DNA from: Patescibacteria group bacterium
Lineage (GTDB): Bacteria > Patescibacteriota > Minisyncoccia > Phycocordibacterales > UBA9973
Direction: 5' to 3'
Length of the DNA: 64,000 bases
Assembly: GCA_040388575.1 (NCBI GenBank)
Contig: JAZKBO010000001.1
Coordinates: forward strand, 6,549-70,548
The notes beneath the pieces are model-generated. The model was not told the origin of the DNA. It searched no databases and saw nothing but the letters and a program-made list of their open reading frames with translations. Positions 1-64,000 of this stretch are shown here, in pieces. The position numbers and the translations under genes were made by a program. Every line of letters begins with the position of its first letter. Within the stretch, counting starts at the first letter, position 1.

Positions 1-1
1 T

Positions 2-277
2 AAAGATTTACAAATATTTGCTGGTGGTTCTAAGAAGGCGGACTGGGATGTGGGCCTAGCGGTAGATGCTATTAAAATGGCTTCACGCCTCGACTCCGTA
101 GTAATAGTTTCCGGCGATGGCGACTTCGTGCCACTAGTGGAATATTTACAATCCATAGGTATCCAAGTAGAGGTAGTTTCCTTTGGTCAATCAACTTCCG
201 GCAAACTCCGTGAAGCGGTGGATGACTTCGTTGACCTATCGGATAACCCGAAGAAGTACTTACTCGGCACACGATAA
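2..277 (+). CDS. NYN/LabA-like (DUF88) domain protein, C-terminal part; the ORF continues upstream of the window
   Basis: Reading frame is open from position 2. The motif 'VVIVSGDGDFVPLVEYL' is typical of NYN/LabA-like nuclease folds. Confidence 0.5.
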   Translation, partial: KDLQIFAGGSKKADWDVGLAVDAIKMASRLDSVVIVSGDGDFVPLVEYLQSIGIQVEVVSFGQSTSGKLREAVDDFVDLSDNPKKYLLGTR

Positions 278-412
278 CTCCTCTGCAAGTTGTTTTTTTA
301 GATAAAAGTGCTAGTATAACTCATATTAATAGAGTTAATCGGTTCGCGTTCGGACATATAGTAATGTTCTCTTAATGAATAGAACATACTGCAGTTCGAA
401 CACGAGCTAACT

Positions 413-432
413 CTTCCGACGTTTCGGAAGAC
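413..432 (+). promoter_or_regulatory. Stable hairpin in the pnp leader (TCTTCCG-ACGTT-TCGGAAGA), 8 nt upstream of the pnp start codon
   Basis: Perfect 7-bp inverted repeat read directly from the sequence. pnp leaders are known to carry autoregulatory stem-loops in other bacteria. Confidence 0.25.
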
Positions 433-439
433 AAATATT

Positions 440-2572
440 ATGCAGAAAAAAGAATATAGTATCGAGATTGGTGGCAAAACTTTAACCGCTATGTTTACTG
501 ACTTGGCGGAGCAAGCAGGGGGCTCTGTTATGCTCAAATATGGGGAGACTATTGTGCTGGCCACGGCTTGTATGTCTAAAGACAAGCAAAATGGCTTGGG
601 ATTTTTTAATTTGACGGTGGATTATATCGAAAAGTTCTACGCCTCTGGTAAAATTTCCGGCTCTCGCTTCGTAAAGAGGGAAGGCAAGCCTTCGGAAGAC
701 GCTATCCTTGCCAGCCGAGTAATTGACCGTACCCTGCGCCCACTCTTCGACCAGGAAATCCGCCATGCGGTCCAAGTAATCGTCACCGTTATTTCCGTAG
801 ATGATAATGACTCGGTAATTTTAGCTATCAATGCAGCCTCACTTGCACTAGCAGTATCCAATATTCCTTGGGCTGGACCAATCGGGTCCGTACGTATTGG
901 TAAATATGCCGATGAAAATCTAGTAATCAACGCTCTCTCGAGTATGCGAGCAGAAGATGCGCATTATAAATTCGACCTAGCTGTTTGTGGTAAAGACGGT
1001 AATATCAATATGATCGAGGCTGCGGCCAGGCAGGTAAAGGAAGATGAATTGGAGCTGGCCCTCACGGCAGCAAGTGTGGAAATAACTCGCCTCGAGGACT
1101 TCCAGAAGAAGATTGTGAAGGAAATCGGCAAACCAAAGAGAGTTATTGAAAAAGAAACCATAAATCCTGAATCAGTAGAATTATTTAATAAAAATATTTT
1201 ACCCAAGATGGATGCCGCTATATTCGCTGGTCCAGGTAAGAAGGAAATTGATGAATTACATAGTGCCTGGAATAAATTAGTAAAAGAAAAGTACCCCGAT
1301 CGAGATGATTTTGCGCCGGAGGATAACCTATTTGACGACACTGAAAATAAAATCCTTCATGAAAAGGCAATAAAGGATGGTAAGCGTGCCGACGGCCGCG
1401 CGATGGATGGCCTACGTGACCTCTTTGCACAAGCCGGAGGAATCTCTACAATTTTGCATGGCTCTGGAATTTTCTACCGCGGTGGCACCCACGTACTTTC
1501 AGTACTTACACTCGGTGGCCCGGAAGACAGGCATATGATCGACGGCATGCAAACTAAGAGTGAAAAGAGATTCATGCATCATTACAACTTCCCACCATAT
1601 TCTGCGGGGGAGACGGGCCGCGCCGGATTTACCAACAGGCGTGAAGTCGGCCATGGCGCCCTCGCGGAAAAGGCATTAGCGATGGTCTTACCACCAGCGG
1701 AAAAATTCCCATACACTATCCGCGTAGTTTCTGAATCTATGGCATCCAACGGTTCCACATCTCAGGCATCTATCTGCGCCGGGAGCTTGGCACTGATGGA
1801 CGGCGGCGTACCGATACTTGCACCAGTTGCTGGTATCGCCATGGGCCTCATGTATCAAGATGATAAAAATTATAAAGTTCTAACTGACATTCAAGGACCG
1901 GAGGACCATCATGGTGACATGGATTTTAAAGTTGCTGGCACTCGCGAGGGTATCACTGCCATACAGCTGGATGTAAAGGTAGAAGGCGTACCGATAAAAA
2001 TATTGGGTGAGGCCATGAAGCAGTCGAGGGCCGCGCACTTAGCGATAATTGATAGAATTGAAAAGGAAATCCCAGCACCGCGAGCTGAAATTTCAGCCAA
2101 TGCGCCGAAGATAATCATGATTAAAATATATCCGGATCAAATAGGTATGGTTATCGGCAGTGGCGGCAAGGTAATTAAAGAAATCAAGGAGAAGTCTGGT
2201 GCAGAAATTACTATTGAAGATGACGGCACTGTGTACCTAACTGGTAAGGGTGATGCTCCAGAAAAAGCCAAGACAATTATTGAGGAAATGACTCATGAAT
2301 TTACTCCTGGCGAGGTCTTGAAGGGGGAAGTAGTCAAGATTGCGGACTTCGGTGCCTTTGTAAGATTGAATGACTTTACAGACGGCATGGTCCACATTTC
2401 CGAAATTGCGCCTTTCCGAGTTGAGCGAGTTAGCGATATAATAAAGGAAGGCATGATAGTGCCAGTGAAAGTGATCAAGATTGATCGTGAACGCGGTAAG
2501 ATCAGCCTCTCGATCAAAGAAGCAGACCCAAATTTCTTCAAGCCAAATGGACCAACCATTGGAACAAAATAA
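440..2572 (+). CDS. pnp: Polynucleotide phosphorylase (PNPase)
   Basis: 710 aa with two RNase PH-like cores and C-terminal KH and S1 domains (e.g. 'GPEDHHGDMDFKVAGT', 'GEVLKGEVVKIADFGAFV'). Confidence 0.95.
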   Translation: MQKKEYSIEIGGKTLTAMFTDLAEQAGGSVMLKYGETIVLATACMSKDKQNGLGFFNLTVDYIEKFYASGKISGSRFVKREGKPSEDAILASRVIDRTLRPLFDQEIRHAVQVIVTVISVDDNDSVILAINAASLALAVSNIPWAGPIGSVRIGKYADENLVINALSSMRAEDAHYKFDLAVCGKDGNINMIEAAARQVKEDELELALTAASVEITRLEDFQKKIVKEIGKPKRVIEKETINPESVELFNKNILPKMDAAIFAGPGKKEIDELHSAWNKLVKEKYPDRDDFAPEDNLFDDTENKILHEKAIKDGKRADGRAMDGLRDLFAQAGGISTILHGSGIFYRGGTHVLSVLTLGGPEDRHMIDGMQTKSEKRFMHHYNFPPYSAGETGRAGFTNRREVGHGALAEKALAMVLPPAEKFPYTIRVVSESMASNGSTSQASICAGSLALMDGGVPILAPVAGIAMGLMYQDDKNYKVLTDIQGPEDHHGDMDFKVAGTREGITAIQLDVKVEGVPIKILGEAMKQSRAAHLAIIDRIEKEIPAPRAEISANAPKIIMIKIYPDQIGMVIGSGGKVIKEIKEKSGAEITIEDDGTVYLTGKGDAPEKAKTIIEEMTHEFTPGEVLKGEVVKIADFGAFVRLNDFTDGMVHISEIAPFRVERVSDIIKEGMIVPVKVIKIDRERGKISLSIKEADPNFFKPNGPTIGTK

Positions 2573-3419
2573 AATACCCGAAGCACCTGACCAGCTACAA
2601 GATAAGCTGGTAAAAACCTATGCCACGGATATGGCAGAGGCTATGGGTGACAACCAGGGCGGCATGATAAAGAGTATCATTCGTGAAGAAGAAGCTAAAC
2701 AAAAAGAACATAGCAATCCGGAACTGATAAAAAATAGAATTTTCCTCGGCGCCGGAGTGTTGCTCATAATCGCAGCCTTAGTTACTCTCGGCTATTTCTA
2801 CTTTAGTAAAAAATCAATAGGTACAATACAAGTAGAAAATATTACACCGATGATCTTTACCGACAAATCCGAGAAGGTAGAAATTGCGGACTTAAACAAG
2901 GACCAAATAACTAAAGCTATTTGGGATAAAGCTGCGGGAGTAGATATGAAATACGGTGGGGTAGAAGAGCTCGCCGTGGTAAAGCAAGATAAAATGGTGG
3001 GCCTCCGGGAATTTATTCAAGCTATCAAGAGCCCGCTGGTTTTGAGCGGCAGGCAATTTGTGGATGATAATTTCCTTGTTGGGGTATATGCTTGGGAAAC
3101 AAAGAGTCCATTTATCCTTATCCGCATGCGCTCCATCCCGGATATTTTTACCAGCATGCACGATTGGGAGAGTAAAATGTTTTATGACTTGCACGGAATT
3201 TTCGGTACGGAAATAAATGCTGATACAAACTACCTACTGACTAAAGATTTTGAAGACGGCATTGTAGAAAATAAAAATTCGCGTATATTACACACGAATG
3301 AGGGTAATGTCGCCTTGATGTATGTCTTCCTAGATGACACTCACCTCATGATAGCCAATGACCTACAGGCCGTGCACGAAGTCGTGGTTCGCCTCGCTGG
3401 CAGCCGCATAAAACAATAA
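2547..3419 (+). CDS. Hypothetical single-pass membrane protein
   Basis: ORF 2481..3419 overlaps the pnp 3' end, so the start is more likely the internal Met at 2547 or 2631. One transmembrane helix ('IFLGAGVLLIIAALVTLGYFYF'). Confidence 0.45.
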   Translation: MDQPLEQNKIPEAPDQLQDKLVKTYATDMAEAMGDNQGGMIKSIIREEEAKQKEHSNPELIKNRIFLGAGVLLIIAALVTLGYFYFSKKSIGTIQVENITPMIFTDKSEKVEIADLNKDQITKAIWDKAAGVDMKYGGVEELAVVKQDKMVGLREFIQAIKSPLVLSGRQFVDDNFLVGVYAWETKSPFILIRMRSIPDIFTSMHDWESKMFYDLHGIFGTEINADTNYLLTKDFEDGIVENKNSRILHTNEGNVALMYVFLDDTHLMIANDLQAVHEVVVRLAGSRIKQ

Positions 3420-3421
3420 GA

Positions 3422-4228
3422 TTATTGAGTTACTGGAAGCTCCACATAGAATTGGGAGCCTTTGCCGGGGCCTTCACTCTCGCCCCATACTCGGCCATGA
3501 TGAGCTTCTGCAATAAGCTTGACGGAGAATAGGCCATAACCAGTGGAATCCACATTTACTTTAACGGAGTCCTTGCCGCGGCCGCCTTCAGTGAATAAAT
3601 TCTTTTTATCTTCATCGGTGATGCCGATGCCGGTGTCTTTTACTGAAAAAATTACTTTATTATCTTTCTTTTCTAGTCCCACAATCAATTTCCCAGCCTG
3701 TGTGTACTTGATAGAATTTTCAATTAAGTTATTTACTACCTCCTTGAGCCAGAAAGCATCGCCTGAAATCTTGTAGTCGCCCTCCTTTATATCTTCTTCA
3801 ATTTTTAGACCCTTAGCTTCCGCAGAAACAGTTTTCTCAGTGGCTGTTTTTTGGACGATTTCCTTTAAATCAATTTCCTTCATGTCATACTTCACCACCC
3901 CTTTTTGCATATTAGCTACGGAGAGTACGAGGTCCACCGTTTCGATACCCATGTTGTCACTTTCAAGACCTTGTTCGGCACGCCTCTTGACCTCATCATT
4001 TATTTCACCGAAGGTACCGTCAAGGATGCCGGCAAAAATATATTTAGAGCGGGTGAAGGAACCTTTAACTTTGTGAGTTACCAGGTGCACGAGGGATTCG
4101 CGTTGTTTGATAAGCTCACTAACTTGCTTATACAACCTCGCGAGTTCGAGGTTTTGTTTATACATGGCTTCCGTAACCTTTTTATATTCAGCTGGATCGA
4201 TAGGGCTGTTGTTTTCGTCGTTTGCCAT
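3422..4228 (-). CDS. Cytoplasmic sensor histidine kinase (HisKA-like H-box plus HATPase_c)
   Basis: H-box 'LVHLVTHKVKG'. ATPase N, G1 and G2 motifs 'NLIENSIKYT', 'KDTGIGI', 'GGRGKD...STGYGLFSVK'. No TM segment. Confidence 0.8.
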   Translation of the reverse strand: MANDENNSPIDPAEYKKVTEAMYKQNLELARLYKQVSELIKQRESLVHLVTHKVKGSFTRSKYIFAGILDGTFGEINDEVKRRAEQGLESDNMGIETVDLVLSVANMQKGVVKYDMKEIDLKEIVQKTATEKTVSAEAKGLKIEEDIKEGDYKISGDAFWLKEVVNNLIENSIKYTQAGKLIVGLEKKDNKVIFSVKDTGIGITDEDKKNLFTEGGRGKDSVKVNVDSTGYGLFSVKLIAEAHHGRVWGESEGPGKGSQFYVELPVTQ

Positions 4229-4238
4229 GAATTATTTA

Positions 4239-4517
4239 CTATTTTAAACTGGATGGCACTTCTGAATCCTTTAGGTCCACTATAAGTCCAGCAACGGCAT
4301 GCTTGCATACTTCATGGGAAGCTCTACCAAAGAGCCGTTCGTATTGAGCCACCAGTGCGTCTATCACTTCCTGCTTATTTGAAGAATCAATGCTAATAAC
4401 TCCCTGTTCGTGTACTCCGAGTGATGGAACTTTAGAAGCTTCAATCCAAGCAAGGGGCCCAATAATAAGCTCCTGTTCTTTGATTATTCTTATTACGATT
4501 TGTTCAAAGATGCTCAT
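4239..4517 (-). CDS. Hypothetical 92-aa protein in an operon between the membrane protein and the histidine kinase
   Basis: Clean ORF tightly spaced between neighbouring genes (4522 -> 4517, 4239 -> 4228). No recognisable domain. Confidence 0.4.
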   Translation of the reverse strand: MSIFEQIVIRIIKEQELIIGPLAWIEASKVPSLGVHEQGVISIDSSNKQEVIDALVAQYERLFGRASHEVCKHAVAGLIVDLKDSEVPSSLK

Positions 4518-4521
4518 AATT

Positions 4522-5343
4522 TTAACTGTTTTTGATTTTATAAAAATTCCACCCAGTATAAATCAAGGCCAACGACATAACAAAATATGAAACAAAATAT
4601 AAGTAGTCATCAATACCTCCGGTATACCATGTGCCATGGCCAACTTGATAAAGAAAAACAAAATCAGCTAAATAATCCATTACAAGTGCAAAAAGTAAAA
4701 AAAGTATCGGTTTTTTCATAATACCACCTAACATATTTCTAGAAATTAAAAATGCCAATATTGCTATTGATATATATAATGCTTGCCCAAGAGGGTACCC
4801 AAAATCTAGTAAGATTTTTAATTTGTTTGACCAATCAAATTCATACCCTTGCAAAAACAGGAAATAAGATATAAATAAAATTGCAACAGGTATTATAGCC
4901 GCCCAAATTTTGTTCTTAACTAATTTTAAAGAAAACTTACCACCTCCTATTTTAGAAAGTAAAAATGAAGAATAAATGTAGGCTAAAACACTACCGAAAA
5001 ATCCAATATCTCCAATGGAAGGGTATGGTATTTCAACTTTTTGAAAGATATTCCAGTAGCTATTAAAAAGTTGCCCAAATGTCTGAAGAAAAAGACCAAC
5101 AGACATAATTAGCATTGCTTTGCCTACCAGGCTTTTATAGCCACCCCAATTTCTGGAAACTTTCATCCCAGCAATACCTCCGAATAATGCCATTACAGTG
5201 TAAATCCCACCAAAAATTTGTCTTTGTTTAAGAGAAGAATCTACATCAAGACTATAAACATAGAAAAAGAATATCGAAATACCAACAAACAATATAATTG
5301 CAATCAGGAGTTCACGCTTATTATTTTTATTAGTTTCTAGCAT
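4522..5343 (-). CDS. Polytopic membrane protein, hypothetical
   Basis: 273 aa with about 8 hydrophobic helices. Directly upstream, on the same strand, of the small ORF and the kinase. Confidence 0.6.
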   Translation of the reverse strand: MLETNKNNKRELLIAIILFVGISIFFFYVYSLDVDSSLKQRQIFGGIYTVMALFGGIAGMKVSRNWGGYKSLVGKAMLIMSVGLFLQTFGQLFNSYWNIFQKVEIPYPSIGDIGFFGSVLAYIYSSFLLSKIGGGKFSLKLVKNKIWAAIIPVAILFISYFLFLQGYEFDWSNKLKILLDFGYPLGQALYISIAILAFLISRNMLGGIMKKPILFLLFALVMDYLADFVFLYQVGHGTWYTGGIDDYLYFVSYFVMSLALIYTGWNFYKIKNS

Positions 5344-5422
5344 GTATTTAATTATACCACCCTTCCTTTATTACTGTGCAAGTTGTTTATCAACATGGAT
5401 AACTTTCATTAAGGAAGATTTT

Positions 5423-6367
5423 CTAGGGAGTAGGTGGGGCAAATGTTCCCTCGGCCAACTTATAAGAGATTATATATTTTTTAAAAAAAGAGTGGTGTCT
5501 AAATTGAGTTTTTGCATTCCTTAAATTCTCTATACCAAGATCCTGTTCGTCGTTCATAAATTCTTTACCGAATGAGAAAATAATTTCAGCGTTTTTCTTT
5601 CGTAAGAAAGCATAAATTCCCGGGAGAGCTACCTCTGCTTTAGCGATCATGCCAAGACAATAATTTGAATTATTTAGTTCGTTGATAAAAAAAGCAACTA
5701 ATTTATTATCTATAAAAATTCCCACACTAATCAATTCTGCAACTTCATTAATAATAAATAATCTTTTAATAACCTCAAGTTCTTTGTGTTCAAAAGTGAA
5801 AAATAATTTTTCTATGATCTTATTTGTAATCCATTTTTTGTAAAGTTTAATAACATCAGATTGTGTTTTTTTGTCCCCTAAATGTAAAAGTCTAATTTCT
5901 GCTTTGGGATATTCTTTAATAAAGAACTCAGTTTGTGTAAGTTTCTTTTTTAATTTACTGCCATGTAATTTAGCTAGGGTTTCAGTATGATAAATGTAAT
6001 CAAAATGATCGCGATCTTCCACGATATTGTATTTTTTTGTATCTAAACCTAAAACTGAATCTTCAGGAACTAGCTTTAGTAGCATGTCTAATTTTTCATC
6101 TTTTGATAGAGAGAATAGTTTTTCCACAGTGGAATTAGTATTTTTATTTCCAAGGAAAGAATAGAAAGGTTTTCCAGTTATATAGTCTGCAAAGCGTACA
6201 ACTAAATTACCGTAGAGCTGCGAAATTCGCATTTCACCTTTTATATCCCAACTCCACATGGAGACAAAATTAAAATCAGAATAAGGGGGAAATTTTAGAG
6301 TAAATTTCTCTATATCCTTTTTATCAGTTAATTCAAGTTTTTTAAATTCAGGAAATTCAGGAATCAT
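5423..6367 (-). CDS. Hypothetical protein, possibly a DUF2156/FemAB-like (GNAT-fold) acyltransferase
   Basis: 314-aa ORF with a low-GC, lysine-rich composition typical of this genome. Similarity to the MprF C-terminal-like domain is a weak impression only. Confidence 0.3.
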   Translation of the reverse strand: MIPEFPEFKKLELTDKKDIEKFTLKFPPYSDFNFVSMWSWDIKGEMRISQLYGNLVVRFADYITGKPFYSFLGNKNTNSTVEKLFSLSKDEKLDMLLKLVPEDSVLGLDTKKYNIVEDRDHFDYIYHTETLAKLHGSKLKKKLTQTEFFIKEYPKAEIRLLHLGDKKTQSDVIKLYKKWITNKIIEKLFFTFEHKELEVIKRLFIINEVAELISVGIFIDNKLVAFFINELNNSNYCLGMIAKAEVALPGIYAFLRKKNAEIIFSFGKEFMNDEQDLGIENLRNAKTQFRHHSFFKKYIISYKLAEGTFAPPTP

Positions 6368-6454
6368 AAAAAATTAAGAAAACCCGCTCCTTTGCGACTC
6401 TCCGGTGTGTTAATATTTTAGCATAATAATATAAAGTTTAAAAAAGAGAAGGTC

Positions 6455-6482
6455 TTGCAAAAAATCTAAAATGATGTATAAT
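6455..6482 (+). promoter_or_regulatory. Sigma-70-like promoter (TTGCAA, 16-nt spacer, TGnTATAAT) at the AT-rich edge of high-GC island 1
   Basis: Motifs read directly: ttgcaa at 6455-6460, tgtataat at 6475-6482. Confidence 0.4.
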
Positions 6483-6537
6483 GATAATAAGGCAGCCCTT
6501 GTTTTTTGACACTTAAATAGGGCTAGGAGTTGACACT

Positions 6538-6975
6538 ATGGGTCGCGAGGATACGGTACGAACCCTACTGAACTCAATCCCGATTTTCACAAGTCGCGAC
6601 TGGGGCTCCGTGGAGAGAAATGGTAGGGCGGTAGAGCTGGCCAAATCCATTCGGGCAGCCGTCGATCAACGGGACGACGCCAAGATGAAAGAGTTGGCTA
6701 AGGAAATCGACTACTTCATGTCGCCAAGCTTTGTTCTCTTCAAGAGGATGGAGCGTCTCATCGAGAGACAGGGACAGAGGGTTTGGCGCGCCGAACAAGA
6801 CAACGCCGCTTGGCAGAGTCTGATCAGACGCACGTCGATCGTTACACGACGTCGTGATACTGCGGAGCTCGCAGAAATTGCGCCGCGCATCATTGCGTTT
6901 CTCAAGCAGAGGAACGAGCATGTCCTGGCTGGAAGCCTCGAAGAGGCCCTGGCTACATGCAAGGCTCGAAGATAG
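6538..6975 (+). CDS. Hypothetical protein, first gene of high-GC island 1
   Basis: 145-aa ORF. Coding-like composition at about 58% GC against an AT-rich backbone. Arg-rich, no recognised domain. Confidence 0.5.
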   Translation: MGREDTVRTLLNSIPIFTSRDWGSVERNGRAVELAKSIRAAVDQRDDAKMKELAKEIDYFMSPSFVLFKRMERLIERQGQRVWRAEQDNAAWQSLIRRTSIVTRRRDTAELAEIAPRIIAFLKQRNEHVLAGSLEEALATCKARR

Positions 6976-7001
6976 TTCACCCCTAGTAAGGACTAAAAGA
7001 G

Positions 7002-7490
7002 ATGTCGAAGCTGTATTTTACTCGCTCCGGCGCAGATAGAATAATGCGTCAGAAGCAGGCTTTATTTGACAAACTTAGGTCAATTCAAGGCCAGAAAGGA
7101 GAAGCCGCAGAGGTTGGAGGCAACCAGTGGCATGATAATTTCTCCTTCGAGCAACTGTCGCGTGACGAACAGATGGTTAACGCACAAATCACTGAAATCA
7201 ATCGAAAGATTGCCGACATGGTTGTGATTGACCAGCCGCCAGACGACACGAGCAAGCTTCGCATTGGACACATTGCGTTGCTTGATGTTAATGGAGAAAT
7301 CAAAACATATTTGGTGGGGGGCTTTGAAGACTCGGAGAGCTCCACTAAACCGCAGGTCATCAGCTATCTGGCTCCGCTCATCCGCCAATTCATCGGAAAA
7401 GAGCGGGGCTACACGACTTCAATCAAAATCGATGAGAAGACGGTTGAAGTCACGCTCGAGGAGATACAACTACAGAAGGAGGGGAAGTAG
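7002..7490 (+). CDS. GreA/GreB-family transcript-cleavage-factor homologue
   Basis: N-terminal coiled coil and C-terminal FKBP-like domain align with GreA ('NAQITEINRKIADMVVID', 'LRIGHIALLDVNGEIKTYLVGG...ISYLAPLIRQFIGKERGYTTSIKI'). Confidence 0.7.
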   Translation: MSKLYFTRSGADRIMRQKQALFDKLRSIQGQKGEAAEVGGNQWHDNFSFEQLSRDEQMVNAQITEINRKIADMVVIDQPPDDTSKLRIGHIALLDVNGEIKTYLVGGFEDSESSTKPQVISYLAPLIRQFIGKERGYTTSIKIDEKTVEVTLEEIQLQKEGK

Positions 7491-7492
7491 TC

Positions 7493-8047
7493 ATGATCGT
7501 AGCAGTAGAAGGGATTGACTGCGCCGGGAAAGGTGAAGCTTGCCCTAGACTGGCCAGAGCTCTTAATGCAATCTTGTTCAAGACTCCCCCTGAAAGCATG
7601 AGAGGGGAGCAGGATAAGGTCAACGCTACTGCCACGGATGAGGAGCATTATAGTTACTTTACTCGAGTCGTGCAAACGGCATCGAGGGAGTTAGCTGTTC
7701 TGGCTACGAACCGCAACGTGGTAGTAGATCGATATTGGATGACCACAGTGGTTTACCACCGGGTCATGGGAATTCCAGCCAAACTGGCGGATATGGGCAA
7801 CATTATCATTCCGGATATAACCGTCTACCTAACGGTGTCTCCGCAAGTCCAAGCAAAACGAATGGATGGTAGGGGCATGTCTCCGGGCGACAAGCGCATG
7901 GACGGCAGGCAACACCTCATTCGACAAATCTACGACGAAGTCCTGTCCACGGTGGACAAGGTGATTCGCGTAGATACCAGCAATCTTACCCCGGATCAGG
8001 TCATCGACCTGATTCTCGCGGGAATGCCCTCTGTCGACAGCGGCTGA
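7493..8047 (+). CDS. Thymidylate-kinase-like (dNMP kinase fold) protein with an atypical P-loop
   Basis: 'IVAVEGIDCAGKGEA' resembles the TMPK 'IEGxDGAGKST' motif but lacks the Ser/Thr. 'DRYWMTTVVYH' and 'PDITVYLTVSPQVQAKRMDGRG' match TMPK DRx and lid regions. Confidence 0.65.
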   Translation: MIVAVEGIDCAGKGEACPRLARALNAILFKTPPESMRGEQDKVNATATDEEHYSYFTRVVQTASRELAVLATNRNVVVDRYWMTTVVYHRVMGIPAKLADMGNIIIPDITVYLTVSPQVQAKRMDGRGMSPGDKRMDGRQHLIRQIYDEVLSTVDKVIRVDTSNLTPDQVIDLILAGMPSVDSG

Positions 8048-8114
8048 GGGCATTTACTTTTGCACTTACAATAATGTTATAATGGTTTTAATTATTTAAA
8101 TACAATAAATATCT

Positions 8115-8672
8115 ATGAATAACCGAGAGATAGAGGTAAGATTTTTAGAAATTGATAAACAACTTTTAATTAAAAAATTAAGCGATCTTGGGGCGCAAGA
8201 TCATGGAGAAGATTTATTGGAGGAAATTATTTTTTATGACAAGGATCATAAATGGCCAGACGAGGGTAAATTTGTAAGAATAAGAAAGGATAGTAAGGGT
8301 GTATTACTGTCCTACAAGCACCATCAGTCTGAAAATATTAATGGGGTAGAAGAAATTGAATTTGGTATTACAGACAGTGAACAAGCAAAAGTTTTTTTAG
8401 AAAAATTAGGACTAATAGTTTTTAGATACCAACAAAAAAAACGGCATTCGTTCACGTTAAACGGAGTAACTGTGGACATTGATACGTGGCCCAAAATCCC
8501 AACATATCTAGAGCTTGAGGGATCTTCTGAATTAGAACTAAAAGAAGCAGCGGGAAAGCTTCAATTGGATTGGCAGGAGGTAGTTTTTAAAAGCGCGAGA
8601 ACTATTATTGAAGAACAATACCATATACCAGTTAGCTCGATGAAGTGGTTTACTTTTGATAAATTTGAATAA
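8115..8672 (+). CDS. CYTH-domain protein (triphosphate tunnel metalloenzyme; class IV adenylyl cyclase / triphosphatase family)
   Basis: N-terminal 'EIEVRF' (ExExK) motif and C-terminal 'YLELEGSSELE' acidic motif, with matching size. Confidence 0.8.
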   Translation: MNNREIEVRFLEIDKQLLIKKLSDLGAQDHGEDLLEEIIFYDKDHKWPDEGKFVRIRKDSKGVLLSYKHHQSENINGVEEIEFGITDSEQAKVFLEKLGLIVFRYQQKKRHSFTLNGVTVDIDTWPKIPTYLELEGSSELELKEAAGKLQLDWQEVVFKSARTIIEEQYHIPVSSMKWFTFDKFE

Positions 8673-8679
8673 ATAAAAT

Positions 8680-10008
8680 ATGTTTAAATCAGGAAAAGAG
8701 TCTGGAGACTATCTAAGACAAATTGGAAACAGCGTCCCAGAAAAAATTGGCGTTATTGAAAAATCTTTAAATGACAGTAGTTTACCAAAAACTGCAGACG
8801 GAAAAATTAGAATTATTGAACTTGGTATTGGTGGGGGTGAGTCACTTAAGAGACTTAAAAAAAATTCATCTAGTGGTGTAGAATTGATTGCGGTAGATAT
8901 TATTCCAAAGCTAGTAGCTTCGATAAAAAAAGAAACTGGGGTTGATGCGGTAGCTGCAGATGCAGGCACATTGCCTTTTGCCGATATGTCAATTAGCGCC
9001 ATTAATGCATCTGCTATTTTTCATGAAATTAGTTCATACGGCATTGGTAGTAATTTAAAAGATGGGGGTAATTTATATGGAAAGGATGCCATAATCAGAA
9101 CACTTGGAGAATTTAATAGAGTATTACTACCTGAAGGAAAAATTGCTTATAGGGATGTTCTGGCGCCGTCAGAAAATTTAATGGGTGGAAAAAAAGTTAA
9201 CTACTCTCATAAATCGTGGAGGTTATATGCAAATTGGTTTTTAAGAGATTTTGTGAATCCGAGCTCTCGCTTTTACAAAAACATCAACCCAACTATAGAT
9301 GAGGCAGAGGATGGATTCGCTTTAACTGCTCCAGTAGGATTTCAGAGAGATTTTCAACGGCACTATATAATGCTCAGAGACTACCTAAGAAATGTAAAAC
9401 AAAAAGAGTTTGGTTTGACTATGGTCCGTTCGGATTGGTTAGATGAAAAACAAGGACTAAAATCCGTAACATTTTCTTTAGATGAGCGTTTGGGGTCTAT
9501 AATTGATTTGTCAGGTTTTGAAGTACATGATTCCATGGGGGAAAAAATTTATCGTGGTAATTCTGATCAATTTGATAAAATTTATGACGACCTAATGGAA
9601 TATTATTTCACTCAATTAAATAGTGGTTCTGTTGAAGGGAAGATTTTTGCTGAAATCATAAATACATGGAAAGAAAGAGAGGGTTTAGAGAACTATATAT
9701 ATGGAAACATTATTGACATATTGGATTTATCTTATGAGGCAACTAAAAGTAGTAATAGTGAGTGGGTACTTTTTCCTGAATCTACTTCAGATATAGAAAC
9801 CCCATTAAGATTTTATTACAATCGTTATTTAAAGGGTGTTGTAGACTACCCGGAACAGGACGGAAAGCAAATAATATCTTTTAAAAAAATGAAAAGAGAT
9901 CAAGCATTGGATTCACTTAATAAGCTTATGGAATCTCCTTGGTGTATTAAAAATTTAGGTGTTAAAGAAATGGAAAAACTGAGAGTTAAGATAGAACAAT
10001 TAAAATAG
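8680..10008 (+). CDS. Class I SAM-dependent methyltransferase with a ~240-aa C-terminal extension of unknown function
   Basis: Motif I 'IIELGIGGGESL', motif II 'LIAVDII', motif IV-like 'LPFADMSISAINASAIFHEI'. Confidence 0.65.
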   Translation: MFKSGKESGDYLRQIGNSVPEKIGVIEKSLNDSSLPKTADGKIRIIELGIGGGESLKRLKKNSSSGVELIAVDIIPKLVASIKKETGVDAVAADAGTLPFADMSISAINASAIFHEISSYGIGSNLKDGGNLYGKDAIIRTLGEFNRVLLPEGKIAYRDVLAPSENLMGGKKVNYSHKSWRLYANWFLRDFVNPSSRFYKNINPTIDEAEDGFALTAPVGFQRDFQRHYIMLRDYLRNVKQKEFGLTMVRSDWLDEKQGLKSVTFSLDERLGSIIDLSGFEVHDSMGEKIYRGNSDQFDKIYDDLMEYYFTQLNSGSVEGKIFAEIINTWKEREGLENYIYGNIIDILDLSYEATKSSNSEWVLFPESTSDIETPLRFYYNRYLKGVVDYPEQDGKQIISFKKMKRDQALDSLNKLMESPWCIKNLGVKEMEKLRVKIEQLK

Positions 10009-10031
10009 CTACTAAATTTAAATATATAAGA

Positions 10032-10433
10032 ATGAAAAAAACATTAAAAGCTGGGGCTATTATTTTAAGTAGCACAGATAAGAATAAAGTAGCTATCTTG
10101 TATAGCAGTAGGCAAAATGATTACTCTTTTCCAAAAGGACATGTAGAATCTGGCGAAAATGTAATGCAGGCAATGTTAAGGGAGGTAAAGGAAGAAACGG
10201 GATTAGATATAAAAATAATTCAAACTTTACCTGATATTAACTATGCCACCCCGAGTGGAGAAGCTGTTTTAATAAAAATGTTTTTAGTTAAGTCAGAGAA
10301 TGATTCCAAACTCAAACCGGAATTTGATAAAGATAAAATTGAGTGGGTACTTATTGAAGCAGTTACAGAAAAGCTCAGCTATAATAACTTAAAGGAATAT
10401 TTTAACTCGGTAAAACACTTTTTAAATAAATAG
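10032..10433 (+). CDS. NUDIX hydrolase
   Basis: Canonical Nudix box 'GHVESGENVMQAMLREVKEETGL'. Confidence 0.85.
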   Translation: MKKTLKAGAIILSSTDKNKVAILYSSRQNDYSFPKGHVESGENVMQAMLREVKEETGLDIKIIQTLPDINYATPSGEAVLIKMFLVKSENDSKLKPEFDKDKIEWVLIEAVTEKLSYNNLKEYFNSVKHFLNK

Positions 10434-11336
10434 TATTGCGCTCCCGATAATCATTATCGCGATAGCTATTACTTTCGGTAGTAGAATTTTCTTGTTTAAA
10501 TTTTCTTTTACTAAAGAGGGGAAAAATTTGGTGGCAAATAGGGTCATGAGGAGCACTATCGCTGGCTGGAAAGAGCCGACGAGGTAAACCATGGTGACAG
10601 GGGCTAGGAGGAATGCGTAATTAGTTAAAAGGTTACCGATAACTGTCAGGACTTCACTCAATGCATTGATGCCAAAGATGGGCTTGCCACCTTCCCGAAG
10701 CATTTGTAGAAATTCATTGCGGAATTTGGGAATAAATATAAAAATCAAAATGCCGAAGCCACCAAGCCCAGCGTACTCCCAGAAAGAAGACACCCAGAAA
10801 TTGCCACTAATGGTTACATATTTAAAAATGATTCCGGCGATGGATATAAGGAGGCATGCGCTGATCATATAGAGCGCCGGCTGCCATTTGATTTGCCGCT
10901 TTGTGTTTGAAAAGTCGATGGAAATTAAAAATACACCGAGGAGTGTAATTAGGGAGCCGAGGATTTGCTGCTGGGTTAGAGTTTCACCCAGAAAAATATT
11001 GCCGAGGATGTAGCCGAAAATAGGCACAGTCAGGAACCATGGCACCACTGCGGAAACTTCTTCAATTTCCAAAGTAAATAAATATAAAATCACCCAGGCG
11101 ATGGTGATGCCGCCAGCGATTATTAGAAGAAACTTATCCAAGAAGGGGATACTTGATACGTGAGGAGTAAATATACCTATCGGAATTGCCACGAATATAC
11201 CAATCAAACTCGAAAAGAGGACCAGCCCGCCTGACCCGCGCACTCCAGTGGAATATCGAGCAACCAAATACTGGTCAAAAATATTTGTAACTGCCCACAG
11301 AAACGGCGCCCCTAGAGCAATAAAAAACCAGTGCAT
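10422..11336 (-). CDS. EamA/DMT-family membrane transporter
   Basis: 304 aa, about 10 TM helices in two repeated halves. Confidence 0.65.
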   Translation of the reverse strand: MHWFFIALGAPFLWAVTNIFDQYLVARYSTGVRGSGGLVLFSSLIGIFVAIPIGIFTPHVSSIPFLDKFLLIIAGGITIAWVILYLFTLEIEEVSAVVPWFLTVPIFGYILGNIFLGETLTQQQILGSLITLLGVFLISIDFSNTKRQIKWQPALYMISACLLISIAGIIFKYVTISGNFWVSSFWEYAGLGGFGILIFIFIPKFRNEFLQMLREGGKPIFGINALSEVLTVIGNLLTNYAFLLAPVTMVYLVGSFQPAIVLLMTLFATKFFPSLVKENLNKKILLPKVIAIAIMIIGSAILFI

Positions 11337-11344
11337 ATGGGGTA

Positions 11345-11698
11345 TTATAGCAAACCTAGAATTGAATTACGAAAAACAAAAACTAGGAGAGTTAGGATAA
11401 AAACTCCAGCCACGCACCAAGCAGCCTTGTAATCTTCACAGCCATGCCAGGCTTCATCTTTTGTGCCTGGACCTTTTATTAAAATTACTGGTAACTCATC
11501 TAGAATTAGCCCTAAACTTATTGCAAACAACGTAATATTTTTTAAAAAAATTGCGACCAATATTAAAATTACTCCATACATATAATGCCTGACTCGAAAG
11601 CTTCCGAGCGTTGGGGCCTTTACTTTAAACGCCACAAAAAGCCGCGAGATTGCAATTGTTCCCAAAAATATTAAGAAGAAATAATCACCTTGAGACAT
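11345..11698 (-). CDS. Small hypothetical membrane protein
   Basis: 117 aa, 3-4 hydrophobic helices. Confidence 0.4.
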   Translation of the reverse strand: MSQGDYFFLIFLGTIAISRLFVAFKVKAPTLGSFRVRHYMYGVILILVAIFLKNITLFAISLGLILDELPVILIKGPGTKDEAWHGCEDYKAAWCVAGVFILTLLVFVFRNSILGLL

Positions 11699-11701
11699 AA
11701 T

Positions 11702-11992
11702 TTAAAAACCTATGCCATGCCTAAATGACATCAATATAAATAAGCTGAATATTGAATATAGAAGCCCTAATACTCCTATAGTTTCAAAAAATATCCATGT
11801 CCATTTATGTGTAGCGTCTTGTTTTCGATATTGATTATCGAAAAATATCAGGAGAAATGCTCCCCCAAACATAAAAATAGATCCTGTAGTCGCTGCTCCA
11901 ATACTTACTTCAATTTGTTTATTTAGTACAAAAATAGGTAAAAAATATGTAACAACTATTACAGCAATATTGAAGGTTATTTTCTTAGTCAT
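11702..11992 (-). CDS. Small hypothetical membrane protein
   Basis: 96 aa, 3 hydrophobic helices. Tightly linked to the neighbouring small membrane ORF. Confidence 0.4.
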   Translation of the reverse strand: MTKKITFNIAVIVVTYFLPIFVLNKQIEVSIGAATTGSIFMFGGAFLLIFFDNQYRKQDATHKWTWIFFETIGVLGLLYSIFSLFILMSFRHGIGF

Positions 11993-12006
11993 AAAATAAT
12001 TATATA

Positions 12007-14343
12007 CTACTTCAATCCGACCGTCACGGAATAAGTATTTCCGTCATCGAGTTTGACTGATATTTTGTACCAATATCCAGGAATTAGGCCTTTAGTACTC
12101 CAGTTATATATGTATTGAGATCCATCCCATTTAAAGGTATTGCCGCTAGTGGCAGCGTCAGAGTATACCGATTCATCCACCGCGGCGCTCATTTTAGAAC
12201 CTTGTAGCGGTGTGAGCCAAATCGGAGTTGTAGTTGCTTGAGTTATAGTGCCATCAAGTTTCTTTAGTTGAAACTTTACAGGCACTGTGCTGCCTGCCTT
12301 AAACACACTTGCAGTTTGATCCTTTTGGTGTCCAGTATCGTTTATTGGCTGTAAAAATCCAGAGAAAATATAAGGCATTTTAACAACACTATTAGGTATG
12401 CCCACTAGATTAAAATCAACAGTATTGTCACCATTAGTGTCTAATGTTAGTTTAGTTGTATTTTTTATGTCTAAATTTCCTTTAAGAGAAGTTGTTACTG
12501 GTATATCTTTATATATTTCAACTTCGCCTGCTTGATTATTTACTATGTGTGTATCGGTAAGCGTAAAGGTTCCGCTTCCAGTACCTTTCAGAGAAATAGT
12601 ATATGTCTGTCCACTATCGGTAGGAATATAAACGAATTTATGTTCACCCATAATTTCAAAATCAGCGTTGGGAATATTATTTTCAATTCCTCCTGATGAT
12701 AGCCCAGAGTGGTTGCCATTTTGATCTGTCACATCAATGTCTAGTGGACTGTAGACAGATATTAAATCTCCCACCAAGTCACACTCTGAGGGAGTTTGAG
12801 TAATGAGATTGCTATCAACATTTAAATTACTCCCAGAAATTATGTTTACAATTTCCTGCCTGATTCCATTATAACTCAACATTTTTCCATGATCACCCTG
12901 TAATGCAAAGAATTTATGTGTCACATCGATTGGTAAGTTGGTAGAGCTAGCGAGTGGCACCGTTCCATCTCCACTGACCTCTTCTGGTTGATCATATGAA
13001 GCGTTATATGGTACTACGCTAGTATTCCGTCTTTCAATAATTTTACCAATTGTCCCTGTTCTGCAGCCATTTATGCTATACAGATCCACGCCCGCAGTAC
13101 TAAGATCGAAGTTATCAAAATTAGCTGTGTGTAAATTATTTGCTTCAGCAACCCCTTGAGAATTTAACTGGTGGTCGCCAGTAAGAAAATTGTTGGCTTG
13201 ATTAAAGTTAAGGTCTTGTATGTTATTGATCGCTCCTTGGTTTATTATTTTTACATAACTTCCTTTTTGATCAAAATATTGCTGACTTGGTGCTAAATCA
13301 TAAACAGCAGGTAAATTTGATGCAATTTTTTTCATTTCTCCATCAGCTAACCACGGAATGCCAAAACCATCACCTTGGATAAGAACCTTGATAGCTTTTG
13401 GTGCTCCTGTGTTAGGGACCCCTACAAAAATTGCTTTATTAATATAATTATTAGTGAGATTATCAGCGACATATTTTTTAACTACCAGGCCTCCATTACT
13501 ATGTGCAATTATATCAACCTTAGAGACCCCTGTTTTGGTTTTTATATCTAATATTTTTTGCTTAAGTTGATTAACAAGATTGTCATTAACCCCATAACGC
13601 CAATCGTAAGGAAAAAGAAAGAGGTCTGTATTTAAAACGTATCCTTGATTTTGAAATTCTTTAATTAAACCATCCGTGTAATCAGATACAACAACCCTGC
13701 CAAAACCTAAATTAACAGTTTCTTTGCTAAGTACATTACCTAGACTCAAACCCATATTCAGGGGAAGTAAATTATTATCAAATTGCATTGGATCCATAAA
13801 CTGATCGCCAATATCTGTAAAATTTCGTCCTAGGTCAAGCCATAATTTTTGACCACTATTTAAAATTTCTGTTCCCAAAACTCCAGGAACAATTAAAACA
13901 GGATTATGGGTTGGTGGTTGGATGACTGGCACCCCAACCGAATCAATAACTCCATGAGTTACATGAAATAAAATATAATATTTCGGATCTAGAAATTGTT
14001 CGATGGTTGATCCATCACCAGCATTTATAACCATGAAGTTTCCTTGGCCATCAGGGTCGTGAGCCCAGGACCAGTCCCAAGAAAAATCAGAAAGATTACT
14101 TCGAACTTGAAAGCCACCCCAAGAGCGATCAGGTGGGTTGTTCGCCACATATATTACATCCCCAGGCTGGGTGGCTTGATCAAACTCAGGAGAAACAATA
14201 CATAAGGGGTCACAGTGGGTGCCTATGCTACCTGGCAACTGGGTGCCAGTAAAGGCGAAAGCTGAATGAGTAATGAGGAATAAAGTTGCCAAAAAGCCAA
14301 TAAATATAGCCAATTTAAGCATTTTTTTCATAATTAACCTCAT
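12007..14343 (-). CDS. Secreted alpha/beta-hydrolase, LCAT/PGAP1-like lipase with C-terminal beta-sandwich domains
   Basis: Signal peptide. 'PYDWRYG' (LCAT-family motif) and nucleophile elbow 'IIAHSNGGLV' (AxSxG as in Bacillus lipase). Confidence 0.7.
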   Translation of the reverse strand: MRLIMKKMLKLAIFIGFLATLFLITHSAFAFTGTQLPGSIGTHCDPLCIVSPEFDQATQPGDVIYVANNPPDRSWGGFQVRSNLSDFSWDWSWAHDPDGQGNFMVINAGDGSTIEQFLDPKYYILFHVTHGVIDSVGVPVIQPPTHNPVLIVPGVLGTEILNSGQKLWLDLGRNFTDIGDQFMDPMQFDNNLLPLNMGLSLGNVLSKETVNLGFGRVVVSDYTDGLIKEFQNQGYVLNTDLFLFPYDWRYGVNDNLVNQLKQKILDIKTKTGVSKVDIIAHSNGGLVVKKYVADNLTNNYINKAIFVGVPNTGAPKAIKVLIQGDGFGIPWLADGEMKKIASNLPAVYDLAPSQQYFDQKGSYVKIINQGAINNIQDLNFNQANNFLTGDHQLNSQGVAEANNLHTANFDNFDLSTAGVDLYSINGCRTGTIGKIIERRNTSVVPYNASYDQPEEVSGDGTVPLASSTNLPIDVTHKFFALQGDHGKMLSYNGIRQEIVNIISGSNLNVDSNLITQTPSECDLVGDLISVYSPLDIDVTDQNGNHSGLSSGGIENNIPNADFEIMGEHKFVYIPTDSGQTYTISLKGTGSGTFTLTDTHIVNNQAGEVEIYKDIPVTTSLKGNLDIKNTTKLTLDTNGDNTVDFNLVGIPNSVVKMPYIFSGFLQPINDTGHQKDQTASVFKAGSTVPVKFQLKKLDGTITQATTTPIWLTPLQGSKMSAAVDESVYSDAATSGNTFKWDGSQYIYNWSTKGLIPGYWYKISVKLDDGNTYSVTVGLK

Positions 14344-14373
14344 ACTAACAGCATAGTGAGAAAGAGCAAGGGT

Positions 14374-14402
14374 TGACTTTTGGACTATAATATGCTATAC
14401 TA
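14374..14402 (+). promoter_or_regulatory. Sigma-70-like promoter (TTGACT, 17-nt spacer, TATACT) at the AT-rich edge of high-GC island 2
   Basis: Read directly in the divergent intergenic region between the lipase gene and the island. Confidence 0.35.
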
Positions 14403-14458
14403 TATAGGATATCGGGTGGGATTTGCTCACTCGAAGTTCCTTGAGAAAGGGGACAGTC

Positions 14459-14890
14459 ATGCAGAAGAGCTTTCAGTTCGTCCTTGGAATTCTGGCCATC
14501 GCGATCATCATCCTGGCTTTCGCCGCTCCGGCGAAAGCGCAGACGCCGGCGCAGAAGGAGTCCGCGCAGGAGAAGCTCGCGGATGTCGCGATGCCTAACG
14601 AGATGCTGATCAAGGCGCCGACCATGTGCGCCGGCGAGGCGGGCATCCTGATCAAAGAGGTCCGGAACTTCTGCCTCGAGCTCGCACAGATGGAGAAGCA
14701 GCGTTCCATCGCAGCGGCGAAGGCGGCGTCTAAGGCAATCGCGCCGGACAGCACATCCTTCGGCAAGGCACTCCTTACCGGCGTCGCCATCAACGCCCTC
14801 GCACCGCGTGGCTACTACGAGAGCTACAACAGCTACGGGTACGGCGGCTATACTCCCTACATTAGCCCCAACCCCTACTTCCGGCGGTAA
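14459..14890 (+). CDS. Small secreted Ala-rich protein with a Tyr/Gly-rich C-terminus (high-GC island 2)
   Basis: Good SD (GAAAGGGGA) precedes the ATG at 14459. Signal peptide 'FVLGILAIAIIILAFAAPAKA'. The annotated ORF 14423.. is a longer alternative. Confidence 0.5.
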   Translation: MQKSFQFVLGILAIAIIILAFAAPAKAQTPAQKESAQEKLADVAMPNEMLIKAPTMCAGEAGILIKEVRNFCLELAQMEKQRSIAAAKAASKAIAPDSTSFGKALLTGVAINALAPRGYYESYNSYGYGGYTPYISPNPYFRR

Positions 14891-15099
14891 CTTCACCGGC
14901 AACTATCAACGGCGTCGTTTGCAGATCCTTTGGATCCTGCAGGCGGCGCTGTTTCGTTTTTAAGTGCAATTTTTTTATATTAGATTGAAAAACCTAGGTA
15001 TTTTGTAATAATTTATCCATATAAAGCGTCTCGTAAATGGAATATTTAAGCTTGTTGACTGACCCCATATATGTGGTAAAGTCAATTTAGGACGGCTTT

Positions 15100-15447
15100 T
15101 TGACAGCAGAATCCGGGCTGCTTACATATAGTAAGCCCGAGAAAGGAATAAAAGTGACAGGAAGGGCGGGGCTTGAACGACTTGGTGAAAAGCTCGCCCG
15201 CGAGATGGAAAGGATGTTTGACTGCCATCTGGGCGCAAACATACAAATCCTCTCTACCGTGGGAGAGCCCGAAGTAGGACGAGAAAAAATTTACGGGCGG
15301 CTGACCTTTACAATGGTTGACCGCTCACAAAAAAAAATAGAGGAGTGGACCATCGAAGGGGCTGCAAAAAGCTACCTCGATGTCGAGCCCGGGCTGAGGC
15401 CTGTGCTGGTGAATATTGTGTATAGAAGGGAGCAAGTAAATGAGTAA
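15100..15447 (+). CDS. Hypothetical protein, translationally coupled to the FtsZ-like gene
   Basis: 115-aa ORF whose stop overlaps the downstream ATG (ATGAGTAA). Confidence 0.5.
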   Translation: MTAESGLLTYSKPEKGIKVTGRAGLERLGEKLAREMERMFDCHLGANIQILSTVGEPEVGREKIYGRLTFTMVDRSQKKIEEWTIEGAAKSYLDVEPGLRPVLVNIVYRREQVNE

Positions 15448-17011
15448 CGCGGATACACGACCCGACAACGACACCCAAAATACTCAGGTAAACGTCCTCG
15501 TGGCGTCGCCTGGGCAGTTTGGCCTCAACAACGTGCCGATGTGGATGGAGGCAACACCACCGGAAATGGCACCAGGAATAAGTTTCTTGGTGTACGACGC
15601 CGACGGCCCCCTCGGGGGGGATCGATTCAAGCAAGGACATGACGGTCCGAGCCAAGCTATCCAAAAGTGGACTGGCGACAAGACTCGTTTCTCGAGGATC
15701 CAGATCACAGAGGTCATCGACCCCAATGCATCGCCGGCGAGTGAAGCCGGAGACGACTCGCAACCGAAACTCCCGCGAAAGTTTTTCGGGGCGGGCGGTG
15801 ACCCCGCGGTGGGCAAGAGGCTCATCGAGGGACACACCGACAAAATCCAGAACGCGATCCGCGGGAAAGACTTCGTGTTCAATTGGGGAGCGGGCGGCGG
15901 CGGCATCGGAACACCAGGCATGAGGAAGACTGCGGAATGTGCTACCGAAGTCGGCGTGCCCTACCTCTCCGTCCTTCACACTCCCTTCAACGTGGGGCAG
16001 CAAATTGGGATTGCTGAGCGGCTGCGGCTTGATCTGCGCAAGAAGGGGCGGCCCCTTCTCGTCTACAAAAACGCAAATCTTCCCGAGGCCAAACGCAAGA
16101 TGCCACCCAAACAGGTCCTGCGAACTATCAACGAGGCCTGCAGCCCGCTCTTTCGAACCTTCCACATGGCGACCCAGAGAGTCGGCAGTGCGTGGAATTT
16201 CGACCTCAACGATTTCATCACTGCGATGAAGTTCGGTCCCGACGGCTATCACGGCGCATACGACGCGCCGACGAAAGCGAGCGAGACTGAAGGCGAACGA
16301 AGGTTCGACGTGGCTGAATTGCCACAAGTCGTGACCGCTTTGATGTCTGATATCTTTCAGGATCACGACATCGTCGCGAAGGCGCTACTCTTCTGCTTCT
16401 GTGGTCCATGGACCATGGAAGAGATCGACATCATCGAGGCGGGGGTCCGTGAGAAGACTGGGTTCCCAACGCGGGGATTCATCAAGAGGCAAACAAACGA
16501 GGAAGAGACCGAGATGTGGGTTTCTGTCCTGGCATTCGGCACCTTCGCCAGTGAACTCAAGAAAAAAGAGGCACCGAAAGTTCCTGCACCAAGCGGAGTG
16601 CCGCGCCTTCTTTCGGAAAACAAGCCGACTGACGTAGAGTCACCAGCGCCGGTGAAAGAACCGGCAAACGACATACCTTCAATTGCGGCCCAAGCTGCAG
16701 TGAAGTCCGAACCCGCACTTACTCCCGGGTCGCCACAAGGCCCCCAGATGACAATCGCTTTCATCACTGAAAACGGAAGGCAAGTATCACATCAAGTGGA
16801 GACGGAATTGGGCCTCCGTTTCAAGAAGTTGTACCGGCACGGAACGAACCCGGAACTTCGAGAAGCTGTGTGTGAAGAAGTGAAAGTGGCAACAGGAGGC
16901 GATCGTCCCCCGAAATGGGGCGAAATGCCCCGATCCGAAACCCGCCCCTCGCGACTTCAGCAAATGAGGGAACGGCTCACTCGTCGATTCCAAGTTTCAA
17001 CAGGCAATTAG
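15440..17011 (+). CDS. Divergent FtsZ/tubulin-superfamily GTPase with a ~190-aa Pro/Ala-rich C-terminal tail
   Basis: Core aligns with FtsZ: 'FGAGGDPAVGKRL' ~ 'GLGAGANPEVGRN'; 'FVFNWGAGGGGIGTPGMRKTAECATEVGVPYLSVLHTPFN' ~ '[38 protein letters not shown]'; 'NFDLNDFITAMKFGPDGYHG' ~ 'NVDFADVRTVMSEMGYAMMG'. The N-terminal G-box is degenerate. Confidence 0.8.
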   Translation: MSNADTRPDNDTQNTQVNVLVASPGQFGLNNVPMWMEATPPEMAPGISFLVYDADGPLGGDRFKQGHDGPSQAIQKWTGDKTRFSRIQITEVIDPNASPASEAGDDSQPKLPRKFFGAGGDPAVGKRLIEGHTDKIQNAIRGKDFVFNWGAGGGGIGTPGMRKTAECATEVGVPYLSVLHTPFNVGQQIGIAERLRLDLRKKGRPLLVYKNANLPEAKRKMPPKQVLRTINEACSPLFRTFHMATQRVGSAWNFDLNDFITAMKFGPDGYHGAYDAPTKASETEGERRFDVAELPQVVTALMSDIFQDHDIVAKALLFCFCGPWTMEEIDIIEAGVREKTGFPTRGFIKRQTNEEETEMWVSVLAFGTFASELKKKEAPKVPAPSGVPRLLSENKPTDVESPAPVKEPANDIPSIAAQAAVKSEPALTPGSPQGPQMTIAFITENGRQVSHQVETELGLRFKKLYRHGTNPELREAVCEEVKVATGGDRPPKWGEMPRSETRPSRLQQMRERLTRRFQVSTGN

Positions 17012-17024
17012 AAAGGAGAAGTGC

Positions 17025-17798
17025 GTGAAGAAGATTTTCGCATGGCTCCTGCTCCTCTTCTTGTTCCTCCCGGGAACAGCAAGGGCGCAGACAGCCGAGA
17101 AGACACTTCACCTCGAAAGAGGAAGGTGGCTTTGGACACTCCTGATAAACGAAGGGTGTACCAAGGCGGAGACCGCCAAACTCTGGCCGAAAGTGGCCAC
17201 AGATAACGGTCTACCGCTCAATAAGGAGAAGGTTTGGCAACCCCAAACCCTCATCCTCAAGCGTGACTGTCGGGGGGAGTCCCTCGAAGTCATCGCGCTT
17301 CGGAAACAAGTCGCGGAGTTCCCAGGAAAGTTGCAGGAGCTCCAAGATAAGGCGGACAAGAGGCTCGCGGATGAGCTCGCCAAGAAGGACGCCGAAATCG
17401 CACAGCTTCGGAGAAGTGGCATTGTTCTTGGATTGCTAGGTCTGGCGGCTGGTGTAGGGATTGGATGGATTATTCGGGGGCGTCGTGTTCCCGAAATTAA
17501 ATCGGCGTCGCCACTTGTGGAAACGCTGGATCCGAAGATCGTGGCTGTACCGCGAGAAATCACGGTGGAGCACTGGGGTAAGGATTGGGGCTTTGTTCTA
17601 ACCCAACCTCAATATAAGTGCCCAGTCTGCGGGGAAGTTGTGGGCGACGAAGTCGAAGCCCGCGAACACCTGGAAGCTGAGCACAAAGAGGAGGGTCACA
17701 TTTCGTTCAAGACGACCGACCCTCTCCGTCCCGATTCCGAGTTTCCCGACGAAATGGTTGGCTCGCAGACGCGGCACTTTCCGCGAGGCGAGAAGTAG
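17025..17798 (+). CDS. Signal-peptide, coiled-coil, single-TM protein with a C-terminal C2H2-type zinc-finger-like motif
   Basis: Signal peptide 'LLLLFLFLPGTARA'. TM 'IVLGLLGLAAGVGIGWII'. 'YKCPVCGEVVGDEVEAREHLEAEH' fits C-x2-C...H-x4-H. Confidence 0.55.
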   Translation: MKKIFAWLLLLFLFLPGTARAQTAEKTLHLERGRWLWTLLINEGCTKAETAKLWPKVATDNGLPLNKEKVWQPQTLILKRDCRGESLEVIALRKQVAEFPGKLQELQDKADKRLADELAKKDAEIAQLRRSGIVLGLLGLAAGVGIGWIIRGRRVPEIKSASPLVETLDPKIVAVPREITVEHWGKDWGFVLTQPQYKCPVCGEVVGDEVEAREHLEAEHKEEGHISFKTTDPLRPDSEFPDEMVGSQTRHFPRGEK

Positions 17799-17846
17799 CT
17801 CTTCACAAGTAATTAGTTCTTCGTTTGTAACATCAACATCTAAAAA

Positions 17847-17878
17847 GGGCCCCGGCTGGAGATAGCGCGGGGCTTTTT
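17847..17878 (+). terminator. Rho-independent terminator closing high-GC island 2
   Basis: GGGCCCCGG...CGCGGGGC stem followed by TTTTT. Confidence 0.5.
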
Positions 17879-17911
17879 AATTTTCATAAAAATAATGTAT
17901 AATGACGAACA

Positions 17912-18421
17912 ATGGCAAGACCTGAAAGAGGCCCAACAAGCCTAAATTTACGAAACAATAAACCAGAAGAAACTCCTGAAAAGGAGGGGGGATTTTTACG
18001 CAAAGACGATGCTAAACTTGAAAACCTCAGTGAGCAAGATTTAAATAAAATGGCAACAGGAGTTCAAGCTAGGCTAAAAGCAATTGAGAAGGCTCTGTTG
18101 GAAATGGATGAAAAAGAAAAAGTTCTTGTAACGCCGCCAGTGAAGGAAATTAAAAAAAAGGAACCCGCACCCGTACTAGCTTTTGTTAAGCCAGAAGAAA
18201 AAGAAAAAAAATTATCTCCTGAAAATAAAGCAAAATTGGCTAAATTGCGTAAAGAAAGGGCTGGTCTACTTAAGATCATAAGGATTCGAAGGAAACGAAA
18301 TTTGCCTACCAGTGATATGGAGGGTCACGCTGCAAATGTAAAAAATGAAATTTCTGCGCTTGAAAATCTAGGAATAGACCCAGATAATTCTTTAGACTTT
18401 TTCAAATCTGAAGAAGAATAA
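17912..18421 (+). CDS. Hypothetical charged (Lys/Glu-rich) protein
   Basis: 169-aa ORF preceded by a TGnTATAAT element at about 17893. Confidence 0.5.
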   Translation: MARPERGPTSLNLRNNKPEETPEKEGGFLRKDDAKLENLSEQDLNKMATGVQARLKAIEKALLEMDEKEKVLVTPPVKEIKKKEPAPVLAFVKPEEKEKKLSPENKAKLAKLRKERAGLLKIIRIRRKRNLPTSDMEGHAANVKNEISALENLGIDPDNSLDFFKSEEE

Positions 18422-18426
18422 TTTAT

Positions 18427-21400
18427 ATGACCGAAGAAAAAAAGAATTTATTAAAAGAAAAAGGGGCACTTCTGCAAAAGCAGGCTGAAATAAATGCCGA
18501 GTTAGAAAGGCGCGAAATGGCCAGAAATGTAGAGGTTGCCTCTGACGCCGTAAGTAAGGGAGATTATAAAAAACAAGTACAGGCAATGGAGGATGCTTGG
18601 GATACTCCTGATAATTTGCGCCCTGAAATTGAACAACAAAAACTAATGGGTGAAATAGAAGTCTTAGAAGCTGAACTAGAAGGAATAAAATCAAAAATTG
18701 AAGAAAATAAAAATACTGGTAAAACCAGGATAGATCAAATTCTTGCAAGAAAAAAGAAGAGAATAAAAGACGAATTAACCGAAAAAAGAAAAAAGCTTAA
18801 TCTGCTAGGGAAAGCGACCCCAATTAAAAAAGGTTCAGTAAGCGCGAGAGGATATGTAGCATTGTCTAAGAGGCAAGGTAAAAAGTGGCAAAAATTTGCG
18901 GATCAAAGACTTCAAAAAGATGCAGATAGTGCTTTTACAGAAATTGATAAAAAAACTGCTGCAGAAGAAATTAAAAAAACATTGCGAGGCACAGACATTA
19001 GGCTACGTAAAGCTGAGGCAGCCCCAGTTAACATGAGTACGGAAACAGCCGAAGAAACGAGTGGAAATACACCTGAACCTTTATTGACGGAAGAGGAATT
19101 ATTAAATAAGAAAAAGGAGGAAATTCTATCGATACCAAAAATAAAGAAGTTTATTGAAGACCAATCTGGACTCCTAAACTCTTCAAATCACCAAGATAGG
19201 ATGGCGGCAGAAAGAAAATTAAAAGAGATAATGGCTGACCCACTGGCAGCAATTAGGGGGGATTATGACTATTTTGAGGAGGAATTAGCTAAAAACCCTA
19301 ACTCAAAAATACTCAAAAATCGTTTGGGAGAAGCCCGTAAATTGATCGATCAGATCGATGTAATAAATAATAAATATGAACGCCAGGAAGACGAAAGTGA
19401 CTTTGCAAAAACTTTTAAGAACACTTTATTACAAAAAATAGATAACATTCCAGAGGGATCGCCAATTACTGAATCGGTACAGCCTACTGAAAAAGAAAAA
19501 AAAGATTTACTGGAAATTGATAAGGAGATAGCATCATTACCAGCAAAGAAAAAGATGGAACTCGGAAAAGGAATACTCTCTTTTGGTTTTCGAGTTGAGA
19601 AATGGAAAAATTCATTCTGGGCAAATCGTTTCAATAATTTAGAGAAAAAATTTGATGATAGGAGTGATCAAGGTGACACTGTGTATCGTGGAGGAGAAAA
19701 ATTCAATGAAACAGGCGGCACCATGTATCGCTGGACTAAGGCACTTCAAAATAATTTTGAAAAACAGAAAGAAAAAGCGCAAAAACAAATAGATGAAATT
19801 TATGCGGATAAGGCTGGCTTGAAGACTAAAGCCATGAGCCAAGCTAAACTAGCTGGAAATATTTTAAAATATGGCCGGACTTTGTATGATGTGGGGAAGT
19901 GGACAACAGGTGCGCCTTGGAGGTTTATTATGGCCGGCGGTATGGCTATCAGTGCCGGATCCAAAGCAGGCGTTGAGGCAAGATTTGAAAATAAAGATTT
20001 AATAGAACAAACTAGGGTTCAAGACCAGGCGGTTGCCTATGAAGAAGCTTGGGCTCTACACGGCAGCTTTGAAATAAATAAGTCGAAAGAAGAGCTGGAG
20101 GCTGCCTACTTAGCAGCCCTACCTAAGGAGATTAAAAAAAGATTGGAAAATCCAGAAGCAGCCGTAAATTGGGTTCAAGGGGCGTATAAAGTAAGAATAG
20201 GGTATGCACTTGGAAATTTGGATAAAAAAATAAAAAAAATAGAGGGTAATTCGAAATTAAATGATGAGACCAAAAAGGAAAGAGTTGCGACATTACTAAA
20301 AAGTTATGGGGAAGTTTTGCGGGACTTTGATCGAATGCTTACTCAAGCTGGTACTATCGACCAGTGGGTATTGGCAGGTAAAGCCGGACAAGTAGCAGGT
20401 AAAGCTGTAATGGCAAGCTCTATTATACGTTTAGTCTACGATAAAGTAGAACATTTATTTTCACACGGGGTAGCTTCAACTGTGGAGGCTCATCATCCGG
20501 GCGCACTCGGTAACCATGAAGCTAGAATAAGTGGAGTAGGTCATACCGTAGATACACAACCTTCGGCGGCTGATGCAGCGGGAGGAGCCCCGCATGCCGA
20601 AGTGAGTGGAGCCATGAAAAGCGTAGAAATAAAATTTGATCACGGTAAGGGTGGCATCCAAGGAATTGTGGACCTCAAGCACCAGATTGTAGAAAAATAT
20701 GGAAGTATAGAAAAATCTCCGGCAGAGCTTCAGGAATTCTTGAAAGGCAGTTCCACTAAACAAGCAATGGAATTTGGGCTTTTTGATCCTAACCACGCCA
20801 ACGAGAGCGCACTTATCCATGAAGGCTCAACTTTGAAATTTGAAAATGGCCATTTAGTATTTCATGATGCAAAAACTGGTATAGATGTCACTAAATATGA
20901 AACAAAAATGGGAATGCTTGATTCCGACCACAGTGGTCAAGCTCCTGCGGTGGAGCATGCGGAAGCAAATCCCGTAGAGCACCCTGAAGCAGGCAGGTTT
21001 GAACACGCGACTAAAGGAATTAGATTTGATGCGGAGCATATTAAGGCCGGCATAGAATCCAAAATGGATGCGGCCACGCAGAGTATGCCCGGACACAGCG
21101 CAGCGGAGTCAGCTATGAATGCCAAGGAGTCAGCGCTGCGGGAAGTGATGGAGAATAGTGGTTATTCCAGTGTTTCCAAAGGAGTAGCAATTAATGAATA
21201 TAATTTATCTAAACTTTTCCCCAATAATTCATTGAATATGTGGGAAGCAGCTTCCAAGCAACTGCGCGCAATTGATATACTAAAAAACCCTACAATCGGA
21301 GTAAGTGAATTTAATAAACATACTCTTTATGGAAATATTTTCCATTACTTACAAAAAGTGCAAGAAGTGACTGGCCTTAAACCGAAGGGTGCAAGCATAT

Positions 21401-21501
21401 TCCACTGGAAGAGTGAAAGTGTGGCAAGTTATGCAGAAAGATGTCTAAAATTCATCGAAGAAAAGCATCCAGAAAGGCTTAAAGATCTAATTTTAAAATA
21501 A
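18427..21501 (+). CDS. Large hypothetical protein (1024 aa), coiled-coil/charged N-half and His-rich C-half
   Basis: Long uninterrupted ORF in host-like composition. No recognised catalytic motif. Confidence 0.6.
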   Translation: MTEEKKNLLKEKGALLQKQAEINAELERREMARNVEVASDAVSKGDYKKQVQAMEDAWDTPDNLRPEIEQQKLMGEIEVLEAELEGIKSKIEENKNTGKTRIDQILARKKKRIKDELTEKRKKLNLLGKATPIKKGSVSARGYVALSKRQGKKWQKFADQRLQKDADSAFTEIDKKTAAEEIKKTLRGTDIRLRKAEAAPVNMSTETAEETSGNTPEPLLTEEELLNKKKEEILSIPKIKKFIEDQSGLLNSSNHQDRMAAERKLKEIMADPLAAIRGDYDYFEEELAKNPNSKILKNRLGEARKLIDQIDVINNKYERQEDESDFAKTFKNTLLQKIDNIPEGSPITESVQPTEKEKKDLLEIDKEIASLPAKKKMELGKGILSFGFRVEKWKNSFWANRFNNLEKKFDDRSDQGDTVYRGGEKFNETGGTMYRWTKALQNNFEKQKEKAQKQIDEIYADKAGLKTKAMSQAKLAGNILKYGRTLYDVGKWTTGAPWRFIMAGGMAISAGSKAGVEARFENKDLIEQTRVQDQAVAYEEAWALHGSFEINKSKEELEAAYLAALPKEIKKRLENPEAAVNWVQGAYKVRIGYALGNLDKKIKKIEGNSKLNDETKKERVATLLKSYGEVLRDFDRMLTQAGTIDQWVLAGKAGQVAGKAVMASSIIRLVYDKVEHLFSHGVASTVEAHHPGALGNHEARISGVGHTVDTQPSAADAAGGAPHAEVSGAMKSVEIKFDHGKGGIQGIVDLKHQIVEKYGSIEKSPAELQEFLKGSSTKQAMEFGLFDPNHANESALIHEGSTLKFENGHLVFHDAKTGIDVTKYETKMGMLDSDHSGQAPAVEHAEANPVEHPEAGRFEHATKGIRFDAEHIKAGIESKMDAATQSMPGHSAAESAMNAKESALREVMENSGYSSVSKGVAINEYNLSKLFPNNSLNMWEAASKQLRAIDILKNPTIGVSEFNKHTLYGNIFHYLQKVQEVTGLKPKGASIFHWKSESVASYAERCLKFIEEKHPERLKDLILK

Positions 21502-21513
21502 TTGCGATAAAAG

Positions 21514-23559
21514 TTGTGCTATATTGGACAGGTGAGTACAGATATTCCGCATTTATTGGGTCTAAATAAAGAACAGAGGGAGGCGGCACTTCATATGAAG
21601 GGGCCGATTTTGATAGTGGCTGGCGCTGGGGCGGGTAAAACAAAGACTATCACTCATAGAATAGTGAATTTGATCAAGGAAGGCGTGGCGCCAGAGCAAA
21701 TCTTGGCAGTAACCTTTACTAATAAGGCTGCTAAAGAAATGCGGGAGCGGATAATACAAGCACTGGAAGATAACTTCGCCGGTGATCCTTTTACTCAGGT
21801 CCTCGGATCTCCGGGTCCCTATCCCGGCCAGACCGTTCCTAAAAGCATCACCGGCTTCGTAAAAAGCCAACCTTTTGTCAGCACTTTTCACTCTCTGGGG
21901 GTGCATATAATCAAGGAAAATGCAGGGTTATTGGGCTTAACCAAGTATTTTACGATTTTGGACGAGTCGGATTCAATTTCCATAATAAAAGAGGCTCAAA
22001 AGGAGCTCGGCATAGATCCGAAACAGTATGAACCCAAGAAAATAAAGGGTATTATCAGCCGGGAAAAGGGTAAATTCACCAATTTGGCGGATTATAGTGA
22101 GCGAGCAGGCGATTACATGGGTAAAATTGTGGCTCAGGTGTGGAATTTATATGAAAAGAAAAAAGCGCAAGAAAACAGCCTCGACTTTGATGATTTAATA
22201 TTAAAATCTACTAAATTACTGAAAGATGATGTAGAGGTGCGACAAATGTATCAGGATAGGTGGCAATATATCCACATAGATGAGTATCAGGATACAAATG
22301 AGGTGCAATATTTGATGTCCCGGCTCTTGTCAGAAAAATACAAAAACATCTGCGTGGTGGGGGATGCAGATCAAAATATTTATTCCTGGCGCGGGGCAAA
22401 TTTGAAAAATATTTTAAGCTTTGAGAAGGATTATCCGAATGCCAAGATTGTACTATTGGAGGAAAATTACCGCTCCACTCAAAACATATTGGAGGCGGCT
22501 AATGAAGTAATCAAAAAAAATAAGTATCGCCCTGATAAAAATTTATTTACTAAAAATTTAGTGGGAGATAAAATTTCCATCTATGAAGCATTGGATGAAA
22601 CTGATGAAGCCGAATTCGTAGCAACAAAACTTTTGGAAATTGCCGACGTAGTCGAGAAAAAAGGCTTCGCTTTGAGTGAAATTGCAGTTTTGTATCGTGC
22701 GAATTTTCAATCACGCGCGCTGGAAGAAGCGATGCTGCGATACAATATTCCATATCAGGTGCTGGGTGTTAAATTTTTCGAAAGAAAAGAAATTAAAGAC
22801 ACGTTGGCATATCTGCGCGCAGCATTAAATCCGGAGAGCTTGTCCGACATAAAAAGAATAATAAACTTTCCAACTAGGGGAATTGGTAAGACCACTATTG
22901 CTAAGATTTTTTCTAACGATATGGAAAGTCTACCGATAAAAATGAGGCTGAAAATTAATAATTTCTATAATTTATTAACTGAAATAAAAGAAAAAATTGA
23001 GGTACTACCTGCGAGCCAAGTGATAAAATTTGTAGTTAAACGCTCCGGAATTGAGGATGAATTAAGTGCTGGGGACGAGGAAGAAAAGGAAAGATTGGAG
23101 AACATAAAAGAGCTTGCAACCTTGGCACTCAAATATGAAAATTTGCCAAATAGTGCTGGAATTGAAAGGCTTTTAGAGGATGCGGCCCTAGCCTCTGACC
23201 AGGATTCCTTGATCGAGCGCGGTGAAAAAAAGGAAGTAAAAGATGCGGTTAAACTAATGACGGTGCATGCATCTAAGGGGCTAGAATTTAAAAATGTTTT
23301 TATCACTGGCCTGGAAGATGGGCTCTTCCCGCATTCGAAGAACGGTGAAATAAAAAATGCTGAAGACAGCGAGGAGGAGCGCAGATTATTCTATGTAGCG
23401 CTCACTCGAGCAAAAGAAAAATTATATTTATCCTTTGCAAACTTCCGCACAATATTCGGCTCACGCTCGATTAACGCGCCGTCAGAATTTCTAGGCGACA
23501 TCCCTGCAGACTTACTAGAAAAAGAAGGCGAACAGAAAATTAAAACCATCTACATCTAG
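21514..23559 (+). CDS. uvrD: UvrD/PcrA-family ATP-dependent DNA helicase
   Basis: Motif I 'AGAGAGKTKTITHRI', 'VTFTNKAAKEMRERI', motif II 'IHIDEYQDTN', 'VGDADQNIYSWRGA'. Carries the in-frame ~60-bp element (copy 1). Confidence 0.9.
   Translation: MCYIGQVSTDIPHLLGLNKEQREAALHMKGPILIVAGAGAGKTKTITHRIVNLIKEGVAPEQILAVTFTNKAAKEMRERIIQALEDNFAGDPFTQVLGSPGPYPGQTVPKSITGFVKSQPFVSTFHSLGVHIIKENAGLLGLTKYFTILDESDSISIIKEAQKELGIDPKQYEPKKIKGIISREKGKFTNLADYSERAGDYMGKIVAQVWNLYEKKKAQENSLDFDDLILKSTKLLKDDVEVRQMYQDRWQYIHIDEYQDTNEVQYLMSRLLSEKYKNICVVGDADQNIYSWRGANLKNILSFEKDYPNAKIVLLEENYRSTQNILEAANEVIKKNKYRPDKNLFTKNLVGDKISIYEALDETDEAEFVATKLLEIADVVEKKGFALSEIAVLYRANFQSRALEEAMLRYNIPYQVLGVKFFERKEIKDTLAYLRAALNPESLSDIKRIINFPTRGIGKTTIAKIFSNDMESLPIKMRLKINNFYNLLTEIKEKIEVLPASQVIKFVVKRSGIEDELSAGDEEEKERLENIKELATLALKYENLPNSAGIERLLEDAALASDQDSLIERGEKKEVKDAVKLMTVHASKGLEFKNVFITGLEDGLFPHSKNGEIKNAEDSEEERRLFYVALTRAKEKLYLSFANFRTIFGSRSINAPSEFLGDIPADLLEKEGEQKIKTIYI
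21788..21846 (+). mobile_element. Copy 1 of a ~60-bp GC-rich repeat with inverted ends, inserted in frame in uvrD (encodes '...TQVLGSPGPYPGQTVPKS...')
   Basis: Core 'CAGGTCCTCGGATCTCCGGGTCCC...GGCCAGACCGTTC' shared with copies at 53230, 61323 and 63574. Ends cttttacTCAGG / CCGTTCctaaaag are inverted. Confidence 0.7.
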
Positions 23560-23564
23560 AATAT

Positions 23565-24338
23565 ATGATGCAACAATACAGAGCAAAAAAATCATTGGGT
23601 CAAAATTTTCTAAAGTCCGAGCCAGCACTGCGGAAAATAATTGAAGCGGGTGAAATTAACACGGACGATGTAATTTTAGAAATTGGGCCGGGGAAGGGGG
23701 CGCTGACAGGGAAGCTTCTAGAAAAAGCTGGGCAAGTTATTGCAGTAGAAAAAGATCGAGAGCTTTTTGAATTTTTAAAGGAAAAGTTTAAAGAGCAAAT
23801 AGCTTCTGGAGCGCTAGTTCTAGAAAACAGCGACATTTTGGAATATAGAATTAAAAATTTAGAAATTCCTTCATATAAAATCATTGCAAACATCCCATAC
23901 AACATTACCGGAGCGATTTTAAAGAAATTTCTTACCGAAAGTCATCAACCTGAGAGGATGGTGCTTCTTGTCCAACATGAAGTTGCACAAAGGATAGTGG
24001 CTCGAGATGGGAAGGAGAGCATCCTTTCGATTTCCGTAAAGGCCTACGGAGAACCGAAGTTGGTTACAAAGGTACCGGCACGGTATTTTTCACCCGCTCC
24101 TAAAGTAGACTCAGCAGTGATCAGTATAAAAAATATTTCACGAAAAGCTTTTATCCAAGGTAAGGTAGATGAAGGGAAATTTTGGCAAATTGTCAAAGCA
24201 GGCTTTGCTCATAAGCGTAAAAAGCTCTCAGGAAACTTAAAAAATCTAATTTCCGCTCAAAATTTGGAAGAATTTAAAGACAAAAGAGCTGAAAATTTAA
24301 AGCTTTCTGAGTGGTTGGCACTCTCATCCAGTTATTAA
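23565..24338 (+). CDS. rsmA: 16S rRNA (adenine1518/1519-N6)-dimethyltransferase
   Basis: 'LGQNFL', 'ILEIGPGKGALT', 'IANIPYNIT' motifs. Confidence 0.9.
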   Translation: MMQQYRAKKSLGQNFLKSEPALRKIIEAGEINTDDVILEIGPGKGALTGKLLEKAGQVIAVEKDRELFEFLKEKFKEQIASGALVLENSDILEYRIKNLEIPSYKIIANIPYNITGAILKKFLTESHQPERMVLLVQHEVAQRIVARDGKESILSISVKAYGEPKLVTKVPARYFSPAPKVDSAVISIKNISRKAFIQGKVDEGKFWQIVKAGFAHKRKKLSGNLKNLISAQNLEEFKDKRAENLKLSEWLALSSSY

Positions 24339-24423
24339 GGTGGTTTCAGAGCTTGCATGCTCAAAAAAGTGATATAATAAAAGGATAATCAAGTTAAATT
24401 GGTTAAAAAATAAAAGGGCGCTT

Positions 24424-25320
24424 TTGATCGTGGCCGCGGTGGTTTTTCTTATCGTAATTTTTTCTATAAAAGGGCGCTCGGTATTTAATAATAACTCTTC
24501 CGATACAGGACTTTCAGATGGACTTAAGTACGACAGCTCTATCGTGGAAAATTTGGTGAGTAAAGATAGCGATAAAGATGGTGTACCAGACTGGGAGGAG
24601 GGTTTATGGGGCACAAATCCTAATAACAAGGACAGTAATGGTGATGGAGTGACCGATGATAAAGAAATTGCCAAGTTAAAAGCAGAATTAAAACAAAATA
24701 CGGATGGTTTAGTGGAGGATCCTAATTCAACGGGAGCTAGTCTAACTCAAACAGATAAATTCTCACAAGAATTGCTAACAACTTTGGCTGCAATAAATCA
24801 AACTGGTGACATGGACCCCGCTACAGCTCAAAAGTTGGGGGAAACTTTAGCAACACAGATAGAAAATTCGGCACCAAAGAAGGTTTACGGTGCGGGCGAT
24901 ATTAAAATAACAAAAGATGATAGTGCCGCAGCTATCCAAAAATATAACGAGGCTTTGGATAGCATTACTAGAAAATATCCAGCCAGCGGGAGCGCCATGG
25001 ATGTACTGCAGAAGTTCGCTGCCGATCAAAACAACGAGGATACAACAGTACTCTCGGAACTTGACCCGATAGTTACCCAAACAAATCAAATTATTGCTGG
25101 AATAGTTAAAACGAGCGTACCGCAATCATTAGCATCACTGCACTTAGCTTTTATAAATAGCTTGGAGAAGGTGTCGGAGAATCTAAATGACATCCAGCTT
25201 TACAATACGGATGCTGTCGTAGCCTTGGCAGCTATTAGTCAGTACGAGCAAAATACTGCAGATCTACAGGCGGCAGTGGACAACCTATCGAGTACCATTA
25301 ATCAGAAGTTGAGTAGCTAA
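24424..25320 (+). CDS. Membrane-anchored protein with thrombospondin-type-3-like Ca-binding Asp repeats
   Basis: N-terminal TM segment. 'DSDKDGVPDWEE' and 'DSNGDGVTDDKE' repeats. Confidence 0.5.
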   Translation: MIVAAVVFLIVIFSIKGRSVFNNNSSDTGLSDGLKYDSSIVENLVSKDSDKDGVPDWEEGLWGTNPNNKDSNGDGVTDDKEIAKLKAELKQNTDGLVEDPNSTGASLTQTDKFSQELLTTLAAINQTGDMDPATAQKLGETLATQIENSAPKKVYGAGDIKITKDDSAAAIQKYNEALDSITRKYPASGSAMDVLQKFAADQNNEDTTVLSELDPIVTQTNQIIAGIVKTSVPQSLASLHLAFINSLEKVSENLNDIQLYNTDAVVALAAISQYEQNTADLQAAVDNLSSTINQKLSS

Positions 25321-25345
25321 AAAGGCTTATAGATAAAGGATAAAA

Positions 25346-28300
25346 ATGAACTTTAAGAATCCACGAATTCAAAAGCTAACTTCCGCCCTCTTGGTTATTG
25401 CCGTTCTCGTTCCAGTATTATTATTTTTTTCAGCGCCTAAAAAAGTGGAGGCTCAAGGCTCTGGCTGGCCTCAATTTGTTCAGCTTGTTCTCATTGGAGG
25501 CAGTACGGGAAAATCACAGGTCACAGGGACAGCTTCGTTGGCTATCCAAATAAGACAGCAAGCCAAATTAGTGCTGGCTGAAGTATTGAAAGGCATCGCT
25601 CGCAGGCTTCTACAACAGATGACCAAGAGTACCATCAACTGGATCAATTCCGGTTTCCACGGCGCGCCGCTTTTCGTAGAAAATCCAAAATCATTTTTTG
25701 GTGATATTGAAAAGTATGAGGTAAGGAATTTCGTGGATCAGATCGGCTACGACTCCCTGCGGTTTCCATTCGGCAAAACTACCGCTTTAAATATCATTAA
25801 TACGTTCCGCCGCAGCCCAACCGCAGGATTAGAATACACTTTAAGTAACGTAATAAACGATCCGGTTTATCTAGAAAATTATAGAAATAATTTCAATGTC
25901 GGCGGCTGGAATGGCTTCCTAATAAATACCCAGTATCCGCAAAATAATGCAATTGGCTTCCGATTACTTGCAACTGAAGAAATATCTAAGAGGTTAGATA
26001 TAAATGACATCCACACAAATGCGGGGCAGATACAAAACACTCTCAATCAAGGACTTGGATTCCTCTCACCGCAAACCTGTCCATCTAATCCAAAATATAA
26101 TAATTTACAGAATCAATTTAATCAGCCAACATTTAAGTCTACAACTCCTTGGAATCCACCTCCAGAAATTAGCGACCAATGGAGCCCAGATGAGTACCCC
26201 GCTATACTCCAGCATTATACAGATACTTACAATCAAACAGTTGCAAATGAACGTGCAGACTGGCTTAGAAGTACAGGTTGCCCAGGCGGCTTGGTTAATA
26301 CTACCCCAGGATCTGCAGTAGGCGCAGCGCTCAATAAAGCCCTCGGCGGAAGCCAGGATCAAACCACGCTTGCAGCGGCAATGGGTAATAGTGTTTCCCA
26401 GATTGTGGACAGCCTCCTAAATCATTTCTTGCAGAAAGGCTTAAATGCACTCTCAAGCACAGTTAATCCACCCAAGCCCGTGGATGATTGGAGTTACGAC
26501 GGCCAGTCCCTCGGTACAGACATACCATCTAACAGTAGTGCTTGGGATGCGGGCCCAGATGAACTCGTGGTACTTGCTGACTTTAAACAAGGAGTAGTCG
26601 ACGGTATAAAAAATACTCAGGAGGAAATTGGCTTGATGGATAATAGAAATCCAAAAAATCCTGGCATCATTCAGGAAATAAACTTGATCTGGCCGCAAAT
26701 CAGGCAGCTCGACCAGTGTATTCCGGGTCCGGATGTAAAATGGGGAGATCGTTTGCAAACTGAGTGGGAAAGAAATGACCAAAAGTTCCAAGAGAAGGCA
26801 AGTGATCAAAATGGCGAAAAGGCTGCGCTGGCTAGAATCGCAAGCCAGGAATTGCAATATGCTGTCAAATCTTTTGAGGATTGGATAAAAAATAAAATGA
26901 TCCTCGCATTACCTGACTCCGTCAACTACATTGATGCAGTAGATGGTGCACTTGATCCGCTGAACAATCAGTCGAATGATTTATTGAATAGTAAAAGGGT
27001 CAGAATCCAATCATTAGCAAGATTGCAGTCCATTCAAGCAAATTTAAATCGCTTTACGACCGATCCTGCACCGAACTCAGGCGCAGCACAAGCCTTAATA
27101 AATCTATACAAGCAATACAAAGCAGTTCGACCAACAATATCGAGTAGTGAGAGTATCGAAGACTCCCGAAATGAACTCAACATGTTGAAAGAGCAATTGG
27201 TTAGTACGATAGATATGACCAAGCAATGTAAAACTGAAAGAACCCAGAACGGCTGGGGGCCAATAGACACGTCAGGCAAGGGCGGGGCCAGGGCTCCAGG
27301 CTCACAATCAGGACCATCTTCTACCCCATCCATATTCGGGGGGTCATCAGCACCATCGAGATCAACTGAAAAAGGATATTTCTGTGATAGCCCGATAGTG
27401 GGTGGATTTTCGCACGGCGAAGCCACTGTTACTTCTGGGGCTTTTGGTTTTAACAGCACTAATGATGAAGTGTTATTTAAACAACGAACTACTCCGCCTG
27501 CATATGGTAATGAGTTGCCGATGGTAAACGCTAGCAACGTTCCTTATAGCTGGGGAATTTTAGGGGACAAGAGGACTAATGTTGAGGTCAACTGCAAAAT
27601 ATTATTCAAGGCCAGTGTGCTCGATTACAAAGGAAGCATTAATGGGCTGACCACCATAAGTGATAATGGTGGAGGTGGTGCAGGATCAGGCTCTGGTGGT
27701 ACATGTGTTGATACAGGTCCGGCAACTCCACCAAAAATTGCGGCACCTACTAGTGTCTGGAATCCACCACCACAAACTATGGTGCCGGGGACCATCCATC
27801 CAGAAGCTTTGGTCAACAACGGCTGGTGGCCTCACTTATCACCAGATGGAAAATTCGTAGCCTATGGCAACTTCGGCGGCAGTTGGGTAAGCAACCTTTT
27901 AACTAAAAAAACTTACGACCTTACAAACCCGCCTGGTTTGCCGGCGGGGGGACGATGTTACAGTGGTTTTTGGTTACAAGATAGCAGCGTGATTTCAGAG
28001 TGGTGTGAAATCCCAGGAGGGGATTACTACAATCGATACATATGGACATACAATACTAGCCAGGACACTTGGACATCAACACCAACTGGCGAGAATCCTA
28101 ACCTTGTGGCAGGAAATTATTTCGGGGCAGATAAGGGCCACTGGTTCTCAGAATTGGCAGGCAAGAGAATAGTACTAGACGGCAAAGTCCTAGCGACTAC
28201 TCCACCTCCAGGCACAACCTCTGACCCTAACGACGTAGCTGGTTCGGCAATGGTCGGAACATCTATCTCTCAAGATGGTGATACCATCGTTCATGCTTGT

Positions 28301-29368
28301 AATAATACAAATCAGCAAATATGTGTATGGCATGGGTCTACTCTTGCCAACATTTATGATGTGCAAACACCAAACTATGGCACCACCACTTTAAATGGCT
28401 ACATTCTGTACGGCTTCAATGGCCCACTGCATGGTATCACTCCAGATGGTGAAGATGTGGACCTTACTGTTGCGCCTGGGGGGTTTGAACAGACCGGCAG
28501 GTTGTTTATGGTGAATGGTCAGCTTTGGGTGGCGTCCGGTGGTTATGAAAATCTAGGAACCGACACGGAAAAAGGATATGTGTTCCTAAGGCCTTGGGGC
28601 AGCCAGTCTGCCATAGCAGTAGCGGCAGATGTGGGCCGCGACCAATTGAGTGTGGCTGTTTCGGGTTCTAATTTTGTGATCGCGACTACCGAGGTAGTGG
28701 CAGGAACTTTAACAGTTCAAACTATACCGATAAATTCACCTCGAGGAGCTTTAGGAAATACTTGTACAACGGGGGACACCAGCGGTGACACGAGTGGGGA
28801 TGGTACTGGCACGGATGATGGTACCGGAACTGACACTTCACTTACGGGAGATGGAAGCACTTCCACCAGTGACCTTTCCTATGGCTCTCCAGCTCCAAGC
28901 ACTTCGACACCAACTCCAGCACCAGCACCGACAAAAAATCCAAGTTCAAGTACTGACTCCCAAATTTCATACAACACATATTCAGGCACAAGTCCTATCA
29001 CCAGTTCTGGCACTACTAGAATATTTGCCACTCAACCTTCCGGCGGTGGTAGTGGATCCCAATCAACCTCTTACAATAGCAACACTGGGACAAACCCAAC
29101 TTCAGGTGGAAGCACGAATGGTGACTTCGGTGGAAGTACGAGCGGAACTTCATATGATGACAGTGGCAGTAGAAGCTTCACAGTAACTCCAACGCCAAGT
29201 AACAACAGTGCACAAGAACCGCTTTACACCAACCAAGCAGGGGAAAATACTCCGAACGCGCCAGCAGCTACCGGCGGTAGTTCAAAGTGGTGGATTATTC
29301 TGGGAGTAATTTTCCTGGTGGCAATAGCAATGTTCGTGTGGTGGAGAATGCGAAATAGAAATCATTAA
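25346..29368 (+). CDS. Giant (1340 aa) cell-surface protein: signal peptide, Ser/Thr/Gly-rich low-complexity stalk, C-terminal TM anchor
   Basis: Signal peptide 'LLVIAVLVPVLLFFSAPKKVEA'. C-terminal 'WWIILGVIFLVAIAMFVWWRMRNRNH'. STG-rich repeats over 28740-29290. Confidence 0.6.
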   Translation: MNFKNPRIQKLTSALLVIAVLVPVLLFFSAPKKVEAQGSGWPQFVQLVLIGGSTGKSQVTGTASLAIQIRQQAKLVLAEVLKGIARRLLQQMTKSTINWINSGFHGAPLFVENPKSFFGDIEKYEVRNFVDQIGYDSLRFPFGKTTALNIINTFRRSPTAGLEYTLSNVINDPVYLENYRNNFNVGGWNGFLINTQYPQNNAIGFRLLATEEISKRLDINDIHTNAGQIQNTLNQGLGFLSPQTCPSNPKYNNLQNQFNQPTFKSTTPWNPPPEISDQWSPDEYPAILQHYTDTYNQTVANERADWLRSTGCPGGLVNTTPGSAVGAALNKALGGSQDQTTLAAAMGNSVSQIVDSLLNHFLQKGLNALSSTVNPPKPVDDWSYDGQSLGTDIPSNSSAWDAGPDELVVLADFKQGVVDGIKNTQEEIGLMDNRNPKNPGIIQEINLIWPQIRQLDQCIPGPDVKWGDRLQTEWERNDQKFQEKASDQNGEKAALARIASQELQYAVKSFEDWIKNKMILALPDSVNYIDAVDGALDPLNNQSNDLLNSKRVRIQSLARLQSIQANLNRFTTDPAPNSGAAQALINLYKQYKAVRPTISSSESIEDSRNELNMLKEQLVSTIDMTKQCKTERTQNGWGPIDTSGKGGARAPGSQSGPSSTPSIFGGSSAPSRSTEKGYFCDSPIVGGFSHGEATVTSGAFGFNSTNDEVLFKQRTTPPAYGNELPMVNASNVPYSWGILGDKRTNVEVNCKILFKASVLDYKGSINGLTTISDNGGGGAGSGSGGTCVDTGPATPPKIAAPTSVWNPPPQTMVPGTIHPEALVNNGWWPHLSPDGKFVAYGNFGGSWVSNLLTKKTYDLTNPPGLPAGGRCYSGFWLQDSSVISEWCEIPGGDYYNRYIWTYNTSQDTWTSTPTGENPNLVAGNYFGADKGHWFSELAGKRIVLDGKVLATTPPPGTTSDPNDVAGSAMVGTSISQDGDTIVHACNNTNQQICVWHGSTLANIYDVQTPNYGTTTLNGYILYGFNGPLHGITPDGEDVDLTVAPGGFEQTGRLFMVNGQLWVASGGYENLGTDTEKGYVFLRPWGSQSAIAVAADVGRDQLSVAVSGSNFVIATTEVVAGTLTVQTIPINSPRGALGNTCTTGDTSGDTSGDGTGTDDGTGTDTSLTGDGSTSTSDLSYGSPAPSTSTPTPAPAPTKNPSSSTDSQISYNTYSGTSPITSSGTTRIFATQPSGGGSGSQSTSYNSNTGTNPTSGGSTNGDFGGSTSGTSYDDSGSRSFTVTPTPSNNSAQEPLYTNQAGENTPNAPAATGGSSKWWIILGVIFLVAIAMFVWWRMRNRNH

Positions 29369-29369
29369 A

Positions 29370-31703
29370 ATGCGAAAATTTTTACCATTCATTTTAATAC
29401 TGGCAGTCTTGATGGGAACTTTCAGCCCAGCTATTAGTCCACGTGTCCAGGCATCCTCACAGAATCCGAACGAAAATTGTGTATATGGAGTTGGTGGAAT
29501 AATTCAAAATCGCCCTTGTCATGAAGTTAATCCTGGTACTGCACCTGTAGCTGGTAATGCTGGCGCAGATCAAAATGCAGTAGCATGTACCCCAGATGCA
29601 ACCGGAAAAATACCAGCTGGATGTAACCCAAACACAAAGAGTACTGATGTATATAGTAATATCGGCTGTGACTCCATAATGAGTGCAAGTGTGCTGGCAT
29701 GCCTGACCCGTGTAGTACAATTCTTTTTCATTACTCTGCCCAGTTTACTTACTACAATATCCGCCAGAATGTTCGACTTCCTAGCTGGGCTGACTTTGAG
29801 TAGTGAAATGTATAAATTCGACTTCATTGGAAATATTTGGGTTATTGTTAGAGACTTTTCCAATATTGCATTTATTCTGGTCCTGTTATATGCAGCCTTT
29901 CAAATGATTTTAGGTCTAGGGCACAGTGAAACAAAAAAGCTAATTGCTGGGGTTGTGGTGATGGCACTGATGGTTAACTTCAGTTTATTTTTCACCAGAG
30001 TGGTGGTGGACTCCGGTAATATTTTAGGACTTATTTTTTACAATAGAATTATAGTAGATGGAGCGCCGGAAGACCCTATCGCCGACCCAGGGGCAACTAA
30101 AGTGCAAGAAAAAAGTATCTCGAGGGCAATTGCTAATAGATTTGACATTACCAAAGTTCTAAACGCTGGAAGCTTCAAGACTGAAACAACAGCATCTGGA
30201 ACGGGTACTTTGGGTGCAGCGGGGGCGGGATGTGCTGCGGGTGCATTCCTTTTGGGTGTGGGTTGTGTAGGGGGGGCAGTTGTGGGCGGGCTATTTGGAT
30301 ATTTATTTTTAGGCTCAGAAACCTTAACTAATGAAAGCTACCTTTCCATAATGGGAATAATGGTTGCGTACGGATTGATATTGTATATGCTGGCATACTC
30401 CTTCCTAGTAGCGGCTTTTAGCTTCCTTGCCAGAATGCTGACACTGATCATGCTTATGGTCGTCTCGCCTTTTGCGTTTGTAAGTTATGCTGTGCCGGGC
30501 CTGAAGAAAATAGGCAAGGTAGGCTTTGATAGTTGGCTTTCCTCTCTTTTGTCAGCATCATTCATGGGAGCAGTGTTTATGTTCATACTTTATGTAGTTA
30601 CAACTATAATGAAGGCGGACATATTCACTCAAATATCGAAAAAAGATTTGCTTACGACTAACCCTGTAGGCTGGCTAGTGGTTGTTTTCGTCCCATCCAT
30701 CATGATTTGTATGCTCCTCCTAGCTGGAACTAAATATGCAAAAAAGGCATCGGGGGAAATTACGGGTGTGGTGATAAATGGAGCGAAAGTGTTAGCAGGA
30801 CTTGCAGTAGGCGGTGCGGCACTAGGAACTGCTGGAATACTAAGAGGTACCGTAGGTGCAGTTATGAAAAAATCTTCAACGGGAGATATTGCAGCTAATA
30901 GAATTGGTCAAAATCAGGCAAGAATTGCAGCTAATCAAGCCATCCTTAATAACGCAGCTACTCCTTGGTCTGCACGAGTTAAAGCTCGTACTGAAATAAG
31001 AAAAGCGAATGCGGATATAAGATTAGGAAATGTACAAAATGCAATAGGAATAGGCGATGCACAGCGAGCTATTGGTAGACAACTTAATGCTGACCAGCAA
31101 GGTGTAGCGCAGGCCGAACATGCTCGACGCGACCTCGACCAAATGGCAAGTAACATAACACACGGTAAAAAGAAAACATGGGAAGAATTAAATGGTGAAG
31201 AAAGAAGACAAGGTAGGAGGGATGTTGAGAGAGACAGGGAAAGAAGAGCACTGGGTTTTGGAAATGTAACTTGGGCAAACCTTAATCCTAACGTACAGGC
31301 TACGATTGATGCAGCGGTAAATCCACGCCTTGCAGCTGGCCAGACTTGGGTTGATCAACATATATTACCTGAGGCGATGAGAAAACAAGGTTCAGTGAGT
31401 AATTTTGTTCAGTCTACAGTTACTGGAAGTTATGATGTTCGTGGCCTAGCAAAAGTAATTGCAAAAGAACAAAGTACTGGCTTTGCAAAACTTACAATGG
31501 GCTTGACTGGAGCAATAGCAATGGGCATGCGGGGAGGATTTAAACAGCTTGGAGTTAATTATGGTGAGCCTCAACATGCTTTCTTGAAAGACCTAGGCCA
31601 TACAATTACTGAGGCATTAAAGAGCATGAAGGTTAATGTTGACCTTTCACACGTCGGTGAGCAGAAAAAGGAAGGGGATAAAGGTGGAGGTGGACATCAT
31701 TAA
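29370..31703 (+). CDS. Polytopic membrane protein, VirB6/TrbL-like component of a T4SS-like cluster
   Basis: Signal peptide, Cys-containing extracytoplasmic domain, then at least 6 TM helices and a long hydrophilic tail. Lies upstream of the VirB3/VirB4-like genes. Confidence 0.45.
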   Translation: MRKFLPFILILAVLMGTFSPAISPRVQASSQNPNENCVYGVGGIIQNRPCHEVNPGTAPVAGNAGADQNAVACTPDATGKIPAGCNPNTKSTDVYSNIGCDSIMSASVLACLTRVVQFFFITLPSLLTTISARMFDFLAGLTLSSEMYKFDFIGNIWVIVRDFSNIAFILVLLYAAFQMILGLGHSETKKLIAGVVVMALMVNFSLFFTRVVVDSGNILGLIFYNRIIVDGAPEDPIADPGATKVQEKSISRAIANRFDITKVLNAGSFKTETTASGTGTLGAAGAGCAAGAFLLGVGCVGGAVVGGLFGYLFLGSETLTNESYLSIMGIMVAYGLILYMLAYSFLVAAFSFLARMLTLIMLMVVSPFAFVSYAVPGLKKIGKVGFDSWLSSLLSASFMGAVFMFILYVVTTIMKADIFTQISKKDLLTTNPVGWLVVVFVPSIMICMLLLAGTKYAKKASGEITGVVINGAKVLAGLAVGGAALGTAGILRGTVGAVMKKSSTGDIAANRIGQNQARIAANQAILNNAATPWSARVKARTEIRKANADIRLGNVQNAIGIGDAQRAIGRQLNADQQGVAQAEHARRDLDQMASNITHGKKKTWEELNGEERRQGRRDVERDRERRALGFGNVTWANLNPNVQATIDAAVNPRLAAGQTWVDQHILPEAMRKQGSVSNFVQSTVTGSYDVRGLAKVIAKEQSTGFAKLTMGLTGAIAMGMRGGFKQLGVNYGEPQHAFLKDLGHTITEALKSMKVNVDLSHVGEQKKEGDKGGGGHH

Positions 31704-31714
31704 AAAATAAAAAT

Positions 31715-32749
31715 ATGAATCCAGAAGAATTACAAAAGAATATCGCACTATATTACTCCAAGCTCCCAAAGGAAGCGCAGGAAGTATTTGCCAAGATGGA
31801 TTGGCTGGAAAGATTAAAGTCGCTGACGGCGATGTATGGCTTAACTGGGCAGCAGCAGGAAATTCTTGGTACTGAAACTACTCTAATACTTCTTGGTATG
31901 ATTAATCAGGGGGAATACGAAGCAACTTTAACGAATGAAATGGGTTTGAAACCAGATTTGATTGATAAAATTTTAGTTGAAATAAACAACGGTATTTTAA
32001 AACCCATCGCTCCACAACTTACTGCAACTTACCAAAAAAATAATGTGGAGAATGTGCCAATAGATACAGATCGAGGAGGAATAGAAGAGAAGTTGGATGA
32101 GCGATTTAAAAAATTACCACAAAATATCCAGAATGCTATCGGCCAATCCAATTACCAAACAGCGCTCTATGATATATACAAGGAGTACAAGCTCACTATC
32201 GAGCAAGTTGGTATGCTGGAAGATACGTTAATAGAGGTAATGCTAACAAATATCTCCGCGGGAGAGTTCGAGAGAGAGATCCGTAATAAGTTGAGGTTAG
32301 ATGATGATAAAACTAAAGATTTGATAGTAGCCATTAATGAAAAAATAATAAAAAAAGTCAGGCAAAACATGGCGGCAAGTGCACCGGCACAAATACAGGA
32401 TGAAGAGATGAAGGTTTTAGATAGTGCGGGTATAAGTATAATTGAACCGTGGAAAAAGGAAGCTCCCGCCCCCAGTGCACCGATGGAGGTAAAGCCAGCT
32501 CAAGTGGTTAAAGAAGTAAAGGAGATTAAGCCCAACCTCTCAATCCCAGAGCTACCAGTTGGAGATGTTCCAGCTCCAACACCTGCCGCTATGACTGCGC
32601 CAGCACCTTCAATATTGAAGCAAAAGTTTTCAGACACTTTCCAAATTCCAACAGTTACCACCCAACATGGGGAAAGTGAACCCGTAATCCCAGATCGGAA
32701 TTCGTACCCGAAAGGGACAGATCCATATCGAATTTCACCTGAAGAATAA
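31715..32749 (+). CDS. Hypothetical protein with a Pro/Ala-rich C-terminus (T4SS-like cluster)
   Basis: 344-aa ORF, co-oriented and tightly spaced in the cluster. Confidence 0.5.
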   Translation: MNPEELQKNIALYYSKLPKEAQEVFAKMDWLERLKSLTAMYGLTGQQQEILGTETTLILLGMINQGEYEATLTNEMGLKPDLIDKILVEINNGILKPIAPQLTATYQKNNVENVPIDTDRGGIEEKLDERFKKLPQNIQNAIGQSNYQTALYDIYKEYKLTIEQVGMLEDTLIEVMLTNISAGEFEREIRNKLRLDDDKTKDLIVAINEKIIKKVRQNMAASAPAQIQDEEMKVLDSAGISIIEPWKKEAPAPSAPMEVKPAQVVKEVKEIKPNLSIPELPVGDVPAPTPAAMTAPAPSILKQKFSDTFQIPTVTTQHGESEPVIPDRNSYPKGTDPYRISPEE

Positions 32750-32750
32750 T

Positions 32751-33224
32751 ATGCAATTCAAAGTACCACAATTTTTAGAAATAGAAGACAAGATATTTGG
32801 TCCTTTTACCTTCAGGCAATTTATTTACCTTATCGGTGGGGCAGGGGTATGCTTCGTCCTATATAGACTACTAGGATTCTGGTGGGGGGTTCTGCCTATT
32901 ATACTTTTGGCTGCTTTTTCTTTAGCACTAAGCTTCTACAAACCAAACAATAAACCATTTATCTTCATGGTTGAAGCTGCTTTCCATTATACATTACAAA
33001 GTAAATTGTATATCTGGAAAAAACCAGAGAATAGAGAGCGGAATAAAAAGGAAGAGGGAAGGGCAGCAGATAAAGCGGACAAAGCGCAGCAGGATTTTTA
33101 CGCAGCCATGGGTGGTGGTAAATTAAGTGGTAGTAAATTGCGGGATCTGGCGTGGAGTTTAGACGTGCTGGATTTAAATAAGCAGTCGAGTAATACCGGA
33201 GGGGAACCGATAATGAGGAAATAA
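32751..33224 (+). CDS. Small two-TM membrane protein, VirB3-like (by position and topology)
   Basis: 157 aa with two adjacent hydrophobic helices, immediately upstream of VirB4-like ORFs. Confidence 0.4.
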   Translation: MQFKVPQFLEIEDKIFGPFTFRQFIYLIGGAGVCFVLYRLLGFWWGVLPIILLAAFSLALSFYKPNNKPFIFMVEAAFHYTLQSKLYIWKKPENRERNKKEEGRAADKADKAQQDFYAAMGGGKLSGSKLRDLAWSLDVLDLNKQSSNTGGEPIMRK

Positions 33225-33238
33225 TATATAATAAAATT

Positions 33239-33889
33239 ATGGCACTAAACGCAAAAGCAACTCAAGAGTTCATGCCCATCAAGGAAGTCCGTGATGGTAT
33301 TGTAGTACTCAAAGATGGTGACCTACGCGCAGTGGTGCTAGCCAACTCCATCAACCTTTCTTTAAAATCCGCTGATGAGCAGCGCGCAACCATTCTACAG
33401 TTTCAAAACTTCCTAAATACTTTAGATTTCTCTATTCAGATATCAGCAGAGTCTAGGCGCCTGGACATACGGCCATATCTTTTCATATTAGAGAACAGAA
33501 TGAAGGTACAAAATGAGCCATTAATTAAACTCCAAACCCGAGAATATATTGAATTTATAAGGAATTTTACGGATTCGGTTAGTATAATGACTAAAAGCTT
33601 TTTCGTAGTAGTCCCGTACGGCAACATTGGGTTGAAGCCAGCCACAGGGTTGTTCAGCCGCTTATTCGGCGGTAGAAATAAAGCACAGACCCAAGTAGCC
33701 GAGCAGGTGGACTTCGAAGAAAAGAGGTCCCAGTTGGAGCAGCGAGTAAGTGTTATTCAACAAGGACTCTCCCGTTGCGGGATTAATTCCGCTCAGTTAG
33801 GAACGGAAGAAGTGGTGGAGGTATTTTATAAAGTTTTCAACCCAGGAGAGTTAGAAGGTAAAATTAATTTGGACCAAAACGTGCAGTAA
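33239..33889 (+). CDS. VirB4/TrbE-family N-terminal domain encoded as a separate ORF
   Basis: 'IKEVRDGIVVLKDGDLRAVVLANSINLSL...EQRATILQFQNFLNTLDFSIQI' resembles the VirB4/TrbE N-terminus. Ends 8 nt before the ATPase ORF, in a different frame. Confidence 0.5.
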   Translation: MALNAKATQEFMPIKEVRDGIVVLKDGDLRAVVLANSINLSLKSADEQRATILQFQNFLNTLDFSIQISAESRRLDIRPYLFILENRMKVQNEPLIKLQTREYIEFIRNFTDSVSIMTKSFFVVVPYGNIGLKPATGLFSRLFGGRNKAQTQVAEQVDFEEKRSQLEQRVSVIQQGLSRCGINSAQLGTEEVVEVFYKVFNPGELEGKINLDQNVQ

Positions 33890-33897
33890 ATAAATTT

Positions 33898-35814
33898 ATG
33901 TCTATATTTGATACATTATTAGGAAGAAGTGGGGGGAGTAAGACTGGAAAAGATTCCGAGTCTAGAGCGTCGGTGCTAGCAGTCATGCCGGAGAAGATTT
34001 ACCAAGATGCAAACTTGGAGCTTCAAGACGTCATCGCTCCATCGGCACTTAAAGTAGAGCCGAAATCCCTGAACTTGGGAGATAAAATTGCTCGCACCTT
34101 CTTTATCATATCGTATCCTAGGTATTTAACAGACAACTGGTTCTCGCCGATAATAAATTTGGATAAAATTTTTGATATTTCGATTTTTATTCACCCGATT
34201 GATACCTCACTTATCTTACGCCAGTTCCAAAAGAAAGTGGCCGAGGTAGAGAGTCAAATAAATGTACGGGAAGCCCGTGGAATGGTCCGCGACCCAATGC
34301 TTGATACCGCTTATCAGGACCTAGAAGGGCTGCGGGACAGCTTGATCCAGGCCCAAGAGAAGATGTTTGACGTTGGAATTTATATCACTATCTATGCGGA
34401 CAACGAACTCGAGCTCTTTAAGGTGGAGAATGAAATTAAATCCATGTTCGAATCCAAACTTATATACATTAAACCAGCACTATTCCAACAAGAGGAGGGT
34501 TTCAAAAGTGTAATACCACTCAATACGGACTTGTTAGGCATTCACCAAAAGCTAAACTCCGAGCCACTATCTTCGGTATTCCCATTTGTTTCCTTTGACC
34601 TAACGTCCGACAAAGGCATACTCTATGGAGTAAATAGGCATAACTCCAGCTTAGTTATTTTCGACAGATTTTCATTAGAAAACTATAATTCCGTAACTTT
34701 TGCTAAAGCTGGCTCTGGTAAATCCTACGCCACCAAGCTTGAAATCCTCCGCTCACTTATGTTCGATATTGATGTCATTGTTATCGACCCAGAGAGGGAA
34801 TATGAGTACTTAGCTGAAGCCGTGGGTGGCAGATATTTTAATATCTCACTTTCCTCCGACCACCACATCAACCCTTTTGACTTACCAATTCCACGTGAAG
34901 ATGAAACTGCGGAGGATGTGTTGCGCTCTAATATAATTAATCTAGTTGGCCTCTTCCGCTTAATGCTGGGGGGCCTAACTCCAGAAGAGGATTCAATGGT
35001 GGACCGGGCAATTTCAGAGACCTATGCAATAAAAGACATCACTCCAGAGTCTGACTTTGCTAATATTGAGCCGCCGCTTCTGGCAGACTTTGAAATGGTG
35101 CTCTCGGGTATGGACGGTAGCGACTCTGTAGTTCAGCGCTTAGCTAAATATACTCGTGGTTCCTGGGCAACCTTCCTAAATCGCCCCAGTAATGTGGATA
35201 TAAATAAAAAGTTCGTGGTTTTTTCTATCCGCGACATGGAGGATGAACTTAAGCCGGTAGCTATGTATATAGTCATGCACTATATATGGAATGCTATCCG
35301 CCGGAATTTGAAAAAGCGCCTCCTGGTAGTAGATGAGGCTTGGTGGATGATGAAGTCTGAAGATACCGCTTCCTTCCTTTATTCTATTGCAAAGCGCGGG
35401 CGCAAATATTATCTAGGCCTTGCGACTATCACCCAAGACGCAGCTGACTTTATGAACTCGCCTTACGGTGTGCCTATTGTCACCAACTCTTCTATCCAAT
35501 TACTCTTGAAACAGTCACCAGCGACAATTGATATATTGCAGAAAACTTTCAACCTCACCGATGAAGAAAAGTATTTACTTTTGGAATCCGGAATTGGAGA
35601 GGGGATATTCTTTGCCGGATTGAAGCACGTGGCCATAAAAATCGTGGCTTCTTATACAGAAGATCAGATAATTACCTCAGACCCTTCACAAATTTTATCC
35701 AATAGAAAAGCCAAAATAGAGCTCGAAGAGGGCAAGGTTGAGGATGAAAATCCTTGGAAGAGAATTGGCCTACCGAAAGAAGGTGAGGTCAAGGCTGAAG
35801 TGAAAAAGCCGTAA
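33898..35814 (+). CDS. VirB4/TraC/TrbE-like T4SS ATPase (C-terminal ATPase portion)
   Basis: Walker A 'AKAGSGKSYATK', Walker B 'LLVVDEAWWMM', 'LGLATITQD' motif. Confidence 0.85.
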   Translation: MSIFDTLLGRSGGSKTGKDSESRASVLAVMPEKIYQDANLELQDVIAPSALKVEPKSLNLGDKIARTFFIISYPRYLTDNWFSPIINLDKIFDISIFIHPIDTSLILRQFQKKVAEVESQINVREARGMVRDPMLDTAYQDLEGLRDSLIQAQEKMFDVGIYITIYADNELELFKVENEIKSMFESKLIYIKPALFQQEEGFKSVIPLNTDLLGIHQKLNSEPLSSVFPFVSFDLTSDKGILYGVNRHNSSLVIFDRFSLENYNSVTFAKAGSGKSYATKLEILRSLMFDIDVIVIDPEREYEYLAEAVGGRYFNISLSSDHHINPFDLPIPREDETAEDVLRSNIINLVGLFRLMLGGLTPEEDSMVDRAISETYAIKDITPESDFANIEPPLLADFEMVLSGMDGSDSVVQRLAKYTRGSWATFLNRPSNVDINKKFVVFSIRDMEDELKPVAMYIVMHYIWNAIRRNLKKRLLVVDEAWWMMKSEDTASFLYSIAKRGRKYYLGLATITQDAADFMNSPYGVPIVTNSSIQLLLKQSPATIDILQKTFNLTDEEKYLLLESGIGEGIFFAGLKHVAIKIVASYTEDQIITSDPSQILSNRKAKIELEEGKVEDENPWKRIGLPKEGEVKAEVKKP

Positions 35815-35839
35815 AGTTTTACGTGATATAATTAAACCA

Positions 35840-36805
35840 ATGCGTTTCAAAATTAAAATACTAAATTTATTACTGGTGAGTTTAATACTTTTTGTATCTT
35901 CTGTTTCGTATGCAGCTTCACCATCCTCTATTGGAGTGACGGTAACCCCTGAAAATCCTGCTCCAAATGAGAATGTTACTATTTCAGTAAACAGTTATTT
36001 AAATAACTTAGACAGTGTCTCCATAACCTGGATGCTCAACGGCGCCACAGTATTATCCGGAGTCGGTAAAAAAAGCTATTCCTTTAATGCCCCAGCCGCA
36101 GGCTCCCAAAGCACAGTAAGGGTTAGGGTAGCATTACCGGAAGGGCCAGTGGAGACCAGTGTACTGATCAAACCCAATAATATGATCCTCCTGTGGGAGG
36201 CCACGGATTCATATGTGCCACCTTTTTATAAAGGTAAGGCCCTGGCGACGACCGATAGTGAGATAAAAATAGTAGCTATGCCTGAGGTAAAAGGCATCAG
36301 CCCAAAAAATATGGTTTATGCCTGGAAAAAGGACTATACCCCAGACCAGGAAGCCTCTGGGTATAGTAAAAATTACTATATCTACACCAACGACTACTTA
36401 GAAAACGCAAATAATATCTCCGTCGTGGCTTCCACCACAGACGGTGCATCATCGGAGTCTGACATTAGCGTAGGTGCAGTAAATCCTAGAATTGTTTTCT
36501 ATAAACAAGATAATAATTTAGGCATTGCTTGGGAAAATGCGCTAGGGGACGGCCACCGGATAGAAGGTGAGGAGATATTGGTGGCAATTCCTTACTTTAT
36601 TTCACCAAAAACTTTATCACACCCCAGTTTAGTATGGAATTGGTCCATTAATAATAGCGCGGTAGACGTGCAGGGATTTAAGAAAAACTTTTTCCCAATT
36701 AAAATAGATCCAGGAACTTCCGGTACTTCAAATATCGGCCTACAAATTGAAAATAAGGATCGACTTTTCCAAAATGTAAGTAGTCAAATAAGTGTCCAAT
36801 TTTAA
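35840..36805 (+). CDS. Secreted hypothetical protein (T4SS-like cluster)
   Basis: Signal peptide 'LLVSLILFVSSVSYAAS'. Beta-rich composition. Confidence 0.5.
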   Translation: MRFKIKILNLLLVSLILFVSSVSYAASPSSIGVTVTPENPAPNENVTISVNSYLNNLDSVSITWMLNGATVLSGVGKKSYSFNAPAAGSQSTVRVRVALPEGPVETSVLIKPNNMILLWEATDSYVPPFYKGKALATTDSEIKIVAMPEVKGISPKNMVYAWKKDYTPDQEASGYSKNYYIYTNDYLENANNISVVASTTDGASSESDISVGAVNPRIVFYKQDNNLGIAWENALGDGHRIEGEEILVAIPYFISPKTLSHPSLVWNWSINNSAVDVQGFKKNFFPIKIDPGTSGTSNIGLQIENKDRLFQNVSSQISVQF

Positions 36806-37916
36806 AATGAAATTATTTAAATATTTTTTAATAATAATTGCTTTTCTGGGATTATTTGGTCAGGGAATTACATTATATGCCCAAACACCAAGTCCAAATG
36901 ACAGAGGAACATGTGTAACTCCGTCAACGAATATATTTGGTAAGCCTTCTACAATAACTACACTTACAACTAGGGGTAATTGTAGTGGTCCAAATCAAAG
37001 ATTTTCTCCTAATTCAGCCGGAGTTCAAGGTGCAGAGGCCGTAACAACACAGGTACAAACACAAGCAGAAGCGCAAGCGCAAAATCCACCTTCTACTCCG
37101 GTTTATACAACCGATAATTATACACTTCTAGCACCGCTGCCGTGTGGTAAAAATACGCCTGCGACAGGATGTGAAGGTGGTCTACAAAAAAATATTGACC
37201 CAACAAAAGGCCTGGGTGCATATTTGAATATAATGATTAAGATTTTTATTGGCCTGTGCGCTGTAATGGCGGTGGTTATGATCGTTATGGGTGGCATTGA
37301 ATACATGACCAGCGAACTTATTTCGAGCAAGGAAGCTGGAAGGGACAGAATTACGAATGCGGTCCTTGGTCTTATCTTAGCTCTTGGTTCTTATGCTCTC
37401 CTTTATACAATAAATCCGGATTTACTAAATACGGATGTAAATGTAGCAGATGTACACATTGCGTTTCAAGAAGATGTACCCCAAGCACCCATAAATGGAA
37501 CATTCCCTGATGGAAGTGTCTATAATACTCCTTGGAATGATACCACTGGCCCCCTAACTCCTATGGTTCCACATATTACATCTAAGCAGCCAGAATGTAC
37601 TTTTATCGGGCAATCAAACTGTACGTCAACCAGGGTACTTAACCTTAGTAGTGCAATAAATGTACAAAGAGGTTGCAATTGCGACATAGTCATTACTGGG
37701 GGAACCGAAACTTGGCTACACGGCGGAGCAACCGGCCACACCTCCCACCGACTCCAGTCTTCAACTATTGACCTTAGAAGGCTTCCTCAAACAGCGGAAA
37801 CAATTAAATTAGATAACTATCTTTCGGGTGGAAAACCGCTTGTTATGGATACCTGGTACCCATCATCAACCACCCAATATTTTTATTTTGAAGGAGATCA
37901 TTGGCACGTAAAATAA
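36792..37916 (+). CDS. Secreted/membrane protein with an internal two-helix hairpin reminiscent of VirB2/TrbC pilins
   Basis: Signal peptide, Cys-rich segment, then 'IKIFIGLCAVMAVVMIVMGGIEYM...AVLGLILALGSYALLYTI' (two hydrophobic helices). Confidence 0.35.
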   Translation: MSNFKMKLFKYFLIIIAFLGLFGQGITLYAQTPSPNDRGTCVTPSTNIFGKPSTITTLTTRGNCSGPNQRFSPNSAGVQGAEAVTTQVQTQAEAQAQNPPSTPVYTTDNYTLLAPLPCGKNTPATGCEGGLQKNIDPTKGLGAYLNIMIKIFIGLCAVMAVVMIVMGGIEYMTSELISSKEAGRDRITNAVLGLILALGSYALLYTINPDLLNTDVNVADVHIAFQEDVPQAPINGTFPDGSVYNTPWNDTTGPLTPMVPHITSKQPECTFIGQSNCTSTRVLNLSSAINVQRGCNCDIVITGGTETWLHGGATGHTSHRLQSSTIDLRRLPQTAETIKLDNYLSGGKPLVMDTWYPSSTTQYFYFEGDHWHVK

Positions 37917-37920
37917 TTTT

Positions 37921-39258
37921 ATGTCAAAAAGAAATTTTATAATCTTAATAATAGTTCTCCTGGTGGTAATCCTTGGTGCACTTTTAGCATTTTCGTACCT
38001 GCGAACTCCAACCGCAACCACTACTACTGAAGGCAACAATTTCCTTGCCAGATTTAATCCGTTTAAAACTACTCCTGCCCCAGCGCCAGCGCCTACCCCG
38101 AGCCCCACAACCCCAGGCAGTGGGGATTTGGGAGGAGGAACAACTGCAGCTGGGAGGCTAAAGCTCATCTCCAGTGTGCCTGTAGCAGGTTATACCGTAT
38201 TTCAAAAGGAAAGGCTGAAGGAGGTGCCTACGGTGGTGCCACCAACGCCTGCTGTAGAAGGAGCAACCACCACAAAAACTTCAAAACCTGTCACCCCCGC
38301 AACTGAGTTTGCGCCAGCGCTACGCTACGTGGATCGAATTACAGGTAATATTTATCAAACTTTTGCAGATAAAATAGATGAGCGAAAATTTACCAATACT
38401 GTAATTCCAAAGGTTTATGAAGCACTATTTGGTAATAAAGGCACCACAGTAATAATGCGCTATCTCAAGACAGATGATGCAACAATTCAAACATTCGTTG
38501 GAATTCTACCAAAAGAGTTCTTAGGCGCCGACACAGGAGACAATACAGTTAAGGGAACATTCCTACCGGACAATATAACTGATTTAAGCTTATCGCCAGA
38601 CACCACTAAACTATTTTATCTATTTAATATGGGAACTAGTAATGAAATTGCAGTAGGCACCACTATGGACATATTAACTGGTAAAAAGGTTCAAGTTTTT
38701 GGAAATAATTTTACCGAGTGGCTATCGGGTTGGTCAAATAGTAAAACTATAACTCTAACAACCAAGCCTTCCGCCACGGTGCCGGGTTATATGTATAATT
38801 TAGATCCTAATACTAAGAGTTTTGGTAGAGTTTTTGGTGAAATCAATGGGTTAACGACCCTAGCTAGTCCAAATGGTAAGTTAATTCTTTATACAGACAA
38901 CACCCTTGCCTTATACCTTTATCATACTGATTCCAAAGTTTCAGATTTGCTTGGGGTAAAAACCATGCCTGAAAAGTGTGCATGGGGGGCTGCCAGCGAC
39001 ACTATATATTGTGCGGTACCTACTAATGCAACAGGTAGTAATTATCCAGACCCTTGGTACACTGGAGAAGTCTCGTTCACTGATCAGATTTGGCAGATAG
39101 ATGTGGTAGGTGGAACTACAAGTATGATTCTAGATCCAGGGCAAGAGCCTAGTGGGGAAGCTATAGATGGAATTAAGTTATCGCTGGATGATGGAGGTAA
39201 TTATCTATTTTTTGTAAATAAAAAGGACTCTTCGCTCTGGGAGTTGAATCTAAAGTAA
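37921..39258 (+). CDS. Membrane-anchored Thr/Pro-rich extracytoplasmic protein (T4SS-like cluster)
   Basis: N-terminal TM 'FIILIIVLLVVILGALLAF', then a TTTT/PAPAPTP linker. Confidence 0.5.
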   Translation: MSKRNFIILIIVLLVVILGALLAFSYLRTPTATTTTEGNNFLARFNPFKTTPAPAPAPTPSPTTPGSGDLGGGTTAAGRLKLISSVPVAGYTVFQKERLKEVPTVVPPTPAVEGATTTKTSKPVTPATEFAPALRYVDRITGNIYQTFADKIDERKFTNTVIPKVYEALFGNKGTTVIMRYLKTDDATIQTFVGILPKEFLGADTGDNTVKGTFLPDNITDLSLSPDTTKLFYLFNMGTSNEIAVGTTMDILTGKKVQVFGNNFTEWLSGWSNSKTITLTTKPSATVPGYMYNLDPNTKSFGRVFGEINGLTTLASPNGKLILYTDNTLALYLYHTDSKVSDLLGVKTMPEKCAWGAASDTIYCAVPTNATGSNYPDPWYTGEVSFTDQIWQIDVVGGTTSMILDPGQEPSGEAIDGIKLSLDDGGNYLFFVNKKDSSLWELNLK

Positions 39259-39266
39259 AGATGGGG

Positions 39267-39746
39267 TTAGATAGCACCGATGTATTTAATAATTACTCGG
39301 CGGTCCCGCCCGAAACCAGTGGACTCGGTTTTGAGGTCAGTAGCATCAGAGAGAAATTCATGGATGATGCGGCGCTCGAAGGCTGACATTGGATCAACCT
39401 CTACACTTGATTTGAAATACCGGGCGCGCTCGGCCATCATGTGGGCAACTGCACGGACATTTTCCACTCTCTTTTTTTGGAAACCATTTATATCTATAAG
39501 GAAGGATGCCTCTGGCAGAATTGCTCCATCTGTGGCGGGCGATTTAGATTCAATAATTTTACGCACGAGGTGGTTAAGGGCCAGTAGGGCCTCACCATCG
39601 CGAAGAGTAAAAAAATGCGGCTCGCTTACTTCCACACTGTACCAGGTATTAGTTGGGCCGTCTTCAGTAATAACAACATCTTTCACTGAGAGGGTTGTTT
39701 TTTCTATTAATTCCTTTATTAAATTTTGAATTTCTGCCTTTTTCAT
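39267..39746 (-). CDS. khpB: Jag/KhpB (Jag_N + KH + R3H) RNA-binding protein
   Basis: C-terminal R3H 'FERRIIHEFLSD...TESTGFGRDRRVIIKY'. Conserved position next to yidC. Confidence 0.8.
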   Translation of the reverse strand: MKKAEIQNLIKELIEKTTLSVKDVVITEDGPTNTWYSVEVSEPHFFTLRDGEALLALNHLVRKIIESKSPATDGAILPEASFLIDINGFQKKRVENVRAVAHMMAERARYFKSSVEVDPMSAFERRIIHEFLSDATDLKTESTGFGRDRRVIIKYIGAI

Positions 39747-39748
39747 AT

Positions 39749-40492
39749 CTATTTTATAACCTTTGCTTCTTCAATTAACACCGTCCTCTCTGTTTTATTC
39801 ACGTAAATTTGTTGACCTATAGCAAAAAGGTTACTAGTAATTAAATATAATGCAACCGCTCCGGAATATTTATAGGCAATGAAGACTATAAGGAGGGGGA
39901 GGATGTATTTCATTTGCATACTCATGCTTTTAGTAAGACTGGCCTGGAATGAGTCCATAGATACTCCAGTTGGGACGGGGGGCTTGGGCATAAAATGTGC
40001 TTGGAAATATTGAGACACTCCAGCGAGGATTGCTAAGACAATACTTGTTTTAGTTAGATCAACAAATCCTAGGAAAAGCATATTGACGTGCTCGGGCGCA
40101 TGAATAAAAGAATATAGCATTGAGCTATCAAAATTAATTCCTTTAATAAAAACCCGGTATAGCGCGATGAGCACAAAGATGGTCGGGATAATTACTAAGC
40201 ATCCTGAAAGGGGGTTAGTTTTATGTTTTTTATAAAGCTCAAAGGTTTGCTTGGCTTGTTCTTCTTTTGAAGCGCCACTAGCCTTTATTTTATTAAGCTC
40301 GGGCGTTAGGATGTTCATTGCCGCCTGGTTTCGGATCTGGCGCTCAGTGAGGGGAAAGAGGATGAGTTTAACGATAATAGTGAGTAAAATAACGGCAATT
40401 CCAATGTCTCCCCCTGGAATTACAGATACTAAGAAGGCCAATCCGTTGAGTAAGGGCTTATATAAAATGAGGTTCCAAAGAAAAGATAGCAT
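39749..40492 (-). CDS. yidC: Membrane protein insertase YidC (short form)
   Basis: 247 aa, 5 TM helices. 'LLTIIVKLILFPLT' and conserved synteny with rnpA/yidD. Confidence 0.85.
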   Translation of the reverse strand: MLSFLWNLILYKPLLNGLAFLVSVIPGGDIGIAVILLTIIVKLILFPLTERQIRNQAAMNILTPELNKIKASGASKEEQAKQTFELYKKHKTNPLSGCLVIIPTIFVLIALYRVFIKGINFDSSMLYSFIHAPEHVNMLFLGFVDLTKTSIVLAILAGVSQYFQAHFMPKPPVPTGVSMDSFQASLTKSMSMQMKYILPLLIVFIAYKYSGAVALYLITSNLFAIGQQIYVNKTERTVLIEEAKVIK

Positions 40493-40538
40493 TTCCTCAT
40501 TCTATATGAAAATAAGGGAAAACGCTAGAATTTAAGAA

Positions 40539-40754
40539 TTATGGGACAGGGTCAAAGTGATTTTTTTGCCAAGGGTGGCAGCGCAAGATACGAAGAAATC
40601 CCAAGGAACTTCCTTTAAGTACTCCATATTTTTTTAAAGATTGTTTAGTGTATTCCGAGCAGGTGGGATAAAATTGACATCTACCTCCAAAAACTGCCGA
40701 GATGTATTTCTGGTAAAGATCAATTAATTTTATTAAGTATAGTCTTAATTTCAT
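40539..40754 (-). CDS. yidD: Membrane protein insertion efficiency factor YidD
   Basis: 'CQFYPTCSEYTKQSLKKYG...RILRCHPW' matches the YidD Cys/His pattern. Confidence 0.8.
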   Translation of the reverse strand: MKLRLYLIKLIDLYQKYISAVFGGRCQFYPTCSEYTKQSLKKYGVLKGSSLGFLRILRCHPWQKNHFDPVP

Positions 40755-41058
40755 TTTCGATTTCGGAAATGTTGCTTTGTGGGGTTTTAAAAACTAGTGT
40801 GCCCTGGATTCCAAGAGGGAAGCGGCTTAAATACTTTTCTAGCGCTTTGTAGCCACGGCGACGCAATGAATTACGCTTTACTGCACTTCCCGCAATGCTT
40901 TTTGGAGCAATAAAGGAAATTTGTGGTTTGCTGGGGCTATTATTTAGAAGAAATTTAAAGCTTAGGTTGGTTGAATTAACAAAACGCCCTCTTTTAAAAA
41001 TTTCGTCTACAACTTTAGTATTTGCTCTGTTTTTTTTGGGAAGCATAAATTCTCCCAA
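40720..41058 (-). CDS. rnpA: RNase P protein component
   Basis: Basic, ~110 aa. 'RLKKRGYKALEKY'-type RNR-like motif ('KRNSLRRRGYKAL'). Between rpmH and yidD. The start may be the Met at 41046. Confidence 0.8.
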   Translation of the reverse strand: MGEFMLPKKNRANTKVVDEIFKRGRFVNSTNLSFKFLLNNSPSKPQISFIAPKSIAGSAVKRNSLRRRGYKALEKYLSRFPLGIQGTLVFKTPQSNISEIENEIKTILNKIN

Positions 41059-41064
41059 GGGAGA

Positions 41065-41199
41065 TTATACTGAGAGTTTGGCTCGGCCTTTTCTCCTTCG
41101 GCGTAGGAGCACTTTTTTACCAGTTTTACTTCTAGAGCGCACTAAAAACCCGTGAGAACGGGCTCTTTTTCGCTTTTTAGGTTGATATGTAAATGACAT
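41065..41199 (-). CDS. rpmH: 50S ribosomal protein L34
   Basis: Hand-translated 44 aa '[44 protein letters not shown]', below the ORF-track length cutoff. Canonical rpmH-rnpA arrangement. Confidence 0.9.
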
Positions 41200-41345
41200 A
41201 TTCATAGCATACTAGAAAACTTGGTTTAAGTCAAAGAAGAAAAATGAGTAAAGAAATTGGGTTGAATACTTATCAACAGATTATCAACACGGTTAATAAG
41301 TTTTAGCAATTTGATTTTTACCGATAGGGAGTATAATGTGAAACT
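41200..41345. promoter_or_regulatory. oriC segment upstream of dnaA, with two tandem DnaA-box-like 9-mers TTATCAACA (41270-41278, 41281-41289)
   Basis: Direct reading. Divergent rpmH/dnaA intergenic region. Confidence 0.5.
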
Positions 41346-42695
41346 ATGAATGTGGAACAACTGTGGAAGAACTGTTTAGTTGAAATTGAAGGTGGACTCT
41401 CAAAAGCCAACTTCAGTACCTGGTTTAAAAACACATCTATTCTAAAGGAGGACACTGGTATAATTTACATTGGGGTGCCAAATGAGTTCGTTCGTGACTG
41501 GTTACGCAACAAATACCACAAGCTCATCACTAAAACTATTGCCGACGCTTACGAAAACATGCGTGCGGTAGAGTATATTATTACTAAAATAGAGGCTGAA
41601 AAGCATGAATTACCCCCTGGCACTAACAATGAGGTCTATGTAAACAAGGAATTACCTTTAAAAGACCTGTATATCAACCAGGAGGACAATTTAAACCCTC
41701 GTTACCACTTCAAGTCCTTTATCGTGGGTACTTTTAATGAGCTTGCGTATGCCGCATCCCAAGCTATCATCGACAGCCCTGGGACTAAGTACAATCCTTT
41801 CTTCGTTTACGGTGGCACTGGCCTCGGTAAGACTCATTTGATTCAGGCAGTTGGTAATGCAATAAAGGATAAGTATCCAAACAAGAAAGTTCATTATATG
41901 ACCTTAGAAAAGTTCGCTACCGACTTTATCAATGCCATTCAAAACAATAAAGCTAACACTTTTAAAGAAAAATACCGCAAATACGACCTCTTGATCATTG
42001 ATGATATCCAATTTATTGGGAAAATGGAGAAGATTCAGGAAGAACTTTTCCACACATTTAACACTTTTCACGAAAACAATAAGCAAATCATCTTCTCGAG
42101 TGATAAACACCCTAATTACATCCCAGAGTTAGCCGATCGGCTAAAGTCTCGATTTTCTGCGGGGATGATTGTGGATATCTCTGAGCCTGAGTATGAGTCC
42201 CGCCTAGCGATACTTAAGGTTAAGCTACGGGAGTTAAATATCGATTTAGACCCTGAAATTGTTGATTATATTGCTTCAACAGTGGATGGTAACGTGCGAG
42301 AGTTAGAGGGGAGTCTAAACACCATTGTTCTACAATATCGTTTAAAGAATAGACCCCTGCCACTTACTGAAGTAAAAAATTTACTTAAGAATAATTTACG
42401 TCCGAAGAAAAATATCGCAATAAAGGATGTAGTTAAGATCGTAAGCGGTTACTATAAGCTTGAGGAAACTTCTATTTATGAAAAAACTAGAAGGAAAGAG
42501 ATAGTTAAGGCTCGCCAAGTGGTAATGTACCTACTTCGGGAGGATTTTAATGTATCTTATCCACTTATTGGGCAAAAGATAGGTGGGAAAGATCATACAA
42601 CCGTCATCCATTCTTGTTTAAAAATAAAAACTGATCTGAAAAACGACCCACAACTTTTACAAGAATTAGAACAGATAAGAGTTATGTTTAAGTAA
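41346..42695 (+). CDS. dnaA: Chromosomal replication initiator DnaA
   Basis: Walker A 'GGTGLGKTHL', 'LLIIDDIQFI', and C-terminal HTH 'VKARQVVMYLLRE...IGQKIGGKDHTTVIH'. Confidence 0.95.
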   Translation: MNVEQLWKNCLVEIEGGLSKANFSTWFKNTSILKEDTGIIYIGVPNEFVRDWLRNKYHKLITKTIADAYENMRAVEYIITKIEAEKHELPPGTNNEVYVNKELPLKDLYINQEDNLNPRYHFKSFIVGTFNELAYAASQAIIDSPGTKYNPFFVYGGTGLGKTHLIQAVGNAIKDKYPNKKVHYMTLEKFATDFINAIQNNKANTFKEKYRKYDLLIIDDIQFIGKMEKIQEELFHTFNTFHENNKQIIFSSDKHPNYIPELADRLKSRFSAGMIVDISEPEYESRLAILKVKLRELNIDLDPEIVDYIASTVDGNVRELEGSLNTIVLQYRLKNRPLPLTEVKNLLKNNLRPKKNIAIKDVVKIVSGYYKLEETSIYEKTRRKEIVKARQVVMYLLREDFNVSYPLIGQKIGGKDHTTVIHSCLKIKTDLKNDPQLLQELEQIRVMFK

Positions 42696-42828
42696 CCTAA
42701 AGTTATCCCTGTGAAATCAAAAATTTTTAAAGCAAAAAACCTTTATAAATAAAAGTAAAACAGATTTATCCACTTACACACACACCTAATAGTACTAATA
42801 GATTAAATATATAAACTATAAACATATT
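42696..42828. promoter_or_regulatory. oriC segment between dnaA and dnaN: DnaA boxes TTATCCCTG (42704-42712) and TTATCCACT (42766-42774) flanking an AT-rich unwinding stretch
   Basis: Direct reading. Classic dnaA-dnaN intergenic origin. Confidence 0.5.
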
Positions 42829-43926
42829 ATGAAGTTGGAATGTGAAATAGAAAAAATTAAAAACGGTTTCTCTCAAGCTGAAAGAATTACAGGTAAGAAC
42901 TTAACACTACCAGTTCTAAATTCAATTCTTTTAATAGCTTCTAATAAATCACTGAAATTGAGAGCTACAAACTTGAGCCTTGGAGTTGAGATAGAAATAC
43001 CAGCTAAGATAGAAAAAGAGGGAATAGTGGCAATATCTGGGTCAGTACTTTCTGGAATTTTTTCAAATGTTGCCGAGGGAGGCACTGTAAAACTAGAAGA
43101 TAGTGATGGGAATCTAGTTGTTAAAACAAAAAAGAGTAATATAAAACTCAAAGGCCAACCCCACGATGATTTTCCCACCATCCCCACCGTGACTGGTAAA
43201 ACCATTGAAATAGAAGCTAAAAAGCTCGTAGACGGGATTAAATCCGTTTATTATAGTTCCTCACCTTCAGATATTAAGCCTGAAATTTCAAGTGTTTATA
43301 TATATACCAACGAAGATAACTTAGTGTTTGTTTCTACAGATTCTTTTCGACTTGCGGAGAAAAAAATAAAAACCAAAAAACAAGAAGAAGTTCCAGGGAT
43401 ATTAATTCCATTTAAAAATATACCCGAAATTCTAAGAATCTTCGGAGAAATTTCAGGTAATATTAAAGTTTGTTTTAATAAAAACCAAATCTCTTTTTCT
43501 GGAGAGAATATTTATCTAACATCTAGGGTAATAGATGGAATTTTTCCAGACTATCGCCAGATCGTTCCAAAAGAAAGTACTACTGAGGTTGTGCTTTTAA
43601 AACAAGATTTACTAAATGCACTAAAACTCTCGAATATTTTTTCCGATAAATTTAACCAAGTTAATTTAACTGTAAATCCAAAAGAAAAACTTTTTGAACT
43701 TTCTTCCGCCAACAACGACATCGGAGAAAACAAAACTTACTTAGACGCTGCCATAAAAGGGGAGGCTATCGAGCTTGGGTTTAATTATCGATACTTTTTA
43801 GACTGTTTTCAGTCAATCAATTCTGATAGTATCTCCATTAAACTAAACGGCGCCTCTAAACCCATACTAATATCACCAGTTGGTGACAACTCCTTTACTT
43901 ACCTCATAATGCCGATGAATAGATAA
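42829..43926 (+). CDS. dnaN: DNA polymerase III beta sliding clamp
   Basis: 365 aa with three-domain clamp architecture, directly downstream of dnaA. Confidence 0.9.
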   Translation: MKLECEIEKIKNGFSQAERITGKNLTLPVLNSILLIASNKSLKLRATNLSLGVEIEIPAKIEKEGIVAISGSVLSGIFSNVAEGGTVKLEDSDGNLVVKTKKSNIKLKGQPHDDFPTIPTVTGKTIEIEAKKLVDGIKSVYYSSSPSDIKPEISSVYIYTNEDNLVFVSTDSFRLAEKKIKTKKQEEVPGILIPFKNIPEILRIFGEISGNIKVCFNKNQISFSGENIYLTSRVIDGIFPDYRQIVPKESTTEVVLLKQDLLNALKLSNIFSDKFNQVNLTVNPKEKLFELSSANNDIGENKTYLDAAIKGEAIELGFNYRYFLDCFQSINSDSISIKLNGASKPILISPVGDNSFTYLIMPMNR

Positions 43927-43928
43927 AG

Positions 43929-44186
43929 ATGATTGAAATCAAGGATTTACTTCTTCGATTTTCCAACCTACTTCTCTCAGAAGAGATTAAAAAGGAATCC
44001 ATCCGCCAGATTATCTCCGATGCGATCGGCTCCCCAATAAGCCTCAAAGATATCAAAATAAAAACCAATACGGTTTATTTAAACATTAAACCAATATACA
44101 AAAACGAAATCCTTAGGAAGAAAGATAAAATCTCTGCCAGCCTAGAGGCTTCCCTGGGCCAGCACTTTCCAAAGAATATAAGGTAA
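43929..44186 (+). CDS. Small protein, possibly DUF721/DciA-like
   Basis: 85 aa immediately after dnaN. 'KTNTVYLNIKPIYKNEILRKKDKISASL' loosely fits the DUF721 pattern. Weak call. Confidence 0.3.
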   Translation: MIEIKDLLLRFSNLLLSEEIKKESIRQIISDAIGSPISLKDIKIKTNTVYLNIKPIYKNEILRKKDKISASLEASLGQHFPKNIR

Positions 44187-46772
44187 TTAATTTTTTACCT
44201 TAAAAGTAGAGTCAACCTCTCCGCGATTAAATGCAGAATCATAGAAAATTATTTTCAAATCATTTTCACTTTTTAAGTTATCTAATTCACTCGGAACGAA
44301 GGAAAAGTTGAATGGAGCTTGAGAGGTGCCCAGGTACACATCGTTAACAAATATCTCAATCTTCTGTAGCGGATATGGGCCAAAACTCGATATATTTAAA
44401 GATATTTTGTCATTTGGATTATATACCGTGTTCTCATTAGGCTCTATTATAGACACAGATGGACTGGAACTATTTGTGTGGACATCATCTAATGAAGTAG
44501 GTTTATCAGCCTCAGTCACAACAGGGTATTTATACTTATTTTGAGCCCACCAGTTTTGGATTGGCACTTCCCAGTGCTGGAACTGCACATTGTCTTCGGG
44601 GTTGCTTGGTGGGGGGCCAGTAATATCACTTCTATCTACCCAATATAAAATAGAATGAACATTGGTTATCACTTTTTCCTCCCTAGTTTCTTTAGGAGTG
44701 TTTTCCGTTGCTAGCTTGCCCGAAATTTTATCAATAAAGAAGTTGTCATTACCTTGCCAGTAGCCACGCAGCACTGGCTTCACTGTAGTTGGGTCCACTT
44801 CCAAGTTTGGTGCTTCAAATTGTTCATTCGGCATTATTTTAAGAGCCTCATTCATAAATTTATTCCAAATCGGGCCAGCAACCGCCGAACCTCCCTTTTT
44901 CATTGGCACATTGTCATTGTTTCCTGCCCAAACTCCAACTGCGATGGATGGTGTGTAGCCGATAGTCCACGCATCTTTATTATTATTTGTAGTTCCAGTT
45001 TTTACTGCCACGTCCTTACCAGGAATATTAAGAACTGAATTAGCGCCGAAGGTCGGGGTGCGGGCAACATTATCGGACAAAATATCGGAAATAGTTAGTG
45101 CAGTATTTTTAGGTAATACTTCCTTAGTATCAGGTGTATATTCTTCCAATAAATTTCCACTCGCGTCTTCAACTTTCAGAATTCCAGTATAAGGATTTTT
45201 TACACCACTATTTGCAAATACACTGTAAGCCGACGTCATATCAAGTAAGGATACTTCACCACCTCCGATAACCAATGTAAGGCCGTATCTACTAGTGTCG
45301 GTTAAAGTGGTGATACCCATCTCTTCTGCAGTGCGCAGAGCATCCCCGAGCCCTACTAGATAGAAAAGTTTGACCGCCGGGATGTTGATCGATTGAGCCA
45401 GCGCATCCCGTAGCTTCATTGGCCCACGGAAGAGCCCATCATAATCATCCGGCTTGTAACAGTCAGCTTGGTTGTGTCCAGGTAGAGCCTTGCCATAAGG
45501 GTCACAGGTGCTCTGAAATTCAGTTGGTAGGTCAAAGAGTACTGTATCAGGGGTAAAGCCCTTGTTGAAGGCGGTAGCGTAAATAAAGGGCTTAAAGGAA
45601 GAGCCTGGCTGACGGGATGCGGTGGCGACGTTGAAGTTACCATCTATATTTTTATCGAAATAGTCTCGTGAGCCCACCATAGTTAAGATTTGCCCAGTTT
45701 TCGGATCAATGGCAACCAGGGCTGCGTTTTTACCATTCCAATCCTTTTCATTTTGTAGGGCTCCGGCCTTAACTATCTCCTCACCCTTGCCTTGCAGGTC
45801 GGCGTCGAGGGTGGTGGTGACTTTTAAACCACCATTTTCCACCATCTCTGCGCCATATTTTTGCTCTAAGTAGTCCTTAATAAAAAATACAAAGTGAGGG
45901 GCGATAATACCTTGGGTTGCCTGCGGCATGAAGGCCACTTGTTCACTTTTAGCTTGGTCATACTCTTCTTGGCCGATAAATTTCAGGTCTAGCATTCTCT
46001 TTAGTACTAAATTTTTTCTTTCTTCTAATTTGTCTCTATTTTTTCCATACGGCGACAAAGTAGTAGGGGACTGTGGGATAGCGGCTAGATATGCAGCTTC
46101 AGCTAAAGATAAATCTACCGCCTTTTTACCAAAGTACATTTTACTCGCTTCCTCAATGCCGTAAACATTGCCTCCATAAGGTGCTTCATTCAAATAATAT
46201 TCGAGGATTTTATCTTTTGGCATGGAGCGGTCTACCTTTATTGCCAAAACCCACTCCTTGATTTTTCTAGTGTAAGTTTTCTTTTGAGTTAGGAGTGTAT
46301 TTTTGACTAATTGTTGGGTGATAGTGGAGCCGCCTTGAGTTTGACTACCACCAATTATGTTAGACAACACTGCGCGGATAATAGAGGTAACTCTGATGCC
46401 CCCGTGATTATAAAATTCCGAGTCCTCAATGGCTACAGTCGCGTTTTTAATATTCGGACTCATTTGATCGAATGTTATGTAGGTCCTGCGAATATCCTGA
46501 TGAATGTCGTATAAAAGAACATCCCCAGTGCGGTCATATATTTTTGTAGAGTTAACCACCTTACGGTTTTCAAAAGAGTGAAAGTCAGGAATTGTAAGAG
46601 AAGAAACCCAAACAGCGGCCAAACCAACGAAAATTATAAAAACCCCAGCGCAAAAGAAGAGAGCATTCTTCCAGAAGTGATTACTGCCTCTGATCTTTTT
46701 AATGATTTTAAATACCCATTTGTCGAATATTTCGCTTGTTGCCTTGAATTTTAACCATATTTCTTGAATCAT
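44187..46772 (-). CDS. Class A penicillin-binding protein (glycosyltransferase + transpeptidase) with a C-terminal extension
   Basis: GT51 motifs 'IEDSEFYNHGGI', 'GGSTITQQLVKN'. TPase 'SSFKPF' (SxxK) and 'KTGTT'. N-terminal TM anchor. Confidence 0.9.
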   Translation of the reverse strand: MIQEIWLKFKATSEIFDKWVFKIIKKIRGSNHFWKNALFFCAGVFIIFVGLAAVWVSSLTIPDFHSFENRKVVNSTKIYDRTGDVLLYDIHQDIRRTYITFDQMSPNIKNATVAIEDSEFYNHGGIRVTSIIRAVLSNIIGGSQTQGGSTITQQLVKNTLLTQKKTYTRKIKEWVLAIKVDRSMPKDKILEYYLNEAPYGGNVYGIEEASKMYFGKKAVDLSLAEAAYLAAIPQSPTTLSPYGKNRDKLEERKNLVLKRMLDLKFIGQEEYDQAKSEQVAFMPQATQGIIAPHFVFFIKDYLEQKYGAEMVENGGLKVTTTLDADLQGKGEEIVKAGALQNEKDWNGKNAALVAIDPKTGQILTMVGSRDYFDKNIDGNFNVATASRQPGSSFKPFIYATAFNKGFTPDTVLFDLPTEFQSTCDPYGKALPGHNQADCYKPDDYDGLFRGPMKLRDALAQSINIPAVKLFYLVGLGDALRTAEEMGITTLTDTSRYGLTLVIGGGEVSLLDMTSAYSVFANSGVKNPYTGILKVEDASGNLLEEYTPDTKEVLPKNTALTISDILSDNVARTPTFGANSVLNIPGKDVAVKTGTTNNNKDAWTIGYTPSIAVGVWAGNNDNVPMKKGGSAVAGPIWNKFMNEALKIMPNEQFEAPNLEVDPTTVKPVLRGYWQGNDNFFIDKISGKLATENTPKETREEKVITNVHSILYWVDRSDITGPPPSNPEDNVQFQHWEVPIQNWWAQNKYKYPVVTEADKPTSLDDVHTNSSSPSVSIIEPNENTVYNPNDKISLNISSFGPYPLQKIEIFVNDVYLGTSQAPFNFSFVPSELDNLKSENDLKIIFYDSAFNRGEVDSTFKVKN

Positions 46773-46825
46773 AGATAGAACGCTAATTATAGCAAAAAAC
46801 GAGCTTTTATGTAATAATTTCGGGT

Positions 46826-47998
46826 ATGGATAAGATAGAAGAGCTGCTAACTCGCGGAGTAGATAAAATTTACCCCTCTAAGGAGGCACTAGAGGAATTG
46901 CTGCGATCTGGTAAAAAATTAAAGTTATACCAAGGCTTTGACCCTACGGGCGACAAACTACATATAGGGCATATGGTAGGTCTACGTAAACACAGACAAT
47001 GGCAAGATCTAGGCCATGAGGTTATTTTCCTTATCGGCGATGGCACGGGTGAAGCAGGTGACCCAACCGGCAAAAAGAAAACCAGAGAAAAATTCTTCAC
47101 TAGTGAAGAGTTGCGCGCCAACGCAAAAGATTACCTTACTCAAGCTTCCAAGGTTGTACGTTTTGACGGGGCTAATCCAATTAAAATAATGTACAACGGA
47201 GAATGGTTAAATAAATTAACCAAGACCGAAATTTTAAATATTGCGGAACATTTTTCAGTACAGCAATTGATTGAGAGGGATATGTTTCAAGAACGTTTAA
47301 AGGCAGGTGAATCCATAAACCTTCGAGAATTCTTATATCCTTTACTTCAGGCTTATGACTCTGTGGTGTTGGAAGTAGACCTAGAGTTGGGGGGATCCGA
47401 CCAGACATTTAATATGTTGGCCGGACGTATGCTAGCCCGCGCGATGAAAGGCAAAGAAAAATTAGTTATGACCACCCCACTCCTTTCTGACTCTAAAGGA
47501 GTAAAAATAGGTAAAAGTGAAAATAATGTAATTGGTTTAACGGATCAAGCTCCTGACTTGTTCGGTAAAATAATGTCTCTAAGTGACGATGTTATTATCC
47601 CAATGTTTGAATATTTAACAGATGTACCGATGGCTGAGGTTAAATCCTTTAATCTTAAGAAGGATGCCATGAGCCTAAAAAAGAAAGTCGCTCATCTTAT
47701 TGTCGCACAGCTTCACGATGAAAAATCGGCCCAGGAAGCAGAAGATAACTTCAGTAACACTTTTCAAAAAGGAAAAATACCGGAAGTTATGGCTGAACTT
47801 GGGGGGAATAGTGAGAGCTTAATGGATATTTTAGTAAAAACTAAAAGTCTATCTTCTAAGAGTGAATATCGCCGCTTAGTAAAAGAAGGTGCAGTCACTG
47901 ATTTGGAATCTGATGAAAAAATATCTGACCCTGATTTTATTCCCAAAGAAGGACAAAGCTTTAAGATAGGTAAAAAAACATTTATTAAAATAATCTAA
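46826..47998 (+). CDS. tyrS: Tyrosyl-tRNA synthetase
   Basis: 'HIGH' ('LHIGHMVGL'), KMSKS-like 'KIGKS', and C-terminal S4-like domain. Confidence 0.85.
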   Translation: MDKIEELLTRGVDKIYPSKEALEELLRSGKKLKLYQGFDPTGDKLHIGHMVGLRKHRQWQDLGHEVIFLIGDGTGEAGDPTGKKKTREKFFTSEELRANAKDYLTQASKVVRFDGANPIKIMYNGEWLNKLTKTEILNIAEHFSVQQLIERDMFQERLKAGESINLREFLYPLLQAYDSVVLEVDLELGGSDQTFNMLAGRMLARAMKGKEKLVMTTPLLSDSKGVKIGKSENNVIGLTDQAPDLFGKIMSLSDDVIIPMFEYLTDVPMAEVKSFNLKKDAMSLKKKVAHLIVAQLHDEKSAQEAEDNFSNTFQKGKIPEVMAELGGNSESLMDILVKTKSLSSKSEYRRLVKEGAVTDLESDEKISDPDFIPKEGQSFKIGKKTFIKII

Positions 47999-48007
47999 CT
48001 AAACAAA

Positions 48008-48033
48008 ACACCCCGAGCGGGGTGTTTTGTTTA
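48008..48033. terminator. Bidirectional rho-independent terminator (AAAACACCCCGAGCGGGGTGTTTTGTTT)
   Basis: Perfect 7-bp GC stem flanked by A-run and T-run. Sits between tyrS (+) and a small minus-strand ORF. Confidence 0.7.
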
Positions 48034-48171
48034 GTGGTCTTTGTCGGGGTCGTCGTCGGTATCCTCATCAAATCTAAAGTCATTGATGGCACCCTCCTCT
48101 AAGGGTTCCAGTAATTCATCATCACCGTCGCCCTCTACTTTAAACCCTGCATCGTCATCGTCGTAACTCAT
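48031..48171 (-). CDS. Possible 46-aa highly acidic small protein
   Basis: Hand-translated 'MSYDDDDAGFKVEGDGDDELLEPLEEGAINDFRFDEDTDDDPDKDH'. The stop overlaps the terminator stem. No homology support. Confidence 0.25.
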   Translation of the reverse strand: MSYDDDDAGFKVEGDGDDELLEPLEEGAINDFRFDEDTDDDPDKDH

Positions 48172-48267
48172 TTAAAATAAAAGTTAATTTATAAGTTTTG
48201 CTAACTTTTACTTTGTAGCAAAATCTAAAAAGCTTAGCAAGATAATGTGTGGATAACTCTAGAAAGC

Positions 48268-48753
48268 TTACTGCCGTAGGTGGGCGAAGGCGGTAATAGC
48301 AATAGCGATAGCATCTAATTCATCGTCGGAGGCCTTGGATTCATCGATATCTACTAGCATTTTAACCATCCTATTTATCTGTTTTTTATCCGAGCGACCG
48401 TAGCCAGTGGTGGCTATCTTTATCTGGGGAGGGGAAGCTTCAAAAACTTGAAGGCCTGCTTGTTTTGCTTCATATATAACCACCCCACGAGCTTCCGCCA
48501 CATGCATTACTGTCTTTTGGTTGGTATTTAAAAATAATGTCTCAATAGATAGTACTTCCGGTTTGTATTTTTTAATTATTTTTTTAACTTCATCTCCAAT
48601 CAAACATAACCTATCCGCAAATTCTAACTTTGCTGACGTTTTAAAACACTGTGAAAATATTACTTGCTCTTTTTTATCCCCCTTTTCTTTTTCTAATACC
48701 GCCACCCCCAATCGCTCAAACCCGGGGTCAATTCCTAAAATTCTCATACCCAA
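48268..48753 (-). CDS. ruvC: Holliday junction resolvase RuvC
   Basis: 'MRILGIDPGFERLGVAVLE', conserved acidic catalytic residues, 161 aa. Confidence 0.9.
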   Translation of the reverse strand: MGMRILGIDPGFERLGVAVLEKEKGDKKEQVIFSQCFKTSAKLEFADRLCLIGDEVKKIIKKYKPEVLSIETLFLNTNQKTVMHVAEARGVVIYEAKQAGLQVFEASPPQIKIATTGYGRSDKKQINRMVKMLVDIDESKASDDELDAIAIAITAFAHLRQ

Positions 48754-48864
48754 AGTTTAACACTTTTAATCACACTTAATTATCCACAAGGCTTATTGCC
48801 ATTCAATATTACTTGTAATACCATATAAATGACGCAGCTCCTTGGTAAAGTAAGTGCTCCATTC

Positions 48865-49100
48865 ACCCGAATCCCGGGAGGCTGCGTCACAACGAGGTGA
48901 CGAATGACCCGAACGACCACGGCCACGCGCGGAGCTCCGAAGATGGCGGCCAGCTCCACCCATGCGAATGCGAACCAGGTCCGGCAGGCGAAGCAGGGCG
49001 GCGGCACGAACGAGGCGACGGGCACCACGAAGGCGGCGTAGCCAAGCCGGGGCGGGGGAGGCCATCGGGCTTCCCCTCGCCTCGGCGAGGTACAGTATTC
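48865..49100 (+). ncRNA. ffs: Candidate signal recognition particle RNA (long, Bacillus-type form), GC-rich structured RNA
   Basis: A ~65% GC stretch of about 230 nt in an AT-rich genome with no convincing ORF. It contains 'CCAGGTCCGGCAGGCGAAGCAGG', close to the universal SRP RNA domain IV 'CCAGGUCCGGAAGGAAGCAGC'. Terminal segments are complementary (cgggaggc / gcctcgg). Confidence 0.45.
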
Positions 49101-49209
49101 TTCCTGTCTGAAGAAAATCGCTGATTAATTTCAGCACTTAGGGTCGCAAGTTGATCCTTTCACTGTAAAGTGTCCTTGCGGCCCTTTTCAATTGTCTTTT
49201 TGTGCCTTT

Positions 49210-50229
49210 TTATAAAAGTTTATCTTGCTTGTCACTAGTCTTCATTCCTAAATGCGCGTAGGCTTTCTTAGTAGCTACTCGCCCGCGGGCGGTGCGCTCG
49301 AGAAGGCCGAGCTGGATTAAGTAGGGTTCAATAACTTCCTCAATTGTTGCCTCCTCTTCCGACATCGCCGCGCCTATTGTTTTCAAGCCTACCGGTCCAC
49401 CTTCGAATTTTTTAATAAGTACTTCTAAAAATTTTCTATCCGATGCGTTAAGCCCAATATCATCCACTGAAAGCATCTCTAAGGCCTCTTGCACTGTCTT
49501 TTGATCCAAACTTTTTTTATTTACTTGCGCAAAGTCACGCACACGCTTCAAGAAATAGTTGGCAGTGCGCGGAGTAAAGCGGCTGCGCTTAGCAATTTCT
49601 TGCAGCGCCCCTTGATCTAATTTTATTTCTAAAAGTTTACTGGACCTATCTACAATTTTTGCGATCTCATCATCGGAATAAAATTCTAAACGGAAAACCC
49701 CACCAGAGAATCGCGAGCGAAGAGGGGAGGAGATAAGTGCCACTCGAGTTGTAGCTGCGATTAATGTAAAAGGTGGCAGGTCGAGCTGAATAGTACGAGC
49801 GGAGGGGCCCTTGCCGATAATAATGTCGAGCACACCGGATTCCATCGCCGGATACAATATTTCCTCCACCATTTTATTGAGGCGGTGGATCTCATCTATA
49901 AAAAGGATGTCGCCAGAGGCAAGGTTGGTAAGTATAGAGGCCAAGTCACCCACTTTTTCTATTGCAGGACCCGAAGTTATCTTCATTTGGCGCCCAGTTT
50001 CCTTGGCTATTAGGTGCGCTAACGTGGTCTTGCCAAGCCCAGGCGGCCCATAGAAGAGGATGTGCTCTGGGATGTGTTTACGCTCCTCGGCAGCCCTAAG
50101 GAGGATTTTAACGTTGTCTTTTATGTGTTTTTGGCCAATATACTCATCCCAGCGGGTAGGGCGCAGGGTTTGGTCTAGAAAGGCTTCATCCATTGGTTCT
50201 TTTGGTTTTTTTGTTTTTTCGCTTGACAT
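49210..50229 (-). CDS. ruvB: Holliday junction branch-migration ATPase RuvB
   Basis: Walker A 'GPPGLGKTTLA', Walker B 'ILFIDEIHRL', sensor 'TTR'. Confidence 0.95.
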   Translation of the reverse strand: MSSEKTKKPKEPMDEAFLDQTLRPTRWDEYIGQKHIKDNVKILLRAAEERKHIPEHILFYGPPGLGKTTLAHLIAKETGRQMKITSGPAIEKVGDLASILTNLASGDILFIDEIHRLNKMVEEILYPAMESGVLDIIIGKGPSARTIQLDLPPFTLIAATTRVALISSPLRSRFSGGVFRLEFYSDDEIAKIVDRSSKLLEIKLDQGALQEIAKRSRFTPRTANYFLKRVRDFAQVNKKSLDQKTVQEALEMLSVDDIGLNASDRKFLEVLIKKFEGGPVGLKTIGAAMSEEEATIEEVIEPYLIQLGLLERTARGRVATKKAYAHLGMKTSDKQDKLL

Positions 50230-50537
50230 CAGCTTTATATTATGCTATACTAGCAAAGTAAGGGATTTATCAACATGCTATCAACATAGCTATGCACATT
50301 ATAGCATTTGCTGATATTGGCATCATAGTATACTTCCTTAGTAAGTTCTTTGAGGAGTTTTTTTAAGAAGGCATTAATCTCTAAGCAATCAGCCACCGGT
50401 TATACGGATTTGCATAGGACGTTCTGGTTACTTTAATTAGTTTACTGGAGCTATCCTCTAATAATTTGTTACTCTTGGGGCCTAGCCCCGAAAGGATTGT
50501 TTAGAGATTAGTGCTTTTTTTATTTAAGTAACACTAA

Positions 50538-52232
50538 CTATTCTTCGATTAGATCTACCGCACCTTGAACCTCGTCAAAGGAGGTAATACCACCTAGAAT
50601 TTTTATTAGGCCATCTTGGCGCATAGAGAGTATGCCTTGAGTCTTGGCAACTTTTTTAATTTCACGCTCACTTGGATTCTCTAGAATTATTTTTTCAATA
50701 TTTTCGTCAGTTTGGATAGCTTCGAAGATTCCTATTTGTCCGGAGTAGCCAGTCATATTACATTTCTCACAACCAACAGGGAAGAAGAGCTTCGCAGGCA
50801 CTTCATGAAGATTAAACTTAGCTAAATCTTTACCCTCTTCCTTCATTCCTGTCACAATAGCTTGCAGTATTTTAATTTCAGATCCTCCTGGCTCCTTTTC
50901 AGTTTTACATTCTTTACACAAACGGCGCACGAGTCGCTGAGCCATTGATAGGGATAACGCGGAACCCATTATTTTAGGATTAACACCAAGGTCAATCAAG
51001 CGGGGGATGACGCCAGCAGCGTTGTTAGTGTGGAGGGTGGAGAAGACCATGTGGCCAGTGAGTGCTGACTGCACTGCAATCTCTGCAGTGTCATTGTCAC
51101 GGATTTCACCCACCATTATCACATCCGGGTCCTGGCGCAGCGCCGAGCGTAGTCCTTCCGGAAAAGTGTAGCCTTTATTAAGGTTAACTTGGGTTTGGGT
51201 TATGCCAGGCAGGTGGTACTCAACAGGGTCCTCAATGGTAATGATGTTAATCTCGGTAGAATAAATTTTACGCAAGAATGCGTATAAAGTCGTAGTCTTA
51301 CCGGAGCCAGTGGGGCCGGTTACTAGGATAAGACCATTCGGCTTCTTTATTTCTTTTTCAATAAGGCTAAATAGGTACGGCTCTATTCCAAGCTGTTCAA
51401 TAGGTACTTGAATAGATTTAGGGTCAAGTATACGCATAACCATAGACTCACCATATGTACCAGGGATGAGTGAGGTACGCACATTTATCTCTTCATCACC
51501 CTCCGTAATACTAAAGCGTCCATCTTGGGAAGTTTTAGAAGTAAGTTTCATGCCAGAGAGGAGCTTGATGCGAGAGTTTAGAAGATGATAAATATCCATA
51601 CCAAAAAATCCTACATCTTGGAGGATACCGTCTAGGCGCAAGCGCAACTTACCTTGCTCCTTTTCTGGTTCGATATGAATGTCGGAAGCTTTAATAGCAA
51701 TTGCGCCTGCTAAAATAACTTCAAGCAAGCGAGTAATTTTATGAATTTTGTTTTCCTTCAATACTTCAGTCATTAAATTACTGATGTCTTGCATCTTATG
51801 AATATCTTTGGCTGTGTTTCTTAAAATTTCTACCGAAATATCCACCCCACCTACCTGTGAGCTTTCCGCCATGGAGAGTTCTTGATAGCGCTCCCATACT
51901 TTTTCGAGGGAGGCGAGAGATGCCATATAAAAAGTAGGTAATAAATTCTTTCGCTCCAACATTTCTTTAATTTTTGCAAAAAGGTCATCTTGGGGGGAGC
52001 GCACCGCGATTAAAATATTTTTACCAGAGAGTTTAAAAGGAGCCACTTTCATAGCTCGCGCATCATCCTCTGGGATTGCCCTTAGGGCTTCGTTATCCAC
52101 CACATAATGATAGAGGTTAATATAAGGGAGGCCGTATTTAGAAGTTGCTAAAGTTTCTACCAATTGTTCCTCTTCAGTTTTATGTAGTTCATCCAGCTCC
52201 TTATTCTGCTTTTCTTCGTCGAAGTCTGCCAT
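50538..52232 (-). CDS. pilB: Type IV pilus / type II secretion assembly ATPase (PilB/GspE family)
   Basis: GSPII_E N-domain, Walker A 'GPTGSGKTTTL', Asp box, His box, and tetracysteine 'CKECK...CEKCN'. Confidence 0.9.
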   Translation of the reverse strand: MADFDEEKQNKELDELHKTEEEQLVETLATSKYGLPYINLYHYVVDNEALRAIPEDDARAMKVAPFKLSGKNILIAVRSPQDDLFAKIKEMLERKNLLPTFYMASLASLEKVWERYQELSMAESSQVGGVDISVEILRNTAKDIHKMQDISNLMTEVLKENKIHKITRLLEVILAGAIAIKASDIHIEPEKEQGKLRLRLDGILQDVGFFGMDIYHLLNSRIKLLSGMKLTSKTSQDGRFSITEGDEEINVRTSLIPGTYGESMVMRILDPKSIQVPIEQLGIEPYLFSLIEKEIKKPNGLILVTGPTGSGKTTTLYAFLRKIYSTEINIITIEDPVEYHLPGITQTQVNLNKGYTFPEGLRSALRQDPDVIMVGEIRDNDTAEIAVQSALTGHMVFSTLHTNNAAGVIPRLIDLGVNPKIMGSALSLSMAQRLVRRLCKECKTEKEPGGSEIKILQAIVTGMKEEGKDLAKFNLHEVPAKLFFPVGCEKCNMTGYSGQIGIFEAIQTDENIEKIILENPSEREIKKVAKTQGILSMRQDGLIKILGGITSFDEVQGAVDLIEE

Positions 52233-52269
52233 CGGATTAAATTATATCTTAAATGGTATAATTTCCATA

Positions 52270-54720
52270 ATGAAAAAGAATGATAAAAAGAGCTCGCAGA
52301 CGCTGGTTTTGCTGGATGCGCATGCCATAATTCACCGCGCATACCATGCCTTGCCGGACTTCATGTCATCTCGCGGGGAGCCTACCGGGGCCCTGTATGG
52401 ACTTTCGAGTATGTTGATGAAGATTATCCCAGAGCTAAAACCGGATTACATAGTGGCTTGTTATGATTTGCCGGGGAAAACCTTTCGGCATGAGGCCTAT
52501 GATGATTATAAGGCTGGCCGAGCTAAGACGGATGAAGCCCTCATAGCTCAATTGAAAAAGTCTAGGCAGATTTTCGAGGCTTTTAATATACCCATTTACG
52601 ACGCTCCCGGATTTGAAGCGGATGACGTGCTCGGCACCATTGTAGAAAAATTAAAAAAAGATAAAACCAAAAATATTATCATCGCCTCGGGAGACATGGA
52701 CACCATGCAGCTGGTAGATGATAAAAAAGTGCAGATATATACATTGAAAAAGGGGATTACAGACACCATTTTATATGATGAGGACAAAGTAGTAGAGAGG
52801 TTTGGCTTTAAGCCATTACTTTTGCCAGACTATAAAGGCTTGCGTGGAGACCCGTCTGACAACATTATTGGTATTAAGGGCATAGGTGAAAAAACTGCCA
52901 CTACGCTCATTACCCAATTTGGCACCATTGAGGAAATTTATAAAAAAATTAAGAAGGAACCGGAAAGTTTTGCTAAAGCAGGGTTAAGCCCACGACTAAT
53001 TGAGCTTATTAAAAATAATGAAGAAGAGGCTATTTTTTCCAAAACTCTAGCAAAAATACGACGTGATGCGCCAGTAGACTTCAAAATACCAGACAAAACA
53101 TTCTGGGAAGCCGCCGATCTTAAAAAAATTGAAAAGATGTTTGCAGATTTTGAATTTCGATCCCTCTTTACTCGCTTGAAAAACTTTTTCGGCAAAGGCG
53201 AGAAGCAAAACCCGGGAGCGAATTTAGCAGAATTTTCTCAGGTCCTCGGATCTCCGGGGCCCCACACCCCGGCCAGACCGTTCCAAAATTCTCTAAATTC
53301 GCTCCCGGAAAAAAAAGTTGACGCTACTAAACTTCAAGAAGCGAGTATCGCCTTGTGGCTTATTAATTCCGACATAGCCAACCCGACATTGGAGGATATT
53401 TTTCTTTTTTCTAGAACTGAAGTATTCGAAGATGCGTACGAATTTATTTTTAAAAAGTTAAAGGAGAATAACTTAACCCTGGTATATGAAGAAATAGAAA
53501 AACCAATAATGCCTGTGGTGGAGGCAATGCAGGACTACGGAGTTTTGATTGATCAAAAATATTTTGAAAAACTATCTACAGAATATCATAAAGAGCTGGA
53601 CCTACTAACGGCTAAGATTTATAAAATGGCGGGAACGGAGTTCAATATCAACTCGCCCAAGCAATTAGGGGAGGTGCTATTCGGCAAAATGGGCTTGAAA
53701 ACTAAGAAGAAAGGAGCAAATGGGGCATTCTCGACCAAGATTTCAGTCTTAGAAGAGCTAGAAGAAGGCAACCCAATCATTAGTGAAATCATGGCTTACC
53801 GCGAGCTTCAAAAGTTACTTTCAACCTATATCGATGTCATCCCGAAGATGGTATCTCCCGATGGACGCTTGCATGCTAAGTTTATCCAAAATGGGTCTAC
53901 TACCGGCAGATTTTCTTCCCAAGATCCGAATTTGCAAAATTTACCAATCAAAAGTGAACTCGGTAAAAGAATCCGCGGTGGGTTCGTGGCGGCAAAGGGC
54001 TATAAACTTTCAGCTTTTGATTACAGCCAGATTGAACTGCGAGTTGCGGCGATGCTCTCGGGTGATAAAAACATGACTCAAATTTTTAAAGATAGGAAGG
54101 ACATTCATGCGGGTGTAGCCTCCCGCGTTTTCGGCGTGCCGATAGATAAAATAGATGCGGAAATGCGTCGTCAAGCAAAAGTTATAAACTTCGGTATCAT
54201 TTATGGCATGGGCGTTACTGCACTGCGTAAAAACTTGGGTGGCACCCGTGAAGAAGCGCAAAAATTTTACGATAATTACTTCAATCAATTTTCTGGCGTT
54301 AGGGAATACATGGAAGAAGTTAAAAAGTTTGCAGTTGAGCATACATATACTGAGACGTTGTTTGGTAGGCGTAGATATTTCCCCAACATTCGATCCCGAA
54401 TTCCATTCCTAAAAAATATGGCAGAGCGTACTGCTACTAATGCACCACTACAAGGTACCGCTGCGGATATTATCAAGCTGGCTATCAGATATGCCAATGA
54501 AGATATTATAAAAGCTGGGTTACAAGACAAGGTCCACCTCATACTTCAAATCCACGATGAGTTGGTATATGAAATAAAAGACGAGGCATTAAGTGAAGCT
54601 GACGCAATAATAAAAAAAGCCATGGAGGCTGTGTTGCAAAGCTCATATTTGCATTACAAAACCGATATTCCACTCATTGTTCACTCCGGTTCCGGCAATA
54701 ATTTAGAGGAGGTAAAATAG
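52270..54720 (+). CDS. polA: DNA polymerase I (5'-nuclease plus polymerase domains; short, 3'-5' exo region likely reduced)
   Basis: 5'-nuclease 'LLDAHAIIHRAYHA'. Pol motifs 'DYSQIELR', 'RRQAKVINFGIIYG', 'QIHDELVYE'. Carries in-frame element copy 2. Confidence 0.9.
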   Translation: MKKNDKKSSQTLVLLDAHAIIHRAYHALPDFMSSRGEPTGALYGLSSMLMKIIPELKPDYIVACYDLPGKTFRHEAYDDYKAGRAKTDEALIAQLKKSRQIFEAFNIPIYDAPGFEADDVLGTIVEKLKKDKTKNIIIASGDMDTMQLVDDKKVQIYTLKKGITDTILYDEDKVVERFGFKPLLLPDYKGLRGDPSDNIIGIKGIGEKTATTLITQFGTIEEIYKKIKKEPESFAKAGLSPRLIELIKNNEEEAIFSKTLAKIRRDAPVDFKIPDKTFWEAADLKKIEKMFADFEFRSLFTRLKNFFGKGEKQNPGANLAEFSQVLGSPGPHTPARPFQNSLNSLPEKKVDATKLQEASIALWLINSDIANPTLEDIFLFSRTEVFEDAYEFIFKKLKENNLTLVYEEIEKPIMPVVEAMQDYGVLIDQKYFEKLSTEYHKELDLLTAKIYKMAGTEFNINSPKQLGEVLFGKMGLKTKKKGANGAFSTKISVLEELEEGNPIISEIMAYRELQKLLSTYIDVIPKMVSPDGRLHAKFIQNGSTTGRFSSQDPNLQNLPIKSELGKRIRGGFVAAKGYKLSAFDYSQIELRVAAMLSGDKNMTQIFKDRKDIHAGVASRVFGVPIDKIDAEMRRQAKVINFGIIYGMGVTALRKNLGGTREEAQKFYDNYFNQFSGVREYMEEVKKFAVEHTYTETLFGRRRYFPNIRSRIPFLKNMAERTATNAPLQGTAADIIKLAIRYANEDIIKAGLQDKVHLILQIHDELVYEIKDEALSEADAIIKKAMEAVLQSSYLHYKTDIPLIVHSGSGNNLEEVK
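53230..53291 (+). mobile_element. Copy 2 of the ~60-bp GC-rich inverted-end repeat, in frame in polA (encodes '...SQVLGSPGPHTPARPFQNS...')
   Basis: Same core as the other copies. Ends GAATTTTCTCAGG / CCGTTCCAAAATTC are mutually inverted. Confidence 0.7.
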
Positions 54721-54743
54721 TTAAATTATGCTACAATTAGGGC

Positions 54744-55229
54744 ATGAATCCTGAAAGTGCAGAGGAAAACAAGCCGGGAGAGGATGCATTTACTATTCAC
54801 CACGTATTGGCGCATTCTTACTTATTTTATTTCCTACTTTTCCTTTTCGGCACGATATTAGACTTTTTTATCCCTATAAGCCTCTTTAATAATCCTGTTT
54901 TTAGGCCGATTGGTTTTGTCATTCTAGTTTTAGCATCGCTTCTAATTATCTGGGCTCAAAGGACATCTATTGCTTTGAGAAAAATTGAAAAGATTAACAA
55001 AGAGGCCTTTTGCCGGGGGCCATATTGCTACACCAGGAGCCCAACCCATTGGGGCCTATTCCTATTAATGTTAGGTTTTAGCATTATTGCTAATGCAGGA
55101 TTTGTGGCGATGTTTACTATCGTTGCTTTTGCGGTTACTAAATTCGTATTCCTGCGTAAAGAAGAAGCTATCCTGGCTGCTAAATATGGAACGCCCTACC
55201 TCGAATATAAAAAATTTGTAAAGTTCTAG
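54744..55229 (+). CDS. Isoprenylcysteine carboxyl methyltransferase (ICMT/PEMT-family) membrane protein
   Basis: 'GPYCYTRSPTHWG' signature and 4 TM helices. Confidence 0.65.
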   Translation: MNPESAEENKPGEDAFTIHHVLAHSYLFYFLLFLFGTILDFFIPISLFNNPVFRPIGFVILVLASLLIIWAQRTSIALRKIEKINKEAFCRGPYCYTRSPTHWGLFLLMLGFSIIANAGFVAMFTIVAFAVTKFVFLRKEEAILAAKYGTPYLEYKKFVKF

Positions 55230-55232
55230 CCA

Positions 55233-55880
55233 ATGATTTACCTTTTTGCCGGAGACGATACCAAGAAGAAGCTTAGTAATTACGAAGATTTTATGAAATC
55301 TGTGCCGACTAGCACCGAAATTTTCTCCATCGGTCGCAATAATTTTAATAAGAATCAAATAGAGAGTTTATACAGCGGGTCAGGACTCTTTTTCAATAAA
55401 AGCGCCGCAATATTTGAAAGTATACTAGAGAGGGAAGAACATCGGGATTTTGTTATGGACAAGATGCTGCTGATGGGGGAGTCTACAAATAACTTTATTT
55501 TCCTGGAAAGTAAATTAAATAAACCTATCTTGGACTTATTTAAAAAGTCTCGCGCCCAAATAAATATATTTGAATTACCAAAAGAAAAGAAAGAAAAATT
55601 CGATAATTTTCTAGTGGCGAATGCTTTTGCGGCTAAAGACAAGCTGAATCTTTGGATATATTTCCGCCAAGCTACCGATCTAGGCGTAGCCATGGAAGAG
55701 TTAACCGGGGTAATCTTTTGGAAAATTAAAGATATGATCCTACGTAAGAACTTTAGTAAATTTACAGAAGAAGAATTAAAGAAATTTGCTGGCAAACTAT
55801 CATACCTGCTACCTGAAGCTCGCAAGGAAGGCCGCGATGCAGAAGCAGCGATGGAACAATTTCTCCTGGAAGTTTTTTAA
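55233..55880 (+). CDS. Possible short DNA polymerase III delta subunit (HolA-like)
   Basis: N-terminus 'MIYLFAGDD' resembles HolA starts. Only 215 aa, so a weak assignment. Confidence 0.3.
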   Translation: MIYLFAGDDTKKKLSNYEDFMKSVPTSTEIFSIGRNNFNKNQIESLYSGSGLFFNKSAAIFESILEREEHRDFVMDKMLLMGESTNNFIFLESKLNKPILDLFKKSRAQINIFELPKEKKEKFDNFLVANAFAAKDKLNLWIYFRQATDLGVAMEELTGVIFWKIKDMILRKNFSKFTEEELKKFAGKLSYLLPEARKEGRDAEAAMEQFLLEVF

Positions 55881-55903
55881 AAATCTGGTATTATGAGCAA
55901 CAC

Positions 55904-55976
55904 GCGCCCGTAGCTCAGTCGGTAGAGCAGATCCCTTTTAAGGATAAGGTCGTTGGTTCGATCCCAACCGGGCGCA
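55904..55976 (+). tRNA. tRNA-Lys (anticodon TTT)
   Basis: Hand-folded cloverleaf. Acceptor GCGCCCG/CGGGCGC, D-arm GCTC-AGTCGGTA-GAGC, anticodon loop CTTTTAA, T-arm GTTGG-TTCGATC-CCAAC, discriminator A. No encoded CCA. Confidence 0.9.
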
Positions 55977-55982
55977 CATTGA

Positions 55983-56537
55983 TTACCCTTGTTTTTTAAG
56001 CCAGTCAATCATTTTCTGGTATGTTGTTGGGCCAGTTTGGCCGTCGGCTTTGAGACCCACGGCTTTTTGAAATGCAATTACATTAGCCGTAGTAGACTTT
56101 CCAAAGTCGTTATCTACCTTATTTGAGGTTTTATTGTAAATATTGAAGAAGGTTTGTAAGGTTCCTACGCGAGTGCCTTGTGATTTTTCCTTCATTACCA
56201 CTTTATCAGTAATGAGCTTTTGTAAATCATTTATTAAACTTTGGTATTTATAGGTAGTAGTGGTTTTAGCTGGCGTTGGGGAGGGAGTTGGCGCAGGCGC
56301 AGGAGTTGGGGCCACCACGGGAGTAGGTGTGGGTGCCGGAGGCTGGATAGCTGCCAATTGATCTTGCAGTTTCAAAACTTGATCTTTCAGAGTTTGGTTT
56401 TCTTCCTCCAGGGCCTTCTCTTTTTGCCTGGTGGCATGGATATCACCTGGTTCAATGCTGAGTACTGCCCAGTAGCCGACTAAGCCAATGATTGCCAGGG
56501 TTATTATGGAGAAAAGAATAAATTTTACATTAGCCAT
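55983..56537 (-). CDS. Membrane-anchored coiled-coil protein with Pro-rich linker and C-terminal peptidoglycan-binding domain (PG_binding_1)
   Basis: N-terminal TM. 'PAPTPTPVVAPTPAPAPTPSPTP' linker. 'FGKSTTANVIAFQKAVGLKADGQTGPTTYQKM' fits the PG-binding repeat. Confidence 0.7.
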   Translation of the reverse strand: MANVKFILFSIITLAIIGLVGYWAVLSIEPGDIHATRQKEKALEEENQTLKDQVLKLQDQLAAIQPPAPTPTPVVAPTPAPAPTPSPTPAKTTTTYKYQSLINDLQKLITDKVVMKEKSQGTRVGTLQTFFNIYNKTSNKVDNDFGKSTTANVIAFQKAVGLKADGQTGPTTYQKMIDWLKKQG

Positions 56538-56758
56538 GGGTATATTATAGCAAAAAAACCAAAGAGGGGTATAATATAAGTATGTTCAAAATTTCCGAGC
56601 TTAATCGAACACTCCTGTTTATGCTCATTTTCACAGTAATTAGCTCAGCTATCGCGTTTCATATTATAGTTACCGGTTATAGTACTATTTTTGATCTAGC
56701 ATCTGCTGCTCAATAAAGTCTTTCTCAATATTTCTTTTGATTGTGATAGGATAGGTAA

Positions 56759-58870
56759 ATGGCCAGTATTTTTAGGGTTTTTAAATTACATAATCCATTT
56801 AAACCTGCTGGGGATCAACCCGCAGCTATTTCCAAGCTGATGGAGGGTTTAAATAAAGGTTTGCAAAAACAAACGTTGCTAGGCGCTACAGGTACCGGTA
56901 AGACTTTCACCATGGCTAATGTTATTGCGCAGCATGGTAAGCCTACGTTGGTAATAGCCCACAATAAAACTCTGGCCGCGCAGCTGGCACAAGAGTTCCG
57001 AGAATTTTTTCCAGATTCTGCAGTTCATTACTTCGTTTCTTACTATGACTACTATCAGCCAGAGGCCTACATGCCCGTTACGGATACTTATATTGAAAAG
57101 GATGCGCAGATAAATAAAGAAATCGACCGCCTGCGCCATGCTTCCACTCAAGCACTTCTTACACGCCCGGATGTTATCATCGTAGCTTCAGTTTCCTGTA
57201 TTTATGGCTTGGGTTCACCGGAGGAGTATGAAAAAGTAAATTTAAAACTTGAAGTTGGGATGAAAATGGACCGCCTAACTCTAATGAAACGCTTGATTGA
57301 AATACGTTTCGAGCGCACTAATGCGGACCTTACCCCGGGTACCTTCCGCGCCATGGGCTCGCGAGTGGAATTTATGCCGGTATCGGAGACCATTACATAC
57401 CAAATAGAAATGTTGGGTGGTACAATTTCAAAAATAAATAAAGTTGACCCAATTTCTTCCCACATTATCTCCGAGGAACAAAATATTTTTATTTTCCCCG
57501 CCAAACATTTTATAACCCAGGACTCATATTTAAAAACAGCGCTTGCGAACATAAAAAAAGAACTGTCAGCTCAATTAAAAAAGTTCGAAAAAGAAGGCAA
57601 GTTGCTGGAGGCAGAGAGAATTAAACGTCGCACCAATTACGACCTCGCCATGATTAAAGAAGTTGGCTATTGTAGTGGTATTGAAAATTATTCTCGTCAT
57701 TTGTCAGGTAAAAAAGAGGGTGAACCACCAGAGACATTACTCTCATACTTTCCCCACAAGGCCGATGGTAGTGCAGATTTCTTAACTATCATTGATGAAT
57801 CCCACGTTACCTTGCCGCAACTGCATGCCATGTATGCTGGCGACCAAGCCCGCAAAAATACCCTTGTGGAATACGGCTTCCGCCTACCATCTGCCAAAGA
57901 CAACCGGCCTCTTAAATATGAGGAATTTAGTGCACGTGTAGGCCAGGTTATTTACACTAGTGCTACTCCTGGGGATGACGAAAGGGAAGAAAAGATAGTA
58001 GAGCAAATAATCCGCCCGACAGGATTAGTGGACCCACAGACTATTGTGCGTGGGGTCAGTGAAACAGGGGAGTATAAGGGCCAGATTACGGATTTTATTA
58101 GTGAAACAGAAAAAACTATAAAAAATGGCTGGAGAGTTCTAGCTACAACGCTGACAAAAAAGATGGCAGAAGACCTGACAACGTATTTAAAAGACAAGAA
58201 AATTAAAGCGGAGTATTTACATAGTGATATTAAAACAATTGAAAGAATTCAAATTCTAACTCAGTTCAGGAAAGGTAAATTTGATGTGTTGGTGGGGGTG
58301 AACTTGCTCCGTGAAGGCTTGGATTTACCGGAAGTTGCACTTATCGGGATACTGGATGCAGACAAGGAAGGCTTTCTGCGTTCGGAAACATCCCTCATTC
58401 AAACCATCGGCCGTGCAGCACGCAATAGTGAAGGTAAAGTCATCCTTTATGCGGACAGCATTACTGGCTCGATGGAACGGGCCCTGAAGGAGACGACTCG
58501 CCGCCGCAATATCCAGCTGGCATACAACAAAGAGCATGGTATTACTCCCAAAACAATTGCTAAAAAGATTCATGATATTACCGAGGAGCTTGAGAGTGAG
58601 CATGGTAAAGCCGTAAATGCGGAATTAACTTTGGACCTGGAAGTATTCCGCCGGGCGTATAAAAAAGAAAAAGCTAAACCTTTCAAGCCCGTTGGGCTAG
58701 GGGAGAGCCACTTCTCTGACGAAGAGATCGAGGTGATGATGTATGAGAAGATAATAAAAATGAAGGAAAAAGAAATGAATAAAGCTGTCAAAGAACTCGA
58801 CTTCGAAACCGCCGCTATTTTAAGGGATGAAATAATTGTGCTTAAAACAAAGACAGAGCACAAAGTTTGA
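56759..58870 (+). CDS. uvrB: Excinuclease ABC subunit B
   Basis: 'LLGATGTGKTFTMANVI', helicase motifs, C-terminal UVR domain. Confidence 0.95.
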   Translation: MASIFRVFKLHNPFKPAGDQPAAISKLMEGLNKGLQKQTLLGATGTGKTFTMANVIAQHGKPTLVIAHNKTLAAQLAQEFREFFPDSAVHYFVSYYDYYQPEAYMPVTDTYIEKDAQINKEIDRLRHASTQALLTRPDVIIVASVSCIYGLGSPEEYEKVNLKLEVGMKMDRLTLMKRLIEIRFERTNADLTPGTFRAMGSRVEFMPVSETITYQIEMLGGTISKINKVDPISSHIISEEQNIFIFPAKHFITQDSYLKTALANIKKELSAQLKKFEKEGKLLEAERIKRRTNYDLAMIKEVGYCSGIENYSRHLSGKKEGEPPETLLSYFPHKADGSADFLTIIDESHVTLPQLHAMYAGDQARKNTLVEYGFRLPSAKDNRPLKYEEFSARVGQVIYTSATPGDDEREEKIVEQIIRPTGLVDPQTIVRGVSETGEYKGQITDFISETEKTIKNGWRVLATTLTKKMAEDLTTYLKDKKIKAEYLHSDIKTIERIQILTQFRKGKFDVLVGVNLLREGLDLPEVALIGILDADKEGFLRSETSLIQTIGRAARNSEGKVILYADSITGSMERALKETTRRRNIQLAYNKEHGITPKTIAKKIHDITEELESEHGKAVNAELTLDLEVFRRAYKKEKAKPFKPVGLGESHFSDEEIEVMMYEKIIKMKEKEMNKAVKELDFETAAILRDEIIVLKTKTEHKV

Positions 58871-58921
58871 CTAAATCCTTAAAAGTTGTAGATTTCTTTG
58901 TGAAGGGAACATGGAGGGAAC

Positions 58922-59230
58922 ATGGACAAAAGCTTGAAACCACTCATGTACGTCGGCCTGGCGTTTCTACTCTCGATAGCGACGCTTGCTGTCGGAGCTG
59001 ACTACGTTGACAGGAATCGGGATTACAGCCCCGAGATCGCAATTGCTCGCACGCTCATCGAAGGCGGCACCGTGTCGGGGGAATTTAATGGCTTCCGACA
59101 GACTGCCTGCTCAGGCGACAGCATCACGAAGTTCTTTCTGAAACAGGCCGCGGCAGATGGTCTTGACCCAGAAAAGATTAAACGTCTTTGCAAAGAGACG
59201 GAAATGATCTGGCCTGGAGCGAGGCGCTAG
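58922..59230 (+). CDS. Small secreted protein (high-GC island 3)
   Basis: 102 aa with signal peptide 'LMYVGLAFLLSIATLAVGA' and ~58% GC. Confidence 0.45.
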   Translation: MDKSLKPLMYVGLAFLLSIATLAVGADYVDRNRDYSPEIAIARTLIEGGTVSGEFNGFRQTACSGDSITKFFLKQAAADGLDPEKIKRLCKETEMIWPGARR

Positions 59231-59396
59231 TTTGTGCTTGGGGCGAGAACAATAGTCTCGGAAAGGGAAGAGCTCGACTCGCCCCGCCGAGACTTTTCCA
59301 TTTTATATATGATTTTAAATATTTGACAAAAGGGTTTAAAAGTGCTAGAATTCTAAATAGATTTTGAAATAAAAATGGTCTAGGAGGCCACCGTAG

Positions 59397-59870
59397 ATGG
59401 CTAAAACAGCACTGATGATGACCGGAGCGGGCTCGTTCAGCCATGCCCTTGGCGCAATGCTAAAGGTAAACGGCTGGAAGATCCTTGCCTCCTCGGGCAC
59501 AACTCTCTTCTTGCGTGAGCAGAGTGTAGAGGCAGCCGATGTATATGACGGCAAGGCGAAAGGCACTGGCGAGCGCGAGCTCGCAGCCTGTGACATCGCC
59601 AAGGCGATTCTCGGCGACAAAGCCGAGCTCACCAAGCTCGGCGTCGACTCGATCGATCTCGTGGCGGTGACTCTCACTCGTCGCGTCGATCACTCCATCG
59701 ACTTTGGAGGAACCACCATCTTGCTCGCTGCTCTACATGGCGGGAAGATGGTGGTTAATGAAGACACGGAGCACGCAGCAATACTGACCTGCTTACGTGA
59801 AGAAATGACCCCTTTTGTACGAGTCAATCTCCACATCGAAGCCCGCAAACAACTCGCCAACCACTGCTGA
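59397..59870 (+). CDS. Stand-alone MGS-like / IMP-cyclohydrolase (PurH N-terminal domain)-like protein
   Basis: 'ILASSGTT' ~ PurH 'LLSTGGTA'; 'IDLVAVTLTRR' ~ 'IDLVVVNLYPF'; 'IDFGGTTILLAALHGG' ~ 'IDIGGPTMVRSAAKNH'. High-GC island 3. Confidence 0.45.
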   Translation: MAKTALMMTGAGSFSHALGAMLKVNGWKILASSGTTLFLREQSVEAADVYDGKAKGTGERELAACDIAKAILGDKAELTKLGVDSIDLVAVTLTRRVDHSIDFGGTTILLAALHGGKMVVNEDTEHAAILTCLREEMTPFVRVNLHIEARKQLANHC

Positions 59871-59901
59871 CCTAAGCCACCCCAGCTCAACCATCCCGCC
59901 C

Positions 59902-59937
59902 AGCGACGCCCACGTCAGCTGGGCGTCGCTATTTCTG
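59902..59937 (+). terminator. Rho-independent terminator after the IMPCH-like gene
   Basis: AGCGACGCCCA-cgtcagc-TGGGCGTCGCT followed by ATTTCT. Confidence 0.5.
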
Positions 59938-60055
59938 TAAATAATAAAAATAGAGTCTTTAAAAATACTTTAATATAAAAAGAGAAAGACGGCAGGAAGT
60001 GATGCGCGCCTGCGCGTTCTTCTCTGCCGTCGCTTGCTGTTTCGAACAGGCGCCA

Positions 60056-60355
60056 TCATTCGTTCGTGAAGAGCTCCTTACAAACCTGCTCGAGTACAGG
60101 ATTGATCTTTGCGAGCGCCGCCGAAACTTGTTCCTTTGCCGCCGCGGGCGCCGGAATCGTGCCTCGAGAGTAACCCATTTCCATCCGATAGACCATGTCC
60201 TGAATGGGGAACAAGACTCCTGTGGAGACGTCGGCCATTTCTACTTTGGGCTCAAGCTTGAGAAAGGCCGTCCCTGAGTGAGTAAACACGGAGCGTAAGA
60301 CGCCTGTGACCAGATCACGAAGTGCCAGGTTGGCTTCTTCAGGTGACATTTTCAT
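60056..60355 (-). CDS. Hypothetical 99-aa protein, possibly a roadblock/LC7-like fold (high-GC island 3)
   Basis: ORF with a GC-rich stem (gacggcag...ctgccgtc, 59988-60031) plus T-run terminator downstream on the minus strand. Fold assignment is a guess. Confidence 0.4.
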   Translation of the reverse strand: MKMSPEEANLALRDLVTGVLRSVFTHSGTAFLKLEPKVEMADVSTGVLFPIQDMVYRMEMGYSRGTIPAPAAAKEQVSAALAKINPVLEQVCKELFTNE

Positions 60356-60507
60356 TTTGAGTTCTCCTGTTGACTTCCGGGCTTACATTACCACTTTTTA
60401 GAAATTCGTCAATTTGGAAATTTTGTGATACAATATAGATAATTAAATATTGATACACACCCCAATAGAAGCAGGCGGGGTGTAATTGTGTTGTATAGTG
60501 AAAAACC

Positions 60508-63183
60508 ATGAAAAAGCAAGAAAATATAGATAAAATAACGATAAAGGGAGCCAGAACGCACAACCTAAAGAATGTGGATGTGGAAATGCCACGCAATAAA
60601 ATGATTGCGATTACGGGCGTTTCAGGGAGTGGCAAAAGCTCACTCGCTTTTGATACAATTTTCGCCGAAGGGCAACGCAGATATGTAGAGTCGCTATCTT
60701 CTTACGCACGCCAATTTCTAAACCAAATGCCTAAGCCGGATGTGGATGAAATAACTGGCCTCTCACCAGCAATTTCTATCGATCAAAAATCTCGCTCCAA
60801 TAACCCGCGTTCCACGGTGGCTACAATTACAGAAATTTATGATTACCTTCGCGTCATGTACGCACGTATCGGGCACCCACATTGCCCTATCTGCGGCGAG
60901 GAGATTAAAAAGCTTTCGAATGAGCAAATCCTTAATTTTATTTTAGATAAAGTAAAAACTTTTGAAAAAGGTAAGAAAAGAAAAGTTATGGGTGTAGAGT
61001 GGGATGAAACGGAGATAAGTATTTACTCGCCGGTGGTGCGCGGCAGGAAAGGGGAATATTATCAATTGCTGTACGATTTACTCGGGAAAGGATTTTCTGA
61101 AATTCGCCTTGATGGCGTAAAAAAGAAGCTCCGCGAGCAAATCACCCTTTCTAAGAATAAAGCGCACAATATTGATATCCTTGTGGATCATTTTGCAGTG
61201 CATGAATTTACAGACAATAAAGAAAGCAGCCGGATGCGCTTGGCGGAAGCTGTGGAAAGGGCGCTTATTGAGTCTGATGGATTGGTAACAATTGCTTTCG
61301 GTAATCCTGCGCAGAAGAACACCTTTTCTTCAGGTCCTCGGATCTCTGGGTCCCTCCCCCAGCCAGACCGTTCAGAAAAGCTTTCTTCTGCTCCGGAAGA
61401 GTTCGTTATGTCCGCCAAATTTGCCTGCAAGAATGATGGCTTTTCTTTTCCAGAAGTGGAGCCGCGCCTTTTCTCTTTCAACTCACCTTACGGTGCGTGT
61501 CCTGCATGTAACGGCCTCGGTACAAAATATTTCGGCGGCGATGAACCATGTGAATCTTGCCATGGTGCCCGCCTGCGCCCGGAGGCACTAAATGTTTTCA
61601 TTTCTACCGGGCATACTCGCAAAAATATTCTGGATTTAGCGGAGCTATCAATTGCTGACGCTCATGAATTTTTTAAAAATCTTAAACTTTCCGACCAAGA
61701 AAAGGAAATTTCCGTGCCAGTGGTGAAGGAGATTGAAGCCCGGCTGGAGTTCATGCTCGATGTTGGACTCGACTATTTACAGTTATCTCGTAAGGCTAAC
61801 ACGCTCTCGGGCGGGGAAGCCCAGAGAATAAGGCTGGCTTCCCAACTGGGCTCTAGGCTCGTAGGGGCACTATATGTGCTGGATGAGCCTACGATTGGAC
61901 TACATCAGCGGGACAATGACCGCTTAATAAAAACCTTGCTGCATTTGCGCGACTTAGGGAACACAATTTTAATTGTGGAGCACGATGAAGACACAATTTA
62001 CGCTTCGGATTACATAGTGGACATCGGGCCTAAGGCCGGAGTGCATGGGGGTAAAATAATTGTCTCTGGATATTTAGATGAGCTTCTAACTGCCAAAAAG
62101 AATACAAATAATTCTAGAACTCTCGCATACTTGCGAGGTGAAGAAAAAATAGAAGTACCTAAAAAACGCCGGGAAGCTAAGGGTCAGTTGCGAATCGTTG
62201 GCGGTAAAGCATTTAATATTAAAAATATGAATGTGGAAGTGCCGCTTGGCGTGATGACTTCTATCACTGGCGTGTCAGGCTCGGGTAAAAGCTCCTTAAT
62301 GTATGAAATTTTATATAAAAACCTACAAGCACGTTATGAGCGCAAGTATCGTACTGCTCAAACATTCAATTGTGCGAGTTTTTCAGGGACAGAATACTTA
62401 ACAAGAGCAATTTTGATCGATCAGTCACCAATTGGCCGCACACCGCGCTCCAATATTGCAACCTACACTGGAACTTTTACACACATTCGTGATTTGTTTG
62501 CCACTACTGAAGAAGCGCGGCTACGTGGCTGGAAGGCAAACCGCTTTTCTTTCAATGTTCGTGGTGGCCGCTGTGAAGCGTGTGAAGGTAATGGTGAGAT
62601 AGCAGTAGAGATGCACTTCCTGCCCACGGTTTACGTTACCTGTGATGTTTGTGATGGTAAACGCTTTGATAAAGAAACTTTGACGGTAAAATACAAAAAG
62701 AAAAATATTTATGAAGTGTTAAAAATGACAGTGGAAGAGGGGCTTACATTCTTTAAAGATATCCCAGCTGTTTCTGATAGATTACAAACACTCATTGATG
62801 TGGGGCTGGGCTACCTCGAGCTCGGGCAGAGCGCCACCACACTCTCGGGTGGGGAAGCGCAGCGAGTAAAAATCTCCAGCGAGTTATTCCGTCCTCATTA
62901 TGAAAAGACCATTTATTTACTGGATGAGCCCACAGTAGGGCTACATTATGACGATGTGCAAAAGCTCCTGGAAGTGCTCAATAAGCTTGTAAACAAAGGG
63001 CATACCGTCGTCTTGATCGAACACAACCTCGACATAGTTAAAAGCTCGGATTACATTATAGACATAGGGCCCGAGGGAGGCGTAAAGGGTGGGCACTTGG
63101 TAGCAAAAGGTACACCAGAGGAAGTGGCCAATAATCCTAAAAGTTATACCGGAAAGTATCTTAAAAAGGTATTGAGGAAATGA
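60508..63183 (+). CDS. uvrA: Excinuclease ABC subunit A
   Basis: Two ABC modules ('GVSGSGKSSLAFDT', 'LSGGEAQRIRLA', 'GVSGSGKSSLMYE', 'LSGGEAQRVKIS') and zinc modules. Carries in-frame element copy 3. Confidence 0.95.
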   Translation: MKKQENIDKITIKGARTHNLKNVDVEMPRNKMIAITGVSGSGKSSLAFDTIFAEGQRRYVESLSSYARQFLNQMPKPDVDEITGLSPAISIDQKSRSNNPRSTVATITEIYDYLRVMYARIGHPHCPICGEEIKKLSNEQILNFILDKVKTFEKGKKRKVMGVEWDETEISIYSPVVRGRKGEYYQLLYDLLGKGFSEIRLDGVKKKLREQITLSKNKAHNIDILVDHFAVHEFTDNKESSRMRLAEAVERALIESDGLVTIAFGNPAQKNTFSSGPRISGSLPQPDRSEKLSSAPEEFVMSAKFACKNDGFSFPEVEPRLFSFNSPYGACPACNGLGTKYFGGDEPCESCHGARLRPEALNVFISTGHTRKNILDLAELSIADAHEFFKNLKLSDQEKEISVPVVKEIEARLEFMLDVGLDYLQLSRKANTLSGGEAQRIRLASQLGSRLVGALYVLDEPTIGLHQRDNDRLIKTLLHLRDLGNTILIVEHDEDTIYASDYIVDIGPKAGVHGGKIIVSGYLDELLTAKKNTNNSRTLAYLRGEEKIEVPKKRREAKGQLRIVGGKAFNIKNMNVEVPLGVMTSITGVSGSGKSSLMYEILYKNLQARYERKYRTAQTFNCASFSGTEYLTRAILIDQSPIGRTPRSNIATYTGTFTHIRDLFATTEEARLRGWKANRFSFNVRGGRCEACEGNGEIAVEMHFLPTVYVTCDVCDGKRFDKETLTVKYKKKNIYEVLKMTVEEGLTFFKDIPAVSDRLQTLIDVGLGYLELGQSATTLSGGEAQRVKISSELFRPHYEKTIYLLDEPTVGLHYDDVQKLLEVLNKLVNKGHTVVLIEHNLDIVKSSDYIIDIGPEGGVKGGHLVAKGTPEEVANNPKSYTGKYLKKVLRK
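61323..61384 (+). mobile_element. Copy 3 of the ~60-bp GC-rich inverted-end repeat, in frame in uvrA (encodes '...FSSGPRISGSLPQPDRSEKLSS...')
   Basis: Near-identical to copy 4 including the ends CTTTTCTTCAGG / CCGTTCAGAAAAGCTTT. Confidence 0.75.
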
Positions 63184-64000
63184 AATCTGAATTTTTAAAA
63201 AAACAGAACAAAGGAAAAGGTTTGCCAGACAAGCCCGGAGTGTATTTCTTTTTGCAAGATAAAAAAATAATCTATATTGGTAAAGCTACATCACTGCGGA
63301 GCCGGACCAAAAGTTATTTTAGTCCGGATTTAATAAATACTCGCGGGCCGGTAACACTAGAGATGGTATTCAAGGCCAATAATATTAAATGGCAGGAGAC
63401 GGATTCCGTATTAGAAGCGTTAATCCTCGAAGCGAACCTGATAAAAAAATACCAACCTTATTACAATATTAAAGAAAAGGATGATAAAAGTTGGAACTAT
63501 GTTTGCATAACTCGTGAAAAATTACCCAAAGTTCTTATTCTTCGTGCTAAGCAGCTCGTGATCTTCAAAGGAAAAAGCTTTTCTTCAGGTCCTCGGATTC
63601 CTGGGTCCCTCCCCCAGCCAGACCGTTCAGAAAAGCTTTATTCCTTCTCCGCTTGTTACGGTCCGTATACTAGCGGTCCGCAACTACAGGAAGCAATGAA
63701 GATAATTAGGCGGATTTTTCCATACCTGGATGATAAAAGTAAAAATTATCTGCAATTTTATAAACAAATTGACCTAGTGCCGGACCTAGAGGATAGAAAA
63801 AAATATTTAAGAAATATTAAAAACTTAAAACTATTCTTCGAAGGAAAGAAAAAAAGAATTTTGAGTAATCTTAAAAAAGAAATGAAAGCTTATGCCAAAG
63901 TGCGTGCTTTCGAAAAAGCAGGGGAAGTAAAGAAACAAATTTTTGCACTCGAGCACATTAATGATGTTGCACTCCTTAAAGAGGATAAAAATATAACTTC
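63180..64000 (+). CDS. uvrC: Excinuclease ABC subunit C, N-terminal part (continues beyond the window)
   Basis: ATG overlaps the uvrA stop (ATGA). GIY-YIG 'KPGVYFFLQDKKIIYIGKATSLRSR'. Carries in-frame element copy 4. Confidence 0.9.
   Translation, partial: MKSEFLKKQNKGKGLPDKPGVYFFLQDKKIIYIGKATSLRSRTKSYFSPDLINTRGPVTLEMVFKANNIKWQETDSVLEALILEANLIKKYQPYYNIKEKDDKSWNYVCITREKLPKVLILRAKQLVIFKGKSFSSGPRIPGSLPQPDRSEKLYSFSACYGPYTSGPQLQEAMKIIRRIFPYLDDKSKNYLQFYKQIDLVPDLEDRKKYLRNIKNLKLFFEGKKKRILSNLKKEMKAYAKVRAFEKAGEVKKQIFALEHINDVALLKEDKNIT
63574..63639 (+). mobile_element. Copy 4 of the ~60-bp GC-rich inverted-end repeat, in frame in uvrC (encodes '...FSSGPRIPGSLPQPDRSEKLYS...')
   Basis: AAAGCTTTTCTTCAGGTCCTCGGATTCCTGGGTCCCTCCCCCAGCCAGACCGTTCAGAAAAGCTTT with perfect 11-bp terminal inverted repeats. 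Confidence 0.75.

Follow-up and report, generated by a model that had tools for sequence, protein, structure and literature searches.

The closest described counterparts of the element reported here are the Rickettsia palindromic elements (RPEs; Ogata et al. 2000, summarised in PMC10969869), palindromes of about 100–150 bp that are dispersed through small, reduced genomes and lie both between genes and, in frame, within housekeeping ORFs, where read-through adds a peptide at sites that tolerate it; they fall into several coexisting families, their copies decay, and the host genes are described as functionally unrelated. Long, near-perfect inverted repeats with two coding arms are also present in translated genes of Nematomorpha mitochondria, where gain and loss are dynamic, the complementarity of the arms is apparently maintained at the DNA level, and conversion or template switching has been proposed for the arms (PMC6649704). 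The element described here shares these features, but in the Nematomorpha both arms encode conserved host protein and there is neither a common core nor a dispersed family, whereas the hairpin here is extra to the host sequence and keeps a conserved tip.

REP/BIME sequences are mobilised by RAYT proteins (IS200/IS605-like Y1 transposases) and are recognised by their hairpin structure; REPs are 20–40 nt long and extragenic, with a conserved GTAG head. The present element is like them in that recognition may depend on a hairpin instead of on terminal repeats, target duplication is lacking and orientation may have effects, but it measures 85–97 nt, is often intragenic and has no GTAG head, and an unsystematic look revealed no RAYT or TnpA gene. 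The Correia/NEMIS, ERIC, BOX and RUP elements carry family-wide terminal inverted repeats and target duplications (TA for Correia) and are mostly extragenic, whereas our element has neither such repeats nor a target duplication. In common with it, these hairpin elements are small, non-autonomous, palindromic, dispersed and co-transcribed, and are sometimes intragenic with open frames (PMC10969869).

In a stretch of 64,000 nucleotides from a Patescibacteria group bacterium (the window), four copies of a hairpin lie inside uvrD, polA, uvrA and uvrC (Table 1). As an original prediction made from the window had suggested, the element is RPE-like. It is a dispersed repeat, both intragenic and intergenic, and at the sequence level is read through in frame. 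It differs from the RPEs in its smaller size and unrelated host lineage, in that a GC-rich hairpin tip is conserved while the arms vary between subfamilies, in the use of all frames and both orientations (so that no conserved peptide is encoded) with flips at a fixed site, and in a bias of its hosts to DNA- and tRNA-handling enzymes. Because the host belongs to the Patescibacteria and the core is GC-rich, we treat the element as an analogue of the RPEs rather than a member. The prediction had also noted no known description of such a family for this kind of genome, and our search of the literature found no description of RPE-like elements in Patescibacteria.

Table 1. Positions of the four hairpins, their parts and their host genes in the window.
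Feature	Position	Strand	Remarks
uvrD/pcrA, 681 aa	21514..23559	+	Pfam UvrD-helicase 2.4e-85, UvrD_C 2.3e-68
Hairpin copy 1	21776..21860	+	Inside uvrD/pcrA; 87.8 bits (covariance model)
Copy 1 (uvrD), parts	arms 21778-21793, 21840-21855; GC-rich core 21796-21838	+	Arms 16 nt, 94% complementary
polA, 816 aa	52270..54720	+	PolA-like sequence; host ORFs of L007 and L008 75-80% identical
Hairpin copy 2	53212..53308	+	Inside polA, linker after 5'-3' exonuclease domain; folding z -7.95
Copy 2 (polA), parts	outer arms 53212-53227, 53293-53308; core 53239-53283	+	Outer arms 100% complementary
uvrA, 891 aa	60508..63183	+	83-87% identity to homologues that bear the name excinuclease ABC subunit A
Hairpin copy 3	61305..61397	+	Inside uvrA; core 61331-61373
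uvrC, 5' part	63180..64000, continues past window end	+	Pfam GIY-YIG and UVR; alignment with UvrC of L035-L039
Hairpin copy 4	63566..63650	+	Inside uvrC, between GIY-YIG domain and UVR motif; 82.9 bits
Copy 4 (uvrC), parts	arms 63567-63584, 63629-63646; core 63586-63628	+	Net +75 nt against the empty alleles

Four copies with a shared core had been predicted at these places, and both parts of that claim are borne out: a 24-nt core finds four matches in the window at up to three mismatches, against 0.00 expected from 100 shuffles, and a covariance model of 26 copies, applied to the window with filters off, returns the four copies at 78–88 bits (E 1e-16 to 1e-18) and no fifth, the next best match having an E value of 0.29. 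The predicted size of 59–66 bp was too small, as each full hairpin extends over 85–97 nt, with AT-rich arms of 15–25 bp and a GC-rich tip of 43–45 nt; what had been taken for short inverted ends are indeed inverted, but they are the inner parts of these longer arms. The tip is made of two conserved boxes, AGGTCCTCGGATCTC and GGCCAGACCGTTC, with a small variable hairpin between them (consensus: box AGGTCCTCGG(A/T)TCTC, the short variable hairpin, then box GGCCAGACC(G/A)TTC), and the hairpin also has an inner stem of the form TTTTYTC / RAAAA. The inner arms of the polA copy are TAGCAGAATTTTCTC and AAAATTCTCTA, and the arms of the uvrA copy are GCAGAAGAA..TTTTCT and AGAAAAG..TTCTTCTGC. All four copies fold as stable hairpins, with z-scores of -4.0 to -8.0 for RNA and -2.1 to -7.5 with DNA parameters, which answers one of the checks that had been proposed.

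The GC content of the core is 67–73%, against 41.8% for the window, in agreement with the predicted GC-rich core in a poorer background. GC skew, examined for a link between copy orientation and replication, tracks gene orientation, with no switch at dnaA. The four copies all lie within uninterrupted plus-strand ORFs and are read in frame; the core is free of stop codons in all three sense frames, and two reading frames are in use, QVLGSPGP in uvrD and polA and SGPRISGSLPQPDRS in uvrA and uvrC, all as first described. The tip is also stop-free in nearly every antisense frame. The encoded peptide includes FTQVLGSPGPYPGQTVPKS in the uvrD copy and reads PAQKNTFSSGPRISGSLPQPDRSEKLSSAP in the uvrA copy; a 30-position profile of the encoded peptide, searched against 1.84 billion representatives, found nothing at E <= 0.001.

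That these segments are insertions rather than ancestral protein, as the original prediction proposed, can be seen from alleles that lack them. Among 121 aligned UvrA sequences (83–87% identical to the window's protein), 34 carry an insert of at least 10 residues at the window's site, and the other 87 have fewer than 10 extra residues there, mostly reading IKIGEEEF. The segment is likewise absent from UvrC in four of six relatives (L035, L037, L038 and L039), with filled alleles showing a net gain of 75 nt in the window and 69 nt in L030, and from the window's uvrD site in the orthologue of L023. At the nucleotide level, the empty uvrA allele of L038 reads TTC GGT TCC GAA GAA GAG TTC, without either arm, and the window reads TTC GGT AAT (87-nt hairpin) GAA GAG TTC; the window's gene is 27 codons (81 nt) longer, such that about 87 nt have been gained and about two codons of the empty allele lost or changed. 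At uvrA and uvrC, comparison of filled with empty sites revealed no direct repeat as long as 3 bp. Judged from these alleles, the whole hairpin is an insertion, made without target duplication. The alleles of L035 and L036 had suggested that one arm might be an inverted duplicate of the host flank, a reading rejected because the empty allele of L038 lacks both arms and because arms are common to copies in different genes; the two alleles are better read as partial deletions that retain the 3' arm.

The 35-residue UvrA insert stands in place of the six-residue connection 255–260 of the solved UvrA structure 2R6F; its position was taken from the alignment to this structure, which replaced an AlphaFold2 model of UvrA computed from 41 close homologues (mean pLDDT 40). 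The insert site is thus a tolerated loop position. In close relatives, this single loop is found empty, filled in either orientation and in any frame, or holding decayed remnants: the UvrA set includes 11 sense-type peptides (the window's among them), 7 antisense-type peptides, decayed forms and other families, and the filled alleles are interspersed among the empty ones. The PolA site is occupied by a sense copy in the window, L007 and L008, by an antisense copy in L036 and L037, and by a hairpin of a different family in L038.

Outside the window, the element occurs in about 30 other Patescibacteria contigs, within and between genes, in several frames and both orientations, so that the proposed check on related genomes was positive. 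Exact matches to the boxes were found in 17 genome stretches (among 185,579 species genomes) and 17 metagenome stretches, and the covariance model recovered further, diverged copies. The named genome records with exact boxes are Patescibacteria, the one exception being a record from Acidobacteria, probably matched by chance. The exact box pattern had no match in viral contigs, which thus offer no evidence for a phage vehicle. Across the family, in-gene copies are read through in each of the three sense frames as well as in antisense ones; exact-box copies inside genes are 18 sense versus 2 antisense, and the loci fetched around uvrA hold 1 sense versus 4 antisense. Intergenic copies occupy nearly the entire spacer, in both orientations, and many have a start codon 6–17 nt downstream.

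The arms travel with the tip, to judge from the uvrB copy of L036, in which 17–19 of the 22 nt of each arm are common to the polA copies (L008, L007 and the window) and to an intergenic copy in L016; its tip hairpin is that of the polA copies, and the one in L016 differs. Within each copy the arms are inverted repeats, yet they differ between subfamilies, the tip alone being invariant. At the same sites in different genomes, a tip of one type may also be replaced by another (the GAGGGAGGACGAGGAG subfamily). Conservation is strongest at the centre of the hairpin: among the window, L007 and L008, the polA hairpin is 90–97% identical and its central ~75 nt are 99–100% identical, against 70–72% for the remainder of polA and only 46–49% at third codon positions. 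In the PheT copies, the tip loop is unchanged at 60% host identity. In the stems, 91% of aligned positions (672/737) form Watson–Crick pairs.

The hosts recorded for the family include uvrA, uvrB, uvrC, uvrD, polA, recJ and several tRNA enzymes, and the known hosts are, with few exceptions, enzymes acting on DNA or tRNA. It had been remarked that all hosts in the window are repair or replication enzymes; this is true of the four, but is partly explained by polA, uvrB, uvrA and uvrC forming one syntenic cluster (synteny also supports the identity of polA, since polA of L036–L038 carries Pfam 5_3_exonuc and DNA_pol_A). The bias to DNA and tRNA enzymes appears real despite this clustering of repair genes. 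Orthologues of only 45–70% identity are filled at the same sites in Tgt, a NifS-like protein, TruB, PheT and UvrC. PilB and T2SSE genes are present; PilB homologues have essentially no length polymorphism.

We consider it likely that these hairpins form a family of small, palindromic and selfish DNA elements, the functional counterpart of the RPEs in Patescibacteria (CPR bacteria), although their selfish nature is something that we infer. The hairpin of 85–97 bp would move whole, as one unit, entering intergenic spacers and the loop- or linker-coding parts of genes without target duplication. Inside genes, survival would be limited to copies whose length is divisible by three and whose frame is open; these would for that reason be transcribed and translated with the host, whose protein would gain a loop of 25–30 residues; the sequence of this loop would be irrelevant, because every frame and both orientations occur. 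A DNA-level process may keep the arms complementary, either conversion of one arm by the other or a switch of template within the extruded hairpin; the tip may flip in situ between the inverted arms, and copies would later decay or be deleted. The conserved boxes could be the putative recognition site of a trans-acting enzyme. Neither the window nor the fetched loci showed a transposase or another mobilising gene, which, with the lack of target duplications and of family-wide termini, leaves the transposition step unsupported. Also against the selfish interpretation, the tip and inner arms are too conserved for a decaying element at a fixed locus, and purely random selfish insertion does not predict the host bias. 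The excess of sense among exact-box copies inside genes could hint at a constraint at the transcript level, although the loci around uvrA lean the other way.

CPR/Patescibacteria genomes are tiny, and little selfish DNA is expected in them. As mobile palindromes, the hairpins would account for some of the differences in core-protein length within this radiation; for annotation, the covariance model offers a way to recognise such segments, and the repair-enzyme loops that tolerate 25–30 extra residues amount to a natural experiment. The conserved tip, the complementary but freely evolving arms, the inversions, the re-use of sites and the host bias together point to an uncharacterised mechanism at the DNA level, which might be hairpin conversion, structure-specific mobilisation or biased recombination. 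A possible, if somewhat unlikely, form of such a mechanism is a CPR system that acts on extruded hairpins or cruciforms, for which the GC-rich tip would be the recognition site and which would copy the tip between sites; candidates are a machinery for structure-specific mobilisation or recombination and a signal for uptake or recombination. If real, it would explain the nucleotide-perfect tips at orthologous sites and the replacement of one tip type by another, as well as the in-situ flips and the concentration in DNA-repair and tRNA-processing genes.

It is quite unlikely that the tip acts at the DNA level as a signal useful to the host or driven through the population, be it for uptake, for recombination or for the binding of a nucleoid or repair protein. 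Such a signal could pass between related lineages when DNA is taken up and conserved genes are replaced homologously, with no need of transposition. In Neisseria and Pasteurellaceae, uptake sequences are 9–12 bp long, occur about once per kb and arise by point mutation, and those of Neisseria and Haemophilus have a reported bias to genome-maintenance genes. A conserved sequence that occurs in either orientation, is conserved in its boxes far above background, occupies the same sites in orthologues of 45–70% identity and is over-represented in genes for genome maintenance and tRNA enzymes fits such a signal, and the PilB and T2SSE genes are consistent with uptake of DNA by means of a pilus. However, the copies are 90-bp hairpin insertions at the low density of 4 per 64 kb, with few exact-match stretches among the species genomes searched; the conserved part of about 45 nt lies within a long palindrome, unlike uptake sequences of 10–12 bp; many alleles are decayed or lost with no visible consequence; and no receptor or binding protein has been identified.

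Also to be weighed is a cis-acting structured RNA within mRNAs and in 5' or intercistronic stretches, for example a binding or cleavage site for RNase III or an RNA-binding regulator, that would coordinate the expression of DNA-repair and tRNA-processing genes, although we regard this as decidedly improbable. Pairing is preserved in 86% of cells, compared with 65% in shuffles, and 20 pairs have changed on both sides, values that none of 500 shuffles attained; the folding z-scores, the excess of sense among intact-box copies in genes, the intergenic copies just before start codons and the functional coherence of the hosts would also suit such an RNA. Arm-to-arm conversion, however, predicts covariation in a DNA palindrome as well, and stem mismatches show no wobble asymmetry (11 G:T versus 15 A:C). 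At the Rfam 15 gathering threshold, tRNAs alone were reported, the element going unmatched, and at relaxed thresholds the best matches were generic long hairpins (E 0.3–8). With neither an excess of G:U over A:C nor an Rfam match, the element looks like a DNA palindrome and not an RNA motif. Nor is its conservation strand-specific in the manner of a cis-regulatory RNA, antisense copies with recognisable boxes being found at the same sites as sense copies in close relatives, and the absence of the element from most orthologues makes an essential regulator impossible.

Other candidates were tried and rejected. A tRNA-derived origin was suggested by 13 nt that the 5' box has in common with tRNA-Lys of L036, in its variable loop and T stem; other lineages have a different T stem, however, and the remaining element cannot be aligned. 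The defining motifs of a bulge-helix-bulge intron, a K-turn and the known small ribozymes are absent on sequence inspection. An intein, an intron or translational bypass also appears to be ruled out, as the frame is kept and stops are lacking in every in-gene copy examined, and both an intein and a self-splicing intron would need more sequence than the element has.

The original prediction had named MITEs beside RPEs, but a classical MITE, that is, an insertion sequence shortened by deletion and moved in trans, through terminal inverted repeats, by the transposase of the parent element, is very improbable. The size, the flanking inverted repeats, the dispersal and the subfamilies with common arms all fit. 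The absence of target-site duplication at uvrA and uvrC does not, nor do outer ends that differ by subfamily, with the centre conserved instead; the window ORFs scanned with Pfam contain no transposase domain, and about 340 kb of window and loci contain no convincing orphan half-elements beside a gene. The view of the segment as ancestral protein or as an artefact of assembly, for which its presence in conserved genes is the only support, can be dismissed almost entirely, given that most close orthologues and the solved UvrA structures lack the segment, that one nucleotide sequence is translated in more than one frame and orientation, and that the dispersed repeat is present in many independent NCBI, JGI and ENA assemblies from many samples.

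The original prediction described four GC-rich inserts of about 60 bp lying in frame within repair and replication genes, and the positions that it gave for them are confirmed. A search with the 24-nt core, allowing ≤3 mismatches, returns 4 matches in the window and 0 in 100 shuffles, and a covariance model run over the whole window with filters off recovers these four copies only, at 78–88 bits, the next match having an E value of 0.29. The two reading frames quoted for the inserts are correct, the core is free of stops in every sense frame, and its GC content of 67–73%, against 41.8% for the window, agrees with its description as GC-rich. The size of the copies needed revision: their real extent is greater, each copy folding as a single hairpin of 85–97 nt.

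Host genes in the window and the hairpin copies that they contain
Host ORF	ORF position	ORF strand	Copy position	Copy strand
UvrD/PcrA	21514-23559	+	21776..21860	+
PolA	52270-54720	+	53212..53308	+
UvrA	60508-63183	+	61305..61397	+
UvrC (5′ part)	from 63180	+	63566..63650	+

The base of each hairpin is an outer stem of 15–25 bp whose sequence is unlike from copy to copy. Inward of these paired arms come an inner TTTTYTC/RAAAA stem with an internal loop, a 4-bp helix (GGUC/GACC), and then the GC-rich tip, in which a box CUCGGAUCU, a short variable hairpin (CCGGG..CCCGG, CUGGG..CCCAG and other forms) and a second box GGCCAGACCGUUC follow one another. Folding z-scores of the copies range from −4.0 to −8.0 as RNA and from −2.1 to −7.5 as DNA. 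Both boxes are matched exactly in 17 stretches of a species-representative genome collection, whose records are labelled Nomurabacteria, Paceibacterota, Saccharibacteria or Patescibacteria, with the exception of one Acidobacteria record that is probably a chance match; metagenomes supply 17 more stretches, and the same exact pattern gave 0 matches in viral contigs. The covariance model adds more diverged copies, both in the matched loci and in other loci fetched from further contigs (designated L below). Departures from the common plan include box variants (GGTTCTC, GACCATTC), a subfamily with GAGGGAGGACGAGGAG in place of the tip hairpin, a short copy in RecJ of L011 (3104-3176) that lacks the tip hairpin (GGTCCTCGGAAAAAATCCCCAGACC), and a composite copy in UvrC of L030 (6493-6614, − strand) in which a further GC-rich hairpin is nested behind GGTCCTCG. 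Roughly a third of all copies are intergenic, lying in both orientations at 4–24 nt from the adjoining ORFs and filling nearly all of the spacer; the remaining copies are intragenic and in frame.

The view of these segments as insertions was upheld by comparison with insert-free orthologues. When the window's UvrA was aligned with 120 homologues 83–87% identical to it, 34 of the resulting 121 sequences had ≥10 extra residues where the window has its insert; the other 87 did not, most of them reading IKIGEEEF. Filled alleles encode sense-type peptides in various frames (11, including the window) or antisense-type peptides (7), and others hold decayed or shortened versions or a different family (RRSHSILEGQ...SSEYSSED). 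In a similarity ordering the filled alleles are mixed among empty ones, an arrangement too poorly resolved to tell a single ancient insertion from recurrent insertion. At the DNA level, the empty uvrA of L038 reads TCT TTC GGT TCC GAA GAA GAG TTC and the window reads GCT TTC GGT AAT, 87 nt of hairpin, and GAA GAG TTC; the insert includes both arms, no direct repeat is found at the insertion in this comparison, and the sequence of the target is in its turn a short palindrome (TTCGG TT CCGAA). The UvrA alleles ISSAPEEF (L035) and ISFASQEF (L036), in which sequence matching the 3′ arm is still present, are best read as partial deletions. The solved UvrA structure 2R6F has a 6-residue connection (255–260) at the place of the window's 35 residues. 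In UvrC, the insert is absent from four relatives; the window carries it (+75 nt), L030 carries the other subfamily (+69 nt) and L036 has a different insert. UvrD of L023 is without the window's insert and carries, at another site, an antisense copy and a second, unrelated hairpin; the latter (1163-1241) adjoins the antisense copy, has perfect 23-nt arms (AAAGCGAAGCTGGTGATTTTTTC / GAAAAAATCACCAGCTTCGCTTT) and is surrounded by two occurrences of the direct repeat GGAGGAGAGAGAAAAAAT.

Pairing is well maintained across the family: over 26 copies, 86% of cells are paired, against 65% in shuffles and 35–54% in slid controls, and both sides have changed in 20 of 28 pairs. Three findings nevertheless weigh against an RNA motif, and a regulatory hairpin of the mRNA fits fewer observations. 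The arms of 32 copies have 672 Watson-Crick positions, 11 G:T and 15 A:C, without the wobble excess to be expected of a structure under selection in RNA; no matching family exists in Rfam; and in close relatives one and the same site can bear the tip in either orientation. For UvrA, the window has the sense form and L037 and L039 the antisense form, the arms being homologous; for PolA, the sense form occurs in the window, L007 and L008, the antisense form in L036 and L037. Taken together, the lack of wobble excess, the two orientations at one site and the lack of an Rfam family point to a palindrome at the level of DNA, in which conversion or template switching keeps the arms complementary, a mechanism already proposed for coding palindromes (PMC6649704).

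Because copies in different genes have like arms, the duplicated unit is the whole hairpin, with subfamilies set by the arms, which are not derived from the target. In each arm, the uvrB copy of L036 matches the polA copies of L008, L007 and the window, as well as the intergenic copy of L016, at 17–19 of 22 nt; it and the polA copies have identical tip hairpins, and the tip hairpin of L016 differs. Likewise, the arms of the L030 uvrC copy resemble those at the uvrA site. The hairpin is conserved to an unexpected degree: the polA genes of the window, L007 and L008 are 70–72% identical in nucleotides (46–49% at third positions of conserved codons) and their hairpins 90–97%, with 99–100% over the central ~75 nt, the differences in the outer arms being paired changes that keep complementarity. 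The PheT copies of L017 and L034, in hosts 60% identical, have the tip loop in common, one pair having changed in a compensatory way, and the tip of the GAGGGAGG subfamily is essentially identical in 6 of 6 exact-pattern copies. Orthologous sites in Tgt, a NifS-like enzyme and UvrC nevertheless hold different tip subfamilies from genome to genome, and this combination of tip conservation and subfamily swaps suggests that tips are sometimes transferred from copy to copy, or that insertion recurs at the same permissive sites.

The evidence best supports reading the hairpins as a family of selfish palindromic elements, similar in behaviour to the Rickettsia palindromic elements (RPE). The whole hairpin would be inserted without target duplication, and intragenic copies would be kept only where length and frame permit read-through; judging from the intact frames, such copies are probably translated, into a loop that would be functionless, because all frames and both orientations occur. 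DNA-level conversion between the arms would maintain the palindrome, recombination or template switching between them would flip the tip, and a copy would end by erosion or deletion. The conserved boxes are most simply explained as the putative recognition site of the factor that copies or moves the element; no enzyme doing either was seen. A DNA-level signal serving the host or the population fits fewer of these observations, as does a classical MITE, for which family-wide terminal repeats and target duplication are both missing. Of the two likenesses first proposed, RPE-like and MITE-like, the former thus holds for behaviour, and the latter failed in two defining features. The element works as an RPE does but does not belong to the RPE family, which is defined by sequence, nor does it fit REP/BIME. 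The literature searched, including a 2024 review of prokaryotic MITEs, yielded no account of elements of this kind from CPR or Patescibacteria; what is unusual is the conserved tip with variable arms, the flips in situ, the occupation of the same sites by more than one hairpin family, and the bias in host genes.

As to this bias, nine replication/repair genes of the window (uvrD, dnaA, dnaN, ruvC, ruvB, polA, uvrB, uvrA and uvrC) comprise ~22% of its bases and contain 4 of 4 copies (p ~0.002 under length-proportional insertion), part of the effect being due to polA-uvrB-uvrA-uvrC forming one conserved cluster. The wider host census, like copy number per genome, rests on ~340 kb partly picked by the motif itself; the exact-pattern loci give TrmD, Tgt, RecJ, a NifS-like desulfurase, PheT, the CCA-adding enzyme, TruB, LeuRS, PolA, UvrD and UvrC, and the covariance model adds Dus (L003) and UvrA (L030) in such loci, as well as UvrB in L036, which was fetched for the region around uvrA. 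As a control, 113 of 120 PilB/T2SSE homologues (73–82% identical) are 563–566 aa long. In syntenic loci, the ABC transporter, amidase and SpoU neighbours are constant in length, and UvrA, UvrB, UvrC, RuvA and Fpg differ by 20–80 residues. The bias may reflect the tolerance of long, weakly expressed multidomain enzymes.

Several other features of the window were recorded. A run of + strand ORFs at 18427-39258 (1024, 1340, 777, 344, 321, 374 and 445 aa), mostly without Pfam matches, includes a PrgI-family protein (32751-33224) and a TraG/VirB4-like ATPase (33898-35814) and may be a type IV secretion or conjugation-like cluster; its large Pfam-less ORFs (18–39 kb) contain no hairpin copies, the sole copy in the run being that of uvrD, at the edge. 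At 14001-18000 the local GC content is 53%, against 42% for the window, with overlapping ORFs at 15308-16366 (−) and 15440-17011 (+) and no Pfam matches among the ORFs. The probable replication origin region (40493-43926) has ~850 bp of non-coding sequence after yidC and jag, followed by dnaA (41346-42695) and dnaN (42829-43926), and shows no clear switch in GC skew. A perfect 18-bp palindrome at 47998-48035 (ACTAAACAAAACACCCCG / CGGGGTGTTTTGTTTAGT), directly 3′ of a Tyr/Trp-tRNA synthetase gene, is likely a terminator; it and a GC-rich imperfect inverted repeat between ruvC and ruvB (49011-49084) fall outside the hairpin family studied here.

Elsewhere, a 5′ box variant (AGGTCCTCGGTTC) has 13 nt identical to the tRNA-Lys of L036 (4566-4639), spanning variable loop, T stem and the start of the T loop; since the tRNA-Lys of the window, L037 and L038 has a different T stem, this is probably a generic resemblance or due to chance. 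UvrA has a second insertion hot spot at residue ~155 (window ~60970), empty in the window, where 27 of the 121 aligned sequences (among them the homologues P0008, P0010, P0024, P0061, P0062 and P0073) carry segments of 10–38 residues from other repeat families, for example NFSGLTLPGVPGGTHTVQNSSS and NLAASPSLRGLRHGLDFPSS. A mini-insert of 12–13 residues, PARNA(S/T)HSDAGG (CCTGCCCGCAATGCTTCGCATAGCGATGCAGGCGGG), which looks like another small GC-rich repeat, occurs in UvrC of L037 (13044-13079) and at the UvrA site in P0009, P0032, P0058 and P0117. Finally, polA of L038 holds at 4510-4615 a different hairpin family with perfect 15-bp arms (GTACCCCTTGATGAT / ATCATCAAGGGGTAC), which encodes ...RRSHSILEGQ..SSEYSSE..., a peptide also present in the UvrA homologues P0040, P0074, P0087, P0094 and P0098; this family uses the same polA and UvrA sites as the studied element, and its ends are faintly like the boxes (GTTCTCGGA, GCGAGCGACG).

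Follow-up and report, generated by a model that had tools for sequence, protein, structure and literature searches.

Four DNA repair genes in the window (the whole 64-kb stretch of DNA analysed, from an ultra-small bacterium) each carry an in-frame copy of a palindromic element that probably belongs to a family of short, non-autonomous hairpin repeats found in housekeeping genes and at gene junctions of one Patescibacteria (CPR) clade. The best reading is that the element represents a new intragenic palindromic repeat family of an already known sort, that of the Rickettsia palindromic elements (RPEs). Like those it is probably selfish and translated by its hosts as a disordered loop, and its stem would be kept self-complementary by copying at the level of the DNA. 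No published description of the element was found.

Four copies of a hairpin element in the window

The four copies are direct repeats on the + strand, and their host genes, also all on the + strand, are read through them in frame. Two invariant blocks, TCAGGTCCTCGGAT and GCCAGACCGTTC, occur as exact matches four times each in the window, and a covariance model run over the whole window returned the four copies alone (E from 6e-17 to 2e-14), the next match having E=0.36. Per copy the hairpin spans about 80-100 nt. Its conserved tip (TCAGGTCCTCGG...GCCAGACCGTTC; about 41-45 nt) is seated on a T-run/A-run and a stem of 16-24 bp. The sequence-only reading of this DNA had noted that the left and right ends are reverse complements in every copy, which was confirmed over more bases than it had described, and that the outer flanks differ between copies; the stem sequence is indeed different at each of the four loci.

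Copy 1 (21778-21855; 78 nt or 26 codons, AGDPFTQVLGSPGPYPGQTVPKSITG; 84.4 bits with the covariance model) lies in the gene for PcrA/UvrD (ORF 21514-23559), between helicase motifs Ia and Ib. Its arms (21778-21793 and 21840-21855; inverted repeat I6, 16 nt, 94%) enclose the tip at 21795-21838, TCAGGTCCTCGGATCTCCGGGTCCCTATCCCGGCCAGACCGTTC. Copy 2 (53212-53308; about 97 nt; inverted repeat I5; 78.1 bits) is found in the DNA polymerase I gene (ORF 52270-54720), in the linker that follows the 5'-3' exonuclease domain. Its arms (53212-53227 and 53293-53308) pair perfectly over 16 nt and then over an inner 8 bp, for a stem of 24 bp in all with one bulged C, around a tip at 53238-53283. Relative to copies 3 and 4 it differs by -1, -1 and +2 nt, and its reading frame is therefore kept. 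In the UvrA gene (ORF 60508-63183), copy 3 (61311-61391; about 81 nt; 73.5 bits) has weaker pairing out to 61295-61399, arms at 61305-61326 and 61376-61397 (inverted repeat I3, 22 nt, 77%), its tip at 61330-61373 and the stem GCAGAAGAA[CACC/GCT]TTTTCT. Copy 4 (63568-63646; about 79 nt; 83.6 bits) follows the GIY-YIG domain of UvrC, in an ORF that begins at 63180 and is cut by the window's end, with arms at 63567-63584 and 63629-63646 (inverted repeat I7, 18 nt, 83%) and the tip at 63585-63628.

A family conserved as DNA and not as peptide

From related Patescibacteria MAGs and metagenomes 160 copies (151 unique) were collected, with 36 copies coming from GTDB-representative Patescibacteria MAGs and 120 being further metagenome loci; this total is a lower bound, as further copies exist outside the scanned set. 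Collection was by an exact-match tip pattern, so that tip invariance in the set is partly by construction, and copies found by the covariance model do vary in the tip. Of the 160, 120 are intragenic, in ORFs of 150 aa or more whose frame runs on through the copy, and the other 40 are at gene junctions. Every one of the 120 keeps the frame of its host and is free of stops. No ORF is disrupted and no gene is split among the 160 copies, since the ORFs on either side of a junction copy never match the same gene family (0 of 40). No viral copies of the element were found.

Five of the six reading frames are used, in either orientation. The G+C-rich tip is open in these five; the sixth, a TGA-containing antisense frame, is used by no copy with the canonical tip and appears at one locus (L270) only after a TCAGG>TCGGG change has opened it. 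One and the same DNA gives the readings QVLGSPGP..., SGPRISGS..., NGLAGGGT... and RSGRGRDP..., and the conserved entity is a DNA element, not a peptide motif. Third codon positions in the tip are 0.80 identical, against 0.46 in the host gene, and the tip is constrained beyond what coding requires.

The arms belong to the element and co-vary

Folded on the complement strand, the tip consists of a bulged C, GGUCU/GGACC, a bulge GA, GG/CC, a bulge GA(G)AU and a variable apical hairpin. Outside it come the T-run/A-run and then an inverted-repeat stem with a median ungapped length of 18 bp, whole hairpins among the collected copies spanning 80-110 nt. The minimal unit is an 11-nt arm, the tip and a second 11-nt arm, together 66 nt or 22 codons. 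What had been described as flanks is the element's own proximal stem. In the alignment the outer stem columns have no consensus and the conserved columns are central.

Among 36 copies, duplexes between a copy's own left and right flanks had a mean energy of -25.2 kcal/mol vs -7.4 for flanks of different copies, and the own partner ranked first by duplex energy in 34. A fixed-register count found 80% of cells paired compared with 56.7% in shuffles. The stem covariation score was 0.538 against 0.138 when shuffled (0/500 shuffles reached 0.538) and 0.13-0.24 in slid-register controls. Folding energies of the hairpins are significant (z-scores as low as -5), and 12 other PolA genes have orthologous copies that carry compensatory stem changes. 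The statistical check on covariation that the sequence-only reading had called for came out far above shuffles, and its suggestion of paired changes that keep a long imperfect hairpin is upheld by the energies, the covariation and the comparison of orthologues; either selection or mutation may drive those changes. As a whole, that interpretation is partly supported.

Empty sites and the predicted loop in the host protein

Comparison with empty orthologous sites, which had also been proposed, was possible for PcrA and reconstructed the target. Site 1 is empty in 62 of 120 PcrA orthologues and reads ...NAKGQDKIPFVST (...AAA GGN CAA GAT AAA ATT CCN...), as a rule with no palindrome. Filled sites are a net 22 codons longer than empty ones, and the insert reads AATGCTTTTTC-tip-GAAAAAGCATT. 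Because these 66 nt already include both 11-nt arms, the proximal arms arrive with the insert, and the earlier suggestion that the element enters pre-existing short palindromes is accordingly rejected. An empty GGN CAA GAT against a filled GGN [66 nt] CCN GAT reveals no target-site duplication at PcrA site 1, which is a single comparable site with about 46% third-position identity. The same arms are also present at non-orthologous sites: PcrA sites 1 and 2 share DNFVG[N/D]AFS...DSV, and the PolA-type long stem occurs again in UvrB (L054). Such shared stems suggest that the element is mobile.

In the host protein, residues 85-110 of the copy 1 product are without counterpart in the PcrA structure 1pjr, and residues 263-296 of the copy 3 product are extra relative to the UvrA structure 9gxk; both gaps coincide with the hairpin coordinates. 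An AlphaFold model of the copy 1 host, of moderate overall quality, places residues 90-116 (pLDDT<50) as coil between a confident helix and a confident strand. The insert sits in a loop or linker of the host and is predicted to be disordered there. Given that the frame is kept, the tip is open in five frames and stops are absent, the element is likely read through, adding a Gly/Pro/Ser/Arg-rich, predicted disordered loop of 22-32 residues. Among PcrA orthologues, which have up to three inserts, lengths run from 643 to 752 aa, and other, unrelated insert families are present in the same loops.

Tip inversion, with probable arm copying and gene conversion

At one locus (L089) the right arm copies the left without a mismatch over 22 nt, and there are three extra codons. 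The outer stem of PcrA site 1 occupies host codon positions, and host-side codon changes pair with conserved host codons on the opposite arm (K>V with D, Q>P with G, I>V with N), although these changes may represent few events because the filled PcrA orthologues may be one clade. The tip is flipped in place between homologous stems in the CCA enzyme, and likewise in RsmA, MnmA, UvrA, TsaD, PheT and LeuS; in UvrA, orthologous copies occur in either orientation. Each locus has its own distal stem, which orthologues keep whichever way the tip points. The perfect arm copy, the tip flips and the missing G.U excess on the mRNA strand (below) speak for arm-to-arm copying in the DNA no less than for selection on a folded RNA.

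The near-identity of copies 3 and 4 over 66 bp in different genes, already remarked from the sequence, was confirmed: the UvrA and UvrC copies are 94% identical over the central 66-nt unit (63574-63639 in copy 4) and 93% over 71 nt. Copy 3 is only 75-82% identical to its own orthologues, its sharing with copy 4 is limited to the central 66 nt, and in its distal arm it agrees with those orthologues. Related genomes, too, carry the element at both loci. Between the two origins that had been offered for this likeness, recent mobility or gene conversion, the occupied loci and the restricted sharing favour gene conversion.

How the element may be maintained

Under the preferred reading of an RPE-like repeat, one arm would be copied onto the other, by replication template switching or by conversion within the palindrome, which would keep the arms complementary and also push the stem outward into host codons. 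The tip would invert between the arms, and gene conversion would homogenise the central 66 nt among the copies of one genome. Template switching can make and maintain hairpins (PMC8794818), and quasi-palindrome extension has been described (PMC3820800). Copies that lose the fold are probably removed by selection, because the folded single strand is likely recognised by a putative trans-acting protein for spread or maintenance. In conserved nucleic-acid enzymes, precise loss alone would be viable, and conserved gene flanks would permit spread via recombination following DNA uptake. The conservation of the tip and a strand asymmetry of the stems (below) nevertheless give a hint of a function specific to one strand, for which a model of selfishness plus mutation alone does not account.

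Such a function is central to a second account, which we regard as possible but not likely: in place of a passive RPE-like passenger, a new sort of structure-defined DNA module whose bulged tip is read on one strand by a putative Patescibacteria protein that drives cleavage and repair at the extruded hairpin, making the element either homing-like or a host-adopted recombination or uptake signal. A module of this kind would explain the homogenised tip, the arm flips, the re-perfecting of stems and their extension into host codons, and the long persistence in genome-maintenance and tRNA/rRNA-modification genes. The homing or uptake reading is placed in bacteria dependent on DNA uptake.

It appears doubtful that the element is a PATE- or REP-type sequence which moves in single-stranded form with the help of an HUH/Y1 enzyme (IS200/IS605 TnpA or RAYT-like) from another part of the genome, the hairpin being conserved as that enzyme's recognition structure. 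The strand asymmetry fits this idea: on the TCAGG strand A.C oppositions outnumber G.U pairs by 86 to 25 (28 to 6 at singleton loci), so the complement strand tolerates wobble, folding 5.2 kcal/mol better on average, and this is independent of host-gene direction. So do the imperfect hairpin with its conserved bulges and, as with IS200/IS605, the apparent lack of a target-site duplication at the PcrA site. However, stem mismatches are concentrated 5-9 bp from the tip, and the asymmetry may reflect family-specific internal loops; many loci, moreover, were anciently occupied and not recently hit. A transposase or Y1/HUH gene turned up neither in the window nor in the 79 ORFs that flank intergenic copies. 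The element also has just one long hairpin, in which the tip is conserved and the foot varies, and lacks a GTAG/CGTC tag, whereas in REP and IS608 ends it is the foot or a tag that is conserved.

That the element acts as a structured RNA in the host mRNA (a regulatory or RNase III hairpin, a ribozyme or an intron-like sequence), its flank covariation being selection on the RNA fold, we consider improbable. Very strong stem covariation with conserved unpaired or bulged tip nucleotides is the classic signature of such RNAs, the hairpins are stable, and intragenic copies are in excess in the sense orientation (88 sense and 32 antisense, where the number of open frames predicts 72:48). Yet both orientations occur, even at one orthologous site, and copies are also found at gene junctions. 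An excess of G.U pairs on the mRNA strand was looked for in the stems and none was found, A.C mismatches being the commoner. With Rfam 15 at gathering thresholds, tRNA-Lys was the sole match in the window, and at E<=1 over five loci the only match to the element was a spurious miRNA-hairpin (29.9 bits vs a 99-bit gathering score); with no genuine covariance-model match, a known Rfam family was rejected. So was an intron or intervening sequence, the frame and stop constraints in all intragenic copies and the stop mutated away in L270 being needless if the element were excised.

Little credence is given to a host-adopted DNA signal marking genome-maintenance and tRNA/rRNA-modification genes, whether an uptake or recombination signal, a regulator site or an invertible switch giving alternative loops. 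The hosts are almost exclusively nucleic-acid enzymes (PcrA 16, PolA 13, RsmA 12, CCA enzyme 11, PheT 7, MnmA 7, UvrA 5, LeuS 5, TsaD 4, RecJ 3, UvrC 3, UvrB 2), and all four window copies are in repair genes, which make up about 20% of the window's coding DNA. A tip conserved past coding needs and long-occupied loci with the tip in both orientations agree with a signal as well. About half of the PcrA orthologues, though, do without the element at site 1, unrelated inserts fill the same loops, four copies per 64 kb is low vs known uptake sequences, and the element has no known partner protein; the bias in hosts can be put down to long, essential, multi-domain proteins tolerating and retaining it.

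Mobility of the tip alone, which would enter pre-existing palindromes or make its stem by inverted target duplication and leave the flanks as host sequence, is largely refuted and scarcely credible: the locus-specific distal stems, the outer stem at host codon positions in PcrA site 1 and the one empty site that happens to carry GGAATTCC (L119) would suit it, but most empty sites have no palindrome, the net insertion includes both arms, long stems recur at non-orthologous sites and the entire hairpin is extra relative to the solved PcrA and UvrA structures.

Relationship to known systems

The closest known systems are RPE-1 to RPE-8 of Rickettsia (Ogata et al. 2000; PMC1458961, PMC1166351). 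Both are palindromic repeats of about 100 nt in reduced-genome bacteria, lie in frame in conserved genes as well as between genes, are compatible with translation at surface or linker positions, and are non-autonomous. Rickettsia is of another phylum and relatedness is unlikely; the likeness is one of functional class, set by features and not by sequence. The element is unlike RPEs in its conserved hairpin tip and locus-specific, co-varying stem, RPE copies being alignable along their whole length. To our knowledge neither in-place tip flips nor intragenomic homogenisation like that of the 66-nt unit has been described for RPEs.

Bacterial MITEs with hairpin transcripts (Correia/CREE, ERIC, RUP, Nezha; PMC2229807, PMC10969869) are likewise small and non-autonomous, have inverted repeats that fold into long hairpins, and can lie in transcripts and sometimes in ORFs. 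They have conserved, transposase-recognised terminal inverted repeats and target-site duplications, whereas the conserved part of the element is central and its termini vary, and assignment to the MITEs was rejected. REP/BIME sequences with RAYTs and IS200/IS605-derived PATEs (PMC3733652) likewise have imperfect bulged hairpins and possible strand-specific folding of single-stranded DNA; they lack target duplication, and none is evident at PcrA site 1. REPs, however, are extragenic, 20-40 nt long and tagged with GTAG/CGTC, and PATEs have two different subterminal hairpins. The element has none of these features: a REP/RAYT assignment fails on intragenic position, length, tag and the lack of a Y1 family in the window or neighbouring genes, and a PATE assignment on the single symmetric hairpin and on TnpA being absent from the window and from beside intergenic copies.

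Integron attC sites resemble the element as recombination-type hairpins with conserved structure but not stem sequence, bulged bases and one preferred strand. Their conserved R''/R' boxes (RYYYAAC/GTTRRRY) are at the foot and their tip is variable, the reverse of the element, and they lie between cassettes beside an integrase; with its foot not conserved and its in-frame context in housekeeping genes, the element was not classed with them. The coding palindromes of Nematomorpha mitochondria (PMC6649704) are long, near-perfect inverted repeats in translated sequence with both arms coding, and there too pairing and protein coding constrain the same sequence. They are organellar, have no shared tip, and their arms encode conserved parts of the host protein, unlike the element, whose hairpin is inserted as a whole and would add a loop. 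GC-cluster or hairpin elements of fungal and algal mitochondria were grouped with them as a likeness. Template-switch (quasi-palindrome) mutagenesis (PMC8794818, PMC5453318, PMC3820800) yields apparently compensatory double changes, perfect arm copies and outward extension in single events, patterns that match L089 and PcrA site 1; it is a mutational process and not a family, and it leaves unexplained the conserved tip and the dispersal to many genes.

Implications for Patescibacteria

The element explains a recurrent oddity in the annotation of Patescibacteria, where the lengths of highly conserved repair proteins, tRNA-modification enzymes and aminoacyl-tRNA synthetases jump by about 22-32 residues; anyone who aligns these proteins for phylogenomics, predicts their structures or engineers them needs to reckon with such inserts. 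The family also constitutes a large natural dataset in which coding constraint and a long DNA palindrome co-evolve, with empty, filled, flipped and converted alleles all present, and is suited to measuring the dynamics of template switching and gene conversion in genomes with reduced repair. Finally, the conserved tip points to a putative hairpin-recognising CPR protein, which could reveal a new mobilisation or recombination activity.

Results

Exactly four copies of the hairpin repeat are present in the window, all on the plus strand and each within an open reading frame assigned by NCBIfam. Copy 1 (21778-21855) lies in the PcrA/UvrD helicase gene (21514-23559, +), copy 2 (53212-53308) in that of DNA polymerase I (PolA; 52270-54720, +), copy 3 (61311-61391) in uvrA (60508-63183, +) and copy 4 (63568-63646) in uvrC (start at 63180, +). 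The blocks TCAGGTCCTCGGAT and GCCAGACCGTTC are identical in all four. A covariance model matched only these copies (E 6e-17 to 2e-14), the next match (E=0.36) being an unrelated terminator-like hairpin. No further copy or other insert family was found in the window by the covariance model search with filters off, a six-frame motif scan or an inverted-repeat scan. Inverted repeats occur at 14544-14636 (z -1.5) and 25756-25827 (z -2.1), both of them weak.

Three other features of the window were noted. An inverted repeat at 47998-48035, perfect over 18 bp and with 2 nt between its arms (ACTAAACAAAACACCCCG/CGGGGTGTTTTGTTTAGT; DNA fold z -6.9), begins at the last stop-codon base of a Trp/Tyr-tRNA synthetase gene, with a convergent ORF opposite, and looks like a bidirectional terminator unrelated to the element. 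A run of large ORFs (1024, 298, 1340, 777, 344 and more aa) without a Pfam match at 1e-8 occupies 18427-21501 and 24424-39258, surrounds a TraG/VirB4-like P-loop ATPase (33898-35814) and may encode secretion, conjugation or pilus-like functions typical of CPR. At 41346-43926 dnaA adjoins dnaN, and cumulative GC skew shows no turn there, increasing monotonically from one end of the window to the other; the replication origin may be elsewhere, or the skew may be uninformative.

The sequence-only reading had described ends that remain reverse complements of each other in every copy. This was borne out, and the arms are longer than it noted: 16 nt with one mismatch in copy 1, 24 bp with one bulge in copy 2, about 16-22 nt with an internal loop in copy 3 and 18 nt with one bulge in copy 4. 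Each of the four stems is irregular 7-12 bp from the tip. The reading frame of copies 1 and 2 gives ...QVLGSPGP..., and that of copies 3 and 4, shifted by one, gives ...SGPRISGSLPQPDRS...; as one repeat is thus read in different frames, the element is a nucleic-acid motif and not a peptide motif.

With one genome searched per GTDB species, the pattern matched 118 loci; 82 of these, high in G+C, were chance matches. Loci below 55% G+C contributed 36 copies, without exception from Patescibacteria MAGs. A metagenome scan, whose sources include the Hainich and JGI groundwater sets, added 120 loci, and in sum there are 160 copies, 151 of them unique. The 28 pattern matches in IMG/VR were likewise chance matches on high-GC contigs, with no true copy among them to indicate viral carriers. 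Every true copy folds into a single long hairpin. From the outside inward, this consists of an outer stem of 17-31 bp with locus-unique sequence, the T-run/A-run that all copies share, an internal loop (UCA/GUUC as written on the given strand), GGUC/GACC, a small asymmetric loop, GG/CC, a 4-5 nt bulge and an apical hairpin with several variants. The ungapped stem has a median of 18 bp (10-90% range 9-25 bp, 160 copies). The inner helices are invariant in the 36-copy set but were required by the search pattern; copies found by the model and not by the pattern show mild tip variation (GACCA, TCAAG, GGTTC, TCGGAGG). A miniature element in RecJ (L099:3097-3180) has a truncated tip (TTCGGGTCCTCGGAAAAAATCCCCAGACCACTC) on a long perfect stem, meaning that the element can do without its apical hairpin. 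Copies can also form dense local clusters in neighboring genes, with several inside a few kb and in both orientations, including three copies in 3.8 kb at locus L164, two at L198 and three in pcrA-rsmA at L120.

Three quarters of the family (120/160) lie within ORFs of 150 aa or longer whose reading frame is kept, 88 sense and 32 antisense. All three sense and two antisense frames are used, which rules out a protein motif. In the unused antisense frame the TCA of TCAGG would become TGA; locus L270, where the tip is TCGGG and the codon CGA, does use this third frame. The other 40 copies are at gene junctions such as uvrA|uvrC and pcrA|rsmA; none of these 40 splits a gene, the flanking ORFs never belonging to the same gene family. 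Given these frame and stop constraints on intragenic copies, which an excised RNA would escape, we infer that the element is translated as a Gly/Pro/Ser/Arg-rich loop. The predicted junction peptide would read, for example, ...FTQVLGSPGPYPGQTV....

Protein comparisons place extra residues at the hairpin coordinates. Window PcrA has 26 residues (85-110) beyond structure 1pjr, and UvrA residues 263-296 (34) replace 5 of structure 9gxk. In an AlphaFold model of window PcrA (mean pLDDT 65.6, moderate), residues 90-116 form a coil of low confidence, flanked by a helix and a strand that are modeled with confidence. Separately, window UvrA (891 aa) is without the ~117-residue insertion domain of the reference, its residues 339-342 spanning 9gxk chain residues 305-421; the hairpin lies just upstream of this deletion.

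PcrA orthologues (61-80% identity) range from 643 to 752 aa. In 120 of them the copy 1 site is empty in 62, holds this element in 39 and holds other inserts in 19. The empty site reads ...RERVIAEIEKNAKGQDKIPFVST, and between empty and filled alleles the difference is 22 codons in most cases. The insert consists of AATGCTTTTTC-tip-GAAAAAGCATT, two 11-nt arms and the tip totaling 66 nt, the same unit that is common to copies 3 and 4. Long stems also recur at non-orthologous positions: the two PcrA insertion loops, sites 1 and 2, share DNFVG[N/D]AFS...DSV, and a UvrB copy (L054) bears the stem of the PolA copy. As the arms arrive with the 66-nt insert and recur at non-orthologous sites, the earlier proposal of insertion into pre-existing short palindromes is rejected. 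The same two lines of evidence exclude, for the proximal arms, an inverted target duplication in which one arm is host sequence. The arms are part of the element, and host codons seem to be recruited only by the outermost few base pairs.

Complementarity of the flanks is specific to each copy. Across the 36 copies, duplexes between a copy's own flanks averaged -25.2 kcal/mol compared to -7.4 for foreign pairs, and the own partner ranked first in 34. In a fixed-register alignment, 23 of 24 stem pairs have changed on both sides and 80% of cells are paired versus 56.7% in shuffles. The covariation score was 0.538 against 0.138 for shuffled flanks (reached in 0 of 500 shuffles) and 0.13-0.24 for slid controls. 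The stem of PolA orthologues has TTTAG/CTAAA, TCCAG/CTGGA or TTCAG/CTGAA, and its distal part reads GCGAA, ACAAA or GCAAA, always opposite a matching partner.

Discussion

This covariation supports a hairpin kept paired by changes on both sides, the other alternative of the sequence-only reading, though copying at the DNA level is probably what drives it. Several orthologue patterns look like events and not slow compensation. At locus L089 the two arms are perfect reverse complements over 22 nt, the right arm adding three codons relative to KSIPDSV-type alleles. At PcrA site 1 the outer stem has taken up host codon positions, and the host-side codons changed relative to empty alleles (K>V opposite D, Q>P opposite G, I>V opposite N) pair exactly with conserved host codons of the other arm; this is growth of the stem into the gene. 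Template-switch mutagenesis is a documented route to create, perfect and extend such stems (PMC8794818, PMC3820800).

The center of the element also changes in place. At one orthologous site in the CCA-adding enzyme, homologous stems carry the tip in both orientations and in different frames, and the same flip is found in RsmA, MnmA, UvrA, TsaD, PheT and LeuS. Where copy 3 lies in UvrA, the window has SSGPRISGSLPQPDRS, locus L018 has the reversed tip SNGLAGGGTRGTEDLS, and L170 and L197 use other frames. The likeness of copies 3 and 4 had been attributed to recent mobility or gene conversion. The central 66 nt of copy 3 are 94% identical to copy 4 and 75-82% to orthologous UvrA copies, while its distal arm is 80% like the UvrA orthologues and 60% like copy 4. 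A center resembling copy 4 within an orthologous distal arm is characteristic of gene conversion within one genome and not of a fresh insertion. Conservation of the tip exceeds coding need: between the window and L120, third codon positions are identical at 0.80 in the tip (15 codons) versus 0.46 in the PcrA gene (P ~0.008 by our own binomial estimate).

The strand that folds may be the complement, as single-stranded DNA or as its own RNA. There is no G.U enrichment on the mRNA strand. Transition mismatches on the TCAGG strand are A.C in 86 cases versus G.U in 25, alike in sense, antisense and intergenic copies (60 versus 21 counted once per stem cluster, 28 versus 6 at singleton loci). The complement folds better by 5.2 kcal/mol on average for the whole hairpin (128 versus 22 copies) and by 2.2 kcal/mol for the arms alone. 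As the mismatches are concentrated 5-9 bp from the tip, where the 11-bp proximal arm joins the distal stem, we regard this asymmetry as a lead and not a result. The element matches no Rfam family, and by eye does not fit SRP RNA, a kink-turn, sarcin-ricin, a hammerhead or hairpin ribozyme, or a bulge-helix-bulge intron.

Nearly all host genes encode nucleic-acid enzymes: PcrA (16), PolA (13), RsmA (12), CCA enzyme (11), PheT and MnmA (7 each), UvrA and LeuS (5 each), TsaD (4), RecJ and UvrC (3 each), UvrB and TrmD (2 each), YchF and Tgt (1 each), and others (28). Repair and replication genes are about one fifth of the window's coding DNA but hold 4/4 copies, a bias that is suggestive but was noticed after the fact; a sufficient explanation is that copies are retained in proteins that are long, essential and multi-domain.

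Host PolAs are mutually 70-100% identical (median 75%), MAGs labeled Saccharibacteria included, which confines the family to a single, fairly narrow clade. A spread over several CPR classes is unsupported, the PolAs of the 'Saccharibacteria' MAGs being too close to window PolA (72-79%). The titles of L073, L108, L002, L024 and others ('uncultured Candidatus Saccharibacteria') conflict with their sequence, the L073 PolA being 72.6% identical to window PolA and to PolAs of Paceibacterota MAGs; the taxonomic labeling of these co-assembly MAGs seems untrustworthy.

Neither the window nor the surroundings of the intergenic copies yielded a transposase; the neighbors of these copies are assorted housekeeping genes. 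The same two PcrA loops also receive unrelated in-frame insert families, with peptide signatures including LERTLGRSDGDGQRKFSAENFRGESENI, RGVSQADEPRGSAPRARGDSDP, FSSLRPSRSTEWDPREAQNRKS, FSNGDVAEQDILRK and SGSLSPLASGALPLGSSACETPRQ, sometimes two or three in tandem (L121:699-903 at site 1; orthologues P0007, P0014, P0031, P0052, P0058 and others); none of these families occurs in the window. At L121, the family containing ...LGRSDGDGQRKFSAENFRGESE... also forms a long hairpin; the LERTLGRSDGDGQRKFSAENFRGESENI insert there is likewise a long hairpin and stands in place of the right arm and tip that an older copy of the element once had.

No published description of the element was found in the literature. 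It lacks the conserved termini of MITEs, and no target duplication was seen at PcrA site 1, the one site compared. Nor does it show the defining traits of REP/RAYT sequences (short, tagged, extragenic), IS200/IS605 PATEs (two different hairpins, TnpA) or attC sites (conserved foot, cassette context); for TnpA this covers the window and the neighbors of intergenic copies. The nearest known kind is the Rickettsia palindromic elements, which are likewise short palindromic repeats, inserted in frame within conserved genes of reduced-genome bacteria. Compared to what is known of those elements, the present one differs in three respects: its tip is conserved on a stem that co-varies and is specific to the locus, the tip flips in place, and a central unit is homogenized.
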